From the NCBI GenBank assembly GCA_964645605.1, contig CAZYCE010000003.1:57135-121134 (forward strand): a stretch of DNA of 64,000 nt, written 5' to 3'. This document shows positions 1 to 64,000 of the stretch, piece by piece; the stretch's first letter is position 1; the number at the start of each line of letters is the position of its first letter. The translations under genes and the position numbers were made by a program. Under the pieces are notes generated by a model that had not been told where the DNA came from, did not search any database, and saw only the letters and a program-made list of their open reading frames with translations. The DNA is from an uncultured Gammaproteobacteria bacterium (lineage in GTDB: Bacteria; Patescibacteriota; Microgenomatia; UBA8517).

Positions 1-36
1 CCTCGCTTTACAACAGTCAATTTGAAGATTGATGGG

Positions 37-1968
37 TCATAAATTTTCGACAGGGTTTTCTTTCAGAGAATTTAGAAGTTTGGGAAGACCGATAGTTGCT
101 ACCGCAACCGTGGTGTCGCCTGCTCCGTAATAAACGAAAAGTTCTTCTTTGATAACAACCGCACCGCAGGAAAAAATCGTCCCGGGTCTGAAGCCGGAGT
201 TTTCGTAAGGGGTTTCAGGTTCAATTATCGGATAGGGTAGCTGCGCCTTTATCTTTAATAAATTTTTTGAGTCGAGAAGCAACGCTCCAAGTCTGTACTT
301 TTTATCTTCTTTTGAAAGCCCGTGGAAAATAAGAAGCCATCCGTCGGTTGTTTTAATTGGAGGAGCCGCTATACCGACCTTTTCCGAATACCAGGTACCT
401 TCAGCAGGTTCCAAAAGAATATTTCCCTGGATCCAGCGCCCGTCGGAGAAATCCAGATTTTGTTCCTCCGCGACCCAAATTTTATGGTTTGTCCGGTGAA
501 AAATGACGTACTTGCCGTTAATTTTTTCCGAAACTATACATGCATTTTTGTCATTTATCTCGGAGGGAGAAATTATGACAGGCTTTGTCCAGTTCCAGTT
601 TTTATTCAGGAAATCGGTCTTGTCAATTGTGCTTATGGCGACATGGGTTCTGCCTTCCTTGAAAGCCGTATAAAAAAGATAAAGTGTGTCTTCGATTTTA
701 CTGATTCTGGGATCTTCACAGCCGTCTTTCTCTCTTTCAATTTCGGGTTTGTAAACGGGTTCAGGGAGTCTTTCGTCTATATGAAATCCGTCCGAGGAAG
801 ATGCATATCCCAAAGTTGATATACCGGATTCTCCCTGAGCCCTATAAAGGATATGGACTCGGTCTTCAAGATAAATCGCCGCGGCATTTAGGGTATATTT
901 CGACTCCCAAGAATGATCTTTAATGGGGGCGATGATCGGATTTTCCGGAAACCGGGTAAGAGTGGCCTTTTCATTTTGACGTCCCTCACCCGATTTGGAG
1001 TTTATCAACATCTTGTTAATTAAGGTTTGTAAATCTATTGTTGCAACGGCAGATACGGTGTCGGCGGCGCCGTAATAAACATAAAGGTTTTCATCGTAGA
1101 TGACCGCGCCGGTCGGAAAAATAGTGTAGGAAACTTTTCCGAAAAGCTCATATTGTTCCCTCGGGGTAAGGAGAGGTTCCTCGGTTCTTGCAACGATTTT
1201 TTGGGGGTTATCTATGTCAAGAATTGCCGTCTCTATCCCAAATTTGATATTCGGAGTGAAATAATCGCGAGCGTAGGAGTAAACAAAAAGCCAGCCGTAT
1301 TTGGTCTTGATCGGCACGGCTCCGACCTCAACCTGATGGCCGGAGTCTCTTAACAAATCAAGCTTGTGGCTCTCAAGATCCTTGTACCATCCGTCCCAGA
1401 TTTCCTGGTTCCAAATATCTTCTATTTTGTCAAAATAGGCAATTCCGATTGTTGAAGGCAGCGGCGGTCTGTCTGTGTTTGCGGTTAAGATTACCGCATA
1501 CTTGCCGTTAATTTTTTCCGGAAGAAGGCAGGCCGCTTTGGCATTAAAAGGCGTAACCAAATGCTTTTCGTCAATTGATTTAAAGTCTTTGGTTGTAGCT
1601 ACGGCGACTTTGATATTATCGGCCTTGTATGGATAACCTCCGAGGGCAGTATAAAAAATATAGTAAGTATCTCCCATTTTTGTTATTCTTGGGTCTTCAC
1701 AGCCGTACCTTTCCCAGTCATACCCGGGGGCTATAAGCTGCTTTCTTCCCACAAAGTGTATCGGGTCGGGGGATTCCGCATAGCCGATTGTTGAAAGTTC
1801 GAGTTCCTGATCCAAATACTGCATTTTTGTGGAAATAGCCCTATAAACCATTCTGAAAACCGAAGGATCCTGCCAAACGGACGGATTAAACGAAGCTTCG
1901 CTCTCCCACTTATTGCGGGAGTCGGGAACCAATATCGGATTTTCGAATGACCTAGTTAGTTTCAGCAT
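37..1968 (-). CDS. GH130-family glycosidase/phosphorylase-like protein with two tandem beta-propeller domains
   Basis: Repeated motif blocks WESxxxFNPSV...GYAxSxDxxHF...GCEDPRI(T/S)K..DTYY(I/L)FYTA in both halves. This is typical of the GH130 (DUF377) glycosidase fold. Confidence 0.5.
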   Translation of the reverse strand: MLKLTRSFENPILVPDSRNKWESEASFNPSVWQDPSVFRMVYRAISTKMQYLDQELELSTIGYAESPDPIHFVGRKQLIAPGYDWERYGCEDPRITKMGDTYYIFYTALGGYPYKADNIKVAVATTKDFKSIDEKHLVTPFNAKAACLLPEKINGKYAVILTANTDRPPLPSTIGIAYFDKIEDIWNQEIWDGWYKDLESHKLDLLRDSGHQVEVGAVPIKTKYGWLFVYSYARDYFTPNIKFGIETAILDIDNPQKIVARTEEPLLTPREQYELFGKVSYTIFPTGAVIYDENLYVYYGAADTVSAVATIDLQTLINKMLINSKSGEGRQNEKATLTRFPENPIIAPIKDHSWESKYTLNAAAIYLEDRVHILYRAQGESGISTLGYASSSDGFHIDERLPEPVYKPEIEREKDGCEDPRISKIEDTLYLFYTAFKEGRTHVAISTIDKTDFLNKNWNWTKPVIISPSEINDKNACIVSEKINGKYVIFHRTNHKIWVAEEQNLDFSDGRWIQGNILLEPAEGTWYSEKVGIAAPPIKTTDGWLLIFHGLSKEDKKYRLGALLLDSKNLLKIKAQLPYPIIEPETPYENSGFRPGTIFSCGAVVIKEELFVYYGAGDTTVAVATIGLPKLLNSLKENPVENL

Positions 1969-3793
1969 TTAATTGGGAAACGTTCCCCATGGCAATAGGA
2001 TCCAAGTGGGGAAAGTTGTCGAATTTCAGTTCATCCAAAAACTGGTCAAGGTTTGCGGTTGCAGCGGCAACGTAGGTATCACTTCCTCCGTAATAAACAA
2101 TTAGGGTGTTATCAATTACCACGGCACCGCAAGGGTAAACGACACCCTGTTTGAATCCTCCGTTTTCATAATAAGTTTCCGGTTCCAATAAGGGATGGGA
2201 CGAGCGGTACAAAACCTTTGACGGGTCATTGATATCTAAAAGCATCGCCCCAATTTTGTAACGGCCGTTATCTTGAAATCCAACCGCTTGATAAATTGCC
2301 AACCAACCGTCTTTGGTTCTTATTGGCGGAGGACCCATTCCGATTTTATTGCTGTCCCAAAAATCCGGTCGGGGATGGATTTGGTAAGTCCCTTTAAGCC
2401 AGATGTTTTTCCCGTCGAAATCATCAAGACTGTCCACCATGTCGATTAAAATGTCGGGGTAGATTCTATGAAAAACCACATATTTTCCGTTTATTTTTTC
2501 GGGAAGAATACAGGCATTCTTATCAACTACACCGGGCGGGGAAATAACCATGGGATCGCTCCAGCCCGTCCAATTTTGCTTCTCAAAATCCCTAGTGGTG
2601 ATATAGCTCAAAGCTACTCTTGGCGGGTTTTTACCGTCGTAGGCGACGTAGGTAAGATAAAACTTATCATCAATTTTCGTAATCCTGGGGTCTTCAATTC
2701 CGCCGTAGCCTCCGCCCCCGGACTCGTACGGTGAAAACTTGAGCGCTTTTCCGTATGACGGATGCTCAAATACCGCACGCGGAATGTAGGCCGGTCCGGA
2801 ACTCCTGAAATCGATATTTAATCCGTCATGGCTCACGGCATATCCCAAAACCGAAGTGTCGTGGTCTCCGATGGCTCTATACAAAAGATGAACAGCATTG
2901 TTGTGATAAATTGCGGCTGCATTAAACACCTGTTTTGATTCCCATGTTTTGTCATCCCTGGGCGAAAGAATCGGATTTCCGATGCTTCTTACAAGCTTTG
3001 CGTGAGGAAGAGGCGACTTTGCATCGGCGTATTTTTGCAAGTTATTGTGATCTACGACAAAGATGCCCTTGCCGGGCAGTTCCCAATACGAATAAAAAGT
3101 GTCGTTAAGATCCACAATTCCAACCGGCCTGACATGCATGTTTATCCACTCTTGAGGTTGATACCAAATTGCCCGGTCTGTCTTCCAAAGGATGTTTGTA
3201 GGATCTTTCGGGTCAAGAAGAACGGACCAGACGGAGTAATGGTTGTGGTCATCATGTTTTTCGTTTAGAAAATAGATTAGATGCGGTCCGTCTTTAGCCT
3301 CCTTAACACACCCGACGGTGTAATCTTTTTGAGGAACATCCATTTCTTTGATATTCCAGTTTTTTCCGTCCTCACTGAAACCTACGGATAGTTTTTTTTC
3401 GCCAAAAAAGATAACTTGCTGACCCTTATGTGTAAAATATGGAAGCTCCACTGCCGGAGTTGTGATGGGGAAAAGCCGCCCCTTGTTTTGCCACGAAGAA
3501 AAATCAAGCGATGTAGCATGATTTAAATAAGCTTTTCCTTCAAAGCTTGACAGATAAAATAAATTGTAAATATCTTGGGTTTTGGTAAACCTAAAAGAGG
3601 AAACATTCTCTATCTCTTCCCGTTTCCCGTCAGATTCAATAAAGGCTCCGCTTGCCAGCCGTACAAAAGTTTTTCCGTCTTTGCTGTAATCTATGTTAAA
3701 TTCATCGGATTTACTGCCTTCTGATTGATAGCACACAAAGATTTTCTCATCCAACGCAAAAACTCCCAATATTTTTAAATGGGCAGAACGCAT
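1952..3793 (-). CDS. GH130-like glycosidase paralogue (C-terminal GH130 domain, N-terminal unassigned propeller-like domain)
   Basis: The C-terminal half carries GNPILSPRDDKTWESKQVFNAAAI...GGIEDPRITKIDDKFYLTYVAYDG, parallel to the upstream gene. It overlaps the neighbouring gene's start by 17 nt. Confidence 0.45.
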   Translation of the reverse strand: MRSAHLKILGVFALDEKIFVCYQSEGSKSDEFNIDYSKDGKTFVRLASGAFIESDGKREEIENVSSFRFTKTQDIYNLFYLSSFEGKAYLNHATSLDFSSWQNKGRLFPITTPAVELPYFTHKGQQVIFFGEKKLSVGFSEDGKNWNIKEMDVPQKDYTVGCVKEAKDGPHLIYFLNEKHDDHNHYSVWSVLLDPKDPTNILWKTDRAIWYQPQEWINMHVRPVGIVDLNDTFYSYWELPGKGIFVVDHNNLQKYADAKSPLPHAKLVRSIGNPILSPRDDKTWESKQVFNAAAIYHNNAVHLLYRAIGDHDTSVLGYAVSHDGLNIDFRSSGPAYIPRAVFEHPSYGKALKFSPYESGGGGYGGIEDPRITKIDDKFYLTYVAYDGKNPPRVALSYITTRDFEKQNWTGWSDPMVISPPGVVDKNACILPEKINGKYVVFHRIYPDILIDMVDSLDDFDGKNIWLKGTYQIHPRPDFWDSNKIGMGPPPIRTKDGWLAIYQAVGFQDNGRYKIGAMLLDINDPSKVLYRSSHPLLEPETYYENGGFKQGVVYPCGAVVIDNTLIVYYGGSDTYVAAATANLDQFLDELKFDNFPHLDPIAMGNVSQLNAETN

Positions 3794-3962
3794 ACTACTT
3801 TATAATAAGTCCACAAGCCCTACTTAATCAAGCTTAATTAAGCTTGACAGTTTTGACGTTTGATTTTTCAGGTTCAAATTAGCGCAATTGCCTAAAAAAA
3901 AGAGTTTATTTATCTTCAAAATTTATTTTAGGTAAATTAGAAATGCACTGTATAATGTTCTT

Positions 3963-4787
3963 GTGCCTCATGCAAAAGTAAAGACCGTCGGTTTAGCTCT
4001 CGGGAGCGGTGGTTGGCGCGGGCTTGCGCACCTAGGCGTTATTAAGGAATTGGAAAAAGAAGGGATTCCGATAGATTATATTGCCGGGAGCAGTGCCGGG
4101 GCTCTCATCGGAGGGCTTTACAGTTTTTTCGGGGAAACCCGCGAAATTGAGGAGATAAATCAAAAGCTCAACTATCGTTCACTCTACGGTATGCTTTTAG
4201 ATCCGGTACGTGGCCCGGGGCTTATCGGAGGCAGAAAATACCTTGATTTTTTGGAAAAACGCGTGGGGGATGCCAGAATTGAGGACCTTAAGATAAAATT
4301 CACCGCTGTTTGTTCCGATCTTTTGGAAGGAGATACTATCGGAATTGCCAGCGGAAAACTAAGTACCGCAATCAGGGCAAGTTCTTCAATTCCCATTGTT
4401 TTTAAACCGGCAGTTATTAATGGCCGTCTTCTTGTTGACGGCGGAAATACCATGCCTGTGCCCGTAAGGATCGTAAAGGAAATGGGAGCGGATATCGTTA
4501 TCGCGGTGAATGTTTACAATAATATTTTTCCGTTCAAAAATGAATACATTAAAGGTGAAAAACTTAACTATATGGATATAACCAAAATTTCCTACCAGAT
4601 GATGCTTTCAGAGCTGGCCCGCGAAAATGTAAAAGAGGCGGATTTTGTAATCAACCCAAAAATTGTGGAGGGAAACTTCAGCTTATTCAAAAAGTTTGTT
4701 AATAATCCCGAAGCGATTGAGAGCGGGGCAAAGTCCGCAAGGGATATCATTCCTCTCCTGAAAAAAAGAATTTATGAGCCTTTATAA
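3963..4787 (+). CDS. patatin-like phospholipase
   Basis: GLALGSGGWRG oxyanion/Gly-rich motif, GSSAG nucleophile elbow (GxSxG), and DGG downstream. Confidence 0.75.
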   Translation: MPHAKVKTVGLALGSGGWRGLAHLGVIKELEKEGIPIDYIAGSSAGALIGGLYSFFGETREIEEINQKLNYRSLYGMLLDPVRGPGLIGGRKYLDFLEKRVGDARIEDLKIKFTAVCSDLLEGDTIGIASGKLSTAIRASSSIPIVFKPAVINGRLLVDGGNTMPVPVRIVKEMGADIVIAVNVYNNIFPFKNEYIKGEKLNYMDITKISYQMMLSELARENVKEADFVINPKIVEGNFSLFKKFVNNPEAIESGAKSARDIIPLLKKRIYEPL

Positions 4788-5462
4788 ATCGGTTGAGTTT
4801 TCGGTAATGTCGCTGTAAAAATTGGTTTTTTCGAACAGTCCGTCCATGTCAAAAATTATAAATTTCCTTGTAATCTGCTTTAGAATTTTTTCTTTTGCGA
4901 GTTTTTCTATTGCGACGCTTGCCGTTTCCCTTGAAATTCCTGCGAGATTGGCAATATCCTGATGCGTCAATTGTAGCTTAATAATAGTGCCGTCCTTAGT
5001 CTTTTCTCCGAATCTTTTTGCCGCAATGAGAAGGGCTGATGCCACTCTGGTGTCGGCATTGCCGACAAGGAGATGATTATAGTTGGTCAAAAGTCCGTCT
5101 ACACCCGAAAGAATCCTTTTAATAAGATCCAATGTCACCTCAGAATTTTCACTCAAAAAATTTTCGATATCATTCCTTGGAACTTTATAAAGGGCGGCAT
5201 TTGTCATGGTTTCAAAGGCATAATTGTTGGTAACTTGTCCGAGCGCCCAAAACATCGGGAAAAAAGAACCCTGTTTGAAAATATTCAGGGTAAGCTCATT
5301 GCCGTTAGCCAAAATAGTGTTCATTTTTACGTATCCTTCTTTTAGATAAAAAACGCCGCCCGGTTCATCTCCCAGAGAAACTAGAGTTGTCCCTTTTTTG
5401 TAGGAAAGAAGCTTCGATTTTGCAAAATGCTCGTCCAGCGTTTCGATTATTTTATCGTTCAT
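4782..5462 (-). CDS. Crp/Fnr-family transcriptional regulator
   Basis: N-terminal cNMP-binding beta-roll (GDEPGGVFYLKEGYVKM...) plus a C-terminal HTH (QDIANLAGISRETASVAIEKL). Confidence 0.7.
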   Translation of the reverse strand: MNDKIIETLDEHFAKSKLLSYKKGTTLVSLGDEPGGVFYLKEGYVKMNTILANGNELTLNIFKQGSFFPMFWALGQVTNNYAFETMTNAALYKVPRNDIENFLSENSEVTLDLIKRILSGVDGLLTNYNHLLVGNADTRVASALLIAAKRFGEKTKDGTIIKLQLTHQDIANLAGISRETASVAIEKLAKEKILKQITRKFIIFDMDGLFEKTNFYSDITENSTDL

Positions 5463-5722
5463 GCCTACCGTAATAAATATTACAAAAAGATTGTAACACA
5501 GCTTACAGAATATTAACTCAATTATTATTATGATCTTCTCATGACAATAAACATTAAGAAGTACATGGAGGAGGGTATCTCGGAAGTGTTTGGTTTTATG
5601 GACGATTTTTACAAGCTGTTCACGATGAGGGTAAGTTAATTAAAGCTATGACATTCCAAAGCGGATTACCGCCCTGAGTAGTTTAAACCGAAATTTGAGC
5701 TTAATATCCTTTTATAAGGGAG

Positions 5723-5756
5723 AGGCGGCAGCTAAAACTGCCGCCTCTTTTTATTT
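5723..5756 (+). terminator. rho-independent terminator hairpin (gaggcggcag-ctaaaa-ctgccgcctc followed by TTTTTATTT)
   Basis: Perfect 10-bp GC-rich stem followed by a T-tract, about 80 nt downstream of a 32-codon small ORF (5541..5639). Confidence 0.5.
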
Positions 5757-6040
5757 GTTTTAATCGACAAATGTCAGGTTAACGCCTTTTTTATCGGCCG
5801 GGGGACTCTCGAGCCGGCAATACTTATGACGAGATTTGGGATTCACACTCTCGGAATGAGTTTCCCTTAGGTCTATCAAATATAATGAGGTTATCGAGCT
5901 TCCGCGGGATATATTGTGAAGAAAAAAATCAAAATCGGCAGCAAGATAAAAACTGTTTTGTAATTTCCCTCTTCATAGTTGAAAGAAAAACGCCCTTTAG
6001 CCCGTATAACAAGTAGATAGATGAAAGGGGGTGAAAAAAT

Positions 6041-6412
6041 ATGAACAAAACAATTTTAACTTTAGCAGGTATCGCACTCGGGGTAGGAGCATTATTTGCT
6101 ATCTCTTCAAGCGCGCTTGCCTATAGAGGAGATCCAAATGTTACGGGTCCTAACTACACAGCCGAAAGGCATGAGGCTATGACAAGTGCATTTGAAAATA
6201 AAGACTACAGTGCCTGGAAGGCTCAGGTGCAGGGTAGGGGTAGAGTTGCCCAAGTAGTCAATGAGAGCAATTTTGGCAAGTTTGCCGAAATGCATCAGTT
6301 GATGCTTGACGGGAAAACCGCAGAGGCAAATGCAATTAGAACCGAACTTGGATTGGGACTACAAAACGGTTCCGGCCAAGGTATGGGTTACGGCAGAAAC
6401 GTTAACCGTTAA
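6041..6412 (+). CDS. small secreted protein (signal peptide), unknown function
   Basis: N-terminal MNKTILTLAGIALGVGALFAISSSALA signal-like segment, with a strong GGGGTG RBS upstream. Confidence 0.45.
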   Translation: MNKTILTLAGIALGVGALFAISSSALAYRGDPNVTGPNYTAERHEAMTSAFENKDYSAWKAQVQGRGRVAQVVNESNFGKFAEMHQLMLDGKTAEANAIRTELGLGLQNGSGQGMGYGRNVNR

Positions 6413-6511
6413 AGCCGTATAGCAATTACCGGGACCTCACCTAATAAGTGGGGTTTTGGTAATGGAATGAAGAAAAAAACATGAACGGAATTTATACTAA
6501 AATAGAAAATA

Positions 6512-7057
6512 ATGAAAGACTTACTGAAATTATCGGACGAAAGGATAGTTGAACTGATCCGAAAGAAAGACAAGGAACTCTTTGTTCACATAATAAAGCG
6601 TTATCAGGATAAGCTTATGAGATATGCAAATTATTTGCTGGGGGATGAGCACAAAGCTGCCGATGTCGTTCAGGAGTCATTTATAAAAACCTATATAAAC
6701 TTAAACGGTTTTGATACCAAAAAAAAGTTCAGCAGTTATATATATAGAATTGTCCATAATGAAGCCATAAACTTAATCCATAAGGAAAAAAAACAGGTTT
6801 CGTTATATGAGGGAATTGATTTTGAAAGCGGGATAGACATTGAAGATGAGTTTATTAAAAAGGAGTTGACGGACCGGACCCATAACTGTCTGGGGAAAAT
6901 GCCGGTTATTTACGGAGAGCCTTTATCTCTTTACTTTATGGAGGAAAAATCCTATGAAGAAATAAGTGATATTTTAAGAATTCCGATGGGGACGGTGGCA
7001 ACAAGAATCAATCGTGCAAAAGTTATAATGAAAAAAATATGTCAAAAAATAAAATAA
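6512..7057 (+). CDS. ECF-type RNA polymerase sigma-70 factor
   Basis: Region 2 (YIYRIVHNEAINLIHKEKK) and region 4 HTH (SYEEISDILRIPMGTVATRINRAKVIMKK). Confidence 0.8.
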   Translation: MKDLLKLSDERIVELIRKKDKELFVHIIKRYQDKLMRYANYLLGDEHKAADVVQESFIKTYINLNGFDTKKKFSSYIYRIVHNEAINLIHKEKKQVSLYEGIDFESGIDIEDEFIKKELTDRTHNCLGKMPVIYGEPLSLYFMEEKSYEEISDILRIPMGTVATRINRAKVIMKKICQKIK

Positions 7058-7533
7058 ATTTTGAAAAAGAAGTCATGTCGCGCGTTGCCTCGGGCAAGAT
7101 CGTTATGAAGCCGAAGTGGTATTTTGCTTTAGGCTCGGTTCTTTTACTTTCCGGGACAATTACAGCCTCGGTTGCTGCGGCCTTTCTTGTGAACTTAACC
7201 ATATTTCTTATTAAAAAGCAGGGTCGGGGCTATGGAAAACTTACGATGATGTTTGAAAGTTTTCCTTTCTGGGTCCCCGTTTTGGCAATTTTAGGGATCG
7301 GGGTAGGAATTCTGCTTCTTAGGAAATATGATTTTTCTTACAGGAAAAATTTCTTAGTAGTGATCATCGGGTTTATCGCCTCGGTAGTTATCGCGGGATT
7401 TGTAATTGATTCATTAGGCCTAAACAATACTTGGTCCAAAGGAGGCTTAATGAAGGGTTTTTACCAGGGGATTGAAAACCGGGGCAAAGGCTCCTTACAA
7501 AACGGCCGTGGAGGCAGGTACAATAGAAATTGA
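7039..7533 (+). CDS. membrane protein, candidate anti-sigma factor
   Basis: Overlaps the sigma gene's stop. Multiple hydrophobic TM segments. Function is assigned by position only. Confidence 0.35.
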   Translation: MSKNKINFEKEVMSRVASGKIVMKPKWYFALGSVLLLSGTITASVAAAFLVNLTIFLIKKQGRGYGKLTMMFESFPFWVPVLAILGIGVGILLLRKYDFSYRKNFLVVIIGFIASVVIAGFVIDSLGLNNTWSKGGLMKGFYQGIENRGKGSLQNGRGGRYNRN

Positions 7534-7575
7534 CAGTTATTAATTAGTAATGAATATAAAGGGGGTGAGTACAAG

Positions 7576-8256
7576 ATGAAGAAATTATTATATGTAATCC
7601 CGGTCTTGGCGGTCTTCGGATTGGCTTCTACTGTATATGCTGAAAGTAACGATGTAGGAGCTCAAACGGGACAGGGGACCCAGCAGCAGCTACATACAGC
7701 GTCTCCTTCTCCGACCGGTGTTCAAAATAAAAATCAGGTTAAAACTCAAAATGAGGCAGAGGACTCACAGCTCATGTTGAATACGGAGGAAAAAGAAAAT
7801 CTCGGGGACGAACAGCAAGTCGGCTCGCAAGGCGGCGGCTTAAACACCGAGCATATGAGCGAAGTTGCCAAGCAGGTTCAGGCTCTTCTGCAGGTAAGAA
7901 CAACTGGCGGAATTGGCCAGCAGGTCAGAGAAATCGCTCAAGCGCAAAATCAAGCCCAAATCCAGATTCAGGCACAGTTGGACAAACTCGAATCAAAAGG
8001 AAAATTGGCAAGATTTTTGACGGGTACAAATTTCGAGGCTGTCAAAGGCCTCCAACAGCAAATTGATGCGAATCAGCTAAGAATTCAAGAGCTGACTAAG
8101 CTTGCAACACAGCTTACTAATCAAAGCGATATCGCTTCCGTTCAGGCAACGATACAGGCTTTGATTCAGGAAAATGTGTCTTTACAGGATAGAATTGCGG
8201 CGGAAGTTCAAACCAGAAGTCTATTCGGCTGGTTATTTAGATTGTTTGTCCAATAA
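7576..8256 (+). CDS. secreted Gln-rich coiled-coil protein
   Basis: Signal peptide MKKLLYVIPVLAVFGLASTVYA followed by Q-rich heptad-like repeats. Confidence 0.4.
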   Translation: MKKLLYVIPVLAVFGLASTVYAESNDVGAQTGQGTQQQLHTASPSPTGVQNKNQVKTQNEAEDSQLMLNTEEKENLGDEQQVGSQGGGLNTEHMSEVAKQVQALLQVRTTGGIGQQVREIAQAQNQAQIQIQAQLDKLESKGKLARFLTGTNFEAVKGLQQQIDANQLRIQELTKLATQLTNQSDIASVQATIQALIQENVSLQDRIAAEVQTRSLFGWLFRLFVQ

Positions 8257-8283
8257 ATTGACGATGGTTCAATGTGGGCATTG

Positions 8284-8300
8284 ACACCCCAGGGGGGTGT
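8284..8300. promoter_or_regulatory. GC-rich palindrome acacccc-agg-ggggtgt, candidate CsoR-family operator
   Basis: Perfect 7-bp inverted repeat about 17 nt upstream of the CsoR-like gene start. CsoR/RcnR-family operators are G/C-tract palindromes. Confidence 0.45.
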
Positions 8301-8316
8301 GTGTTAATGTTTCTTC

Positions 8317-8556
8317 ATGAAGACAATCACGGCGCGGCTCAACAATATAACCGGTCAGATTGAAGGGGTCAAAAAGATGGTGGATAAAAATTCCGACTGC
8401 CTTCAGGTTCTTACTCAGTTAAAAGCAGTTAAATCAGCCGTCGGAAGCGTGATGGACACGGTCATTGAAGAACAGTTTAATACCTGCATGAAATCCATGA
8501 AGAAAGAGGATAAAGAAATGTTTATTAATATAAAAAGCTATGTCAAAACCAATTGA
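8317..8556 (+). CDS. CsoR/RcnR/FrmR-family (DUF156) sensing repressor, 2-Cys (CstR-like) variant
   Basis: Family signature RLNNITGQIEGVKKMVDKNSDCLQVLTQLKAVKSA. Cys28 and Cys57 are present. The position where CsoR has His is Gln53. Confidence 0.7.
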   Translation: MKTITARLNNITGQIEGVKKMVDKNSDCLQVLTQLKAVKSAVGSVMDTVIEEQFNTCMKSMKKEDKEMFINIKSYVKTN

Positions 8557-8884
8557 TCTAACACCCGAAAATTTTGAAAAAGAGGTAATAAAATCAAATA
8601 TTCCTACACTTGTTGACTTCTGGGCTCCCTGGTGCGGACCTTGTCGCATGATGGCACCCGTTCTCGAAGATATGGCCGAAAAATTTGACGGTAAATTTAA
8701 GATTGCAAAATTAAACACCGAAGAACCTCAAAACCAAAGTTTAGCGGCAATATTTCAAATCCAAAGTATTCCGAATATGAAAGTCTTTAAGGACGGTAAA
8801 ATCGTTCATGAATTTATAGGTTTCAGACCGAAGGAAGTTTTTGAGAAAGAAATCTCCGAACTCACTGAGAAGTTTGGTTTATAA
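8540..8884 (+). CDS. trxA: thioredoxin
   Basis: WAPWCGPC active site. Overlaps the upstream repressor gene by 17 nt. Confidence 0.85.
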   Translation: MSKPIDLTPENFEKEVIKSNIPTLVDFWAPWCGPCRMMAPVLEDMAEKFDGKFKIAKLNTEEPQNQSLAAIFQIQSIPNMKVFKDGKIVHEFIGFRPKEVFEKEISELTEKFGL

Positions 8885-8945
8885 ACTTTTGGGAATCACC
8901 GCGAAAAAAAAGATTAACCCTCCGGTTCGCTCCGCTTTTCTGAAA

Positions 8946-9773
8946 TTATTTTATCTTAAGGCGTTTTGGTAAGTAGTTTTGCTTTGAAACAATTTTTCTA
9001 CCGGTTTCTTTTTCTAACTTCTTCCTCGCATCACCCGCAATATTTCCACCACGTCTCGAAACCAATTTATTTTTCTCAAATCCAATCGGATGTTCGACCT
9101 TTGTAATTTCGGTGGTAGATGCCTCTCCAAGGGCGGAAAACAAAAGTTCTAAATCGTTCATGTGATCTCTTAGATTTTGTCTTTTTATTCCTTTATATTT
9201 TTTATACTCCGTCGGTGTTATACCAAATGTTGCCTTGGAAATTTCAGCAGTTAAAATTTGATATTCCTTGGGCAGTTCCACGCCGTGTTTTTGCCATTGG
9301 TCTGTTAATGTTTCACGAATCTCAATACCGCGCATGCGCATCTCAATCCATCTGTCCGGATAGCCTTTAGCTTTATAAATTGCACGCGCACGCTTTTGTG
9401 CAAGTTCCGGATCTTCAATTTCCTGGATTCTCTCATAACCTACTTTTGCCAACCAGCGCTTAAACGGTTCGGCTTTTGGAGATGGAATTGACTCAATTAA
9501 GCGGAAAAGTGTCTCTGTGTTTACACAGTCAGTTAAATACATTTTTCCATCCTTTGATTTTAATTTCAGTTGTCCGATTTTATCGGACAACTCAACATAA
9601 CCCTCAGTTTTGATTTTTTTCTTGAGGTCGCTCCAATACTTGCGGGGTCTATCCGAACCAGTCAACGTTTCTATAACATCAATAACCGAGAACCACCACT
9701 CATTTTTATGAATTAATTTTCTAATTTCTTTTTGCCTAAAAATAGCAATTTTTGTCTCTGAAGAACTATTCAT
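8946..9773 (-). CDS. DinD-like (DNA-damage-inducible protein D) Bro-N domain protein
   Basis: N-terminal Bro-N-like WFSVIDVIETLTGSDRPRKYW. The C-terminal block QWQKHGVELPKEYQILTAEISKATFGITPTEYKKYKGIKRQNLRDHMNDLELLFSALGE closely parallels E. coli DinD. Confidence 0.65.
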   Translation of the reverse strand: MNSSSETKIAIFRQKEIRKLIHKNEWWFSVIDVIETLTGSDRPRKYWSDLKKKIKTEGYVELSDKIGQLKLKSKDGKMYLTDCVNTETLFRLIESIPSPKAEPFKRWLAKVGYERIQEIEDPELAQKRARAIYKAKGYPDRWIEMRMRGIEIRETLTDQWQKHGVELPKEYQILTAEISKATFGITPTEYKKYKGIKRQNLRDHMNDLELLFSALGEASTTEITKVEHPIGFEKNKLVSRRGGNIAGDARKKLEKETGRKIVSKQNYLPKRLKIK

Positions 9774-9865
9774 AATTCAATTTAAACCGAATATTTACCG
9801 AAGTCAATAACTAACTAAGTTAAAAAACTTGATGCAAGCTCCCCCTGCAGTTAAACTAGGGCTAC

Positions 9866-10459
9866 ATGATTAAAACTGTTCTTTTTGATTACGCGGGCGT
9901 CATAACTCCCACAAAAAACAATTTTGATTTTGCTCTTAAATACAGCAAGCGTTTCGGCTTAGCTCCGGAGGAGCTGATGAAGCTTACTTATGAAAATTGG
10001 GACGAAGCCGCCACAGGGGGCTTGGAAAGCAGTGTTTTTTGGAGGCAGATTGCCGGAAAACTTAAAATTAAACCCGATGAGCTGATCGGCCTTCTTATAG
10101 AAACATTTCCTATTGATGAAAGAGTGGTAGATATAATCAGGAAAACAAAGGAAAATCACGCGACCGTTCTTTTTTCCAATCAGGAGAAAGCTTGGCTAGA
10201 AAAAGTAATTGACGACAATGATTTGAGAGGGATATTTACTTATTTTGTGAACTCGTATAATGTCGGGGCCAGAAAACCGGATCCGGAAATTTTTCTTGAA
10301 GCTTTAAAAATATCGGGCTCTCTTCCCGAAGAAACTCTTTTAGTGGATGATTCTTTAGAGAATGTCGAGGCGGCCAAAAAATTGGGGATTAATGCAATTC
10401 AATTTGAGAATTTTAACCAGTTTCTTGAGGAGTATAAAAAATACATAAATATTGATTAG
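9866..10459 (+). CDS. HAD-superfamily hydrolase (subfamily IA)
   Basis: Motif I (LFDYAGVIT) and motif IV (LLVDDSLENVEAAKKLGI). Confidence 0.7.
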   Translation: MIKTVLFDYAGVITPTKNNFDFALKYSKRFGLAPEELMKLTYENWDEAATGGLESSVFWRQIAGKLKIKPDELIGLLIETFPIDERVVDIIRKTKENHATVLFSNQEKAWLEKVIDDNDLRGIFTYFVNSYNVGARKPDPEIFLEALKISGSLPEETLLVDDSLENVEAAKKLGINAIQFENFNQFLEEYKKYINID

Positions 10460-10496
10460 TAAGAATCTTCCCCAAGTGAGTTTTTTCAAGGGGTAT

Positions 10497-10519
10497 TTTG
10501 CAAGGTACCGCCTTGTAAA
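10497..10519. promoter_or_regulatory. palindromic site ttttgCAAGGTaccgCCTTGtaaa (motif copy 1)
   Basis: Near-perfect dyad CAAGGTG-n-CACCTTG. It is one of three copies: 10497, 10943 and 34577. Confidence 0.4.
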
Positions 10520-10539
10520 TACTTATTTATTCCTTCCTG

Positions 10540-10920
10540 CTATTTCTGCTTCCAAATGAAACCAAGCGTGGCGATCAAAGATTTGATAGAAATATAGAAT
10601 ACCTGAATCAGATAAATAACCAAAAATATAGGTAAAAATATGAAATATGGAATAAAAAGACAAGCACAGATGATTGCCGTATACATTATTCCGTCAGGCT
10701 TTTTATTAAGAAACATAAACACCACCGTCGTCACGGCGACTACAGCTAATAAATAACGGACAGAAAATCCCAAAAAATTGAACCGTGCAGTGTTATTCTT
10801 CAGACGCCTTCCAATCCTTCCATAATTATCCTTATACGCCCTCACAAATGAAGCAATAAGATCTATTTCGTCAAAAATCTCCCACTCGAGATCGATCTTC
10901 ATTAATCTTGATTTTACCAC
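10540..10920 (-). CDS. small integral membrane protein, unknown function
   Basis: Three predicted TM helices. The gene is bracketed on both sides by the CAAGGTG-N-CACCTTG palindrome. Confidence 0.4.
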   Translation of the reverse strand: MVKSRLMKIDLEWEIFDEIDLIASFVRAYKDNYGRIGRRLKNNTARFNFLGFSVRYLLAVVAVTTVVFMFLNKKPDGIMYTAIICACLFIPYFIFLPIFLVIYLIQVFYISIKSLIATLGFIWKQK

Positions 10921-10942
10921 CTACGGTTACTTAGTTCCCAAT

Positions 10943-10962
10943 TTCAAGGTGCCACCTTGCAA
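10943..10962. promoter_or_regulatory. palindromic site ttCAAGGTGcCACCTTGcaa (motif copy 2)
   Basis: Perfect 7+1+7 dyad immediately upstream of the membrane-protein gene start. Confidence 0.4.
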
Positions 10963-10978
10963 AACCCTGCAAATGAAA

Positions 10979-11359
10979 TTACTCAACAGGCTCGATAAAA
11001 ATCGGGGGGATATGGTGCTCGGAACGGATGGTATTACAATCCGTAGAACCAATGGAAAAATGTCTTGCGGCATATTCCCTTTCCTCATGTCTTGAGCAAT
11101 CCCCATCGGGGAGTCTGTTGGGACACGGGCCGTTTAAAGAAACAACATAGAAATCTCCGCCTTCCAAACCTTCTCTTGAGTACTCCGTGTAAAACACGCC
11201 GGGAATTTTGGAATATTTGATGTCCGCAAGCTCCTTTATAGAATCGACATGCTTGGCTTTCGGAAAGAGTCTTGTTCTTTCGCACCCTGTGACCTCAATA
11301 TCAATATTTTCGCAGCAATAGCCGTAGCATCCGGAATCCGTGCATCTGTTTCTTTCCAT
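10979..11359 (-). CDS. Cys-rich protein (CxxxxCxxxCC cluster), possible metal-chelating domain
   Basis: The track ORF (10979..11563) overlaps the NUDIX gene. The internal Met at 11359 (MERNRCTDSGCYGYCC...) removes the overlap. Multiple Cys residues are present. Function is unknown. Confidence 0.3.
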   Translation of the reverse strand: MERNRCTDSGCYGYCCENIDIEVTGCERTRLFPKAKHVDSIKELADIKYSKIPGVFYTEYSREGLEGGDFYVVSLNGPCPNRLPDGDCSRHEEREYAARHFSIGSTDCNTIRSEHHIPPIFIEPVE

Positions 11360-11445
11360 AGAGAAAGTATTATACCCCGCAAGGTTCACACTTAAAAGAT
11401 TATTGTGATACAAAAAATTAGCTGAAGTACTATATAATAAGATCC

Positions 11446-11865
11446 ATGAAGCAAGTTGTACAAAAAGTAATTGCCGGGGTGGCAATAGTAGATAACGGCA
11501 AAATTTTAATTGTCCAAAGATCGGCGGAAGAAGATATCTTTCCAAATCTTTGGGAATTTCCAAGCGGGAAAAAAGAACCGATGGAAAAAGTTGAGGAAGC
11601 TGCGAAGCGCGAAGCCAAGGAAGAAACGGGGCTTGAAGTTAAAATCGGAAAGCCGGTTTACGTTTTTAATTTCGGATGGGAAAAAGAGGGTGAAATAAGA
11701 GATGCCACGGAAATAGTTTTTCTGGGAAAGGTTGATGGTAAACCCGAAGTTAAGATAAGTCGCGAGCATCAAAATTTTGCTTGGGTAGACGCAGACGAAA
11801 TTGAAAATTACGATGCTTTAAAAGAAACCAAAGAAGCGGCGAGGGAAGCCCTATTCGATGCTTAG
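11446..11865 (+). CDS. NUDIX hydrolase
   Basis: Nudix box GKKEPMEKVEEAAKREAKEETGL. Confidence 0.8.
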   Translation: MKQVVQKVIAGVAIVDNGKILIVQRSAEEDIFPNLWEFPSGKKEPMEKVEEAAKREAKEETGLEVKIGKPVYVFNFGWEKEGEIRDATEIVFLGKVDGKPEVKISREHQNFAWVDADEIENYDALKETKEAAREALFDA

Positions 11866-12309
11866 TATTTCCCCTTCAAATTCTTGTTCGCCGGAAGTAT
11901 AGGAAAAACTTTCTCCAATTTTCTTTCCGTTCAATGACTTTCCAAGGGGAGAGTCAATTGAAATTAAATTAAACCCGTTTATAAAAACGGGATTCTCCAC
12001 AAAATACAGTTCTTTTTCGCTGCCGTTTGTGTATTTGACTAAGACATAAGAGACGGTCCTAATTTTCTCCGGCACTTCCGTGTCTAAAGATTTTTGAAGC
12101 TCGTCGAACAACTTTTTAACTACCGAGTACTTCTGCATACTCAAATTCGCCGTATTTTTGGCATGTTCCACGTCTCCGGCCAGTGAATATGAAGCAACCA
12201 GCCCTGCACTTAATTCGTTTGCGTCGCTTTTGGATTTATGGGCGGTTTGCCCGGCAGCTTCTTCCAGTCTCTTTACTTCTTCAAAAAGTATTCCAATTTT
12301 TTGTCTCAT
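11851..12309 (-). CDS. GreA/GreB-family transcript cleavage factor paralogue (divergent)
   Basis: N-terminal coiled coil plus a C-terminal FKBP-like segment PLGKSLNGKKIGESFSYTSGEQEFEGEILSIE. A canonical GreA also lies at 63144..63602. Confidence 0.5.
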   Translation of the reverse strand: MRQKIGILFEEVKRLEEAAGQTAHKSKSDANELSAGLVASYSLAGDVEHAKNTANLSMQKYSVVKKLFDELQKSLDTEVPEKIRTVSYVLVKYTNGSEKELYFVENPVFINGFNLISIDSPLGKSLNGKKIGESFSYTSGEQEFEGEILSIE

Positions 12310-12310
12310 G

Positions 12311-12859
12311 TCAGGAGAGTTTTTTATACATCAAAACGGAGTCTTCAAATTGTCCGTTTCTATAAATTCCTTCGGGGAGCATTCCGTATTCAACAAATCC
12401 CATTTTCTTATATAAATCTTTGGCAATACTATTTGTGGAAAAAACATCCAATGTGACAATTCTAATATCCGGAATTTTTCCTTTCGCTTCTTTTAGAACC
12501 AAATCCATTAACAATTTTCCCATTCCCTCGCCTCTGAAACCTTTTCTAATGGTAATTCCAAAAATTCCAATATGCTTTTCAACTTTATCCATCATGTGTA
12601 TCTCGCTTTCACCCACTAATTCATTGTTACAAAATGCCAAAAGCTGGACCGATTTAGCCTCTTTTATTGTCTTCAATTTATCTTTCAAATATTTCGTCTC
12701 GCTTTCCAAAGTTTCCTTTTCACCTTGGGAAGAAATAAAGGTCCTTTCTTCCGAAGCCTCATTTATAAATTGGAGCATTTTTTCCACGTCACCAATTTCC
12801 GGATAACGGACAATAATATCTCTTCCTTTTTTAGTCTTTCCCCGAAAAACAATGCTCAT
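12311..12859 (-). CDS. GNAT-family N-acetyltransferase
   Basis: Motif A (IRKGFRGEGMGKLLM). Confidence 0.75.
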   Translation of the reverse strand: MSIVFRGKTKKGRDIIVRYPEIGDVEKMLQFINEASEERTFISSQGEKETLESETKYLKDKLKTIKEAKSVQLLAFCNNELVGESEIHMMDKVEKHIGIFGITIRKGFRGEGMGKLLMDLVLKEAKGKIPDIRIVTLDVFSTNSIAKDLYKKMGFVEYGMLPEGIYRNGQFEDSVLMYKKLS

Positions 12860-13422
12860 GTATTAATTATTTTTTTAAATTCATTTAATGTTTCAATTTT
12901 ATCACTTTCCTTATTCCACCAAATTGTTTCCATTCCGAGCTTTTCGGCAACTTCAACGTTTTCTAAAGTATCATCCATAAAAAGACAATCTTCCGGTTTA
13001 ACCTTTAGTCTGTCACATGTAATCAAAAATATTTCCGGATCCGGTTTTCTAACACCTTCTATTGCCGAGTTGACAAAAAGATCGAACTCCTTAAAACCAA
13101 ATTTATTGTACCAATATTCCCTGGCTATAGCATTACCGTTATTGATAACTGCCAGTTTGTACTTCTTTTTAAGTTCGGGTAAAAGTTTCCACAAATATTC
13201 AAACCGCTCAAATCTTTCGGGCATGATTTTTGCAGCCCTTTCGATTTCATCATCGTTCAACTTGAGCTCCCTTTTAACATCTTTGATAAGTTTTGCATCA
13301 TCGACATGATTAAAAAGTTTTTCTATATTTTCCGTGTTTATCTCGTCGATTGTTTTGGGAACATAATCCTTCTTTTTAAAAACTAACACTCCGACCATGT
13401 CGAAAAGAATTGCCTTGATCAT
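12856..13422 (-). CDS. HAD-superfamily hydrolase
   Basis: MIKAILFDMVGVLV DxD motif. It is a paralogue of 9866..10459. Confidence 0.7.
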   Translation of the reverse strand: MIKAILFDMVGVLVFKKKDYVPKTIDEINTENIEKLFNHVDDAKLIKDVKRELKLNDDEIERAAKIMPERFERFEYLWKLLPELKKKYKLAVINNGNAIAREYWYNKFGFKEFDLFVNSAIEGVRKPDPEIFLITCDRLKVKPEDCLFMDDTLENVEVAEKLGMETIWWNKESDKIETLNEFKKIINT

Positions 13423-13443
13423 GGGTCAATTTTACCACTTTTA

Positions 13444-13953
13444 ATGGGGAATACTTTGCCCGTCATTTTTGATAGAATTGTTGGAATGGAAATAAAAATT
13501 ACTTTAGTTAATTTCAAAGATAAAGAAGTATTGAGAGCTCTGATCAATGATTATCAAAAGGGGATTCTAAAATCGGAAAAACCGGAAGAGTACAAATATC
13601 TGGGCAGTTATTGGCAAAAACCTGACAGATATGCTTATTTTATTGAAGTTGACGGAAAGATTGCAGGATTTGTTTTGGTTAATAACTATAATTTGGTTGA
13701 AATGGATGCCAAAAATATTTCCGAATTTTATATTAAGCCGGAGTTTAGGAAAAAAGGTGTTGGCAAGATGTCCTCAAAAAAAGTTTTTGATCTTTTTCCG
13801 GGTAAGTGGGAAGTCAGAGAACTTGAATCAAACCCCACGGCTCAAAAATTTTGGAGAAATGTCATAGCGGAATATACGGATAATAATTATAAAGAGGTTA
13901 TTTTGGATAATGAAAAATGGCACGGTCCGGTCCAGACTTTTAATTTATTATAA
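13444..13953 (+). CDS. GNAT-like acetyltransferase
   Basis: FYIKPEFRKKGVGK acetyl-CoA binding motif. Confidence 0.5.
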   Translation: MGNTLPVIFDRIVGMEIKITLVNFKDKEVLRALINDYQKGILKSEKPEEYKYLGSYWQKPDRYAYFIEVDGKIAGFVLVNNYNLVEMDAKNISEFYIKPEFRKKGVGKMSSKKVFDLFPGKWEVRELESNPTAQKFWRNVIAEYTDNNYKEVILDNEKWHGPVQTFNLL

Positions 13954-14451
13954 AACCCTAATACTTTTTTCAATTAATTTTCCTTCTTTATCGTGGTCAA
14001 AGAATCCGAAGATAAAAGCATCGGGGTGTTTGGAAAGAATCTTAATATACTCTTTGATGTCTGTCGGCGTAGGTAGGGGGTCGATATCTTTCGGGTCAAT
14101 CCAGTGAAAAGTCCCGTCTTTCGTGGGTTTTACGTTAATTTGTTTTGCAATATTTACGATAAAATAAACATTTACCCATTCTGAATCTGACGGGGGGTAC
14201 GGATGTTGTGTTATCGAGTAAGGTCTAATCGACCCAAACTCTGTTATTCCGCTTTCTTCCTCAATTTCGCGGATGAGGGCGTCATAAAAACTCTCGTGAG
14301 GTTCTACTTTTCCGCCAATTCCGGAATAAAGTCCCGGGTCAACTTTCTTATCGTCGGCTCTTTTGAGCAATAAAACCTTGCCGTCGCACCAAATTAAAGC
14401 ATTGACCGAAAGAACTGTTTTGTAGTCAGTGTATTTTTTAAAGTCATTCAT
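13948..14451 (-). CDS. NUDIX hydrolase
   Basis: GIGGKVEPHESFYDALIREIEEESGI Nudix box. Confidence 0.75.
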   Translation of the reverse strand: MNDFKKYTDYKTVLSVNALIWCDGKVLLLKRADDKKVDPGLYSGIGGKVEPHESFYDALIREIEEESGITEFGSIRPYSITQHPYPPSDSEWVNVYFIVNIAKQINVKPTKDGTFHWIDPKDIDPLPTPTDIKEYIKILSKHPDAFIFGFFDHDKEGKLIEKSIRVL

Positions 14452-14508
14452 ATTGTTTGCTGTCCATCCGCAATGGTTATTTTAGCACCGGCGGGTTAAA
14501 ATCAAAAC

Positions 14509-14853
14509 ATGAATATCAAGGCCTATCTGGGTCAGAAAGTTGATGTAGTGGTAGACCGGCCGCTCGGTTCCAAACATCCCGAACACGGTTTTACATATGA
14601 AGTTAATTACGGATATGTTCCGAAAACTCTTGCTCCCGATGGAGAAGAGATCGATGCATACGTATTGGGTTTGGGCAAACCTGTCGACAAAATTTCGGGA
14701 GTTTGTATGGCCATAATCCATCGGATCAACGATAAAGATGATAAATTGGTTGTGGCTCCGAATGGTGAAAACTTTTCGGATGCAGAAATAGAAAAATTAA
14801 TAGAGTTTCAAGAGAAATGGTTTAAACACATTATCCTTAGAGCGAAGATTTAG
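14509..14853 (+). CDS. short inorganic-pyrophosphatase-like protein (N-terminally truncated relative to family I PPases)
   Basis: NYGYVPKTLAPDGEEIDAYVLG parallels PPase NYGYI..T...DGDPVDVLV. KLVVAP parallels KLVAVP. It is 114 aa versus about 175 aa for a full PPase. Confidence 0.45.
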   Translation: MNIKAYLGQKVDVVVDRPLGSKHPEHGFTYEVNYGYVPKTLAPDGEEIDAYVLGLGKPVDKISGVCMAIIHRINDKDDKLVVAPNGENFSDAEIEKLIEFQEKWFKHIILRAKI

Positions 14854-15039
14854 GTAGTTCCAATTCTTCTTTGTAAACTTCCTGCGCCGGATTAAATTCC
14901 CATGGGGAATGTTTAATATCTTAACTTGTAGTCCCTTTTCTTTTGCTGCATTTACAACCCTGTCTCTGAGTTCTTGGGAAAAATATCAAAACTTCCGGAT
15001 AGTCTGACCCTTTCAGGAAAGATTACTTGTTTCCGTCTT

Positions 15040-15120
15040 ACCGGAAAAAGGATTCGAAACAGATTTGCTGCCGCCGGACGGTTTGCACTGAAGCTTTAGC
15101 GTCCGGAACCTTTCTTATGG
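15040..15120. repeat. intergenic repeat family copy (J): ggattcgaaacaga...ctgccgccggacggtttgcactgaagctttagcgtccgg
   Basis: Shares the gattcgaacaga block with copies at 37.28 and 40.26 kb, and the gctgccg..tttgcactg.agc..gc.tccgg block with the copy at 36.19 kb. The ccggacg/cgtccgg 7-bp stem covaries. Confidence 0.5.
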
Positions 15121-15126
15121 TTTTAT

Positions 15127-15134
15127 TGTATAAT
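15127..15134 (+). promoter_or_regulatory. extended -10 promoter element TGTATAAT upstream of the P-type ATPase
   Basis: TGnTATAAT about 50 nt upstream of the ATG at 15186. Confidence 0.35.
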
Positions 15135-15185
15135 TTTTTAAGATGCCCATGAGTCACAGAGTGCATCGGTGGCAGTAGAGACATC

Positions 15186-17627
15186 ATGTTTACTAATGAA
15201 ACCGGACTTTTAAGCGAAGAGGTGGAGAAAAGGCAATTGCAATATGGCCAAAATATTCTGCCTGAAAAACCGCCCCCCAGCAAACTTTCGCTCTTCGTTC
15301 AACAACTGAAAAATCCGTTTGTGTACGTTCTGCTGTCGGCGGCTATTATCACACTCGTAATCGGTCAAATTACTGATTCTTTAATCATTTTTCTTGCCGT
15401 AATTATCAACACTGTCTTGGGTTTTATTCAGGAAAGTCGGGCAAGTAACGCGCTCTACGCACTTAAACATTATGTTACAAGTAAGGCGAATGTTATCCGG
15501 AACGGAAAAAGAATGTCTATTGATACGGCCGATATTGTTCCGGGGGATACGGTAATTCTGGATCAGGGTACCAAAATACCTGCTGACGGAAAACTTACTT
15601 TCGCCAACCGCTTATATATTGATGAAGCAGTGCTCACGGGAGAAAGTCTACCGGTCAATAAAAATAAAGGCGACACGGTTTATATGGGTACGGTGGTATC
15701 TTCAGGACAAGCGGTTTTAAAGGTTGAAATGATTGGGGCGGCAACCAAGATTGGGGCAATTGCGCTTCAAATTCAAGAAAACGAAGAAGACACCCCGCTT
15801 CAAAAGCAGCTTAAGGCATTTAGTAAACAACTGGTAATAGTGATTGGTATACTGACAGCGTTCGTTTTTATCCTAGGAATTTTACACAAGTTTAGCCTAA
15901 TAGAAATATTCATTACTTCGGTTGCCCTGGCAGTATCGAGCATTCCGGAAGGACTTCTTGTCTCGTTCACGGTAGTTTTGGCCATTGGAATGCAGAAGAT
16001 AATAAAACACAGGGGTTTGGTTAGAAAACTTTCGGCAGCCGAAACACTCGGAGGAGTTACTGTTATTTGTGTTGATAAAACCGGCACTCTAACGCAGGGA
16101 AAAATGGAAGTAGTTGATTATCTGGGTGACAAAAAACAACTTGCCGAGCAGGTACTATTGGCAAACGATTTGGACGATCCAATCGTGGTTTCTGCATTCG
16201 AGTGGGGCAGAACGGTTATAGGTAATTTTATTTCAAAACATCAGCGGATTGACAGCATCCCCTTCTCTTCAAAAGAACGGTTTTTTGTCAGTCTTCACAA
16301 ATGGTCTGACGATAAAAATACGCTTTTTGTAAATGGAGCCCCGGAGATTTTACTGGAATGGACAACGGCATCGGAAGAGGAAAAGGGTGAGATTATCAAA
16401 AATATTGACGAATTAACAAAACATGGCAAGAGGTTGATAGGGTTTGCAAGAAAAGAAGTATCGCCGGATAAAAAGGAATTGGATACCGAGGATGCCAAAG
16501 GTGGGCTTACCTGGATCGGAATATTGGCCTTTAATGATCCTGTACGGGATGGAGTCAAGGAAGCTCTGGGTTTAACCCGTGACGCCGGAATAAAAACAAT
16601 AGTGATTACAGGAGACTATCCGAAAACTTCAGAATTTGTCCTGTCTGAGTTGGGGATTCCTGTAAAAAAAGATGAAATATTGCTTGGAAGTGAGCTGGAA
16701 AAGTTAACCCTGGAAGAATTATCCCGGAAGGTAAAGTTTATCAAACTTTTTGCCAGGACTTCTCCCGATCAAAAGTTAAAAATAGTAGAGGCTTTGAAAA
16801 AAAACGGTGAAATAGTGGCTATGATGGGCGATGGAGTTAATGATGCTCCCGCGCTTCATAGATCTGACATTGGCGTCGTGGTCGGTGATGCCACGGATGT
16901 TGCTAAAGAATCGGCAGATCTGGTTCTCTTGGACTCTAATTTTGCGACAATAATCGGAGCAATAGAAGAGGGAAGAGTAATGTTTGAAAATATCAGAAAA
17001 ATTATTCTTTATCTTTTGAGTGATGCATTTGCCGAAATAATTGTGGTTACGGGAAGTATCGCCATCGGTTTGCCCTTGCCTATTACTGCCGTTCAGATAT
17101 TGTGGATAAATCTAGTTTCCGACGGTTTTCCGAATCTTGCCTTGACCGTAGATCCCAAAAGAGTTGATATTATGAAGGAAAAGCCCCGCCCGCCCCAAGA
17201 ACAATTGGTAAATAGATGGATGATTACTCTAATAGGCCTTGTGAGTCTAATCGCGGGTCTCATTACTTTTTCTTCCTTTATGATTGTTTACAAAATGACA
17301 AACGATATCACTATGGCCCGTTCTATGGCCTTTATCACGCTTGGGCTCGATTCACTCGCCTATGTTTTCTCGGTTAGGGCTCTTATGACTCCTTTTTGGA
17401 AGAATCACCTTTTTGAAAATAAATGGCTGGTAATTGCTGTTCTTACCGGATTTACTTTTCAAGTGGTACCGTTCTTAACGCCTTCTTTAAGACAATTTTT
17501 CGGACTAAGTAATCTTAGCTTGGTTTATTGGATAATAGCGATTTGCTTGTCCGTCTTTATGTTTTTTGTGATCGAAATATTTAAGGCTGGTTACAAATTA
17601 AATGAGGTAAAAAAGTGGTTAAAATAG
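15186..17627 (+). CDS. cation-transporting P-type ATPase (P2-type, Ca2+/Mg2+-like)
   Basis: DKTGTLT phosphorylation motif, TGDYPKT, and the MGDGVNDAPAL hinge. About 10 TM segments. Confidence 0.85.
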   Translation: MFTNETGLLSEEVEKRQLQYGQNILPEKPPPSKLSLFVQQLKNPFVYVLLSAAIITLVIGQITDSLIIFLAVIINTVLGFIQESRASNALYALKHYVTSKANVIRNGKRMSIDTADIVPGDTVILDQGTKIPADGKLTFANRLYIDEAVLTGESLPVNKNKGDTVYMGTVVSSGQAVLKVEMIGAATKIGAIALQIQENEEDTPLQKQLKAFSKQLVIVIGILTAFVFILGILHKFSLIEIFITSVALAVSSIPEGLLVSFTVVLAIGMQKIIKHRGLVRKLSAAETLGGVTVICVDKTGTLTQGKMEVVDYLGDKKQLAEQVLLANDLDDPIVVSAFEWGRTVIGNFISKHQRIDSIPFSSKERFFVSLHKWSDDKNTLFVNGAPEILLEWTTASEEEKGEIIKNIDELTKHGKRLIGFARKEVSPDKKELDTEDAKGGLTWIGILAFNDPVRDGVKEALGLTRDAGIKTIVITGDYPKTSEFVLSELGIPVKKDEILLGSELEKLTLEELSRKVKFIKLFARTSPDQKLKIVEALKKNGEIVAMMGDGVNDAPALHRSDIGVVVGDATDVAKESADLVLLDSNFATIIGAIEEGRVMFENIRKIILYLLSDAFAEIIVVTGSIAIGLPLPITAVQILWINLVSDGFPNLALTVDPKRVDIMKEKPRPPQEQLVNRWMITLIGLVSLIAGLITFSSFMIVYKMTNDITMARSMAFITLGLDSLAYVFSVRALMTPFWKNHLFENKWLVIAVLTGFTFQVVPFLTPSLRQFFGLSNLSLVYWIIAICLSVFMFFVIEIFKAGYKLNEVKKWLK

Positions 17628-17639
17628 TATGGAAGTTGT

Positions 17640-17830
17640 ACGTCGGCTTCGAAGAGCTTAATTTGACCGGTATAGACTGATTGTTTTTGATGGAAAACGA
17701 TTATTCAATGACCGGTACATGGGGGTGCAATGCTTGGCTAAGCATTGGGTTTTCGAACCTCTCGAACCCATAACTGCCATTCCAAGTGCGCCGCTTTTTA
17801 AGGTTAAGTGAGTCATTTGGGGCACCATAA
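17640..17830. repeat. intergenic repeat family copy (I) with perfect hairpin gcaatgctt-ggct-aagcattg
   Basis: Contains the ..tgcttggct(g/a)agcat.. core and the gaacc..cgaacccataactg tail, both shared with copies at 46.6 and 47.2 kb. Confidence 0.5.
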
Positions 17831-17904
17831 AGAGGGACATATTTACAATATAATATCTATGATATTGATTTTTCCTATAGTATAATGTACAATCACGCCA
17901 ATTT

Positions 17905-19014
17905 ATGAATACTGAAAGATTGACTGGTTTGAGGATAAACCCAATCTTGAAAGACTTGGGTGAGGCCTCTTTTCTCTCAGAAAAATATGGTATTCCCCGA
18001 CAGGACATAATATTGACATCCCTCAACCTGTCTGGAGTTTCTTCTGATATTTCAGAATCTCGTGTACGTTTTCATTTTACACCGGAAGGGACGAAAAAAG
18101 ATTTCTACCTTGCTCTTTGTGTTAATACCACCCCCGGTACATTCGAACTCAAGAACCAAGCAATTTTTCTGTCGGGAGAAAAAATAGGCGATACTTCTTC
18201 CATAGAGAATGATACATGTAATGACAATTATTTTAGAAGGAATGGCACTGAATTGACCCTGAATACAAACTCAAGAAGTTTGTGTAAAGGATGCGCAATC
18301 TGTGGAACTTATTCTCTGGAAGCTGATGATAAAGAACGGCTTCTTAGAAAAACATTGCTTTCACAGAGAGTCAAGGAAATCATGAATCAGCAGCAACAGA
18401 ATGATTGCTCAAGCCTTTGCCGTGTAACTCTTTGTACTGGATGCTTTGGGAATGAAAAGGCTACTGTGGATCATATTTTGGATTTGAACGATGTATTAAA
18501 AGATCTTAACTTTCATGGAACCCTACGCTACATAGGCTCCGAAATTACAACAGAAGAAGCTCTTGACGAAATCGCCGGCAAAGTTGATCGTTTTGCTCTA
18601 TCCTTCTCCGTTGAAACCTTTACCAGAAGGGCGGAACTGCTACGCAATATAAAATCAAGATTTTCATTTGAAGACATTAAAAGTGCTCTTGAAAGATCTG
18701 CTGAAAGGGGAATTGAAACCAATATTCTATACGTTTTGGGTCTTGATCCGCTACGCGCTTTTGAGGAAGGCTTTAAAGAACTCCAGCCACTGATGAATCA
18801 TTTCCCTGTTGTTAATTTGTTTCAGATATATAGTCCTGAGCAAGCATTACTTAGAACAAGCGAGGCGAATGGAATTGAATATTATTTAACTGCCAGGAAG
18901 ATCCTAGAGGAGATGTACGCTGGTTCAGACTTAAGACCGGAATCATGGGAAAACTACCGTCCGTTGTGGTATTTATCTTTTGGAAGGGATGGCAAAAATG
19001 ACATCAGAATTTGA
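17905..19014 (+). CDS. Cys-rich protein with CX2CX2C and CX3CX4CX2C clusters, possible Fe-S / radical-SAM-like enzyme
   Basis: SLCKGCAICGTY and DCSSLCRVTLCTGC clusters. Downstream segments (RFALSFSVETF, ILYVLGLD) resemble radical-SAM barrel strands. This is not canonical CX3CX2C. Confidence 0.3.
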   Translation: MNTERLTGLRINPILKDLGEASFLSEKYGIPRQDIILTSLNLSGVSSDISESRVRFHFTPEGTKKDFYLALCVNTTPGTFELKNQAIFLSGEKIGDTSSIENDTCNDNYFRRNGTELTLNTNSRSLCKGCAICGTYSLEADDKERLLRKTLLSQRVKEIMNQQQQNDCSSLCRVTLCTGCFGNEKATVDHILDLNDVLKDLNFHGTLRYIGSEITTEEALDEIAGKVDRFALSFSVETFTRRAELLRNIKSRFSFEDIKSALERSAERGIETNILYVLGLDPLRAFEEGFKELQPLMNHFPVVNLFQIYSPEQALLRTSEANGIEYYLTARKILEEMYAGSDLRPESWENYRPLWYLSFGRDGKNDIRI

Positions 19015-19528
19015 CAGGCCGATAAAAGAGGAAAGTAGAAAAGAGGCAGAGAGAAAATATGTAGAATTACTTATAAATCAGGGGGTCGATTTTGCGACAG
19101 GAGTACCCTGTGGAGTGCAGAAATATGTGATTGAATCACTTTCCTCAAGGCAAGAGGTTGCTCATATTCCGGCAACTCGAGAGTCCGAAGCTATAGGAAT
19201 AGCAGCTGGTGCATACCTTGCAGGCAAGAAACCACTTGTTTATATGCAAAATTCAGGGTTGCTTGAGTGTGTAAATGATATCTCATCATTATTATTGAGC
19301 TATAAAATTCCTGTATTATTATCTGTTTCATGGCGTGGTGCTCCGGGTGAAGATGCACCTCAACATTTTCTTAACGGTACCGCAACACCATTAATTTTGA
19401 AGGATTTGGGAATTTCCCACTTTATTATTAAGAATGATGAACAGGACTCGATTGTTAAAAAAGCCTATGAAGAAATGAAATCTACTCAAAAACCTGTGGC
19501 AATTTTGATTAGAAGGGAGGAATTCTAA
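18980..19528 (+). CDS. sulfopyruvate/phosphonopyruvate decarboxylase alpha-subunit-like protein (TPP enzyme N-terminal domain, ComD/Ppd family)
   Basis: GIAAGAYLAGKKPLVYMQNSGL is near-identical to the ComD/Ppd signature. The likely start is the ATG at 18998, which overlaps the upstream stop. Confidence 0.65.
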   Translation: MEGMAKMTSEFDRPIKEESRKEAERKYVELLINQGVDFATGVPCGVQKYVIESLSSRQEVAHIPATRESEAIGIAAGAYLAGKKPLVYMQNSGLLECVNDISSLLLSYKIPVLLSVSWRGAPGEDAPQHFLNGTATPLILKDLGISHFIIKNDEQDSIVKKAYEEMKSTQKPVAILIRREEF

Positions 19529-19529
19529 T

Positions 19530-20579
19530 ATGGACCGAAAAGAAGCAATTGATACAATTTTCCAAAATCTAGACAAAAATGACGCAGTTATTTCTTCTAC
19601 GGGACTTATAAGTCGGGAGATATTTAAAAGTTATGATAGCGAGAGAAATTTTTACATGGTCGGTTCGATGGGATTGGCTTCTTCAATAGCGCTGGGCGTC
19701 GCATTAAATAGACAAGATAGAGAGGTTTTTGTTATCGAAGGAGATGCGTCGGTATTAATGAACCTTGGTAGTTTAGCTACAATCGGGCATTTTCAGCCAA
19801 AAAATTTAGCACACATTGTTCTGGATAATAAAGCCTATGCATCCTGCAGCGAAGAGCCGTCAGTTTCAACAACGACTGATTTAAGTGAAATCGCTAAAGT
19901 TACAGGCTACAAGAGGATTGCAAGAGTAGATAACTCTACAGATTTGGTTAAAATGTTGTCTGGTGCCGATAAAAGTACTGGGCCTACATTCATATTGGTT
20001 GAGATTGAATTGGGGGGTGAAAGGAATTTACCTAGACCGATGGATTTACCAAAAAATGCAGACAATTTTCGAACATTTTTGTCACAAGTGCCGGAAAGTA
20101 ATTTTGGACACTCAAATATTGAGGTAGAGGGGACTGAACTCATTGAAAAATTTAAAAATACCTTAAAAGACATTTCGGTTTCAAATATAGAAGATTTTTC
20201 CGGTATTGGTATCATTTTATACAATTCGAACGTTCTGCTGGAAAATACTCACACAGACACTCGTTTAAGCACACCTCCACTGAACCATTTCAGGTTAGGA
20301 GAACAAGATTGCTTAAACTTTCTCGCGGATATCTCGCAGCATCGTAATCCATTTCATGACGGTTTCGTTTTCTTTAATGAAAAAGGGGTGTTAACGCATA
20401 TAGCTCAATACTTTGTCCCGTCAGTTGTTCCGGGAATTATCCCCAATGAAAGTGCGGGAATCAGGTTTCATTCGGCAAAATACGGTTCGTTTGTTAACGG
20501 AGTGATAGCAACAGGTGTCGTCAGTCGCAAACAGTCAGCCTATTTTTTCATAAAAGGTGAACAAAATCTTATTAAGTAG
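19530..20579 (+). CDS. decarboxylase beta-subunit-like (TPP-binding, ComE/Ppd family) fused to a C-terminal DAC (diadenylate cyclase)-like domain
   Basis: The N-terminal half carries ISSTGLISRE...NFYMVGSMGLASSIALGVAL...GDASVLMNLGSLATIG...LDNKAY (TPP-binding GDG-like fold). The C-terminal residues ~215-349 carry FHDGFVFF...KGVLTHIAQYFVPS...AGIRFHSAKYGSFVNGVIATGVVSRK. This parallels CdaA LHDGAMIV...RIAAAACYLPLS...LGTRHRAAVGISEVTDSLTIIVSEE. Confidence 0.6.
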   Translation: MDRKEAIDTIFQNLDKNDAVISSTGLISREIFKSYDSERNFYMVGSMGLASSIALGVALNRQDREVFVIEGDASVLMNLGSLATIGHFQPKNLAHIVLDNKAYASCSEEPSVSTTTDLSEIAKVTGYKRIARVDNSTDLVKMLSGADKSTGPTFILVEIELGGERNLPRPMDLPKNADNFRTFLSQVPESNFGHSNIEVEGTELIEKFKNTLKDISVSNIEDFSGIGIILYNSNVLLENTHTDTRLSTPPLNHFRLGEQDCLNFLADISQHRNPFHDGFVFFNEKGVLTHIAQYFVPSVVPGIIPNESAGIRFHSAKYGSFVNGVIATGVVSRKQSAYFFIKGEQNLIK

Positions 20580-20581
20580 AC

Positions 20582-21235
20582 ATGGCTAATATTGAACGGG
20601 AGATGCAAAGGGAATGGGATAATATATATACAGGGCGGGATCCCGCCGTTTATAAAAACCATAAAACATATCAAGACGGCCTGGTGGAAGTTATAAAATT
20701 GTGGAAGACTCGGGGTGTGGAAACGGTTCTGGATTTGGGTTGTGGAATCGGTAGAAATTCATTACAGATAAAGAAAAACGGCCTTAACGTTTTTGGCATT
20801 GATATTTCACTGTATGCCCTCACCTTACTTAACTCAGATCTTCACACGCAGAACTCAGTTGAAGGAAGTTTTAGCAATCTCCCATTTGCCAATGGATCTT
20901 TTGATGCAGTTTTGGCCACGAGGGTACTTCAACACGGTTCCTTAGAAAATGTTCAAACAGGCATTAAGGAAATAGCACGGGTATTAAAACCAAATGGAAC
21001 TGCTTTTGTCACCGTTTGCGGCAGATTCTCGCATGGAGAAGTGCGACCTAATTTAATTAAAACTGCTACAAAAATTAAAGACCATCTTTATGTCCCAAAT
21101 TATGGACAAGAAAAAGGTGTCACTCACTATATTTTCAATAAAAAAAATATTAAAGAAACGTTCCGTAATTTCTCAATACCAAAAATCTGGAAAGATAGTG
21201 ACGATTATTATTGTTTTTTAGCTTATAAAAAATGA
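20582..21235 (+). CDS. class I SAM-dependent methyltransferase (1 of 3 tandem)
   Basis: VLDLGCGIGRNS motif I and the acidic-loop FDAVLATRVLQH post-I motif. Confidence 0.75.
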   Translation: MANIEREMQREWDNIYTGRDPAVYKNHKTYQDGLVEVIKLWKTRGVETVLDLGCGIGRNSLQIKKNGLNVFGIDISLYALTLLNSDLHTQNSVEGSFSNLPFANGSFDAVLATRVLQHGSLENVQTGIKEIARVLKPNGTAFVTVCGRFSHGEVRPNLIKTATKIKDHLYVPNYGQEKGVTHYIFNKKNIKETFRNFSIPKIWKDSDDYYCFLAYKK

Positions 21236-21981
21236 CTATTAATATCGAAGGAGAAACAAGCGAGCGTTACACGGAAATAGCCGGTAGCTACGCTTCTGAT
21301 TCGAGGAGTGTGTTAAATCAAGATCAAAGAAAAGAGCTGGACATATTCGGATCGCTGCTTCCCCGTCATCCGTCAAAAATAATAGATATCGGTTGTGGAA
21401 CGGGTAAGGCCGGAAAGTATTTGGCTTCGCTTGGAAACGAACTTTACGGATTAGATTTGTCAAGTGGAATGCTCAACGAAGCAAAAAGTGCCTTTAATCT
21501 TGGCGGTTTGGAGTTCAAACCAATCCGAGCAAATATGAGAAGTTTACCCTTCCGGGATGATTCCTTCGACGGTATTAGTTCCGTTGCTTCTTTAATTCAT
21601 GTATCACCGGAAAATCGGGATTTTGTATTTCAGGAGTTTTCAAGAATATTAAAGCCGGAAGGTGTAATTTATTTGTCTGTTCAAAATATGCTCTCGCCCA
21701 AGCATGTTAAACGGGTAATACAATCTTCCTTTTGCAATCTCGGTTTTGATGAAAAAGGACAATATTATTTAAAGCCAAAAAAGATAGACGAGTTACTGCT
21801 CACCAATATTTTCACAAGGCTCAGGCAGGGATATGCTTATCTTGATCAAAGGCATTGGTATTATCCGACAAAAAAAGAACTTTATCAAAAACTCAAAATT
21901 AATAATCTGGCACCTGTCTGGAGTTGTGGCTCTTTATCTGATAGATTAAGTATTATTGCTATAAAAGAAAAAGATAAATAG
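21232..21981 (+). CDS. class I SAM-dependent methyltransferase (2 of 3)
   Basis: IIDIGCGTGKAGKYL motif I. Overlaps the upstream gene by 4 nt (ATGA). Confidence 0.75.
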   Translation: MTINIEGETSERYTEIAGSYASDSRSVLNQDQRKELDIFGSLLPRHPSKIIDIGCGTGKAGKYLASLGNELYGLDLSSGMLNEAKSAFNLGGLEFKPIRANMRSLPFRDDSFDGISSVASLIHVSPENRDFVFQEFSRILKPEGVIYLSVQNMLSPKHVKRVIQSSFCNLGFDEKGQYYLKPKKIDELLLTNIFTRLRQGYAYLDQRHWYYPTKKELYQKLKINNLAPVWSCGSLSDRLSIIAIKEKDK

Positions 21982-21985
21982 AGTT

Positions 21986-22648
21986 ATGGATACCCAGTGG
22001 AATAAAATCTACAAACAGAAAAAATTATCTTATGTAAGCAGCCTCTCAACATGGAGTGATATGGTATTTTTTTTACAAAAAAGATCCGCTCGTACCGTTT
22101 TAGATGTGGGTTGCGGCAGCGGCCAACATCTGCTGGATCTGGCAAAAAAAGGCTTTAATGTTTCGGGAATTGATAATTCAGGTGAAGCAATAGCTCTTGC
22201 ACAAAACCTTTTCAAAAAAAATAAACTAAAAGCAAATTTGCTGGTCGCAGACATGCACAAGAAGATTCCGTTTAAAGATAATAGTTTTGATGCGGTCTAC
22301 AGTTTACGGACACTCAACCATGGGGATAGTAAGGATATCGAAAATACTTTTTCTGAGATAAAAAGAGTTTTAAAAAAGAATGGCATATTCTTTTTTACCG
22401 TTCAGAAAATTTTAGGCTTCAGAGACAATCTTGGAAAACATAGGCTGAACAATTTAATCATCAATTTTGTAAAACCACGTACATATATCAAACTCGAAAG
22501 TGACGAAAAAGGCGTCAAACACTTTTTGTTTAATAAAAATATTTTAATAAGACTTTTAAAGGGATACAAAATATTGAAATTTTGGGTTGATTACGGAAAA
22601 CAAGATTGGGAAAAGTATTATTGCGTTCTTGCGGAAAAGATCAATTAA
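21986..22648 (+). CDS. class I SAM-dependent methyltransferase (3 of 3, paralogue of the first)
   Basis: VLDVGCGSGQHLLDL motif I. The C-terminal KGVKHFLFNKN...YYCVLAEK parallels MT1's KGVTHYIFNKK...YYCFLAYK. Confidence 0.75.
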   Translation: MDTQWNKIYKQKKLSYVSSLSTWSDMVFFLQKRSARTVLDVGCGSGQHLLDLAKKGFNVSGIDNSGEAIALAQNLFKKNKLKANLLVADMHKKIPFKDNSFDAVYSLRTLNHGDSKDIENTFSEIKRVLKKNGIFFFTVQKILGFRDNLGKHRLNNLIINFVKPRTYIKLESDEKGVKHFLFNKNILIRLLKGYKILKFWVDYGKQDWEKYYCVLAEKIN

Positions 22649-23271
22649 CTTTGCCTTATACCGTCAAGCCACAGATTAAGCTTTTTGTAAAAAACAGGTT
22701 CCATACCGGTTGAATCCATTTTGCTTTTGACGGACTCAACGAACAAAAATCTTTCAAGTCCGGAGTTGTGGACAATTTCCTTATCTATGGGTCTAACGGC
22801 CGGAATGTTTCCGTCTATACCGTTTTCAAAATGACTTATTGGGAAACTTGCTTTTTCAAGTCCCCTATCCCACGTAGCATCAATTGGAATTTCTATACCG
22901 TTTGACTCGACTTCTAAGGAAAGGTGTAATTGCACGGGCATTAAATCTGCTAATTTTTTTAGATGTATAGGATAATCAACGGCCAAATCCTGCCAGAGAA
23001 ACGGTGTAGTAACATACTTTACCTTAAATTGTTTCTTGGAAAGAACTTCTCCCAGAAAATAATGTTTTGCCGAACAGGCACCCCTTCTGCGCCTGGCAAA
23101 GTCGTCTATGAGTTCATCGTAGGAAAAATGGCGTTCATACTTAATGTGTTCAAATGGGTAGTCCCGTATAAGGACGCACAATCTTGTTAGAGATTCGTCA
23201 TTTTCACCCGTCTCTCTGGACTGCAAATGTCCGGCTGGCTCATTTTCTTTTGGCATATTCGTGAACGGCAT
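22645..23271 (-). CDS. hypothetical protein, possible Cys-His-Asp transglutaminase/NAT-fold enzyme
   Basis: RRRRGACSAKHYFLGEVL resembles the catalytic-Cys segment of arylamine N-acetyltransferase and transglutaminase-like proteins. This is a weak call. Confidence 0.25.
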   Translation of the reverse strand: MPFTNMPKENEPAGHLQSRETGENDESLTRLCVLIRDYPFEHIKYERHFSYDELIDDFARRRRGACSAKHYFLGEVLSKKQFKVKYVTTPFLWQDLAVDYPIHLKKLADLMPVQLHLSLEVESNGIEIPIDATWDRGLEKASFPISHFENGIDGNIPAVRPIDKEIVHNSGLERFLFVESVKSKMDSTGMEPVFYKKLNLWLDGIRQS

Positions 23272-23351
23272 CCAAATATATACTATAAGTCTAAAAAGGT
23301 CAACTTTTGGTTACCCTCACCGGTAAAATCTTTATATGCTAAAATCGGTCT

Positions 23352-23975
23352 ATGGTTATCTATTTCGTGCGGCATGGAGAATCGGAAGGAAATAAAAATG
23401 GTCTTCACCAAGGGCCTGATGTACCGCTTTCTCAAGAGGGGATTCGACAAGCTCAGGTTCTTGCCGAAAGGCTCACAAAACACTCGATTGACATAATCTA
23501 CGCGAGCCCAATGGTTAGGACGAAACAAACTTCTGAAATAATTTCCGATAGACTGAAGATCCCTGTTGAACTTTGGGAGAATCTTAGAGAAATAAGGAAC
23601 CCGAGTGAGATCTGGGGTAAATCTGCCGAAGATAAAAAGATTTTAGAAATCAAGGAATCAGCAAAAAAGGAATTCCTCAAGGGGAATAGCCGTTATTCTG
23701 ATGAGGAGACATTTGAAGAATTAGATAAAAGGGCTAAAGGAATTCTTGAACATTTGCTTTTACGTCATAAGGACCAAAATGTCTTGTGCGTGTCTCATGC
23801 GACTATGATAAAAATGGTTGTCCTTAAAGCTTTACTTGAAGAGGGGCTGACTCCCGAAATCTTTCTGCAATTAAGAGAACACATGTGGATCAAGAATACC
23901 GGAATTACAGTTCTGGAAAATACAGATAAGTGGGGTTGGACTCTTGTAAACTGGAATGACACAGCACACCTATAA
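23352..23975 (+). CDS. histidine phosphatase family protein (phosphoglycerate-mutase-like)
   Basis: YFVRHGESEGN RHG motif and CVSHATMIK. Confidence 0.75.
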   Translation: MVIYFVRHGESEGNKNGLHQGPDVPLSQEGIRQAQVLAERLTKHSIDIIYASPMVRTKQTSEIISDRLKIPVELWENLREIRNPSEIWGKSAEDKKILEIKESAKKEFLKGNSRYSDEETFEELDKRAKGILEHLLLRHKDQNVLCVSHATMIKMVVLKALLEEGLTPEIFLQLREHMWIKNTGITVLENTDKWGWTLVNWNDTAHL

Positions 23976-24069
23976 CCACAGAGATTTTAATGTCAAAAGC
24001 TGTTTTAGGTAAGGATGACACTACCCCTTTTGCGACAAATGCTTGAAGCTTAACTGTTTTTAACAGATG

Positions 24070-24612
24070 TCAATTACCTGGTTTTAGTACAAGGTGATGG
24101 GTTTCATATTCAAATAACACAGGGTCTTGCAGATTAAATAACTCTTTGATAATGAGTATCGCAAAATTCGCAGCTTTGGTATAATTCTCGTGGAAATTTA
24201 TACTTACATCTATTTTGCCTTTCCCAAAGTTTCTTCTTCCTATTGCCGACTCTTCAATATTTGATTTTTTTATTAATTTAGAAAGTTCCTTACTTTTTCT
24301 TTCATATTCGTTCTCCTTCCAAGCCGGAACGATAAGATAAATATCCACTCCGCTTCTCATGAACTGAACCCCAACGTTTCTGTAGTCATCAAAAATGAAA
24401 ATAACAAATGAGCGGTTTGGCAAATGTTTTAGGGCAAATTTGATAAAAGGGAAAGTCGAATCGCTTTTAAACGACATTTTATGGCTCCAGTAGTAAAAAA
24501 GTCTCCATGAATAAATCTTCTGCCAAGTTCTAAATACTGAACCCCAGAAATCAAATTCAATAACAACTTCTACTCCTAAAATTTTCTTCTTAAAAATAAA
24601 GGGTGAAAACAT
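24070..24612 (-). CDS. hypothetical protein
   Basis: ORF only. No motif was recognised. Confidence 0.3.
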   Translation of the reverse strand: MFSPFIFKKKILGVEVVIEFDFWGSVFRTWQKIYSWRLFYYWSHKMSFKSDSTFPFIKFALKHLPNRSFVIFIFDDYRNVGVQFMRSGVDIYLIVPAWKENEYERKSKELSKLIKKSNIEESAIGRRNFGKGKIDVSINFHENYTKAANFAILIIKELFNLQDPVLFEYETHHLVLKPGN

Positions 24613-24624
24613 TGAAAAATTATA

Positions 24625-25908
24625 TTATTCATAGAACCAATCCCATCCGGGGTTGTCTACTTCAACAATTTTACTTTTTAACATTTTATAAACCCCGTCT
24701 TCCAAAACAGTTTTCCATGTTCCTTCGTAATAATGATCCTCAACCTCACCGTCTACCCAGTTTTTGGTGGAGAATTTTACAAATGCGGTATCTTTTGTAT
24801 TTTCGAACCTCTCCGATTTAATAATATCGACGTCAAGAATATCGGTAAACCTGCCGGTCCACTCTTCAAAATTGGTTTTCTGTAAGTATTCCGTACTAAG
24901 AAGATTGAATCCGTCTTCCATTCTTCTTGCCTTAAGATATGTATAGAAAGCATAAACAGCATCCTCGGGGGATTTTGAAGGATCAACCTGAATTTTTGCT
25001 ATATCGTTATCGGTGAAGTTGGGAATCAAAGTTGAAATATTCTGAGCCCCTATAAATAGGGACAGACCTGCAACTCCCATTGTGTTTACCCCGACAAGGC
25101 TTCCGCATTGGTCAACAAGGGGTCCGCCGCTCATTCCGGGAACAAGACTCATATTTGTTTGGACATACCCGATCGGGTCTTTCCTGGAGGTTCTGTAATC
25201 TATGAAGTTTCCTTTAACTACGGTAGCGTTGCCTACCATATCGGTACCCAGCGCATACCCTGCAGAGATAAGCGGCTCATTGTCGTAAAATCCAAGCTCC
25301 TCGGGTAGGGAATATACGAAATCGGGATATTTGCCGTCGATAAATAGCAGTGCAAGGTCCGTATTTTTATCCCCGATAATTTTCGTAGGAGTCACAATCG
25401 TTCCTTCAGCCAAAATAATTTTTGGACTTGGTTCACCGGCAATCACATGGAAATTTGTTAATACCTGATTTTCACTTATAAAGAATCCCGACCCTTCCAT
25501 ATAACTTCCTTCAATTCTGACAACGGATTTTTTAAGTTTATCCGTTGTCGCGGGACCGCAGAAAATTTTTGCGAATGATCCGTATTGTTTTCTTAAATAA
25601 TCGGCAATTACCACTAGCGAAAAGAAGAGATAGATGATGATAACTACGTACACAATAGATTTCAAAAAGTTTTTGAGGCTTTTGAAAGGATATTTAATGC
25701 AGTCGATGATAAGCCCGATAATGGCAAGGATTAGTTTTATCAAAAACTTGATTAGGTAGTAAAGGGTATAGGTTATAAACTTGATGGGGAAGAGGTAAAT
25801 GGGAAAAAGAAGTTTTTTAAAATAAGCCTTAAGCCTTGAAGTAATATTTTTAAATTTAGACTTAATTTTCCCGGCCAGTCTTTCAAAAATGTCCATGTTA
25901 TTTTTCAA
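24625..25908 (-). CDS. membrane-anchored trypsin-like (S1) serine protease with unassigned C-terminal domain
   Basis: TM helices in the first ~100 aa. Catalytic triad context TNFHVIAG, DLALL and GMSGGPLV. Confidence 0.7.
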   Translation of the reverse strand: MKNNMDIFERLAGKIKSKFKNITSRLKAYFKKLLFPIYLFPIKFITYTLYYLIKFLIKLILAIIGLIIDCIKYPFKSLKNFLKSIVYVVIIIYLFFSLVVIADYLRKQYGSFAKIFCGPATTDKLKKSVVRIEGSYMEGSGFFISENQVLTNFHVIAGEPSPKIILAEGTIVTPTKIIGDKNTDLALLFIDGKYPDFVYSLPEELGFYDNEPLISAGYALGTDMVGNATVVKGNFIDYRTSRKDPIGYVQTNMSLVPGMSGGPLVDQCGSLVGVNTMGVAGLSLFIGAQNISTLIPNFTDNDIAKIQVDPSKSPEDAVYAFYTYLKARRMEDGFNLLSTEYLQKTNFEEWTGRFTDILDVDIIKSERFENTKDTAFVKFSTKNWVDGEVEDHYYEGTWKTVLEDGVYKMLKSKIVEVDNPGWDWFYE

Positions 25909-26653
25909 ATTTTCTTATCGCTTTTCTGTAATTGCAAAAATCGCAATCTTCCCCGGACTCCGGTAGTTTATCCGACTTAAGGCACTCAATAGCTTCTTGA
26001 ACTGTTCCATCCACCCAAGAATCATCCCCTTTATAGGGAATAATTTTAATATCAAACTCAAGTTTTCCGTCAAAAGCCTTTTTGTCTGTTTTTCCGTTGC
26101 AGTAAACAAAGTAGCCTGTTTTTGAAACATCATAACCGTTTTTTCTAAACAGCCATTGGTATATCTCCATTTGCCTTTTATATCCTTTCTGCCAATCGGC
26201 ATCCAAGTTTACTTCATCCTCTTTGGAAGTGGCTTTGTAGTCCACGATAATAAACTCACCCTTGGGATTAACCCAAACATCATCAACCCCTCCGGCTATT
26301 ACGACATTTGTTCCCGGAACATTATATGTAACCCCTCTCTTCATGGAATCCCTCCATTCGTCAATTTTTTCATGAGCGAGGGGAATTGCATCAATTCCGT
26401 ATGTTTCCATTAATGGGTGTTTTGTCCCGTTGGCTCTATGAATGTCAAATTCCTTCTTGAGAAGCTTATCTACGGCGGAGTTAAGCGAAAAAGGATATCC
26501 GGGCGGTTGGGCAACACCAAGTTTCCTATCGAGGTAAAAACAGCGGGGACATTTGATAAAATCATCAACCTTCCCTCGGCTCAATCTAAATGGTGCTTTT
26601 GAATCAGAATCATAAAGCCTCGTTAAACGGTTTGGGTTGTAATATTCACTCAT
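25898..26653 (-). CDS. Cas4-like / RecB-family PD-(D/E)XK nuclease with 4-Cys Fe-S cluster
   Basis: N-terminal CPRCFY and C-terminal CDFC cysteines. GGVDDVWV (motif II), IVDYKAT (D/ExK) and QMEIYQWL (QxxxY). No CRISPR array lies nearby. Confidence 0.6.
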   Translation of the reverse strand: MSEYYNPNRLTRLYDSDSKAPFRLSRGKVDDFIKCPRCFYLDRKLGVAQPPGYPFSLNSAVDKLLKKEFDIHRANGTKHPLMETYGIDAIPLAHEKIDEWRDSMKRGVTYNVPGTNVVIAGGVDDVWVNPKGEFIIVDYKATSKEDEVNLDADWQKGYKRQMEIYQWLFRKNGYDVSKTGYFVYCNGKTDKKAFDGKLEFDIKIIPYKGDDSWVDGTVQEAIECLKSDKLPESGEDCDFCNYRKAIRKFEK

Positions 26654-26680
26654 ATTTATCTTCGGTTACAGTAAGAAGTG

Positions 26681-26872
26681 TCATTTAATTCTTCCTGGAT
26701 CTCCTTTATTTATGTCATGAACAACCCTCTTAACGTAATCATTAATCCATACGTCAATATAGCTTATTGAACTCCCCTTTTTACTTTTGGGTTTGTTCTG
26801 AATATTCTTTATTTTATTTTCAATATTTTTCATCATATTTGTTTTTTTGTTGGGATTATAATACTGTGACAT
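26681..26872 (-). CDS. small hypothetical protein; its N-terminus (MSQYYNPNKK) parallels the downstream nuclease (MSEYYNPNRL)
   Basis: ORF plus the shared N-terminal motif. It may be a duplicated gene-start remnant. Confidence 0.25.
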   Translation of the reverse strand: MSQYYNPNKKTNMMKNIENKIKNIQNKPKSKKGSSISYIDVWINDYVKRVVHDINKGDPGRIK

Positions 26873-27624
26873 CAGGATTCGGTAAACTTGTCTATGACAA
26901 TCTCGGATAAAATATTAAAATATAATAATTCTTTCTGGGTTAATTCATCATTGTGTTGAATTTTATTTCTGTACAAGGCAAGTTCCCGAAGGTGATACTT
27001 ATATTGCAGCGCTTCATCACGGTCTATAAATAGATCGGAAAACATTTCCATGTTTTCCCTGAATATTTTGAAAAAATCCATAATTCCTGCAGCGGATAGC
27101 ACGTCGGATGGATTAGAATAATCAGGCCTCATATGAATATTTCTTTCGTAAATACCAACCAAATCCAAACGGATAGGTTCTGGTATGTGAAGTAACCAAT
27201 GTGTTGAATATCTAACCATGAAATGACTACAAAATGAATTTCTTAATACAGTTTCGAGTGTTGCAATATTCTTTCTGGCAGTTTCGAGAAGAATCAGGTC
27301 TTTTAAATTTAAATTTTTGGGTTTTGTTTTGGAGACGATTATGGCATCCTCACCAGGGTTTCTTATAGACCACCTTATTCCCCCAGACATGAGGACTCTC
27401 TTTTTAAGTAATCCCTTATTTCCCATCTGAATAATAGAGCTTTTTACCCTTCTCTTCATGTTTCCGTACGTTCTTTCTACTCCAAAAACCTTTTTCGCAA
27501 CCGCCGTCACAAGACTTGATTCGTCTCTTTCCCGACCTTCGGAAATTTCCAATAAAATTGCATCCTTAAACGACATCTTCATTCTTTTCATTCTTCTTTT
27601 CCGTGCTTTTCTTTTTTTAATCAT
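26872..27624 (-). CDS. basic N-terminal DNA-binding-like domain protein with C-terminal HEPN-type Rx4H motif
   Basis: N-terminal KRKARKRRMKRMK basic tract. C-terminal ALYRNKIQHN (R-x4-H) in a predicted helical segment. Confidence 0.35.
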   Translation of the reverse strand: MIKKRKARKRRMKRMKMSFKDAILLEISEGRERDESSLVTAVAKKVFGVERTYGNMKRRVKSSIIQMGNKGLLKKRVLMSGGIRWSIRNPGEDAIIVSKTKPKNLNLKDLILLETARKNIATLETVLRNSFCSHFMVRYSTHWLLHIPEPIRLDLVGIYERNIHMRPDYSNPSDVLSAAGIMDFFKIFRENMEMFSDLFIDRDEALQYKYHLRELALYRNKIQHNDELTQKELLYFNILSEIVIDKFTES

Positions 27625-27632
27625 CTATTATT

Positions 27633-28028
27633 TTAGCCAATTTCCTCTTTAATTTTGTTTATACAAAATTGTAAGTTGTCATATATATCGGTTTCCCAAA
27701 AACGAAAGACTTTCCACCCATCTTTTTTTAATTCGTTATTCACTTTTTTATCCCTTTCCATGTTAATTCTGATTTTTTCTTTCCAGAATTTATTGTAATT
27801 GGGTGCTTCCTTGCTATAGTTTCTTCCATGCCAAAAATCACCGTCGCAGAAAATAACAATTTTACTGTCTATTATGACCATATCCGGTTTTCCCGGAAGC
27901 GGAAAATTTTTTTCAAATCCAATTCCCGAAGTATTCAAAGCGGCACCCAGCATTAATTCAATATCCGTATCCTTATTTCTCACCTTTGCCATTAACTCCT
28001 TTCTTTTTTTAATGGAAATTCTATCCAT
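27633..28028 (-). CDS. vsr: very-short-patch repair endonuclease
   Basis: LPGKPDMVIIDSKIVIFCDGDFWHG...WKEKIRINMERD...GWKVFRFWE, the full Vsr signature. Confidence 0.85.
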   Translation of the reverse strand: MDRISIKKRKELMAKVRNKDTDIELMLGAALNTSGIGFEKNFPLPGKPDMVIIDSKIVIFCDGDFWHGRNYSKEAPNYNKFWKEKIRINMERDKKVNNELKKDGWKVFRFWETDIYDNLQFCINKIKEEIG

Positions 28029-28029
28029 A

Positions 28030-29064
28030 TTACTGATTATTATTTATGGTCTTAATTATATTGGCCGCAATTGCTTCAATAACGGGAATTGCCACACTAT
28101 TACCGATCTGTTTCATCCTTTGGTTGGGCGACAGCTGATCAGGAAATTTGAAGTTACTCGGAAAGCCCATCATTGATTTTGCCTCGTCAACGGTGAGTTG
28201 ATGAGGTTTTCTTTTTTTGGAATTCTTTTCGAAGAATAAATAAGAATCCCATGTTCTTTTATCGTTTACCCAAATTTTATTGTCATCGACTCTGATATAA
28301 GAATCGTCTGGCGTTTTGTGTTTATCTAGCCAATTGTTACTTTTATATGCCGAGCCTACACCACCCAACCTAATTGTTCTTCCGACACGATTGGGCCAAC
28401 CCAATCGTGTTATGTCTGACGAGTCCCACTCTTCGTTCAAGTTTTTAAAGAATTCTGATAAGGTAACAGGTTCTTCATGCGTCGGCTTCGGCCACCACGA
28501 ATCATCAGGAGCCGCGCGTAAAACATCTTCCCTAAAACCGACCATGTACACTCTATCTCTTTTTGTGGGGAGTCCAAATTGTGAAGCCTTATAGGTGTGG
28601 ATAGAAATTGGATAACCCGCACTTTTCATTTCGCTTTTAATAAAATCGATTAGTTTGCCGTTGTTTCCATTGGGAATATTAAGTAAGTTTCTGACATTTT
28701 CCAAAAATACGGCTTTTGGTTTTTTTTCGCGAACAATCTGAACAATATATTGGAAAAGTGTTCCTCTGTGATCATCAACTCCTCTTTTTTTACCGACAAC
28801 ACTAAAAGGTTGGCATGGAAATCCCGCACAAACAATATCTATACCTGTGGGGATGCCTCTTCTTACAACGGGATCTTTTATATCACCAAGGAGCTTCGTT
28901 CCTTTAAAGTTTTTTGAATATGTCAAACTCGCTTTATCGTCGATATCTACTGCAAGTACGCATTCTGAGGGTATTCTAAGTTTTTCTGAGGACTGTTTTA
29001 TTCCCAAATGAAATCCACCAATTCCGGAAAAAAGATCAACGAATTGTAATTTGTTCTTTCTCAT
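28030..29064 (-). CDS. dcm: DNA (cytosine-5)-methyltransferase
   Basis: Motif I FVDLFSGIGGFHLG, motif IV GFPCQPFS, ENV motif VI (FLENVRNL) and C-terminal GNSV. Confidence 0.9.
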   Translation of the reverse strand: MRKNKLQFVDLFSGIGGFHLGIKQSSEKLRIPSECVLAVDIDDKASLTYSKNFKGTKLLGDIKDPVVRRGIPTGIDIVCAGFPCQPFSVVGKKRGVDDHRGTLFQYIVQIVREKKPKAVFLENVRNLLNIPNGNNGKLIDFIKSEMKSAGYPISIHTYKASQFGLPTKRDRVYMVGFREDVLRAAPDDSWWPKPTHEEPVTLSEFFKNLNEEWDSSDITRLGWPNRVGRTIRLGGVGSAYKSNNWLDKHKTPDDSYIRVDDNKIWVNDKRTWDSYLFFEKNSKKRKPHQLTVDEAKSMMGFPSNFKFPDQLSPNQRMKQIGNSVAIPVIEAIAANIIKTINNNQ

Positions 29065-29076
29065 GCAAACACCGTT

Positions 29077-29826
29077 TCAACTTAGCTTAGAGAGAAAATC
29101 ACGGCAACCATCAAGTAACTGTCGCATTTGGATGTCACTCATCGAAGAGAGTATTTTATATGATCCGTAATAGTTAAGTTTTTTCATTAATTCACGATAC
29201 TTAAGTTCCCTGCCTGGTTCAAATAATTTAGGGTTGTCCTTCTCAAAATCCAAAATTGAGCTAATCATTTTTTTGTTTTTTCCCTGATATCCTGAATAAA
29301 TTGTCCTTGTTTGATCCAAGTCACGAAAGGCTAATCGCGATAATTCATAAGGGTCACGTCTTTTATTGTCAAAGGTTAAATAAATAATCCACCAAAGTTT
29401 TGAGATCTCATTTCTCATCAAGTCGTTTGCAGAACTATTTTCTACAAACCAATGAGTTAAGACGTGGTTAACCAACTGTTCATTAGTTTTGTGGCTCGAA
29501 GGAACAGGGCTTCTTTTTTGCATATAGTTCCAAAATACCGTGTGTGAAAGACATGACCAAATCCTTGGATCTGTTGCATAATCTGGCTTTAATCCGTGAA
29601 TTTTTTCAAAAAGAATTTTGCCGTTCTCAAACTCGAATTGAGTTTTGTCTTTACCCTCTGGCTCAAGGAGTTTGATATCGTCATCAATGGTAACTGTGGG
29701 GTGTTCCCAAACGCATTCCTCTTTTATCGGAAATGAACTAGCCGAATAAAGGGGCAATGATTTGGAATTTTTCACTGCATCTTTGAGCTCCACCAAGTAG
29801 GCGTTTGTAAAAAGTTTAAGTTTCAT
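29077..29826 (-). CDS. hypothetical protein (candidate cognate nuclease/effector)
   Basis: ORF translationally coupled to dcm. No motif was recognised. Confidence 0.3.
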   Translation of the reverse strand: MKLKLFTNAYLVELKDAVKNSKSLPLYSASSFPIKEECVWEHPTVTIDDDIKLLEPEGKDKTQFEFENGKILFEKIHGLKPDYATDPRIWSCLSHTVFWNYMQKRSPVPSSHKTNEQLVNHVLTHWFVENSSANDLMRNEISKLWWIIYLTFDNKRRDPYELSRLAFRDLDQTRTIYSGYQGKNKKMISSILDFEKDNPKLFEPGRELKYRELMKKLNYYGSYKILSSMSDIQMRQLLDGCRDFLSKLS

Positions 29827-30739
29827 TATATTGTTCGTTTATGCTTTCCTTAGTTGTGAGGGGAATAAGGCCCTCAATACTTATTAATTGCCTTGAAAAA
29901 GGAAGCCTCATTATTAATTGTGAAATTCTTGGTATATCTACAACTTGAAAATCTAAAGAGTCTGTTTCTTCGTTGTAGTAAATAGATAATTTCTCATCTC
30001 TTTTAATCTTGTGTTTAAGCATTTTATACCACGTATATTTTGGTTGTTCTGAGGATTGGTTTATGTATGCCAATATATAATTCAAAACTGGAAATACTAA
30101 CGAACTATGATAAATTGCCGGAATAAATTGATTTCTTCCAAAATAATCGAATTTTTTATGATCTTCGTGGGTCATATAAATTATTATTTTCTGGTTATCA
30201 AAACCGATTTCGAGTGGTTCCGCCTTTCCACCATTTGGATTGTCTACTACAACAAAAAAATTTTTAACTAATTTTGTTGATTGGAAAATTTTCTCCGCCC
30301 AAAAAATTTTTTCATTTGTAAAAGCTAAAATATCACCCGCATCTAAATCAAAACCGTTATCCAAATACTCATCATTAAAATTAGGGCTTTTATATTGGGC
30401 AATAGATGCTGTCGCTACGATAAAAAACTGAATTGCTACCTCCTCCGAAACATCATCCGCAGAGATCATAATTTCTTGAGTTTCACTCTTACTGTTGTAT
30501 GTGCTTCTGTAAATTGTACTTTCACACTGTATATCGACACAAAAACAAGCCTTATCATCTTGTATTAATTTTTCAATTGTCCTCTCAGCAAGATGGTGTT
30601 TGATCTTAAAATTATAAAAATGACCCCCATCTTTTTCTGTTATACTCGTTGCAACCATCCCAACATCATATTCTCCAGCAATGTCGCCCTCCCTTCCTAA
30701 AACTGGATATGGATATGATTTATTAGTCAATATTTTCAT
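29816..30739 (-). CDS. hypothetical protein
   Basis: ORF overlapping both neighbours. No motif was recognised. Confidence 0.3.
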   Translation of the reverse strand: MKILTNKSYPYPVLGREGDIAGEYDVGMVATSITEKDGGHFYNFKIKHHLAERTIEKLIQDDKACFCVDIQCESTIYRSTYNSKSETQEIMISADDVSEEVAIQFFIVATASIAQYKSPNFNDEYLDNGFDLDAGDILAFTNEKIFWAEKIFQSTKLVKNFFVVVDNPNGGKAEPLEIGFDNQKIIIYMTHEDHKKFDYFGRNQFIPAIYHSSLVFPVLNYILAYINQSSEQPKYTWYKMLKHKIKRDEKLSIYYNEETDSLDFQVVDIPRISQLIMRLPFSRQLISIEGLIPLTTKESINEQYNET

Positions 30740-32735
30740 ATTTTGCCTTTAGTCCTAAAGAGTATTTTTCATTGCTTTCAAAATATACAATCAGTTTAAC
30801 TTTTCCTTCATTGTCCGTAACAATATTATGAATTATATTGCCGTTAGTTATTAATGACTTCCCGGATATTTCTTCTGCGCCTGAAATTATTGGTGAGTTA
30901 TAGTCTATGCCGCTTTCGGTACCCCAGCCCAATATTAAATCCAATTTTTTATATTCCTGAAGGTCTAAGTTAATGTTGTATTTCCATTCACCATTTTTAC
31001 TCTTCGTTGCGAATGATCTAAAATCAGCATTCTTTAAGACAACCTCTTCACCTGAATGATTTTCATTACCCCCGTAGCCGTGACCGTGACCGTGGCCGCC
31101 TTCACGAATTAATACACCATTTTTCCCTTTTACACCCATCGTTGACACTGGAATAGTAACTACTGTTCGCCTTTCGAGCTTTTCAATTTCATGAATGTCG
31201 CCGGTGGCTCTGAGTGCGGTTTCTTCATCTGTTGGTTCACCGAATCCTGAATTCTCCATTGATGTGTCAAAACCTGCAAACTCATCGGGATTTTCTATCC
31301 CCAGCATGTCTTCCATTTCGGGTATTTCGCTTTCTTTAACAGATATAGTTTTACCTATCTCTCCCATAAAATCACTAACAAAGTCACGGAGTTCAACTTC
31401 TGCCGCCTCCGCCATCCGTTTTACCTGATCACTTTCTCCTGGTTTAACATAACTTGCCTTCCATTCATTGTGGGGGGCGTTTTCCATTTTGCGTAAAATT
31501 ATATTTCCCTCTCTACTCTCACATACGAATACAGCTGCAAATTTTTGAGGAAAAGCAAATACTTTATTCATAACCACCATTCCGTTATTCCTAACAAATT
31601 GAATTTTATTCTGGAAATCATTATTAAAGGAATAATACATTTTTAAATCGCCAAGAATTGTTGTCTTTTTCATGTACGGTTTTTCTTTATGTTCTGTATA
31701 TGCCCAGAGGTACGGAAAAGGATTCGGTCTAGTTTTGGTATCTGGTTTGTAAGTATCAAAAATCCCAGTTAAGCTTTTACCTAAATTATCCTTATTAACA
31801 ATAATGTCTTCAATTTGAACTTCCAAAAGTCCATCTTGAATTGCTTTCCAAAAATTGTACAGAATTTTTGTTGTCATCAGTTTTTTCCAGAAACCGCTAT
31901 CATCGAAATCGACAACATAAATATCTGTTCCTTGTTTTTCATCTAACCTCCGGAACATATATGGAATCTGATTCTTGGTACGAACCGGTTCCTGATTTTT
32001 TAAACCAAATGATCCACTACCTTGTTTCTTTTTGTTGTTAAAAATATGTGTATTTAAATCTAATAGGCCCCCAAAAACATATTTGTCTGTGTCAAAAATG
32101 CTGGAGTAAAAAAGAGTTCTAAATCCAGATAAATTATAAAAAGAAGCTTTTCCAAGACCCCACGAGCCACCACTTGTTTCACCTTTATTTGTTGATCCCT
32201 CTGTTTTAGCGAAACAGTAGAAATTGCTCTCGAGATATTTGGGGTCATTGGGGTCGCCACTCAAGCCCTGCGTATTATAATCACTAATTTTCAAAATTTT
32301 AATAAATTCATTTTTGGTAATCTTGTCTATGGCATCACCGTAAAATTTCTTTACATTCGGGTCGCGATAATATTCTTGACAAGCCTGGAATATGGATTTT
32401 AGTTGATCTGGGTTGGGAATTTCTTTCGCTTTTATTTTTAATAACTCGAATTTGGCAATTGCAGGGCCTTCCACGTTTTCGTCTTTAGCATCGAGTATGT
32501 TTTGAATAGCTTCTCTGGCCAAAGATTGTCTGGGGTCTTCTAAGAAATTAGATCCAAGAGGCGCATTAAATCCGTCATCTCTTCCATGTCCCAGATCTTC
32601 GAATTCGTAATTTAAATCAGCCATTTTATAATTGGAATTTAACTTTCTTTGTATAAGTAAATTTGGATTTTGCGTTATTTTTTGCCCCATCGATTGCGGT
32701 AAATATCTTTTGAATTTCGGAATCAGTATAATCAT
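30723..32735 (-). CDS. GHKL (Bergerat-fold, HATPase_c) ATPase, MORC/paraMORC-like
   Basis: N-box SLAREAIQNILDA and G2 box GGSWGLGKASF. The likely true start is MADLNYE at about 32624, 1 nt after the stop of the upstream 79-aa ORF. A GHGHGHGYGG low-complexity tract lies in the C-terminal third. Confidence 0.55.
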   Translation of the reverse strand: MIILIPKFKRYLPQSMGQKITQNPNLLIQRKLNSNYKMADLNYEFEDLGHGRDDGFNAPLGSNFLEDPRQSLAREAIQNILDAKDENVEGPAIAKFELLKIKAKEIPNPDQLKSIFQACQEYYRDPNVKKFYGDAIDKITKNEFIKILKISDYNTQGLSGDPNDPKYLESNFYCFAKTEGSTNKGETSGGSWGLGKASFYNLSGFRTLFYSSIFDTDKYVFGGLLDLNTHIFNNKKKQGSGSFGLKNQEPVRTKNQIPYMFRRLDEKQGTDIYVVDFDDSGFWKKLMTTKILYNFWKAIQDGLLEVQIEDIIVNKDNLGKSLTGIFDTYKPDTKTRPNPFPYLWAYTEHKEKPYMKKTTILGDLKMYYSFNNDFQNKIQFVRNNGMVVMNKVFAFPQKFAAVFVCESREGNIILRKMENAPHNEWKASYVKPGESDQVKRMAEAAEVELRDFVSDFMGEIGKTISVKESEIPEMEDMLGIENPDEFAGFDTSMENSGFGEPTDEETALRATGDIHEIEKLERRTVVTIPVSTMGVKGKNGVLIREGGHGHGHGYGGNENHSGEEVVLKNADFRSFATKSKNGEWKYNINLDLQEYKKLDLILGWGTESGIDYNSPIISGAEEISGKSLITNGNIIHNIVTDNEGKVKLIVYFESNEKYSLGLKAKYENID

Positions 32736-32865
32736 ACGAGCTTCTGTTGGATAAATTTCCCAACAACCGCAGGTCGTTTAAAATACGATTTACCCTTCGG
32801 GTTGCCAATCTTTCAAATCTTTGGTGTCTTGTTTCCGACATGTCTATTATATGGGATACTATCAC
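32626..32865 (-). CDS. small basic protein, possible DNA-binding partner of the ATPase
   Basis: 79-aa ORF whose stop abuts the inferred ATPase start. RFERLATRRVNRILNDL helix. Confidence 0.3.
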   Translation of the reverse strand: MIVSHIIDMSETRHQRFERLATRRVNRILNDLRLLGNLSNRSSYDYTDSEIQKIFTAIDGAKNNAKSKFTYTKKVKFQL

Positions 32866-32930
32866 TAAATATAGTATTTGTCAATAGTTATATACATATT
32901 TAATCTACAGAGTATATTTAACAACTTAAA

Positions 32931-33791
32931 TCAACCTAATCCAAACTTTTCTTTTAATGAAGATTCTTGTATTAAATATTTAAAGAATTCCTCAACTTGT
33001 TCAATTCTTACAATTTTAATGAATGGTCTTAGCTCGTGAAAAGTGCCGGAAAGAAGTTCGCTTACTTTCTCGAAATTGACACTATCTACAACTATGAATG
33101 GCTCACTATTCCATAGATCAAATGCATGTTTTAGTTTTGACAATGCCTGATGTGGACTTCCACCAATCTGAACTTCAAAAACTTTAGTCGGAACCCCTCG
33201 TGGGACTCTACGCCATGCAACATCCAATCTTTCACTATCAATCCCGTATTCTTTTTCACTTATAAAATGTTCCATTTGACCGATTTCCGTAAGTTTGTCC
33301 CTAATTTGATTATGTAAAGAAAGCTCGGGAGTCACCGTTTTTATTGGAATCTCCAGTTTGACGGCGTTGATAGTCAAATTGAGTTTGTCCGAAAGCCTGG
33401 CCATTAACTCTTTAACAACTTCTTCCTTACTAACGGGGTTAACTCCCGCCTGTAGACTTAACGATAAGTCATTTACGGCAACGGCGCTTTCTTGCCATTT
33501 TTCGGGAGAAAGAACACCCAAAATTTGAAAATCAAAACGGTACGGATAAATAACACTCTTCGCTCTAATCTCATCGGGCCAGAGCGGTTTATCTTGCTTA
33601 AACTTAGACTCAAGCTTACCGAGACCAATTAACCCTTTTATTGGAGATTTTGCGTAAAAAAGAAGATAATCACCCCTTTCGAGCTTTTTCCATCTGGAGA
33701 CAAGACCACCTTCCCGAACTCCCCAAATATTGCCGTTATTAAATGCCGTTTCCCAATTTTCTTCGTTGCCAGTCAGTATCCAAACTCTCAT
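32931..33791 (-). CDS. EVE/PUA-like domain protein with possible C-terminal nuclease domain (candidate modification-dependent restriction enzyme)
   Basis: N-terminal MRVWILTGNEENWETAFNNGNIWGVREGG...GDYLLFYAKSP matches the EVE fold. The C-terminal D..(VFEVQ)..K spacing is weakly PD-(D/E)XK-like. Confidence 0.45.
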   Translation of the reverse strand: MRVWILTGNEENWETAFNNGNIWGVREGGLVSRWKKLERGDYLLFYAKSPIKGLIGLGKLESKFKQDKPLWPDEIRAKSVIYPYRFDFQILGVLSPEKWQESAVAVNDLSLSLQAGVNPVSKEEVVKELMARLSDKLNLTINAVKLEIPIKTVTPELSLHNQIRDKLTEIGQMEHFISEKEYGIDSERLDVAWRRVPRGVPTKVFEVQIGGSPHQALSKLKHAFDLWNSEPFIVVDSVNFEKVSELLSGTFHELRPFIKIVRIEQVEEFFKYLIQESSLKEKFGLG

Positions 33792-33866
33792 TCTTGCCTA
33801 TTTTAGCACTATTTTATTTCAAAGGCTTAATATACCTACAACAAGACAATTGGCCAACTCTTATGT

Positions 33867-34289
33867 TTAGTTGGCAGCCCCGCTAGGCTGCAAGCGCACA
33901 AAACCGCATTTTTCCCCGTCGCTCAATCCGACGATGGTCAGGCGGGAAAAAAATTCCTCCCAAGTCTTTCCTACCGTTTTAAGAAGCACAAAGGTTCCGT
34001 TTACAACCTTAAGCCCTTCCCAATGGTCCAGGCATTTAGTTATGACCACAATATTTTCCGGATTATAGATATTCCTGTAAACCATGTTTTTTTCATCAGA
34101 TTTTCCGTTATAAGTATCAAGATCTGGTTCATAAAGCGCCGTAGCGGACATATTGACCCCTTGCTCTCTATAAAAATTAGCAAAAAGTATGTTGAGAGGA
34201 AACTCGGACAGCTCCGGCTTGCCCTCGATCTCAAGTTTTTTTGGGACAAACCCGAATCCCTGCGTTTGGTTATTATTTACTTCCATCAT
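33867..34289 (-). CDS. hypothetical protein
   Basis: ORF only. Confidence 0.3.
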   Translation of the reverse strand: MMEVNNNQTQGFGFVPKKLEIEGKPELSEFPLNILFANFYREQGVNMSATALYEPDLDTYNGKSDEKNMVYRNIYNPENIVVITKCLDHWEGLKVVNGTFVLLKTVGKTWEEFFSRLTIVGLSDGEKCGFVRLQPSGAAN

Positions 34290-34518
34290 TTTTAATCACC
34301 TCCCTTCTTTACCAACAAAAAACCTCTCCGAAAGAGAGGTTTGAAAAAAACATTGCCAGTAAAAAATCGGCCAAATCTTTCCCTTTCGGGCTGGATTTAG
34401 CACCGTAATAAAAAACTTTTTACCCGGTTGCTGAGTGGATCAACGGGCCAGTGCCCTAACCACTACTCTAGATTTTTTGCCTTATGAGGTAATTATAATA
34501 CCAATTCTTCAAATTCTT

Positions 34519-34538
34519 CAAGGTATTTTTTTACCTTG
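34519..34538. promoter_or_regulatory. palindrome CAAGGTA-T7-TACCTTG
   Basis: Dyad related to the CAAGGTG-N-CACCTTG motif. A further half-site ttCAAGGTA lies at 34552. Confidence 0.35.
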
Positions 34539-34576
34539 CGGGGACTATTCTTTCAAGGTACTTTTCTAAAAATTAA

Positions 34577-34598
34577 TTTGAAGGTGGCACCTTGTGAA
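34577..34598. promoter_or_regulatory. palindromic site tttgAAGGTGgCACCTTgtgaa (motif copy 3)
   Basis: Same dyad as the copies at 10.5 and 10.9 kb. Confidence 0.4.
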
Positions 34599-34730
34599 TA
34601 AAAACACGGGCTATTTGAGGGATCGGGTCACTAGGGAGGTGCATATGCCGATTCGGTACCTCGGTCCGGACCCATTGTATCATTATAACTCTTGTCCCGC
34701 CCCAAGGCTAAATGAGAAAAATGAGACACC
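34595..34730. repeat. intergenic repeat family copy (D)
   Basis: ggctatttgaggg...gggtcactaggg...cctcggtccggacc...ccccaaggctaaatgagaaaaatgagaca. It shares blocks with copies at 37.3, 40.3 and 47.2 kb. Confidence 0.5.
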
Positions 34731-34780
34731 GTAAAGGAGTGATTGATTGTATTTTCAAGCTCGGATGGTAAAATTCAAAC

Positions 34781-36049
34781 ATGTCTACATCCGAAGGCAT
34801 TATTGAAAGATCGAGATTTGGGAAAAAGTTTATTAAACCACTTTATGATTCGTACTGTTTTTCAAATATTCCGGCAACCATTCAATCCCTTCTGGGTGTG
34901 ACAGGAAACACGGGGCTTCCCGGGGACGTTTTACCCTCAGGGGAATACAAGGAATACCAAAAAGTTGTTTTTCTCTTCATAGACGCTTTTGGCTGGAAGT
35001 TTTTCGAAAAATATAAAAATAAATATCCGGTTTTGCAAAGATTTGTAGATAAAGGAGTTGTTTCTAAAATTACTGCACAATTTCCGTCAACGACCGCGGC
35101 TGAGGTTACAACAATGAATACCGGATTATCGGTTGGGGAGAGCGGAGTTTATGAATGGTTTTATTATGAACCAAAACTTGATGCCGTTATCGCACCCCTC
35201 CTTTTTTCTTATGCGAAAGATGACGGACGGGGAACGTTGGCACAAACAGGTATTGATCCTGCCAAGCTATATCCAACAGAAACGTTATATGAAAAGCTTA
35301 AAAACCGAGGAGTTAAATCCAATCTTTTTCTCTCTTCCGAATTTGCGAATTCAGAGTACAACTTGGCTGTAGGTAGAGGCGCAAATATATATCCTTTTGG
35401 TTCGGTTGCAGAAGCCCTAACAAATCTTTCCGAAATGCTTGTTAAAGAGTCGGAAAAGTCTTATTTTTATTTCTATTACGGAAAGATTGACACAATGGGC
35501 CATGAATACGGAACAGAATCAAGATATTTTGAATCCGAAGTTGACCTTCTTTTTACCGCTTTGGAGCACATATTTATGAAGTTTGTTGAAGGAAAAGTTA
35601 AAGACACAATAATTCTTCTCAGTGCCGATCACGGCCAAACAAACGTGGACCCCAAAACAACCTTTTATTTAAACAGGGAAATTAAAGATATTTCCAAATA
35701 TCTGAAAACCGCCAAGAATGGCGAGGTGATTGTCCCGGCAGGGTCGTGCAGGGATATGTTTTTACATGTAAGGGAAAATTCTTTGGATGAGCTTTCCGGA
35801 ATACTTAATGAAAAATTGAAAGGGAAGGTTGAAATATATAAAGTCGAAAAACTTATCAAGGACGGATTCTTTGGCAGAAATATATCAAAAGAATTTACCG
35901 AGCGGGTCGGAAATCTTGTAATACTTCCGTATGCAGGAGAATCTGTTTGGTGGTATGAAGAAGGGGTTTTTGAACAAAAACATATAGGACATCACGGTGG
36001 CTTAACTCCGGAAGAAATGGAAATTCCATTTCTGGTTTTACCTATGTAG
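34781..36049 (+). CDS. alkaline-phosphatase-superfamily protein (type I phosphodiesterase / nucleotide pyrophosphatase family)
   Basis: FIDAFGW metal-ligand motif, FPSTTAAEVTTMNTG nucleophile region and LSADHGQ. Confidence 0.6.
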   Translation: MSTSEGIIERSRFGKKFIKPLYDSYCFSNIPATIQSLLGVTGNTGLPGDVLPSGEYKEYQKVVFLFIDAFGWKFFEKYKNKYPVLQRFVDKGVVSKITAQFPSTTAAEVTTMNTGLSVGESGVYEWFYYEPKLDAVIAPLLFSYAKDDGRGTLAQTGIDPAKLYPTETLYEKLKNRGVKSNLFLSSEFANSEYNLAVGRGANIYPFGSVAEALTNLSEMLVKESEKSYFYFYYGKIDTMGHEYGTESRYFESEVDLLFTALEHIFMKFVEGKVKDTIILLSADHGQTNVDPKTTFYLNREIKDISKYLKTAKNGEVIVPAGSCRDMFLHVRENSLDELSGILNEKLKGKVEIYKVEKLIKDGFFGRNISKEFTERVGNLVILPYAGESVWWYEEGVFEQKHIGHHGGLTPEEMEIPFLVLPM

Positions 36050-36089
36050 TTAATTCAACGGGGATTATATTGGATTATAAATCATCTCT

Positions 36090-36240
36090 TGTGCGATTTT
36101 TCCGAACAATAAACGTACCGTCCGGATGTTGGGAGAAAAAACTGGCGGTTTTGGAGGTATTTTTGGGCTCTTGAGGAATCTTGGTTGTTGGCCGCTGCCG
36201 AACGATTTGCACTGCAGCCTCGGCATCCGGCGATCCTAGA
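36090..36240. repeat. intergenic repeat family copy (H)
   Basis: Starts ctcttgtgcgattt. Contains ttttggaggtatttttgggctc and gctgccgaacgatttgcactgcagcctcggcatccgg. Confidence 0.5.
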
Positions 36241-37066
36241 GCCTATTTTTTCTTATTAAGTTACCGGTTGAGTCAAGTTCATCCAATCTTAAACGAAAAG
36301 TTTCCGTTGTTCCGTCCGGCATTCTTAAAATATCTTCCGCATTTGCCAAGAAAGACTTTGCCAAATCCGCACGTTCGGAATCCTTGTTTTTTGCGATATT
36401 ATCGGCAGTTCTTATTTCAATTCCCGATTTCCAAACTGCCCATGTATAATAATTATTTTCTTTTAGCCATTTCCCCTCATCTGAATCATCAAAATCTTTC
36501 AGAGTCTGTTGCGCCAAACCCAACCCCTCCTCAGTTTTACCTTGTTTTATTAGTGAGTAGGAAAGAAAACCAAGGAATTCTAATCTGTTAAATCTTTCCT
36601 CGGGTTTAGTTGATTGATCGAAATATTCAAGCCCTTTTCTGTAATGAGCTTCAGATTTTCCAAATTGTCCTTTATAATCCGCATACCTTCCTAAAAATCT
36701 ATACACCCTGGCTTTTATAACTGGGTCTAAATTTTCATCATTTCCTTCGGTATATTTTTCCATAGCTTTTGATGTGGTTTCCATGATAAATATTCCTTTG
36801 GCCGCTCTGAGTGGATTTGCTTTCAGTTTTTTGGCTTTTTCCTCCATAACCATATGTTGTGCGGAAAGGAACTCTTCTTGATAAAGCTGTACAAATGTGG
36901 ATGTTTCGCCCAATTTTTCCGCTTCTTCACGAACCTTGTGGATATAGGGAATCAGCACTTCCGAGGTACCCTTCTTTTCTCTTTCAATTGCAATCTGGGT
37001 TAAAATCGCCGGTAGATTTTCTTTGGTAATTATTTCCTGTTCAACGGAACGATCTTTGTTTTCCAC
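36236..37066 (-). CDS. hypothetical alpha-helical protein
   Basis: ORF with no strong motif. It may be TPR-like. Confidence 0.3.
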   Translation of the reverse strand: MENKDRSVEQEIITKENLPAILTQIAIEREKKGTSEVLIPYIHKVREEAEKLGETSTFVQLYQEEFLSAQHMVMEEKAKKLKANPLRAAKGIFIMETTSKAMEKYTEGNDENLDPVIKARVYRFLGRYADYKGQFGKSEAHYRKGLEYFDQSTKPEERFNRLEFLGFLSYSLIKQGKTEEGLGLAQQTLKDFDDSDEGKWLKENNYYTWAVWKSGIEIRTADNIAKNKDSERADLAKSFLANAEDILRMPDGTTETFRLRLDELDSTGNLIRKNRL

Positions 37067-37154
37067 GCAGAGATTTTATCACTAAGAGACTGGTGATATC
37101 AAGCAATAATAGCCTATAGGCCTACATTGTCCGAATCCTTTTTTGTCATGGATT

Positions 37155-37192
37155 GTGGAGTCGATTAGTTCGAATCTCACTTACCCTGCCAA
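37155..37192 (+). other. tRNA 3'-end-like fragment (GGAGTCGATTAGTTCGAATCTCACTTACCCTGCCA)
   Basis: TTCGAAT T-loop-like heptamer and terminal CCA. No matching 5' acceptor strand is present upstream, so this is a fragment, not a gene. Confidence 0.3.
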
Positions 37193-37269
37193 TCTCTATA
37201 CTTATAACTCAGCCCAAAAATGCTATGAGAAGAGCGAAATATTACTGGTACCAACTGATTGTTTTTAGT

Positions 37270-37500
37270 ATACGAAACAAAGATTCGAACAGAGGCTATT
37301 TGAGGGTAGAAAACCGTTATGACATCTTTGAGATGACATGTCAGCGGTTGCCGCTGTCATAACTCTCACTTTTGAAAATACCTTTGGGCTTTTTGGATCT
37401 TATGATCGCTTAGTGTCCAATCTTGCCGCGGGATAACGATTCTCACTGTAGTCTCAGCATTCAGATGTCGAAACAACCATAAGGTCTTTGGCCGTAAATA
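37270..37500. repeat. intergenic repeat family copy (C) with internal nested hairpins
   Basis: gattcgaacagaggctatttgagggtagaaaaccgttat...cttttgaaaatacctttgggcttt...gattctcactgtagtctcagcattcagatg. Confidence 0.5.
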
Positions 37501-37608
37501 TGTTATAATTCTAAGAATGGAATTCAGATTGAGTATAAATTATTGGTACAGCAGACCTCTCGGGGAGGCCTTGTTGACGTGAGTTAGAAACTCTAGGTGC
37601 AATAAGCA

Positions 37609-37632
37609 AACCTCCCAAACGGGAGGTTTTTT
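37609..37632 (+). terminator. hairpin cctccc-aaac-gggagg + T6 directly upstream of the racemase start; the 3' arm is the only SD-like sequence
   Basis: Perfect 6-bp stem followed by TTTTTT. The ATG lies at 37644. Confidence 0.4.
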
Positions 37633-37643
37633 AATGGAAAAAT

Positions 37644-38345
37644 ATGAAAAAGGTAGGAATCATCGGAGGGTTAGGGCCAGAAACTTCAGCAGAGTTTTGT
37701 CTGAATGTGGGTTTTGCGTGTTCAAAAGTAACCGAAGTCAGGCCTAATTTGTTAGTCTCAAATGTCGCGATCCCATTAAGAATTGAAAGTGAAATCATAA
37801 ACGGTGAAAGTAAAGAAAAAGTCTTGCCGCTTTTGATTGACTCCGCAAAACAGTTGGAAAAAGCCGGGGCTGATTTTATAGTGATTCCCTGCAACACGGT
37901 TCATGTTTTTATTGAAAATATAAGAAAATCTGTAAACGTTCCTGTTCTAAGTATTATAGAAGAAGCCGGTGATTTCTTGGCAGTAAAAAATGTAAAAAGA
38001 GTTGGACTTTTAGGAACTCAGACAACGATTAAAGAAAGGTTGTTTGACAAAATTTTGAAGGAAAATAAAGTCAAGGTAGTTACCCCGGAAATGTCGGATC
38101 AATTGGAATTGAGCCGGTTGATAGACCGTTTAGTTAAAAATTCTCACGGTAAAAACGATAAAGACATATTGCTAAAGATAATCGACAATCTAATAAAGAA
38201 GAATGTTGATTGCATCCTTTTGGCATGCACAGATTTACAACTTTTAGTTAAAAGTCATCACAAAATACAGATTTTCGACACACTCGGAATTCTTGAAATA
38301 GCGACAACCAGGGAAATAATCAGCAGGTCTCCGGATCTTTTATAG
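37644..38345 (+). CDS. Asp/Glu racemase family protein (aspartate-racemase-like)
   Basis: Two catalytic Cys contexts: IVIPCNTVH and LLACTDL. Confidence 0.8.
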   Translation: MKKVGIIGGLGPETSAEFCLNVGFACSKVTEVRPNLLVSNVAIPLRIESEIINGESKEKVLPLLIDSAKQLEKAGADFIVIPCNTVHVFIENIRKSVNVPVLSIIEEAGDFLAVKNVKRVGLLGTQTTIKERLFDKILKENKVKVVTPEMSDQLELSRLIDRLVKNSHGKNDKDILLKIIDNLIKKNVDCILLACTDLQLLVKSHHKIQIFDTLGILEIATTREIISRSPDLL

Positions 38346-38575
38346 GATAATTTGGTTCGAATCCTATGCTAGTCCTATGTTAGGGATAGAAAACGGATTC
38401 TACACTATCCCCAATATCCGGAGAGAGTTTTAAACAATATCTATCTGTATAATTCACTAAAAAACCCACTTTACAGTATTTAGCAAGAAAGATTGAGAAG
38501 TTCGAGAGTACTTGGTTATATAAGTGCCTGTCATGATTGAGCTTCCGAGTCCAGTACCATTTAGGCCCATATGTT

Positions 38576-38857
38576 CTAACTCCAAGTTGTCAGAAAGTAG
38601 CGGATATATTCCGATTGTCTGACACCGTCTAAATGGCTTTGGATTACCTCAGTTGTGAGCAGTAATGGTTTTTTGTTAGTATAATCACTGAATTTACCTC
38701 CTTTTGCCTTAAATTTGTTGTATTCAGTCCAGTCCACTTCGTATACTGGACTGTAACCGCTTTTTCCGTCTTTTTCCCAACGTCGGGCGTAAACATCATT
38801 TCTACCTCTGAAAAGAGATATAAATAGTTGGATTTGATCAAAAGTAGTTTTACCCAT
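38576..38857 (-). CDS. hypothetical ORF / possible gene fragment
   Basis: Two overlapping minus-strand ORFs in different frames in a 627-nt gap. This may be a frameshifted remnant. Confidence 0.2.
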   Translation of the reverse strand: MGKTTFDQIQLFISLFRGRNDVYARRWEKDGKSGYSPVYEVDWTEYNKFKAKGGKFSDYTNKKPLLLTTEVIQSHLDGVRQSEYIRYFLTTWS

Positions 38858-38972
38858 TGTCTATATGCCTGATTGTACCAAACGGTATCACTTTTCCCAT
38901 TTGGGCTTATGGCTTTGGAAAAATTCGGAAAGTGGCACTTGACAAAAAGTAGCACTTTCTGTAAAGTTATAG

Positions 38973-40157
38973 TTGCATATGTTCTACAGGCGCAAAATTT
39001 ACACAGAGCTTTTTTCTCACGCTCAAACTTCTCTCGTAACAGTCCTTACAGGCATGAGAAGGACCGGTAAAACTACCCTAATTCAGCAGCTTCTTTTGGA
39101 TATTCCCAACAAAAACTCGCTTTATCTTGATTTACAACGTCCCGATAATCGTGAGCTTTTCAATCAAAAGAACTATGAAGCAATCCGGGAAGCGTTTATT
39201 GCCAGAGGAATATCTGCTGAAGAGCCAATGGTCATAGCTCTAGACGAAATCCAATTAGCGCCGGAAAGTCCAAGTGCAATCAAATATCTATCAGATCACC
39301 ATAAAATCAAATTTATTGTTACTGGATCAAGTTCATATTATCTCAAAAATTTGTTTTCCGAATCTCTGTCCGGAAGAAAAAAGCTCTTTGAATTATACCC
39401 ATTAGACTTTGGAGAGTTTTTAACTTTTAAAAATATTTCTTTTTCTCAAACTAATTGGTCAAAGGGAACATTTAATGTTTCGGAGTTTAACCGTCTTTCT
39501 TCATATTACGAAGAATACGTCCGTTTTGGAGGTTTCCCCCAAGTGGTGCTTGCGGAGTCTGAGAACGATAAACGGGATTTGTTGTCAGATATTATGTCAT
39601 CTTATGTAAATATTGACATTCGCTCACTTGCTGACTTTTCAGATGAACGCAATTTGTATTCACTTGCCAAGCTTTTAGCCGAAAGAATTGGTAGTAGAGT
39701 GGAGTATTCCAAGTTATCGAGACTTACGGGAATATCCCGCCCAACTGTTACTAATTATATCTCTTTTTTTGAGAAGACTTATTTAATTAACACTATTCCT
39801 GTTTATACAAAAAGTGTTGATAGAGAAATCGTAAAATCCAGAAAACTTTATTTTTGCGATACTGGGCTTGCTAACATTCTGGCGGAACTTTCGAGCGGAG
39901 CCCAATTTGAAAATACCCTTTTTAATCAACTAGCCAGAATTGGACGAGTTCAATATTTTGCTCTCAAAACTGGGCATGAAATTGATTTTATATTAAATGA
40001 AGATCTGGCAATTGAAGTAAAAGAAACCCCTTTGGAAAATGATCTAACACATTTATCTCACATGGCAACCAGGGCCAAAGTACCAAACTTCAAACTTGTT
40101 GGGAGGTATCAATCTCCAAAGTTTACAAATTATGCGTGGGCAGGGTCAATATTGTAA
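38973..40157 (+). CDS. AAA-family ATPase (AAA_14 + DUF4143 architecture)
   Basis: Walker A GMRRTGKTT, Walker B IALDEIQ, and the C-terminal DUF4143-like region. Confidence 0.7.
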   Translation: MHMFYRRKIYTELFSHAQTSLVTVLTGMRRTGKTTLIQQLLLDIPNKNSLYLDLQRPDNRELFNQKNYEAIREAFIARGISAEEPMVIALDEIQLAPESPSAIKYLSDHHKIKFIVTGSSSYYLKNLFSESLSGRKKLFELYPLDFGEFLTFKNISFSQTNWSKGTFNVSEFNRLSSYYEEYVRFGGFPQVVLAESENDKRDLLSDIMSSYVNIDIRSLADFSDERNLYSLAKLLAERIGSRVEYSKLSRLTGISRPTVTNYISFFEKTYLINTIPVYTKSVDREIVKSRKLYFCDTGLANILAELSSGAQFENTLFNQLARIGRVQYFALKTGHEIDFILNEDLAIEVKETPLENDLTHLSHMATRAKVPNFKLVGRYQSPKFTNYAWAGSIL

Positions 40158-40159
40158 TA

Positions 40160-40490
40160 CGGGTAATCCCGTATACTACCCCTTGTGCGACGTATTCATA
40201 AGTAGGTCTAATTTAACTGACATAAACTAGTCGTTTCTGGCTCACAGAAAAGGGATTCGAACAGAGGTTTTTCGAGGGTAAACAACCGTTATAATCCTCG
40301 CTTTTGAAAATAGCACTATTGGAGGAAAACAAGGTCTTTTCGAGGGGACCGGGTCACTGAGGCTGCAAATGCTTGCTGAGCATCTCGGTCTAGTCTCATT
40401 CTATCCCATTTCTCAAAGAGAAGACATCTCGGGCTTCATCACATAACTCGTGTCTTACCCCAAGGCTAAATGAGACAGCATAAAAAGAAA
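40160..40490. repeat. intergenic repeat family, longest copy (A, ~310 nt)
   Basis: atactaccccttgtgcgacg...cataagtagg...gattcgaacagagg...ttttgaaaatagcactattggagg...gggtcactgaggctgcaaatgcttgctgagcatctcggtctag...ccccaaggctaaatgagacag. Confidence 0.55.
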
Positions 40491-40603
40491 ATCATTCTCG
40501 AGTTGGGCTGGAACTTGCTCGATTTTGTAGACAGAAGTCAAAAGACCCATTAAAATACTTAGCATTGCTAATATTTAGCATATTTAATATATAATAGGGA
40601 TTT

Positions 40604-41098
40604 ATGGACAGTCTTACATTACAAACAAAACAAATGAGCAAACTCCTACCCAAGATTGTTAGAGACCTGCGGATAGCTCGTCTAATTGATGAAGTAAAAC
40701 CGGGCTTAACTACATCTCAATTAATGATTCTTTTAATTTTAAAGGACACAAAAGGTGTTCCACTCCCTGTGGGAAAATTGGCTCAGGAGTTGAGCGTTTC
40801 TTTTCCATCAGTCAGTGGGATTGTTGATAGATTGCATAAAGAGAAACTTATTGAAAGAAGTCATAGTAGGAAGGATCGTCGCTTGGTGCTTGTGAAATTG
40901 ACAGATACGGGGAAAGACATCGTTGAAAAATTACTAAACGATTTTGAGAAACTCTTGTTTAATGTTCTTGAGAAAATGCCCGAAACAGAGCGGCGAACAG
41001 TCATGAAAGCGATTGAAAAAGTTTTCGAGTTTTCGGCCGCTTTATCTAAAAATGCTTATAACAAAGGGTCATCTTTATCAGAGGCGGATATAGATTAA
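40604..41098 (+). CDS. MarR-family transcriptional regulator
   Basis: Winged HTH: LTTSQLMILLIL...LAQELSVSFPSVSGIVDRLHKEKLIER...DRRLVLVKLTDTG. Confidence 0.7.
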   Translation: MDSLTLQTKQMSKLLPKIVRDLRIARLIDEVKPGLTTSQLMILLILKDTKGVPLPVGKLAQELSVSFPSVSGIVDRLHKEKLIERSHSRKDRRLVLVKLTDTGKDIVEKLLNDFEKLLFNVLEKMPETERRTVMKAIEKVFEFSAALSKNAYNKGSSLSEADID

Positions 41099-41120
41099 AA
41101 GGACCTTTATTTTATATAAA

Positions 41121-41828
41121 ATGAGCAAATCTCCTTCCAAACAAAAAGATCTACCCTACCATATTTGTTTTATTGTTGATGGTAATCGCCGTTGGGCAAA
41201 AGAAAAAGGCTTACCCGCATTTATGGGTCATAAAAAGGGTGCGGAGCGAATAGAGGAAATTGTCAAATACGCTCAAGACTTGGGTATAAAAATTGTTACT
41301 GTTTATGCTTTTTCGACCGAGAATTGGAAAAGATCTGAAAAAGAAGTTTCCTATTTAATGAACCTTTTTGAAAATTTTGCCATCAATAAAATGAAAGACG
41401 CGGAAAAACTGGGAATGAAAATAAGAGTTTTGGGCAATCTTCAGGATCTTCCTCTATCTTTACAAAAAGTTTTGAAAAAGGGAATGAAACTGACCGAGAA
41501 CAATCAAAAAATGATTGTCAATGCCGCCTTAAGTTACGGAGGTAGAGACGAAATTACCAGAACCTTCCGTAAATTGACAGTTTTAGGAGTTAAACCTGAA
41601 GAAATCACTGAAGATTTGATAAATCAAAACTTAGATACAGCCGGTTTACCCGATCCGGATTTTATTATCAGAACATCAGGTGAGCAGAGGCTTTCTAATT
41701 TTCTTCCCTGGCAAGCCACTTATTCAGAACTATATTTTCCTAGAGTCTATTGGCCGGACTTTGACAAAAGGCAGCTTGACATTGCCATTTTAGAATTTCA
41801 AATGCGCCAAAGGAGGTTGGGAAAATAA
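41121..41828 (+). CDS. uppS: undecaprenyl-diphosphate synthase (cis-prenyltransferase)
   Basis: HICFIVDGNRRWA, AFSTENWKR and RTSGEQRLSNFLPWQ signature blocks. Confidence 0.85.
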   Translation: MSKSPSKQKDLPYHICFIVDGNRRWAKEKGLPAFMGHKKGAERIEEIVKYAQDLGIKIVTVYAFSTENWKRSEKEVSYLMNLFENFAINKMKDAEKLGMKIRVLGNLQDLPLSLQKVLKKGMKLTENNQKMIVNAALSYGGRDEITRTFRKLTVLGVKPEEITEDLINQNLDTAGLPDPDFIIRTSGEQRLSNFLPWQATYSELYFPRVYWPDFDKRQLDIAILEFQMRQRRLGK

Positions 41829-43271
41829 ATGAAAACGAGAAGTATTTTTTATAAATACCCCAAGCTTTACATAAATGGCCTCAAGTGGATTCATAAAAGC
41901 AATTTTGCCAAACGTTATCAATATATGGCCGGTTTTGCCAAAAAAAACGATTTAGTTCTGGAACCTGCCTGTGGACCGGCAACATTGGCAGATTATCTTC
42001 CCAAAAGAGTTAAATATTGCGGCTTTGATACTAATAAGGAATTTATTAACTATGCCCTCAAAAAACATTTGGATGTCTTTCTGGGAAATGTTCTTGACCC
42101 AAAAAATTATTGTCAGGCAGATGTGGTTATTGCTTGCGATATTCTTCATCATTTGAACCCAGATGATAGACAAAAGTTTATTAAAAATTGTTTTGCATCT
42201 TCCAGAAAGGTGTTTATCATTTGCGAACCGGGAAAGAATAACGGGAAAAGAAATGGCGCTTTTTACTCTTTGAGGAAACGTCTGGCAGAGTGGAGCGAAA
42301 AAGATGGTACCGGAAATTTTAAGACCGAATATTTTTTAACCCGTAGCCAACTTCTTGGTCAAATTGAGTATGGTTTTGGCATCATTCCTTCATCGGTCGA
42401 AAGAAAAACTAAAAACTTTGGGGAAGATGTTGTGGCTGTCTTTTTCAAAGATAATAATTATTATCAAGAATTAAAAACGCAAAAAACCATTTCTGCTATT
42501 GTTCCTGTTTTTAATGAAGAAAAGACCGTTGCGGGTGTAATCGAGGTTCTATTAAAAAATCCTTTAATAAACGAGGTCATTTGTATAAACGACGGTTCTA
42601 CCGATAAAACCTTGATGGTTTTGGAGGATTATAAAGATAAAATTCAACTGATTAACTTTGATAAAAACAAAGGGAAAAGTTACGCTTTGGTTGAAGGAAT
42701 AAAGAGAGCTAAAGGAGAAATTGTCTCCTTTTTTGACGCCGATTTAACCAATCTTTCTGATGGTCATATAAATACCCTTCTCGAACCAGTTTTAGAAAAC
42801 AAATTTAGGGCCGTCTTAGGACATCCGTCAAATGGATGGGTGCCTGACGTTTTCTCAAACTTGACCGGTGAACGGGTGTATTACAGAAAAGACTTAATTC
42901 CTCATCTTGAAAAAATGGCTAAAACTAGGTTTGGGGTGGAAATTTTTTTGAATAACCTTTTTTCTGAAGAGGAAACAAAAAAGATTCCCCTTAAAAAGTT
43001 AAGAGGACTTTATAAATATGAGAAACGCAATTCAACAAATGCTTTTAAAGAATATCTTGGCGAAGCAGTAGAGATCGCTCAAGAAATTGGCAAAAGAGAA
43101 GGTTTACTCCCAGGGGACTATCAAATTATTGCCCAAATTTCCAAAGTAACTAATTTTAAAGAGTTAAAAGCTAAAATAGAAAATATTTCAAATAAAAATG
43201 TTCGACAATTTTTCGAAAAATATGTCTTGATATACATAAAAATTGCCCAACACTGGTGGAGTAATTTTTGA
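41829..43271 (+). CDS. bifunctional SAM-methyltransferase / family-2 glycosyltransferase (polyprenyl-phosphate glycosyltransferase-like)
   Basis: The N-terminal half carries LEPACGPATLADYL (MT motif I). The C-terminal half carries ISAIVPVFNEEKTV...CINDGSTDKT...FFDADL (GT2 DxD). Confidence 0.65.
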   Translation: MKTRSIFYKYPKLYINGLKWIHKSNFAKRYQYMAGFAKKNDLVLEPACGPATLADYLPKRVKYCGFDTNKEFINYALKKHLDVFLGNVLDPKNYCQADVVIACDILHHLNPDDRQKFIKNCFASSRKVFIICEPGKNNGKRNGAFYSLRKRLAEWSEKDGTGNFKTEYFLTRSQLLGQIEYGFGIIPSSVERKTKNFGEDVVAVFFKDNNYYQELKTQKTISAIVPVFNEEKTVAGVIEVLLKNPLINEVICINDGSTDKTLMVLEDYKDKIQLINFDKNKGKSYALVEGIKRAKGEIVSFFDADLTNLSDGHINTLLEPVLENKFRAVLGHPSNGWVPDVFSNLTGERVYYRKDLIPHLEKMAKTRFGVEIFLNNLFSEEETKKIPLKKLRGLYKYEKRNSTNAFKEYLGEAVEIAQEIGKREGLLPGDYQIIAQISKVTNFKELKAKIENISNKNVRQFFEKYVLIYIKIAQHWWSNF

Positions 43272-43282
43272 GATATCAGGTT

Positions 43283-43455
43283 TGAAATTACCCTTTGTGC
43301 GATTTCTCTGGACCGCGAGCGCATCGTCCGAACGTTTTGGTTTCAAAACAGCCATTTTGAAGGTGTTATTGGGCTATTCCAGGCTTCACGGTCACACGGG
43401 CGCACTGCTTGGCTGAGTATCATGTCTAGACAGGTTTAGACTCATAAGTAGGAAA
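43283..43455. repeat. intergenic repeat family copy (G)
   Basis: ccctttgtgcgattt...cattttgaaggtgttattgggctatt...cacggtcacacgggcgcactgcttggctgagtatcatgtctagac...ctcataagtagg. Confidence 0.5.
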
Positions 43456-43460
43456 GTGTA

Positions 43461-43667
43461 TTGTGTAATTACAGGTATACATTACAACTTCTTCTATTTC
43501 TTTTGCAACAAGACATCAATCCCAACACAAAGGTTTGGGATATTAGAGACTATGCGAGATATGTTCTAACAAACAAAAACATTGAAGAAAAACGGGAGTT
43601 ATTTAGCCTTTTCAATTATCCATTATTTATCCAAGACAAAAACGTTACTTCACTTCGAGCACATTGA
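43461..43667 (+). pseudogene. remnant homologous to the C-terminal tail of the recombinase fragment at 58.2-58.5 kb
   Basis: DINPNTKVWDIRDYARYVLTNKNIEEKREL parallels NINPDKIPFDFREYAKYTLTRGTTPDKREI at 58206..58508. Confidence 0.4.
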
Positions 43668-43682
43668 CAACAACCCACTGAA

Positions 43683-44501
43683 ATGGTTTGTTTGTTGATA
43701 TATAATTATTTTATAAATAAGACAATAAAAGGTAATCCTGTTCTGGCACAGATAAATACAATATCTGCATACTTGTGGTTTGTTTCAGTTATTGTTTTTT
43801 CTGTCTCCATCTTCACCCAAACTTTTGGATGGTTCGGACATGAATCTTGTACATGGTTACCAGATTGTGGTGACAATAAATTGCTGGTTTGGACATTAAT
43901 TTCTCTTGGTTTGGGAATTTTATCATTTATTGTTATGTTAATTTCTGGCATTTTAAGAAAAGTGCTTAAGGGGCAAAAATGGAACGCACCGTTTAGAATC
44001 GGTGCTGGGAAGATTTCTATTCTAGCAATTTTTGTCTTAATGATCTCGCTTGCTTATTTTGTGATTATGGGTAGGATGGTGCAGGGTACTGATTCTACGT
44101 TAGATGGTCAACACATTTGGGATGCCGTCAACGTCTACAGGAAAGAAAATGGTGTTTCTGAATTACAGCAAAACGAACTTCTTTGCAATAATCTTGTAGC
44201 AAGATGGAAGCAATTTAACGAAGAAAACAATCATGATGGTTTTGAGCCCTGGTTAAAAGAATATGTCTATCCATTCGATACTTCTCACAAGTTAAAATCA
44301 GTTGCAGAGGACTACGTGGGAGGTATTAAAACAGCTGCTGGAGCCATAGTTAAATGGAAAGAATCACCAGGACATAACCTTTCACTTCTTGATCCAAAGT
44401 ACAATATTGGTTGTGCATATGCAGGAACAATACCCGGGACGGGAGGAATAGACACTGATTACGGTACTGCGATCATTATTTTAGGCGAACTTCAAAAATA
44501 G
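43683..44501 (+). CDS. membrane protein with C-terminal CAP/SCP (YkwD-like) domain
   Basis: Four TM segments. The extracellular part carries VNVYRKENGV...WKESPGHNLSLLDPKYNIGCAYAG (CAP motifs). Confidence 0.5.
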   Translation: MVCLLIYNYFINKTIKGNPVLAQINTISAYLWFVSVIVFSVSIFTQTFGWFGHESCTWLPDCGDNKLLVWTLISLGLGILSFIVMLISGILRKVLKGQKWNAPFRIGAGKISILAIFVLMISLAYFVIMGRMVQGTDSTLDGQHIWDAVNVYRKENGVSELQQNELLCNNLVARWKQFNEENNHDGFEPWLKEYVYPFDTSHKLKSVAEDYVGGIKTAAGAIVKWKESPGHNLSLLDPKYNIGCAYAGTIPGTGGIDTDYGTAIIILGELQK

Positions 44502-44544
44502 ATATTTATAAAGGACTGCTCATGGTTTTTGGAGAAAGGATCCG

Positions 44545-44700
44545 GATAGTGGTTTTTCGAGGGTAAACAACCGTTATAATCCTCGCTTTTGAAAATAGCA
44601 CTATTGGAGGAAAATAAGGGCTTTTCGAGAGGACGGGGTCACTGAGGCTGTAAATGCTTGCTGCTCGTGAGTGATTCTCACTACGGCTTCAACATTCAGG
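44545..44700. repeat. intergenic repeat family copy (B), ~90% identical to the core of copy A
   Basis: gtttttcgagggtaaacaaccgttataatcctcgcttttgaaaatagcactattggaggaaaataagggcttttcgagaggacggggtcactgaggctgtaaatgcttgctg. Confidence 0.6.
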
Positions 44701-45801
44701 CGCCCACTTGACTTTAATCGTATCATTTTGATACGATTACTGTATATGAATGATACGAAACTTAACTCTCGCCAAAAACAAATCCTTGAGCTCATAGCAA
44801 AATCGAATGGTCTTTCCCGATTGCAAATTAAGGGAAAACTAGCTGACCAATTTCAGGCTTCTATTCCTACTATCGCACGGGATCTGACTTATTTGTTAAA
44901 AAACAAATTTATTATAGTCCATGGTGACGGTAGAAATACCAACTATTCTGGAATCAATGTTTCCCCTCTCCTTAAATATTTTGATATTGACCAATATTTT
45001 TCCGTTGGGCCAGATCAAAGAACTAATGTCAAGAAAAATTTTGATTTTGGCATATTTAATAATCTTACAAAGCTGTTTACTCCAGTAGAATTATCTGGTC
45101 TGGCTCGGATTTATAAGAATTTTGACACAGAAAGTAAAATTGCCAATAAAGATGTCTATTTAAAAGAAGTTGAGAGATTTGTTATCGAACTTTCTTGGAA
45201 ATCCTCAAAGATTGAGGGCAACACCTATTCTCTTCTGGATACGGAAACTTTAATCAAACAAGAGGTGGAAGCAGAAGGACACTCCAGAGAAGAAGCTGTT
45301 ATGATTTTGAATCACAAAAGTGCCTTTGAAATCATATTGGAAAATCGGAAAGACTACCGAGAAATATCTTTCTCTCAAATCACTCAACTTCACAATATTT
45401 TAGTAAAAGGTCTGAATGTTACGACTGGAATTAGAAAACAAGCGGTGGGGATTACAGGGACAGTTTATCAACCATTAAGTAACGAGTGGCAAATTCAGAA
45501 AGCTATGGACAAGTTTGTTATTGTTTTAAATCATTCTACCCATCCACTAGAAAAAGCTCTAATAACAATTGCTATGATTTCGTATATTCAGCCATTTACT
45601 GACGGAAATAAGAGAACAGCCAGAATGCTGGCTAACGCGGTTTTGCTGGCTAATGATTATTACCCACTTTCCTACAGGAGTGTGGATGAAACCTTTTATA
45701 AAAAGGCTCTGGTTTTATTTTACGAGCAGAACAGTCTCTATTATCTAAAGCAAATTATTTTGGACCAGTATAAATTTGCGTTAAACACTTATTTCAAGTA
45801 G
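44671..45801 (+). CDS. Fic-family protein (AMPylase-type) with N-terminal HTH
   Basis: Fic motif IQPFTDGNKRTARML (HxFx[DE]GNGRxxR, with H replaced by Q). Confidence 0.75.
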   Translation: MILTTASTFRRPLDFNRIILIRLLYMNDTKLNSRQKQILELIAKSNGLSRLQIKGKLADQFQASIPTIARDLTYLLKNKFIIVHGDGRNTNYSGINVSPLLKYFDIDQYFSVGPDQRTNVKKNFDFGIFNNLTKLFTPVELSGLARIYKNFDTESKIANKDVYLKEVERFVIELSWKSSKIEGNTYSLLDTETLIKQEVEAEGHSREEAVMILNHKSAFEIILENRKDYREISFSQITQLHNILVKGLNVTTGIRKQAVGITGTVYQPLSNEWQIQKAMDKFVIVLNHSTHPLEKALITIAMISYIQPFTDGNKRTARMLANAVLLANDYYPLSYRSVDETFYKKALVLFYEQNSLYYLKQIILDQYKFALNTYFK

Positions 45802-46524
45802 TTTGATAAGTTTTTCCTCCCAGCCGAAACATGTTTTCCTCCCTTTCAAATTCCTAAATTCCTTTTTGCATTCGGGATCAATTTTTGCAAATTCGATGAG
45901 CACATCTATCACCTCTTCAATAAACCCCCCAACAGTTCCTTCAGAGTCGTCAACTCCACTCTGAAGTTTTTTATCCAGACGGAGTAAGAGCTCAATTATT
46001 AAATCTGTAGTTTGTACACTAATCGGCAATTTACTAATTAGTGTTGAAAGTCTATTAACACCTTCGGTTAAAGAATTCTGATATGCAAACCAAGTTTTTG
46101 AAGGCCCCGAATAATATTTAATAAAACTGATAGCGTAGGTTATTTCTTTCTTGATATTTTTTAACTCGTTGTTGGTTAATTGGCCAATATTTCCGCTGGC
46201 ACTTGGTTTAGTAATCTGAATCTTATCACCTGTCTTTATCTTCTTTCCCCTTAGAATTCCGTAAATTGCTGTAGCGACCATATGTTTACAAAGGGTGTTG
46301 TTTTGGCCCAAATAGCACTCACACATTCCTGAATCATATTTTTGAGTGGATACTGATACGCGGTAAGGTTGACTACCCAAGACCGTTGATATAAAAGTAT
46401 AACCGTTATCTTTGAACTCGGTCACCTTCCCACCTTCATACAAAATTATGGCTTTTTGAAAAGTGTCTTCGTCAACTCCGTACTTAATCTTTTCTAAATC
46501 GTATTTGGGAATTGTGAGAACCAT
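45781..46524 (-). CDS. SWIM-zinc-finger protein
   Basis: CECYLGQNNTLCKH (CxCx(n)CxH). Convergent with fic and overlapping it by 21 nt. Confidence 0.45.
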   Translation of the reverse strand: MVLTIPKYDLEKIKYGVDEDTFQKAIILYEGGKVTEFKDNGYTFISTVLGSQPYRVSVSTQKYDSGMCECYLGQNNTLCKHMVATAIYGILRGKKIKTGDKIQITKPSASGNIGQLTNNELKNIKKEITYAISFIKYYSGPSKTWFAYQNSLTEGVNRLSTLISKLPISVQTTDLIIELLLRLDKKLQSGVDDSEGTVGGFIEEVIDVLIEFAKIDPECKKEFRNLKGRKTCFGWEEKLIKLLEISV

Positions 46525-46599
46525 TTGATATCAACTTGTATTATATTCCAATAAGGATAAAAAAGACTGTCATACGGTCTTTATCCTGACAACGAGCGT

Positions 46600-46720
46600 A
46601 CGGTACGAGAATTTGGTATTTAAAATAGCACTTTTGAAGGTATTGTTGGGCTTATTTAGGCATTACGGTCACTGGGGTGCCCTGTTTGGCTGAGCATCTC
46701 GGTCTAGGACCATTCGAGCC
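46600..46720. repeat. intergenic repeat family copy (F)
   Basis: tagcacttttgaaggtattgttgggcttatttaggcattacggtcactggggtgccctgtttggctgagcatctcggtctaggaccattcgagcctataa. Confidence 0.55.
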
Positions 46721-46746
46721 TATAAACAATTATTTAAAAATTATTC

Positions 46747-47121
46747 TTACAACGAGTTTATATAGGTGGCAGCCACCAATAAAAATTCGGGATGTTCCTC
46801 GGTGACAAGATGGTCTCCAGGCAAATAAGGTTTTATACCATGCCCGACCATCGTCTTAGACAAAACCTCCTTAAGTACGTCTGCCTGGTTTTCACTTAAA
46901 TCTACATCTTTATTACATAATTCGAGTAATCTTAACTTCTCTCTGGCAGAAAGTTCCTGTAATTGTTCTGATACCTGTGTGTCAGTTATGGTTCCATCTG
47001 GGGGGATATTTCTAAACTTAATACCATCGGTAAATTTTCCCAACAGAGGTTTTTCGTTTTTTACTTGTGCATACTTCTCTGCAAAAGAAGTGTTTGCTAA
47101 TGCTTTTTCTTCGTTATCCAT
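46747..47121 (-). CDS. hypothetical protein
   Basis: ORF only. Confidence 0.3.
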   Translation of the reverse strand: MDNEEKALANTSFAEKYAQVKNEKPLLGKFTDGIKFRNIPPDGTITDTQVSEQLQELSAREKLRLLELCNKDVDLSENQADVLKEVLSKTMVGHGIKPYLPGDHLVTEEHPEFLLVAATYINSL

Positions 47122-47179
47122 TTTATCTCACCCCCTTTCCTTAAAAATTTCATCTTGGTTCGTAAATTGAGACTGAGCT

Positions 47180-47290
47180 CGTTTTATTTGCTTGGCTGAG
47201 CAGTGTGGTCTCGGACCATTCAGACCCATAACTGATTACTCCAAGTGTATCACACTCGAGGCTAAATGAGACAGATGAGACACTATAAAA
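47180..47290. repeat. intergenic repeat family copy (E)
   Basis: tgcttggctgagcagtgtggtctcggaccattcagacccataactg...ctcgaggctaaatgagacagatgagaca. Confidence 0.5.
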
Positions 47291-47413
47291 AGGGAATGTC
47301 TTAAATAACAGACCTGATGTAGTTTGATATACTAACTAATTCGGGTATGTTTCATTACAATTTAAGTACAGCAATTAATAGCAAGAATTAGAAAACGTGA
47401 GTAAAATATAGCT

Positions 47414-47704
47414 ATGACAGTTGAGTTTGCTGATAAATATAGGCAAAAGCAAATAGAAGAATACAGCCTGATTTTTAAAACTTACCCGGAGCTTAAAAAA
47501 ACTGCTCAAAAATACTGGGCTCAAGTTCAGGGTATGAATTCAAGACAGGAAAGAAAATTATTTGATGGCGTAGTTTTGGAAATCTCTAACCAATTATTAG
47601 ATAACACAGTATTCCTGGCAGCCATGGATCGGGAGGGAAAAGATCCTATAGAATGTGCTATAATTGAAAGCTTTTTTATGATAGACATTGTCCCAGATGT
47701 CTAG
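47414..47704 (+). CDS. hypothetical protein
   Basis: ORF only. Confidence 0.3.
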   Translation: MTVEFADKYRQKQIEEYSLIFKTYPELKKTAQKYWAQVQGMNSRQERKLFDGVVLEISNQLLDNTVFLAAMDREGKDPIECAIIESFFMIDIVPDV

Positions 47705-47719
47705 TTTAAAGCTAAATAT

Positions 47720-49486
47720 ATGACTGAACAGAAAGGAGATGTGCTAAGATTTTCTAAAGATATGTCGGAGGCAAGATCTGCCAAACCGCTTGTCGTACAA
47801 AATATTCACAAGGAGTATGGGGATCGTGTGGTTTTGGATAATGTAAGTATTTCAATAAACACAGGTGACAGGATTGCACTTGTGGGTAAAAATGGATCTG
47901 GTAAATCAACGCTTATGAGAATAGTAGCGGGTTTGGAAACTTCAGATAAGGGATCTGTAATAAATCCAGGATTGAGAGTTGGGTTTCTCGGCCAGGATTT
48001 TACTTTAGATAACGATAAATCCGTTTACAAAGTTGCGACTGAAGGCGTTGCAGAGTTTACGGACCTTCTACAGAAATTCGAACAAATGTCAGAAAATTAT
48101 CAATCTAATAATTCTGAGTTTGTAGAGAATTACACCAGAATCCTAGATATCCTTCAAAGAAATGATGCTTTTAAAATTCCGGACAGAGTTAGTACTGTAC
48201 TTAAAAACTTGGGAATTGATCACGATCTGGAATCTAAGGTATCAACACTAAGCGGAGGTCAAATGGTGCGGCTTGCACTTGCTAGGATATTAATTTCGAA
48301 ACCCGATATACTCTTTTTGGATGAACCAACCAACCATCTAGATCTTCATGCAAATTTATGGCTAAGAAACTTTCTAAATAGTTGGGAAGGTGGTTTTGTT
48401 GTTGTTTCTCACGATAGAGATTTCCTTAACGAAGTGACGAAATCAACATGGGAATTGGATGAGGGTCACATTGAGCAATTTGGTGGTAACTATAATTTCT
48501 ATAAAGAACAAAAAGGTCTAAAGGAATCAGCGCAGGAAAGAGAGGTTGTTCGGCTGGGTAAGGAAGTTAGGAAAGCAAAGAAGAAAATAGAAAAAGAAAA
48601 AGAACGGGCTGCCCATAGTGCTAGACGTGATTTAAGCAAAAATCCTGAAGACTTGGACCGATTTAGAGCACATTATTTCAAAGAAAGAGCCGAAAAATCA
48701 GCTGGCAAAAATAAGGGTGTTTCTGAAGATAAACACTCAGAACTTTCTGAGCAACTAAGACAATCGAAAAGAAAAATACCTCAAAGAATATCTCCTAATA
48801 TGACAGAGTCAGAAACCCACAAAGGTAAACGTCTTCTTTCTGCAAAAGATATTTCCTGCTCATACGGCGATAGTGTTGTCATAGAACAGGCATCCATTAA
48901 CGTCTCTTTCGGTGATCGTATTGCTCTTTTTGGAAATAATGGAGCCGGTAAATCGACTTTAATTCAAGGTTTGATTGGTTCTGATTCTGTACATGTTGAC
49001 GGTGATTTAGAATCTTCTCCTAATATAAACATCCAGTATATGGATCAAAACTATCGCTTTGTCGATAGAAACAGATCTGTCTTGGAAAATATGCAAAGCG
49101 CCGCACCGTCTACTAATGTTGATGATTTGAGAGTACACCTGGCGCGTTTTTTATTTAGGCAAGGAAACGACGTTACAAAAATGGCTAAAGTTTTAAGCGG
49201 GGGCGAAATCGCACGCTTGGCGCTTGCAATGATCTCCTTACAACCAATTGATTTATTGATTTTGGATGAACCGACAAACAATCTCGATGTGTCGTCCATT
49301 GAAGAGGTTGAGTCTGTCTTATCAAACTTTAAAGGGGCAATTCTGGTAGTTTCGCACGACATTACATTTCTTAAAAATATAGGAATAAATGAATCGTATG
49401 TCATAGCAGATGGATCTTTAAAACATCTAATTTCCAACCCGGACAACACAGATTCTTTCAAAAAAGAACTTCTTTCCAATCTCTGA
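47720..49486 (+). CDS. ABC-F family ATPase (two ABC domains, long charged linker)
   Basis: Two Walker A motifs (GKNGSGKST, GNNGAGKST), two LSGG signatures, and a basic linker about 100 aa long. Confidence 0.85.
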   Translation: MTEQKGDVLRFSKDMSEARSAKPLVVQNIHKEYGDRVVLDNVSISINTGDRIALVGKNGSGKSTLMRIVAGLETSDKGSVINPGLRVGFLGQDFTLDNDKSVYKVATEGVAEFTDLLQKFEQMSENYQSNNSEFVENYTRILDILQRNDAFKIPDRVSTVLKNLGIDHDLESKVSTLSGGQMVRLALARILISKPDILFLDEPTNHLDLHANLWLRNFLNSWEGGFVVVSHDRDFLNEVTKSTWELDEGHIEQFGGNYNFYKEQKGLKESAQEREVVRLGKEVRKAKKKIEKEKERAAHSARRDLSKNPEDLDRFRAHYFKERAEKSAGKNKGVSEDKHSELSEQLRQSKRKIPQRISPNMTESETHKGKRLLSAKDISCSYGDSVVIEQASINVSFGDRIALFGNNGAGKSTLIQGLIGSDSVHVDGDLESSPNINIQYMDQNYRFVDRNRSVLENMQSAAPSTNVDDLRVHLARFLFRQGNDVTKMAKVLSGGEIARLALAMISLQPIDLLILDEPTNNLDVSSIEEVESVLSNFKGAILVVSHDITFLKNIGINESYVIADGSLKHLISNPDNTDSFKKELLSNL

Positions 49487-49491
49487 TAAAT

Positions 49492-50346
49492 TTATAATTC
49501 AGGGGCAATCTTAGTAAGCAGATTGGTTAATTCTTTATCTATTTCAGATATTCTCTTTAGAACAAAATCTTTCTCACCTTTGTCTTTAAACTGGTTATTT
49601 GAAAGAATTAAGCCAATAGCTTTAAAAATCTCCAGATATGTCCCAATTTTTCCGGTTGGGCGTTCTTTGCGACGCCAATAGATCTCGCTTACTTGTTTTT
49701 GGTGAATTCTATAGTCAGTAAGAATCTTGTCTAAAAAGTAAACGTCATATTTAGCCGCAATTTTTATGTACATATTAAAATCAAATGTATTTTTTGCAAA
49801 TTCCGCTTCATATAGACCTACTTTATCGTAGACGCTTTTGTTACATATCATTGTCGATGAATTTGTTAGGCAACAACCATATTTGATTGTATAGAACAAA
49901 TAATCTAACCCCGAAAGATATCCCGAAGGGGTAAAATCATAACCCCACCTCATTAGATAATTACCCTTCACATCCATTTTATTGGCATGAGCAAAAACAA
50001 AACCAAGTTTTGGATATTTGTTGTAGATCTTCATTGTTTCCGAAATAAAATTAGAATGTAAAATGTCATCGTCACCAAGAATGACAATGTACTTGCCTTT
50101 GGCAAGCTGTATGCTTCTGTTCCAGCTTCCCATCATTCCTATATTTATTTCGTTTTTTGTATATACAATTCTGGAATCTTTGTAGGATTTAACCACAGAC
50201 TCGGTGTTGTCAGTTGAACCACCGTCAATTATTAAGACTTCTATATTGATATATTTTTGGACAAGACAACTTTCAATGGCAGTTTTTAGGAATTCTGCAC
50301 GGTTATATGTAGGAATAGCGATTGTAACTAGATGTTGTTTATTCAT
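49492..50346 (-). CDS. family-2 glycosyltransferase
   Basis: IAIPTYNRAEFL...IIDGGSTDNT and the DDD DxD motif. Confidence 0.8.
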   Translation of the reverse strand: MNKQHLVTIAIPTYNRAEFLKTAIESCLVQKYINIEVLIIDGGSTDNTESVVKSYKDSRIVYTKNEINIGMMGSWNRSIQLAKGKYIVILGDDDILHSNFISETMKIYNKYPKLGFVFAHANKMDVKGNYLMRWGYDFTPSGYLSGLDYLFYTIKYGCCLTNSSTMICNKSVYDKVGLYEAEFAKNTFDFNMYIKIAAKYDVYFLDKILTDYRIHQKQVSEIYWRRKERPTGKIGTYLEIFKAIGLILSNNQFKDKGEKDFVLKRISEIDKELTNLLTKIAPEL

Positions 50347-51562
50347 AATGTTTTATAATCTGACGAAGCATATTCCTCGGACTGTTTACTCTCTGATAAT
50401 TTATTGATTGATTCCCCGATTCATTGCTGCTTTTCATTTCCGATTTTCCTTTAATTATAATCTCCAATTCTTTACGTAAATTATCTATTGTTTGCTTCGG
50501 TTCATTAAGTTTGTAGTCAAAAATATGACCTGCATTAAATCTCCGTGATTCGTCAGCCATCCAAGTTCCAGACGACACTACACAAATCTGATTATACATT
50601 CTAGCTATAATATAAATTTCCGAGACTCTTTTATCATAACTTTGCGGATGGTATGGCATTACGACCACGTCCGAGGTTGCAACTATTCTTTGAAAATTCA
50701 GAGGATCAATAGCTGATTCTATAAATTCCACTCTACTATCAGACTCCAATTCTTGCCGGACTCTTTTGAATTGAACTGATTCCTGGACGTCGTAACCCCT
50801 GCCGTTATAATCTTGAATAATAATCCTTTCTCCAGCTGAAGGCGTATCTTTTACAGCTTCGAGAAATAACAAAAGACCCTTCTCATATCTGCCATCGCCC
50901 AAAAAGGAAATAGTAAATCCAACACTTTCAGGTTTGTCATCTGTCTTTAAGTCTTTGTGAAATTCGATAGGCAAAGGGAGCATGCCAATATTCATTGGTG
51001 AAAACGAATTTAAAAGCTGGTTTAGTTTTCGGCTTCGCGTTGTCCAAATAGAAACAACATTTTTAAAATCCACGGCTTCAATAAACGATTCGGCTAAGAG
51101 TTCTTTGTTTGTCAAAAAGTAACTATCCTCAAGAGTTTGTCTAAATGTTAACGCCGGTGGAAAAAATTGATGAATTTGAAATGCAAACTTAGGTTGTTTA
51201 TCCTTATGTTTTCCAAGGAATGTTTTAACGCCCAAAATCTCATTCGAGTAGGCAGTTGGGATTACCACAAGATCGCTTGTGCCTAATTGTAATTTTTCAT
51301 GAACTTTCTCCATATCCTCATGGAAGGTCGATCCCTTGTCATCTAAATTCTGAAAACATGTGTTTGTGATAACCGGATGAACCTCTCCAAGCAATCTTTG
51401 TACAGAGCTGTCTGTGTCTCGATTTGTTACGATCTCCAAGTCAACTTTACTCGTGTCAGTTACAGAACTTTTTATGGAACAAGCCCCTTCAATAGGATGA
51501 CCAAAATTCGTCTTAAGATTGGGGTCTATCCAAACAATTCTCTCTATTTCAGAATTAACCAT
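50339..51562 (-). CDS. hypothetical protein (possibly a GT-B glycosyltransferase)
   Basis: ORF in a glycan operon. No confident motif. Confidence 0.3.
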   Translation of the reverse strand: MVNSEIERIVWIDPNLKTNFGHPIEGACSIKSSVTDTSKVDLEIVTNRDTDSSVQRLLGEVHPVITNTCFQNLDDKGSTFHEDMEKVHEKLQLGTSDLVVIPTAYSNEILGVKTFLGKHKDKQPKFAFQIHQFFPPALTFRQTLEDSYFLTNKELLAESFIEAVDFKNVVSIWTTRSRKLNQLLNSFSPMNIGMLPLPIEFHKDLKTDDKPESVGFTISFLGDGRYEKGLLLFLEAVKDTPSAGERIIIQDYNGRGYDVQESVQFKRVRQELESDSRVEFIESAIDPLNFQRIVATSDVVVMPYHPQSYDKRVSEIYIIARMYNQICVVSSGTWMADESRRFNAGHIFDYKLNEPKQTIDNLRKELEIIIKGKSEMKSSNESGNQSINYQRVNSPRNMLRQIIKHYE

Positions 51563-52352
51563 TTTGTTTATTAATTAACTCCTTTCTAATCTTATCCGCA
51601 CATTGTGTGAAATCTTTACTCAAAATTCCCCTGTTTGTTTCCGCTAAGTTATAAAGAGTCGCAACTTGTAAATCTTCAGAATTATTTACATTTATAAAAT
51701 CAGGTATTTCTATAAGGGATGTTTTGTAACCTAGCTGTCTGCAATATTCAAAAAAATCTTCGATTTCACGCTTATCAAATTCCAGAAACCTTTCCAGATA
51801 TTGCTTTATCTCGGCTTTAAAAAGTGCGGTGCCTGACCATTTATATCCATCTTTGTTTTTCGGAATAGCCTTTTTAATTACTGACGTAACTTCTGATCCA
51901 TCCGTAAAAACAATACCCCCGAGAGACAGATCTTTAGAATGAAAAGCCTTTGCGGCTGCGAGATATATTTGCTTCCCGTTTATCTCTACATCAAATTTGT
52001 CAAAAGGGTTATCTCGAAAGTAAATATCCCCAAGAGTCAGAAGTACAATGGTATCAGGGTCAATATTTTTTAACAGATTTCTAAGTGTTGACAGCGGCCC
52101 TTTCTCATCGTTGGTTTTGTATACAACTTCGACACGGGAGTAATCCTCCAGCGATCTTTTTATTTGGTTATAAAATAATTCATTAGTTGCGATCGTTATA
52201 TTGTTTGACCCATTTTGGATTGACTGTTGAACTTGTCTATGAAGCAAAGTGGTATTCCCCAGGGGCATAAGAGCCTTCGGAACACCTTTTGATAGATATC
52301 CCAAACGGCTTGCCTTACCCCCAGCCAGAATAATATGTAATTTGTTTGTCAT
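51555..52352 (-). CDS. sugar-phosphate nucleotidyltransferase
   Basis: IILAGGKASRLG nucleotide-binding signature. Confidence 0.65.
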   Translation of the reverse strand: MTNKLHIILAGGKASRLGYLSKGVPKALMPLGNTTLLHRQVQQSIQNGSNNITIATNELFYNQIKRSLEDYSRVEVVYKTNDEKGPLSTLRNLLKNIDPDTIVLLTLGDIYFRDNPFDKFDVEINGKQIYLAAAKAFHSKDLSLGGIVFTDGSEVTSVIKKAIPKNKDGYKWSGTALFKAEIKQYLERFLEFDKREIEDFFEYCRQLGYKTSLIEIPDFINVNNSEDLQVATLYNLAETNRGILSKDFTQCADKIRKELINKQNG

Positions 52353-52354
52353 AG

Positions 52355-53146
52355 TTAAGTTAATTTCTGATCAAATATTACTTTTGCCTCTTTTTCCCAG
52401 CTTATTAGTGGAGCCAGCCATGGCAAATGAACGTGAGTGGCAAGCGATGGAATTGGTCCGACAAGTACTCTTTTATTTAACGTACCCTCTGCGTATTTAC
52501 CAAGTCCTTGTAAATCCCGAAACAACTCTCTGTCTTCCGGCCTTCCTTTGCTGTTCTCTTTGTATCTTTCAAAATATTTGATATCTTCTGCAAGAGTTCT
52601 GCTTGTTGTCGCAAAAGTCATACAGGTAGATTCCTGCGTTCTCCAATGCCTTTCGTTGGTAATATATATGACATTGTGCCAATGGGGAAGGTCGGGCCCT
52701 TTTACATAGTCAGGCTGATAACGAACAGGGTGGTCATACGGAGTTGAATAGTGAACCGGTAATTGTTTAAGAGAATGTTGTAAACCCAAAAGTGCGGGAG
52801 TAAGCCATAGATAATCGTCTTCTGCAAAAACGACTATTTTGTTTCCAGATATTGCAGAAGCTTTTCGAATAATATTAATGCTAGATTCAACATTTCCAAG
52901 TGGTTTTTGTTCAATAATCAAACCCCGTGGTTCAACCATCTGTTTTACTTTCTTCGACCATTCATCATGGGGTTTTAGATATCCATCAACAAAAACTGTC
53001 ATTTCCGATTCAGTTTCACTTTTAAGTTGATCAAACGATAACAAAAAACTTTTAAGACACAATTCCTTAGAATACCAGGTAGGTCTTGGGGCATTATTCT
53101 CTCCAGGGCAGGTTCTATAAAAAATAAATGTGGGTGATTCTATCAT
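52355..53146 (-). CDS. hypothetical protein, possible glycosyltransferase (EDD DxD-like)
   Basis: VVFAEDDYLW. Lies in the glycan operon. Confidence 0.3.
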   Translation of the reverse strand: MIESPTFIFYRTCPGENNAPRPTWYSKELCLKSFLLSFDQLKSETESEMTVFVDGYLKPHDEWSKKVKQMVEPRGLIIEQKPLGNVESSINIIRKASAISGNKIVVFAEDDYLWLTPALLGLQHSLKQLPVHYSTPYDHPVRYQPDYVKGPDLPHWHNVIYITNERHWRTQESTCMTFATTSRTLAEDIKYFERYKENSKGRPEDRELFRDLQGLGKYAEGTLNKRVLVGPIPSLATHVHLPWLAPLISWEKEAKVIFDQKLT

Positions 53147-53922
53147 TTGTTTGAAAAAACTCCGGTTTTATCGGCAATTAGTATTCTGGTTGCACTGATC
53201 ATTTGAGATAATATCTTTTTCAATGGCCTTCTTTCCTTCCAAATGTGTGATTCCAATGTGATTGGAACTATATTGCCATATTCACTTGCCAACCTAATTG
53301 TTATCAAATCTAAGCCCCATTTAAGATCTTTTTTTGAAACATATCGTTCTAGTGTTGGTAGCATGGCCTCAACAACCTCTCTCCTATAAACCTGTAATCC
53401 TGGGCTGTGTTGGCTCATTGGAAAGCCAAGCAGCGTATTACCTTCGATATTACCCATGATATTGTGGAATGCCGAATCTATGAAGCCATTCGACTCGAGA
53501 CTACGCCTATGTTCAACAAAGACACCTGTGTTTTTACTATCCTGTAAAATATCCACGGCTTTGCTAACTGCAGACATGGGATATTCACCGTCAGCGTCGG
53601 CTCGAATAATTATCTCTGCCTTGGTTTCCAGAGCTTTTCTGTAACCATCAACTAGAGATCGCGCCAGTCCAAGGTTTGATTCGTGCCTGAGGATTGTAAT
53701 GGGAGGTTCGTTCGATCCCAAGATCAGTTTTGAACTGCCGTCGTCAACTGCAATAACAGAATACTGACTACCCTCAAAAAGTAATCTAATATCTGCTACC
53801 TGGCTATCTATGGGGTGGTTGTAGGAGGGAATTACAAAGACCAATTCAGGCACAATCATACTCGCCTCGGTTCTGCTGAACCCTTCTGTAATTTGGCCAT
53901 GATAAATAGAGTCAATTTCCAT
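53143..53922 (-). CDS. family-2 glycosyltransferase
   Basis: VIPSYNH...VIAVDDGSS and ADADGE. Confidence 0.7.
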   Translation of the reverse strand: MEIDSIYHGQITEGFSRTEASMIVPELVFVIPSYNHPIDSQVADIRLLFEGSQYSVIAVDDGSSKLILGSNEPPITILRHESNLGLARSLVDGYRKALETKAEIIIRADADGEYPMSAVSKAVDILQDSKNTGVFVEHRRSLESNGFIDSAFHNIMGNIEGNTLLGFPMSQHSPGLQVYRREVVEAMLPTLERYVSKKDLKWGLDLITIRLASEYGNIVPITLESHIWKERRPLKKILSQMISATRILIADKTGVFSNK

Positions 53923-53983
53923 GCGAAGCAGTATATACTATAAGATATCAGAAGTCAAGCTCAGAATAGCCTTGATGATTAAA

Positions 53984-54736
53984 CTAATCTTCACCTAGAG
54001 CTTGTTTTATCTTTTGGGTAATTATCGCTCTATCACCCTCGTCGTTCCTGATCTGGAAATAGTTCTTTATGTTTTGGTCAGTCATAAAAGAGTTAGTGAC
54101 AGTAGAAAAGGAGTCTTTAGTAAAAAAATAATAATCAACCATAACCTGGTCAATATGTTTAACTTTGAAGGGGTACTTTAGTGCAATTCTCGCAAACAGA
54201 TCCCAATCTTCCAAAATTCCAAGACTCTCATCGAATTTGCCGATTTCATCAAATAGAGTTTTATTTATAAGCACCGAGTTGATATCTATGAAATTTGTAT
54301 AAGTTAGCTTGACCGGATTGTACTCTACATTTCTAACCTTCCTGCCAATTATTTGTCGAGACTCTTTATTTCCTGACACAAGAAACATATTTTCGCTGCA
54401 ATACCCCATCAAATATGGTTTGCAAACTTCTTGAATCATCGTTTCCAAAAAACTTGGATGCCAGTAATTGTCTGTATCTAAAAATGCAATAAATTTACCC
54501 TTGGCTAATGATAAGCCCTTATTCCTGGCTGCAGAAGCTCCTTTGTGATCTATGTGTTCATAAACAAGTCGTTTGTCTTTAATCTTTGAAAGCGTCTCTT
54601 TTGTGTTGTCAGACGATCCGTCGTCAACAATTATCAATTCAAAATCTTCATAGTTTTGGTTTAATACGCTGTTCACTGCCGTTCTAATCGTTTGAGACCG
54701 ATTATAGCTAGGCATAACAACGCTTACATTAGGCAT
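53984..54736 (-). CDS. family-2 glycosyltransferase
   Basis: VVMPSYNRSQTI...IIVDDGSSDNT and the LDTDN DxD motif. Confidence 0.8.
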   Translation of the reverse strand: MPNVSVVMPSYNRSQTIRTAVNSVLNQNYEDFELIIVDDGSSDNTKETLSKIKDKRLVYEHIDHKGASAARNKGLSLAKGKFIAFLDTDNYWHPSFLETMIQEVCKPYLMGYCSENMFLVSGNKESRQIIGRKVRNVEYNPVKLTYTNFIDINSVLINKTLFDEIGKFDESLGILEDWDLFARIALKYPFKVKHIDQVMVDYYFFTKDSFSTVTNSFMTDQNIKNYFQIRNDEGDRAIITQKIKQALGED

Positions 54737-54759
54737 AATCTATTTTAACATACATCGTC

Positions 54760-54790
54760 ACAAATGGTTGTGATCCGCATACTACCCCTT
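54760..54790. repeat. intergenic repeat family fragment (K): atactaccccttgtgcgacg, 20/20 identical to the 5' end of copy A
   Basis: Exact 20-mer shared with 40171-40190. Confidence 0.5.
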
Positions 54791-54964
54791 GTGCGACGCT
54801 GAATTAGGTCAGTTTCTTTTTGTCTTCATAGAGTTTCATCCGATGTTTTTTACTGTATTCCAAAGCAGGATTGGTGAATCCCTTCTTGGCAATAAATTTA
54901 ACAACACCTTTTCTATTACTCACCATTTCTTATCACCACCTTATTATATTTATCCTAAGGATAT

Positions 54965-56671
54965 TTATCTTTTAGTCCAAAAACTTTTCATAAACTCGTT
55001 GTAATCCAAAGAATCTTTACTCATTTCGCTTTTCTTCATAATCATTGGGTAATCCTTATAAAAATGCTTCAAATATGTTGTGACCAGTGGATAATATTTC
55101 TCATAACTGGCACCAATTTGAGGCACGAAATATTCACCGTCATATCGGTATATTCCCCAAACAACTCTGTTGCCCCTTCCCCCTTGTTCTCTTTTCGCGA
55201 TTCTGGTCATCTTATTAATCACGTCTTGTCCTAAGTCTTTAAATTCTTCATTAATCACTTTCTCGATATCGGGAGTAATTGGTCCGTCCTTCGGATATTC
55301 ATCAACCATCTCTGCTACCTCTAAATATCCGTCATTATCAAAATCGGCTGCAGTTAAACTTCCGACCTCACCCGACCAAAACAAACAATCGTATGCGCTT
55401 TTTACATCCCGAGTCAGACAAATTGGCAATATTCCATACCCTCCGGTCTTTAGTTCAAATAGTCCGAAGAACATTGTTTGGGATGAATGAGGGCCAACTA
55501 CAAACTCATAACTTACGAATTGCTTCCCGTCTTTTTTCATACCTACAAAAGCTTTTGCGCTGCCGGAGAGAGGCTGCTCAATCGGTATACTATCGGGGAG
55601 TCTTCCGATTTCATTGCCTTTTTCATCATAAGCAACAAGGGAGATATCCGGAAACTCACTTGTTTCGCTCTGAGAATAGGTAAGACGAAGGGTTTCTTCT
55701 TTTCCGTCACCATTCAAATCAACCCTTTTGTCTTCTTTGCCTGAAGTATTGTTTTTTGAAAAAACATTTTTAGGATATTTTTTATCAAATTTGGAAAGGA
55801 TTACGCTTAAGGGGTCATAGGCAAGATTGTTGACATCATAATAATCTAAGGCCCCGTAGATTAATTCATCGGCCTGGTTATATAAATCACTCCATTCATT
55901 TTGTTTGACAGTCGTAATTTTATTGTAAGAATCATAAAAAAGTGTCAACAGGTCTCCATGTTTGTATTTTGCAATTATCTCTCCCGTTTTTTTATTCACT
56001 TCCGGGGCTGAATAATTATTCTCGGTAGCATCACTTAGAAGGTTATAAATGTCTATCTTGGTGTTTATATCAGCCAAGACCGCATTGTAATAATCGCTCG
56101 TCATAAATCCGTTATCAAAGAACTTCTTTAAATTGTCTCTGGTATCTCCCAAGTCCTTGACCTTGGTATAAAGCTCATCAAGAGTGACCCCTTTAGTATC
56201 CAACGCCTGACTGAATTGATCACTTTTAGTTAAAATAACATTCATTCCTCCTTCATATTCTTTTAATGAGTTAAATTTCCTTAAAGAAGAGTAATACTTA
56301 TCAAAAGCTTCCTTCTTTAAAGCCAGGAACTCCTTGTATTTTTTTGGTAAAAGGAACTTAAACTTTAACTGTTTATTTAGAATCGATTCATGTTCATTGA
56401 TAAGAAGATCTACCTTGTTCAGATCAGCCGCAATATCAATCGAGAGATTCTCAACTTCCGGACCTGTTTTTTGTCCGCCCTCTCTTCCGCTTCTTTGTTC
56501 AATATGATCATTGGCTACCTGTCTAGCTTCCTGAATTGAAGAAAAAATTTCTCTGCCTTTATACTCAAGTTGGTTAAAATAAAATCTGGGAAATAGGAAC
56601 AAAAATAAAGCAAGTAGAAGAAATACAGGAACAATAATGAGAAGTTTCAGTTTCATACTTCTTATTAACAT
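54965..56671 (-). CDS. membrane-anchored extracytoplasmic protein, unknown function
   Basis: N-terminal TM (LKLLIIVPVFLLLALFLFLF) and a large hydrophilic remainder. Confidence 0.35.
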   Translation of the reverse strand: MLIRSMKLKLLIIVPVFLLLALFLFLFPRFYFNQLEYKGREIFSSIQEARQVANDHIEQRSGREGGQKTGPEVENLSIDIAADLNKVDLLINEHESILNKQLKFKFLLPKKYKEFLALKKEAFDKYYSSLRKFNSLKEYEGGMNVILTKSDQFSQALDTKGVTLDELYTKVKDLGDTRDNLKKFFDNGFMTSDYYNAVLADINTKIDIYNLLSDATENNYSAPEVNKKTGEIIAKYKHGDLLTLFYDSYNKITTVKQNEWSDLYNQADELIYGALDYYDVNNLAYDPLSVILSKFDKKYPKNVFSKNNTSGKEDKRVDLNGDGKEETLRLTYSQSETSEFPDISLVAYDEKGNEIGRLPDSIPIEQPLSGSAKAFVGMKKDGKQFVSYEFVVGPHSSQTMFFGLFELKTGGYGILPICLTRDVKSAYDCLFWSGEVGSLTAADFDNDGYLEVAEMVDEYPKDGPITPDIEKVINEEFKDLGQDVINKMTRIAKREQGGRGNRVVWGIYRYDGEYFVPQIGASYEKYYPLVTTYLKHFYKDYPMIMKKSEMSKDSLDYNEFMKSFWTKR

Positions 56672-56865
56672 TAATTCAGATATTTATCAATTTTATCAAT
56701 ATTAGAATCACTTATTTTTTAAATCAACTAACATATGTGAATCATCACCAAGTTTTACAAGAAGATAATATTTACCTTTTATATAAACATTCATTTGACC
56801 GGTACCCCTTAAACTACACATAGTTTCTGTATAATCAGAAGCTTGTATTAAGGGGGTGAAAAAGG

Positions 56866-57120
56866 TTGAAATCTAAAATAGCACCGGAAGTTAAATCAGA
56901 AGTTTTAGGGAAAATTAAAGGTGGAGAAAGTGTTGCTTCATTAGCTGAAAAGTTTGGTATCTCAGTCAAAACAATATATGGCTGGTTAAGATGGGAAACT
57001 ACAAACAAGGTAAGTTGGATGGAATATTCAAGGCTAAAGAAGGAGAATCAAACATTAAAAGAGATTGTTGGAGTTCTTACACTGGAGCTTCAGAAGTCAA
57101 AAAAAAAGACAATTAATTGA
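56866..57120 (+). CDS. IS3 transposase OrfA (HTH)
   Basis: SVASLAEKFGISVKTIYGWLR HTH and a leucine-zipper-like C-terminus. Confidence 0.8.
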   Translation: MKSKIAPEVKSEVLGKIKGGESVASLAEKFGISVKTIYGWLRWETTNKVSWMEYSRLKKENQTLKEIVGVLTLELQKSKKKTIN

Positions 57121-57952
57121 GATTATTCAAATTAAGGTTAAAACTGCCACCAAGTCTCTTTTATCAGTTTTATTTGGTCTAACTAGAAAAAGTTTATATT
57201 GGCAATCAAGTTCAGAAGCCAAAGATGAACTTCTTAAAAACCAAATACTTGACTGTCTGGCAGTTAATCCCAGTTATGGCCACAGGAGGCTTGCTTTGGC
57301 CTTGGGGGTTGGCAAGAAAAGAGTGAGAAGGGTTATGAAGCTGTATGGAATCAAGCCTTACAAAAGGAAAGCCAGGTGGGCAAAGAAGAGAGACAAAGGC
57401 AAGCCTGACAGTGGATTTCCAAACCTAATCAAAGGTTCCTGCCCAATCAGGCCAAAAATTGTCTATGTTGATGACTTCACAAGACTAAGTTGGAATGGAA
57501 AGATAATTTATCTAGCTACTTTTATGGACCTTTTTACAAGGGAAATAGTGGGATGGAGTATTTCAACCAGGCACACCCATGAACTTATCCAAAATGCTTT
57601 TAAAGAAGTCTTAACTTATTTTGGCAAACCCCAAATAATCCACACTGACCAAGGAAGTGAATACACATCAAAGGAATATACAAAATTAATGACTAGCCTC
57701 AATGTCAAAATCAGTATGAGCAAGAAAGGCAGTCCTTGGGAAAATGGTTTCCAAGAATCTTTCTATGATAACTTTAAAACTGACCTGGGTTTGGAATTTG
57801 AAAGGTTTGAAACAATTGGAGAATTTGTTGAAGCAATTCACAAAACAATTAATTATTACAACACACAAAGGATTCACTTATCCTTAAAAACTTCACCCAC
57901 CAAATTCAGACAAAATTTCGTTTCAAAAACTCTCAGAAAGAGTGTGTATTAA
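57065..57952 (+). CDS. IS3 transposase OrfB (DDE integrase core, rve)
   Basis: YVDDFT...HTDQGSEYTS...ENGFQESFY (D, D, E triad contexts). Confidence 0.8.
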   Translation: MLEFLHWSFRSQKKRQLIEIIQIKVKTATKSLLSVLFGLTRKSLYWQSSSEAKDELLKNQILDCLAVNPSYGHRRLALALGVGKKRVRRVMKLYGIKPYKRKARWAKKRDKGKPDSGFPNLIKGSCPIRPKIVYVDDFTRLSWNGKIIYLATFMDLFTREIVGWSISTRHTHELIQNAFKEVLTYFGKPQIIHTDQGSEYTSKEYTKLMTSLNVKISMSKKGSPWENGFQESFYDNFKTDLGLEFERFETIGEFVEAIHKTINYYNTQRIHLSLKTSPTKFRQNFVSKTLRKSVY

Positions 57953-57969
57953 AAGGGGTACTTGACACC

Positions 57970-58507
57970 CGCCACTAACCAGTAAAGAAATATTTGATAA
58001 AGTACAGAGGAATTTAGTAATACCTTTTCAAAAAGCCAAATGGGGCAGCAAAACATTTACATTTAAAGACCTTGCTGTCTGTGGAAGCTGTGGAGCCGTA
58101 TTCGTAGCAGAAGATAAATATGGAAAAAGTAAATTCAGAGAGCCAAAATATCACGTCTACAACCACTGCACCAGAAGAAGAGATCCAAACTGTCCTGAAC
58201 CGTATGTGACTGAAGAAAAGCTCGTTAAAGAGCTGGTAAGGTATATTAACTTCACAACCGTAGCCCATCCACAGATGATTCACTATACAGAAAAGATCAA
58301 GTTTGGCATGGAACAGTACAAAAAACTGAGAAACGAGATATTTATCCAACAGAACATTAATCCAGATAAAATACCGTTTGATTTTAGAGAATATGCAAAA
58401 TACACCCTTACCCGAGGAACAACACCGGATAAAAGAGAAATCATTAACGCCTTGGGAGGCATTATTTACATCCACAATCAAATGGTTTGTTCAGCTCCGT
58501 CAAAATA
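57970..58507 (+). pseudogene. C-terminal remnant of a large serine recombinase (zinc beta-ribbon + tail), truncated at the IS3 right end
   Basis: The frame reads ...LAVCGSCGAVFVAEDKYGKSKFREPKYHVYNHCTRRRDPNCPEPYVTEEKLVKELV... (CxxC...C...C ribbon). The ORF 58206..58508 is its tail. No N-terminal catalytic domain is present. Confidence 0.45.
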
Positions 58508-58689
58508 AACACAACCTTCCTCCACGGTTCGAATCCAAATTGACGGGTTAACATGGATTAGAACACGTTTAGCTCAACACTAAAAAATCGAGCGTAGTTA
58601 TAGGTCCGATACATTTGACTAAAAATCAAGCTTTTAGAGGGCATTATTGGAATGAATAAACATCTCGATCAGAGGCTATAGAGTATTTA

Positions 58690-58760
58690 GCTGTGGGTCA
58701 GGGATTTGAACCCCGATAACATCCTCCAGAGGGATGTGTCCTACCGTTAGACGAACCCAC
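58690..58760 (-). tRNA. tRNA-Gln (anticodon CTG)
   Basis: Minus-strand cloverleaf. Acceptor TGTGGGT/ACCCACA, D-stem GTCT/GGAC, anticodon stem CATCC/GGATG with loop CTCTGGA, T-arm CGGGG-TTCAAAT-CCCTG. CCA is not encoded. Confidence 0.7.
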
Positions 58761-58894
58761 AATGTAAGTATGCGTATTCTAACATTTTGAAGCTTATTGT
58801 GGAATTGCTGGTGGTAGGAGGGCTAGTTATTTTTAAGATTTCTAAAAATAGCTTGTCGCTACCACCTATTCAATTGTTTGAAAGAAATAAATAA

Positions 58895-59323
58895 TTATGT
58901 GTATGGCACTTTTCTTGCACCAATTAAGAATTGTGCCCTGGGATCGAATGCAATACTGAGAGCCTTAAACCTGGTGTTGTCTTGGACTCTACCAAGCTTT
59001 AAGGCAAGTATTTTTCCAACACACGTGTATGGATCCCTATAATCATCATCGCCGTTATATCCAAGCGTGTGCAGATCTATACCTGTACAGCTGCAAAGCA
59101 GCTTAGAAAATAAGCAGTTCGTATTGCCGTCAATCGGGAGATCAAAGGCATTCCTAAAATCTGTTTCGATGTCGAGTGGAAGATAGCCTTTTGCCTGATT
59201 GATGCGTAACACAACTTCGTCTCCCCAAAAACCAAGGGCATATAGCCACCCTACTAGGGGATCTTCGTCAGGGTCGAGCAATTTCGACTTAAACTTAACG
59301 AGATGTAGAAACGTAACAACCAT
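58895..59323 (-). CDS. hypothetical protein
   Basis: ORF only. Confidence 0.3.
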   Translation of the reverse strand: MVVTFLHLVKFKSKLLDPDEDPLVGWLYALGFWGDEVVLRINQAKGYLPLDIETDFRNAFDLPIDGNTNCLFSKLLCSCTGIDLHTLGYNGDDDYRDPYTCVGKILALKLGRVQDNTRFKALSIAFDPRAQFLIGARKVPYT

Positions 59324-59439
59324 TTTGTTCCTTCCTTTCTTTTAAGATAGGTGGATATGAATGAATGATGTTTTGGCGAAAAATATTTCTTTCAAAGAGC
59401 GAGAACCTATAATAACATATTGTGATTGTTAATCAATAA

Positions 59440-59817
59440 TTAGGGAAATATTTTCGGAACAAAAATTAATAAACCTATAAATATTGCCGCAATTGAGGCT
59501 ACAAGCACGGCGCCGGCGGAGACATCTTTGGCAATTTTTGCCCTTGGATTAATTTCGGGACTGATAATATCCACCATTGCCTCTATTGCGGTATTAACCA
59601 GTTCCAAAATTAAGACTGAAGCAATAACTATGATAAGATCAAACCACTCCTCGGGCGAGATGTTTAAGATTGCTCCGGTGACAGCGGCCAGAACCCCCAT
59701 AAAAATTTGGATTCTGAAGTTTCTTCCTTTCTTAAATTCTGTTTTTATGCCTTCAAAAGCAAATCCAAAGCTTTTTAGCAGGGAATGTTTTGTCTCCAGG
59801 GAGTGATCTTCAATCAT
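59440..59817 (-). CDS. dgkA: diacylglycerol/undecaprenol kinase (DgkA family)
   Basis: Three TM helices and the conserved ELVNTAIEAMVD / AKDVSAG blocks. Confidence 0.8.
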   Translation of the reverse strand: MIEDHSLETKHSLLKSFGFAFEGIKTEFKKGRNFRIQIFMGVLAAVTGAILNISPEEWFDLIIVIASVLILELVNTAIEAMVDIISPEINPRAKIAKDVSAGAVLVASIAAIFIGLLIFVPKIFP

Positions 59818-59840
59818 AAATAAATGATATCATGAAATGA

Positions 59841-60314
59841 ATGGACGATATTATAGTTGAGATTTTTGCAACATTTCTAATCTGGGTTTTGTATGCAGGT
59901 TTGATCATTTTGTGGTTTATTGACGGCAAAATAAGAAAAGAACAGGTCCTTCATGCTCTTTTTGCCGGAGCCATTGCCTGGACCATTGTTTTTGCGATAA
60001 AGAGGCTTTTTCCCACAATCAGGCCATATATGACAAACGGCAAGGAAATTGAGGTTTTGGTTCCTCCCACCGATGGGGCTTTCCCTTCGTCCCATACGGC
60101 ATTGGCTTTCAGCCTTGCGGTGACTGTATTTATGCATGATCGTAAAATCGGGTATTGGTACCTGATAGGCGCACTAATTATCGGGGCGGCTCGAGTTTTG
60201 GCAAATGTTCATTATCCGATCGATATCCTTGGTGGAGCCTTCGTTGGAACCTTGGTTGCCGTAATCGTTGAGAAAACACATATGTTTCAGCTTCTTCCAA
60301 GAAAGAAAAAGTAA
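59841..60314 (+). CDS. PAP2-family phosphatase (undecaprenyl-diphosphatase-like)
   Basis: PSSHTA and HYPIDILGGAFVG (PAP2 motifs 2 and 3). Confidence 0.75.
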   Translation: MDDIIVEIFATFLIWVLYAGLIILWFIDGKIRKEQVLHALFAGAIAWTIVFAIKRLFPTIRPYMTNGKEIEVLVPPTDGAFPSSHTALAFSLAVTVFMHDRKIGYWYLIGALIIGAARVLANVHYPIDILGGAFVGTLVAVIVEKTHMFQLLPRKKK

Positions 60315-60365
60315 AATTGAACTTGACAATTAGCAGATCAAATAGTAGACTGCTAAAATACGCAT

Positions 60366-62804
60366 ATGGCAAAAGAAATTGCACCCGTTAAAGACGCGTC
60401 ACGAAGAGTGTTGATTGTTCCGGTTAGGGGATCGGTCGTTTTTCCCCATACGGACACGCTTGTTTCCTTCGGTAGAGCAAAAAGCGTGGCAGCCGTAAAC
60501 TCGGCATTCCAGGATGATCGTGTGATAGCCATCTTTTCCCAAAAGGACCCTCGAACGGCGGATCCCGTAGAGGATGATCTTAATACGATTGGTACAATCG
60601 CGACCATCACTCAAATGATGGCCACGGAAGGTGAAATACATGCACTCATACGTGGGCAGGCCAGGATTGAACTTAAGGAGATTATTTCGGATGAGCCGTA
60701 TCTTGTCGGCAAGGTAAAAGAAGTAACGGAAGAGCTGGAGGACAGTCCGGAGATTGGCGTTTTGGCAAAAAAAATTCAGGAGCTTTTCAAAAAAGCCATC
60801 AACCTAGGTAAACAGGCGGAAATAATGACCGTGATGAAGCTTGTTTCGGGCAACGTTGAACCGATCGAGGTAAGTGATCAAGTAGCCTCACTTTTGGATA
60901 TAAAACCGGCCGAGAAACAAAAGATTTTGGAGGAAATAAACGTTAAAAAAAGACTGAGAGTTGTTTTGGACTACCTGAGCAAAGAGATTAACGCACTAGA
61001 GGTTGAGCAGACAATTTCTTCAAAAACCCAAAAGAGATTTGAGGATCAAATGAAAAAAGCCATGCTTCGTGAGAAGAAAAGAACTATTGAGGAAGAACTG
61101 GGTGAAATGGATGAGGAGGGGGAAATCAGCAGCGAAGAGTTTAAGGAATATAAAACAAAAATTAAAGTTGCCGGCATGCCGCCCGATGTAAAAGACCGGG
61201 CGGAAAAAGAACTCAAGCGTTTAAGCGAAATGTCTCCGAATAACCCCGAGGGGGCTTATATCAGAAATTACCTGGACTGGCTTTGCGATGTGCCTTGGAG
61301 TAAAGAATCTCCCAATAATGTTGCCATGAGTAAAGCCTCAAAAATTTTGGAAGACGAGCATTACGGAATTGAAAAAGCAAAAGAGCGTATTTTGGAGTTT
61401 CTGGCAGTAATGAAACTCAAAAAAGAAGAAAAAAAACAAAAAAAAGGCACGTCTGAAGCTCACCCCACAATTTTGTGTTTCATAGGTCCTCCCGGGGTCG
61501 GCAAAACTTCTATAGGCCGTTCCATTGCCAAAGCCCTAAACCGCAAGTTTGTCCGTGTATCTTTGGGTGGTATCAGGGATGAAGCCGAAATCAGAGGACA
61601 TAGGAGAACTTATGTAGGGGCCATGCCCGGCAGGATTATTCAGGGAATGAAGACGGCTGGCACAAAAAACCCCGTTTTTATGCTTGATGAAATAGATAAG
61701 GTGGGAGTTGATTTTAGGGGAGATCCTTCAAGTGCCCTTTTGGAGGCATTGGATCCCGAGCAGAATAAAGAATTCTCCGACCATTATCTTGAAGTCCCAT
61801 TTGATCTTTCCGAAGTTATGTTTATATGTACCGGAAATGTGCTTGATACAATTCCTGCACCTCTTCGTGACAGGATGGAAGTAATTACATTCCCCGGCTA
61901 TACCGAAGAAGAAAAGTTTCAGATTGCCAAGAAATTCCTTTGGCCAAAGCAGGTTGAGGCCCAGGGTTTATCTAAACTAAACATAAAAATTTCAGATTCA
62001 GGAATCAGGGAGGTAATTGAAAGTTACACAAGAGAGGCGGGAGTTAGAAATTTGGAAAGAAATCTGGCCAGTGTTTGTAGAAAGGTCGCCAGACTTGTGG
62101 CTGAAAAGAAAAAATATCCAAAAATGATTGAGAAAGCGGATGTCAGGAAATTTTTGGGAAATCAAAGATTTTCCTCCCAAATTGCGGAAAAGAAAGATGA
62201 AATCGGAATGAGTACGGGTCTTTCGGTAACTCCATTCGGAGGGGAAATTCTTTTTATAGAAGTCTCTTTAATGCCCGGAAAGGGTAGGCTGACTCTCACG
62301 GGACAGCTGGGGGATGTTATGAAGGAGTCGGCAAAAGCGGCTTTCACTTGGACAAGATCGCATTATCACGAGCTTGGCCTTAGACCGGATTTTGCGGAAA
62401 ACATAGATGTCCATATACATGTTCCCGAGGGTGCGGTCCAGAAAGACGGTCCTTCGGCGGGCGTTGCGATTACCACCGCTCTTGTTTCAGCACTAACCGG
62501 CATTCCCGTAAAGCGCCATGTGGGTATGACCGGTGAAGTTACCCTAAGAGGAAGGGTTTTGGAAATAGGGGGTTTGAAGGACAAATCCATTGCCGGTCAT
62601 CGAGCCGGACTTACGACAATAATTGCCCCTAAAGAAAACAAAAAAGACTTGGACGACATTCCCGTGCAGGTTAAAAAGGATATTAAATTTGTATTTGCGG
62701 AAGAAGTGGAAGACGTATTGCGGGTTGCTTTTACAGGATGGCCACCCAAAACCATAATTAAAAAAGATTTTTCTCCTATTTCCGCCACGCTCGTGGCTAA
62801 TTAA
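60366..62804 (+). CDS. lon: ATP-dependent Lon protease
   Basis: Walker A GPPGVGKTS, the sensor region, and the catalytic DGPSAG serine / K dyad context. Confidence 0.9.
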   Translation: MAKEIAPVKDASRRVLIVPVRGSVVFPHTDTLVSFGRAKSVAAVNSAFQDDRVIAIFSQKDPRTADPVEDDLNTIGTIATITQMMATEGEIHALIRGQARIELKEIISDEPYLVGKVKEVTEELEDSPEIGVLAKKIQELFKKAINLGKQAEIMTVMKLVSGNVEPIEVSDQVASLLDIKPAEKQKILEEINVKKRLRVVLDYLSKEINALEVEQTISSKTQKRFEDQMKKAMLREKKRTIEEELGEMDEEGEISSEEFKEYKTKIKVAGMPPDVKDRAEKELKRLSEMSPNNPEGAYIRNYLDWLCDVPWSKESPNNVAMSKASKILEDEHYGIEKAKERILEFLAVMKLKKEEKKQKKGTSEAHPTILCFIGPPGVGKTSIGRSIAKALNRKFVRVSLGGIRDEAEIRGHRRTYVGAMPGRIIQGMKTAGTKNPVFMLDEIDKVGVDFRGDPSSALLEALDPEQNKEFSDHYLEVPFDLSEVMFICTGNVLDTIPAPLRDRMEVITFPGYTEEEKFQIAKKFLWPKQVEAQGLSKLNIKISDSGIREVIESYTREAGVRNLERNLASVCRKVARLVAEKKKYPKMIEKADVRKFLGNQRFSSQIAEKKDEIGMSTGLSVTPFGGEILFIEVSLMPGKGRLTLTGQLGDVMKESAKAAFTWTRSHYHELGLRPDFAENIDVHIHVPEGAVQKDGPSAGVAITTALVSALTGIPVKRHVGMTGEVTLRGRVLEIGGLKDKSIAGHRAGLTTIIAPKENKKDLDDIPVQVKKDIKFVFAEEVEDVLRVAFTGWPPKTIIKKDFSPISATLVAN

Positions 62805-62895
62805 TTAGCCGTCATATTGGTCTTTTGGCTTCAAGTTTGATAAGCAAAGCTTGCCGCTCGGCAATTGAATCTGCCTCGTGGTAAAATATCGACAA

Positions 62896-62971
62896 GGCCC
62901 CATCGTCTAGCGGTCTAGGACACCAGGTTCTCATCCTGGTAACTTGGGTTCGAGTCCCAATGGGGTCACCA
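62896..62971 (+). tRNA. tRNA-Glu (anticodon CTC), CCA encoded
   Basis: GGCCCCA...TTCTCAT loop...TTGGG-TTCGAGT-CCCAA...TGGGGTC-A-CCA cloverleaf. Confidence 0.8.
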
Positions 62972-63143
62972 AATGTTATTTTTTGATATATTTTGAGTTT
63001 CTTGACAAAGGCTGCATTTATAGCTACAATCTCCCCTTGTTGGGTAAAAAACCGTCCCTCTTCGGCAAAAAGGGGGACTATTTTTTTCACAAAATCTGTA
63101 GCAGAATTCAATTCTTGAATTTTGATACGTCATTAAAACTATC

Positions 63144-63602
63144 ATGAAAAGCGATGTCAAATTGACTAAGGAAGGACTGGAGACTTTAAAAGCAGAGCTC
63201 ACAGACCTTCGTGATGTCAAAAGACCAAGATTGGTTGACCGCCTTGCCAACGCGCGTTCTCAGGGAGATCTTAGCGAGAATAGCGATTATCAGTCTGCTA
63301 AAGAGGAACTTGAATTTCTTGACGGTAGGATTGAAGAGCTTGAAGAGGTTATTAAAACCGCTTCTGTTGCCCCGGCGGTCAAGTCGGGTGGAGTAGATGT
63401 AGGGACAAAAGTGACGGTTAAGGTTAACGGCAAAGAGATTGTGTTTAATATAGTGGGTGATTGGGAAGCAGACCCTGTTAATAAAAAGATTTCCCACGAG
63501 TCCCCTCTTGGAAGGGCATTGGTTGGCAAAAAAGTTGGCGATAAAGTCGAGGTCGAAGCCCCGGCAGGCAAAGTCCACTACGAAATACTTGCAATAGAAT
63601 AA
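63144..63602 (+). CDS. greA: transcription elongation factor GreA
   Basis: LTKEGLETLKAELTDL...DLSENSDYQSAKEE and the C-terminal FKBP-like domain. Confidence 0.85.
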   Translation: MKSDVKLTKEGLETLKAELTDLRDVKRPRLVDRLANARSQGDLSENSDYQSAKEELEFLDGRIEELEEVIKTASVAPAVKSGGVDVGTKVTVKVNGKEIVFNIVGDWEADPVNKKISHESPLGRALVGKKVGDKVEVEAPAGKVHYEILAIE

Positions 63603-63642
63603 GCATTGAATAAAACTCCCTTTGAAGCTAGAATAGCTTAGA

Positions 63643-64000
63643 ATGCATTGGGCAGACAAAATCGCTAAAGAAATAATAGCCTCAGGCAAATATAAACCTT
63701 ATTGGGTTGATGATATGAAGACACCATCGGGTTATGCCCATATTGGTTCTGTTTTGGGACCGATGATTCACAGTTCGATATACCGTGCATTGAAAGACGC
63801 GGGTCAAGATACCACTTTTACGTATGTGATTAACGATTTCGACGTAGCCGACGAATTCCCTCCAAATTTTAAGGACCAACTTCAGGAACATGCCGGCAAA
63901 GTACTAAAAATGATTCCGTCTCCGGTTGAAGGTTTTGATAATTTAGCGGATCTCTTGGCGGATGACCTTAAAAAATCATTAGCATATTTGGGTTTTGAGG
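63643..64000 (+). CDS. class I lysyl-tRNA synthetase-like (5' partial, runs off window)
   Basis: MHWADKIAKEII...TPSGYAHIGSVLGPM parallels class-I LysRS (HWAD.IA..II ... PSG..HIG). Not in the ORF track because no stop falls in the window. Confidence 0.5.
   Translation, partial: MHWADKIAKEIIASGKYKPYWVDDMKTPSGYAHIGSVLGPMIHSSIYRALKDAGQDTTFTYVINDFDVADEFPPNFKDQLQEHAGKVLKMIPSPVEGFDNLADLLADDLKKSLAYLGFE

Follow-up and report, generated by a model that had tools for sequence, protein, structure and literature searches.

The region beside the tRNA-Gln gene in the window (the whole stretch of 64,000 nucleotides that was analysed) is likely to be a decayed landing zone of temperate phages, or related elements, that used large serine recombinases (LSRs) in a Microgenomates host (CPR, Levybacteria-like). 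The earlier note had proposed an island of recombinase-mediated insertions that have since decayed, and this is supported by an intact recombinase gene at the related locus L018, by truncated tails at other loci and by a displaced remnant at L014. The recombinase remnants and the features adjoining the tRNA are as follows.

43497-43667, plus strand: LSR-B remnant, last ~55 codons (matches to the LSR-A tail and L014; breakpoint from DNA alignment)
56796-57967, plus strand: IS3-family insertion sequence, 1172 bp (orfA/orfB, NF033516, PF00665, inverted repeats)
57966-58508, plus strand: LSR-A remnant (translation, PF13408, phrog_95, homology to L018)
58509-58689, no strand assigned: conserved spacer from the LSR stop to tRNA-Gln (alignments, nhmmer)
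58690-58761, minus strand: intact tRNA-Gln, anticodon CUG (ARAGORN; Rfam tRNA, 57.4 bits)

LSR-A comprises the last 180 codons, that is the 3′ 40%, of a phage-type LSR gene. It had been described as a zinc ribbon and LSR tail lacking a catalytic domain, encoded after the IS3 element in a frame at 57970-58507. The remnant was borne out, but not its coordinates: frame 1 from 57970 is filled with stops, and the stop-free frame runs from 57966 to 58508 (180 codons plus stop). It retains the end of the recombinase domain, a zinc ribbon with four cysteines (CGSCG...HCTRRRDPNC; Pfam Zn_ribbon_recom, PF13408, 27.3 bits against a cutoff of 25.3) and a helical tail of ~100 aa, and it matches the PHROG family phrog_95 'integrase' (E 2e-11). 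In Pfam searches and translations the resolvase-type catalytic domain with its serine nucleophile (PF00239) was absent from both LSR-A and LSR-B, and LSR-A gave no Pfam match to the Recombinase domain (PF07508), residues past the domain end alone being left. Compared with the 3′ part of the intact LSR of L018, a metagenome contig, LSR-A is 96% identical over 180 aa without gaps (85% at the nucleotide level), with its truncation point at ~residue 256 of that protein (~435-436 aa); identity to at least 10 other intact LSRs is 46-59%. The window copy is changed at conserved ribbon residues (YYHC to YNHC, RKxK to GKSK). Examined for the coiled-coil motif that goes with the zinc ribbon in LSRs, its AlphaFold model (mean pLDDT 65) has confident helices at residues 83-100, 109-128 and 140-173, and a Foldseek search of the PDB with this model, of mean pLDDT 65, gave no match with E <1. 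Since the catalytic domain is missing from both remnants and present in intact relatives, LSR-A and LSR-B are pseudogene fragments of the LSR family and not functional members. The recombinase behind LSR-A is a phage integrase.

The first ~12 codons of the ORF at 43461-43667 are unrelated to LSRs, and LSR-B occupies the remainder. Homology of this ORF to the LSR-A tail, as claimed previously, is found at 35% identity over 51 aa (pairwise E 1e-11); a nucleotide alignment of the two remnants is only weak, the relationship being visible in protein. LSR-B also shares 75% over 55 aa with an Amesbacteria LSR remnant (L014; E 7e-32), and on these protein matches its homology is well above chance. It has no zinc ribbon domain, the tail alone being left, and it belongs to a different LSR lineage from LSR-A; the idea that the two are duplicates of one gene was rejected, the remnants having come from separate lineages. 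A copy of the mosaic repeat described below (43300-43467) abuts the LSR-B tail, so that the ORF does directly follow such a copy, as had been stated.

The IS3 element at the edge of LSR-A consists of orfA (56866-57120), which carries an HTH_28 match, and orfB (57065-57952), which carries a DDE domain (Pfam rve, PF00665, 89.3 bits), with an A9G slippery run at 57099-57108 in their overlap as the -1 frameshift site. The transposase scores 212.5 bits against NCBIfam transpos_IS3 (NF033516; cutoff 160). The terminal inverted repeats are imperfect, ~25 bp long and of the form TG...CA (TGACCGGTACCCC.../TGTCAAGTACCCC..., 19/25 matching); the end at 56796 reads TGACCGGTACCCCTTAAACTACACA and the reverse complement of 57943-57967 reads TGTCAAGTACCCCTTTTAATACACA. 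No target-site duplication of 3-5 bp was found at the ends (flanks ...CATT on the left and CCCG... on the right). Moreover, LSR-A homology to L018 begins at 57966, at the terminal base pairs of the element, whose left side adjoins the upstream region of an unrelated gene. The missing duplication and the unrelated left flank therefore indicate that the upstream part of the LSR gene was deleted, not merely interrupted. The IS3 element had been suggested to have interrupted or replaced that part; replacement stands, simple interruption does not. In our view the missing duplication points to a deletion or rearrangement that followed insertion and does not speak against an IS3 assignment. Apart from a match in the window's own source contig (L033) no further copy was found, and no variant of the window's strain from before the insertion was found among the database contigs searched.

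The 3′ end of tRNA-Gln faces LSR-A and begins 181 nt past its stop codon, in good agreement with the 180 nt reported earlier. The spacer contains an inverted repeat (GTTCGAATC at 58528-58536, GATTAGAAC at 58556-58564) followed by the mosaic 'unit', whose nhmmer match (58592-58724) extends into the tRNA 3′ end. The spacer also adjoins a tRNA in L001-L004, L006, L007, L009-L013, L015, L018, L020-L022 and L035. At related loci with a nearby downstream tRNA, the tRNA lies on the opposite strand with its 3′ end toward the LSR in 39/40. tRNA-Gln is the commonest tRNA at these loci and dominates those of Levybacteria type; in the viral set, Ser, Asn, Asp, Glu, Trp and Arg tRNAs are also found next to the LSR. 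LSR and tRNA-Gln overlap in L024-L028, where the stop codon of the former runs into the 3′ end of the latter, and junction comparisons put the candidate att boundary near that end (TTRGCTG). It is probable that tRNA-Gln is the attachment-site gene and not a bystander. A blastn-short search of the flanks found no distal element end marked by a direct repeat of tRNA 3′ sequence, and with E values of up to 10 allowed, Rfam still detected no tRNA-like signal in the mosaic copies; the unit boundary shares just ~7 nt with the tRNA (TTGGCTG). The lack of a long tRNA direct repeat is to be expected with a serine recombinase, an enzyme that does not require long identity.

A search for an intact gene carrying the LSR-A tail recovered LSRs and not members of another family: at least 10 intact copies of 436-465 aa, among them those of L018 and L006. 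The L018 gene lies in a 447-codon open frame and has Resolvase, Recombinase and Zn_ribbon domains, and the resolvase domain (PF00239; motif YARKSS/T...SIDSQ) scores 73 bits in L018 and 69 bits in L006. Gene order in L018 is ParB-methylase, TerS, TerL (278 bits to phrog_38), LSR, a spacer as in the window and tRNA-Gln. Comparison with relatives, which the earlier note had called for, shows that the locus does differ between genomes, being intact (L018, with its terminase), truncated or displaced. Tails were truncated independently in L001-L004, L019 and L023; in L003 and L004 the truncated tail is fused to a ParB-methylase gene like that of L018, and breakpoints across loci fall at ~residues 215, 256, 290, 313, 325, 385, 395 and 405, a span of ~190 codons. 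L014 has an old remnant, a single gene and a unit, followed by a different, intact LSR of 507 aa that abuts tRNA-Gln, so that tandem accretion is seen directly. Accretion is likewise visible in L008, L019 and L023, where the unit is followed not by a tRNA but by the P′ module, which has a promoter-like part. The search turned up no empty site in a close relative, the sole contig with the window's flanking gene being its own source. The LSR family is also common on IMG/VR viral contigs (67 loci, 41-63% identity), and the family of LSR-A is so far confined to CPR genomes and viral contigs. The best PDB matches by sequence were YokA (9dxh, E 1.4e-8), TP901-1 (3bvp) and A118 (4kis).

Alignments and nhmmer searches showed homology between the mosaic repeat and the spacer that separates LSR from tRNA-Gln, and the proposed link between the repeat-bounded region and the recombinase is thereby upheld. 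Copies away from the tRNA are as follows.

17723-17853, plus strand: leftmost P′ module copy, after a P-type ATPase gene (15186-17627); possible left boundary of the island
34638-34759, plus strand: P′ module copy (sequence comparison)
36094-36230, plus strand: unit copy (nhmmer)
40210-40492, plus strand: full copy with left part, unit and P′ module, following an AAA_14/DUF4143 ATPase gene
43300-43467, plus strand: copy fused to the LSR-B tail, with unit (43300-43441) and start of P′ (43398-43467) (nhmmer)
44495-44664, plus strand: left part and unit, after a CAP-domain gene (43683-44501; Pfam CAP); proposed right end of the LSR-B element
46580-46742, plus strand: unit and hairpin part of P′ (nhmmer)
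47183-47310, plus strand: P′ module that includes a hairpin, the direct repeat ATGAGACAgATGAGACAC and, directed rightward, an extended -10-like TTTGATATACT; proposed as the last element's left end

The order LSR-B, one gene and unit at 44495-44664 parallels the order remnant, one gene, unit in L014. The window has at least seven diverged unit copies whereas relatives have one, always adjoining the tRNA, and this fits serial integration followed by decay. Window copies are 39-67% identical to each other; the unit of the copy at 40210-40492 is 92% identical to that of the 44.5-kb copy. The tRNA-proximal copy is nearest to copies in other genomes (72-74%), so recent duplication within the window does not explain the copies. 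The subtypes of unit and LSR co-vary, and in L012 the unit adjoins tRNA-Asn. In L026 and L027 it lies between two tRNA-Gln copies and not beside an LSR, an arrangement under which the unit could be either element-borne or chromosomal. Between the mosaic copies lie housekeeping-looking genes (undecaprenyl-diphosphate synthase, MarR, glycosyltransferases, a racemase and an ABC-F protein). No phage structural genes were found there, so these 'elements' are not recognisable prophages. An integron-like cassette array was considered and rejected because there is no tyrosine recombinase (IntI), the repeats have no consensus fold and the LSR is linked to terminase genes.

We suggest that the tRNA-Gln 3′ end would have been the target of integration, that the integrase gene of each element lay at its end and was directed toward the tRNA, and that later arrivals would have displaced older ones outward. 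Each older element would then keep its right-end unit, joined to the left-end P′ of the next. Deletions, one of them associated with the IS3 element, may afterwards have removed most of every element; tails beside the tRNA or junction modules would survive longest, those beside the tRNA because longer deletions would take out the tRNA itself. A second integration into an attR-type site is nonstandard LSR chemistry and counts against the model, as do the missing tRNA-derived repeat and tRNA-like signal, the housekeeping-looking genes between copies, the arrangement in L026 and L027, and the failure to find an empty site or a variant from before the IS3 insertion. Under it, tRNA-Gln would have served repeatedly as a prophage landing site in relatives of this candidate-phyla bacterium.

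The mosaic repeats might instead be intergenic regulatory modules and not integration scars, the LSR remnants being real: a terminator-like hairpin, protein-binding motifs, an operator-like direct repeat and a promoter, spread or kept by homologous recombination, with the copy at tRNA-Gln there by chance. P′ does combine a conserved direct repeat, ATGAGACAnATGAGACAC, with an extended -10-like TTTGATATAyT directed into downstream genes, L006 has a P′ copy next to tRNA-Glu that is not near an LSR, and both the housekeeping-type genes between copies and their lack of tRNA-like signal fit this idea. We nevertheless consider it unlikely: in 20-kb loci from more than 20 relatives the unit is single and always has an LSR (or what is left of one) on one side and the 3′ end of a tRNA on the other, a second LSR or remnant is present where exceptions occur, and two window copies are attached to LSR tails; the co-variation with LSR subtype and the unit beside tRNA-Asn in L012 also argue against it.

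Less probable still is that the ~100-aa helical tail, with or without the zinc ribbon, was selected as a small stand-alone protein once the catalytic half was lost; it might hinder integration or excision of related phages at tRNA-Gln through either part. Were this so, the many tail-only ORFs of CPR metagenomes would be domesticated fragments and not debris. Every truncated copy found stays open to its native stop codon, and pS is 0.41-0.45 against a pN of ~0.02 (window, L018, L019). However, protein-space searches favour open frames, a low dN/dS is equally expected from young truncations of a phage gene previously under selection, and copies sharing a breakpoint are near-identical, so divergence after truncation is not measurable. 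Many diverged tail-only ORFs (57-110 aa) occur in a library of 1.84 billion proteins, and a GTG at 58206 opens an ORF of 100 aa that gene calls from other metagenomes also include (P0009, P0010). Against this, conserved ribbon residues are altered in the window copy, L004 carries a frameshift a short way upstream, an internal stretch of P0006 is deleted and no convincing promoter was found for the LSR-A tail. It is very improbable that the tails are products of site-specific exchange, with attP lying within the integrase gene, in its 3′ part, so that integration splits off the tail. The precedent is the rumA-targeting serine integrases of Streptococcus ICEs, in which integration separates the integrase tail from the rest (PMC4701971), and the overlap of the LSR stop with the tRNA in L024-L028 would place att at or near the gene's 3′ end. 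Breakpoints are, however, scattered among loci, that of the window is the IS3 terminus, and intact genes carry the tail contiguously next to the tRNA (L018, L006).

Intact relatives share with phage serine integrases (SPbeta SprA/YokA, the A118/LI integrase, TP901-1, Bxb1) the domain order resolvase, recombinase, zinc ribbon and helical C-terminal part, as well as the gene's position at the prophage end. They differ in being short (436-465 aa) and in consistently adjoining and pointing at a tRNA 3′ end, and the window copies are dead fragments. Integration at tRNA genes is typical of tyrosine integrases, whereas serine integrases usually land inside protein genes. This contrast finds partial support in PMC8092301 and PMC4701971. 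Two dead LSR tails amount to ordinary genome decay; the tie of this integrase family to tRNA genes is what is unusual. As in tRNA-associated islands built by tandem accretion, classically with tyrosine integrases, the integrase borders the island and faces the 3′ end of the tRNA, with successive element remnants, repeated junctions and decay running away from the tRNA. Here, however, the enzyme is a serine recombinase and a diverged module of 150-300 nt forms the repeated junction in place of a short, exact duplicate of the tRNA 3′ end. The rumA-targeting integrases likewise have att at or overlapping the integrase 3′ end (PMC4701971), comparable to L024-L028, but the target here is a tRNA and not a protein gene, and the variable breakpoints mean that the remnants are not exchange products. 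Lastly, the IS element shares with the IS3 family orfA/orfB with an A-run frameshift, a DDE (rve) domain and TG...CA inverted repeats; it departs from that family in lacking the 3-5 bp target duplication, which points to secondary rearrangement over simple insertion, and it lies at a deletion junction, as in IS-associated adjacent deletions.

The larger remnant of a large serine recombinase (LSR), LSR-A, occupies 57966-58508, where translation gives 180 stop-free codons followed by TAA. The earlier note had placed this frame at 57970-58507; the frame is real, but its start at 57970 does not hold, as frame 1 from that position contains many stops. The product carries a four-cysteine zinc ribbon (CGSCG...HCTRRRDPNC) and passes the Pfam Zn_ribbon_recom threshold (27.3 bits against 25.3). 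Moreover, it aligns to positions 259-352 of the NCBIfam XisF recombinase model and matches the PHROG family phrog_95, 'integrase' (E 2e-11), whilst a domain search of the 180-codon product found no resolvase domain. This bears out the description of a zinc ribbon and recombinase tail (the helical C-terminal part, ~100 aa) lacking a catalytic domain. A protein search with the 180-aa fragment returned only 12 relatives, nearly all short. The structural model of the remnant was of mediocre confidence (mean pLDDT 65) and found no match in the PDB with Foldseek. A scan around the remnant gave 8 promoter-like sites (mean of 6.4 in shuffled sequence) and 4 terminator-like sites (1.8 in shuffled sequence), counts near the shuffled level, with no convincing promoter for the tail. 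A tRNA-Gln(CUG) gene lies on the minus strand at 58690-58761, 181 nt beyond the stop codon, in agreement with the 180 nt first noted.

Full-length genes were recovered by scanning genome and metagenome contigs. On L018, a 31-kb JGI metagenome contig, a 447-codon open frame (LSR gene at 9236-10543) ends in 180 residues that are 96% identical to LSR-A (85% nucleotide identity) and contains Resolvase (73 bits), Recombinase (48 bits) and Zn_ribbon_recom (32 bits) domains. An intact gene of some other family bearing the same tail was also looked for; judging by the L018 domains, the tail belongs to LSRs. Directly upstream of the L018 gene are a ParB-N/DNA methyltransferase, a small terminase and a large terminase (phrog_38, 278 bits), and downstream are the same conserved spacer as in the window and then tRNA-Gln. 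Given the methyltransferase and terminase genes directly upstream, the L018 LSR is, on gene context, an integrase situated where a prophage, or a piece of one, ends. At least 10 more intact LSRs (436-465 aa, tail identity 46-59%) were found in MAGs labelled Levybacteria, with more distant ones in Andersenbacteria and Minisyncoccia. A full-length alignment scan of IMG/VR viral contigs found 67 relatives at 41-63% identity; full-length alignment was required, as a tail-only scan of these contigs gave no match. The nearest solved structures by sequence are the serine integrases of SPbeta, TP901-1 and A118. An integron-like capture platform with a resident LSR was considered and rejected, because terminase and methylase genes accompany the LSR, which is frequent on viral contigs. 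In the collection of papers searched there was no description of this LSR family, nor of tRNA-targeting serine integrases in candidate-phyla bacteria (CPR). These bacteria are uncultured and their temperate phages poorly known; the present work names an integrase family and intact candidates such as that of L018.

The nearest downstream tRNA is encoded on the other strand and turns its 3′ end towards the LSR or remnant in 39 of the 40 loci with a tRNA within ~6 kb downstream (the window plus genome, metagenome and viral loci, some of them near-duplicates), the exception being locus L023. In Levybacteria-type loci this is nearly always tRNA-Gln (CUG or UUG) and once tRNA-Asn, whilst in viral loci it is a tRNA for Gln, Ser, Asn, Asp, Glu, Trp or Arg. 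In the related loci L024-L028 the LSR stop codon overlaps the 3′ end of tRNA-Gln. This context argues strongly for integration of the family at tRNA 3′ ends through putative att sites, the 3′ end of tRNA-Gln and other tRNAs being the probable attachment site. Integration at tRNA 3′ ends has been described as typical of tyrosine integrases (PMC8092301, PMC4701971). If true, serine integrases that systematically target tRNA genes would widen the target range of enzymes used in genome engineering. What the window itself holds are pseudogene pieces of a familiar class of enzyme, next to a hotspot of a familiar kind; the point that deserves further work is the link between a whole serine-integrase family of CPR phages and tRNA genes. 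Two tandem tRNA-Gln(CUG) copies are found downstream of the LSR in L024, L026 and L027 (10543-10860 in L027), the first copy overlapping the LSR stop codon and, in L024, lacking its 5′ part.

Upstream, LSR-A ends at an IS3 element with the following features:

56796 (start, TGACCGGTACCCC...) and 57967 (end, ...GGGGTACTTGACA), terminal inverted repeats, 19/25 matching
56866-57120, orfA, HTH_28
57065-57952, orfB, rve (89 bits) and NF033516 (212.5 bits against a cutoff of 160)
57099-57108, A9G run within the orfA/orfB overlap

DNA homology between the window and L018 starts at 57965-57966, the final CA of the right inverted repeat. The left flank of the element (56672-56795, 124 nt) consists solely of sequence upstream of an unrelated FG-GAP gene on the minus strand (54965-56671) and holds no recombinase sequence. 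With the triplet ATT on one side and CCC on the other, the element is not flanked by a target-site duplication. The left flank and the missing duplication suggest that the 5′ part of the LSR-A gene was lost by rearrangement at IS3 after its insertion. IS3 would have inserted in or near the integrase gene first, and a later IS-associated deletion, or recombination between two IS copies, would have removed the 5′ 60% of the gene together with an upstream stretch. The upstream part had been thought either interrupted or replaced by IS3; with homology ending at the IS3 terminus and no target duplication, replacement is retained and simple interruption is not. A search for contigs encoding the neighbouring protein gave no strain variant without IS3, the sole match being the source contig of the window.

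Relatives of LSR-A at 70-94% identity are nearly all 5′-truncated, at differing points. Among them, two are joined to the ParB-methylase gene found upstream of the LSR in L018, one has a frameshift and one an internal deletion, and in every one the frame runs on to the native stop. Comparison of the window, L018 and L019 (a further related locus) gives a pS of 0.41-0.45 and a pN of ~0.02. Such figures, and the many tail-only ORFs in a large protein library, could mean that the tail is retained for a function after truncation. However, open frames and low pN/pS would equally follow from young truncation of a selected phage gene, and copies with a common breakpoint are nearly identical; we consider functional retention very unlikely. 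Most simply, every remnant would be a recent truncation of a gene shaped by selection in phages, and those beside the tRNA would persist because longer deletions would take out the tRNA. In the protein library, the tail profile matched 196 representatives at E up to 1e-10, most of 57-330 aa and many starting at a conserved Met/Val at profile positions ~100-103 and 118; few of the matches listed are full-length proteins (425-447 aa). Three apparently independent truncations (L002/L020-22, L019 and the related library protein P0005) fall within a few residues of the first zinc-ribbon Cys pair (...VCGSCG), which may reflect a deletion hotspot or coincidence.

The smaller remnant, LSR-B, lies in the 68-codon ORF at 43461-43667, whose homology to the tail of LSR-A, as the earlier note had claimed, was confirmed pairwise (35% over 51 residues, E 1e-11). 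Its last 55 residues are 75% identical (E 7e-32) to a truncated LSR of the Amesbacteria genome L014, with DNA homology beginning at ~43497. As LSR-B shares 75% with the L014 remnant but only 35% with LSR-A, sequence comparison makes it a separate acquisition from a second LSR lineage and not a duplication of LSR-A. In both loci one unrelated gene (CAP-domain in the window, GH10-like in L014) stands between the remnant and a copy of the mosaic repeat unit. In L014, a different, intact 507-aa LSR abutting tRNA-Gln separates the older remnant and unit from the tRNA. The last codons of this LSR read through the tRNA-Gln of the opposite strand (L014 13607-15395), and ~200 nt before the gene starts, 17 nt of the tRNA-end region recur in inverted orientation; this stretch might be an element of minimal size or a segment able to invert.

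From the LSR-A stop to tRNA-Gln there are 181 nt of spacer, and this spacer shares homology with the mosaic repeat of the window. A profile of its core unit (~150 nt) found these copies in the window:

36094, unit copy
40263, unit copy
43300, unit copy
44548, unit copy
46580, unit copy, in a unit+P′ junction (46580-46742)
58592, unit copy
17717, partial unit copy
47189, partial unit copy

Related loci have one copy each, between the LSR or remnant and the tRNA (L001-L004, L006, L007, L009-L013, L015, L018, L020-L022 and L035). Internal copies have after the unit, where the tRNA would stand, the P′ module, consisting of a short hairpin, the direct repeat ATGAGACAnATGAGACAC and an extended -10-like TTTGATATAyT pointing into the next genes. 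The switch from unit to P′ occurs at TTRGCTG, a sequence that in tRNA-proximal copies belongs to the tRNA as its final few bases. The same succession is found in L008 (between two tandem LSR genes), L014, L019 and L023. In L019 (within 1700-2700) the unit and the tRNA are set apart by 0.9 kb of inserted sequence, which opens with a P′-like hairpin and ends in a partial tRNA-Gln 3′ fragment (TGGCCGCGGGACAGGGATTC) ~70 nt before the complete tRNA. The two LSR genes of L008 (9215-12230) are intact (442 and 435 aa), the unit+P′ junction between them lies at 10544-10840, and the second begins just past the promoter-like part of P′. Unit copies in the window share 39-67% identity, except for one pair at 92%, and the tRNA-proximal copy is nearest to copies in other genomes; the copies therefore did not arise by recent duplication within the window. 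Subtypes of the unit go with subtypes of the LSR.

We rejected the unit as an RNA gene, since RNAalifold found zero consensus pairs across 20 copies and Rfam, searched at E up to 10 over 34-48 kb, gave nothing within the repeats and no tRNA-like signal. At the gathering threshold Rfam reported only two tRNAs and a SAM riboswitch (RF00162, 34370-34478, minus strand, 45.3 bits against a gathering score of 44.4), which lies upstream of minus-strand ORF 33867-34289 and in one intergenic region with the P′ copy at 34638-34759. P′ or the left part of the spacer bears at most a resemblance to decayed tRNA-Gln copies; MAFFT alignment to real tRNA-Gln genes was ambiguous, owing to the palindromic TTCGAA, and had no covariance-model support. 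The promoter/operator-like module (ATGAGACAnATGAGACAC, then TTTGATATAyT) occurs in the window at 47259-47330, 34705-34760 and 17801-17870, and in L001 (3030-3100), L006 (15620-15700, beside tRNA-Glu and not an LSR), L008 (10790-10860) and L014 (6290-6370). It is common to Levybacteria-type and Amesbacteria loci, ahead of unrelated genes. After the stop of a racemase gene (37644-38345) stands GGTTCGAATCC (38346-38375), whose T-loop-like motif recurs after the LSR-A stop (58527-58537); farther downstream of the racemase gene there is a weak P′ match at 38524-38587.

Taken together, successive elements probably landed at one tRNA, with the repeats as the junction modules they left. If the repeats are so read, ~17.7 kb to 58.7 kb would be a composite island, its left edge being the leftmost P′, just past a P-type ATPase gene; such a gene directly precedes the LSR in several relatives. 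Against this, the genes between copies are partly housekeeping-like and not phage-like, the repeats show neither a consensus fold nor a tRNA-like signal, and distal tRNA-derived direct repeats were not found at the window locus. Moreover, the unit lies between the two tRNA-Gln copies in L026 and L027, which is compatible with either an element-borne or a chromosomal unit. The earlier proposal of an island of recombinase-mediated insertions that have since decayed nevertheless stands, refined by a phage origin, two LSR lineages, a deletion at the IS3 end, the tRNA as likely target and the repeats as junction modules. On the island reading, the IS3, the two small ORFs and the intergenic repeats of the window would be explained as the wreck of integrated phages or elements, and the junction modules would offer a handle for delimiting elements in CPR genomes.

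Lastly, a housekeeping-type operon lies between two mosaic copies inside the putative island (40604-43271), encoding MarR, undecaprenyl-diphosphate synthase (Prenyltransf, 275 bits) and a methyltransferase/GT2 fusion. At 500-2700, two large minus-strand ORFs (37-1968 and 1952-3793), paralogues with a homologue in L014, contain three direct repeats of families D3 and D4 at a spacing of ~990 nt.
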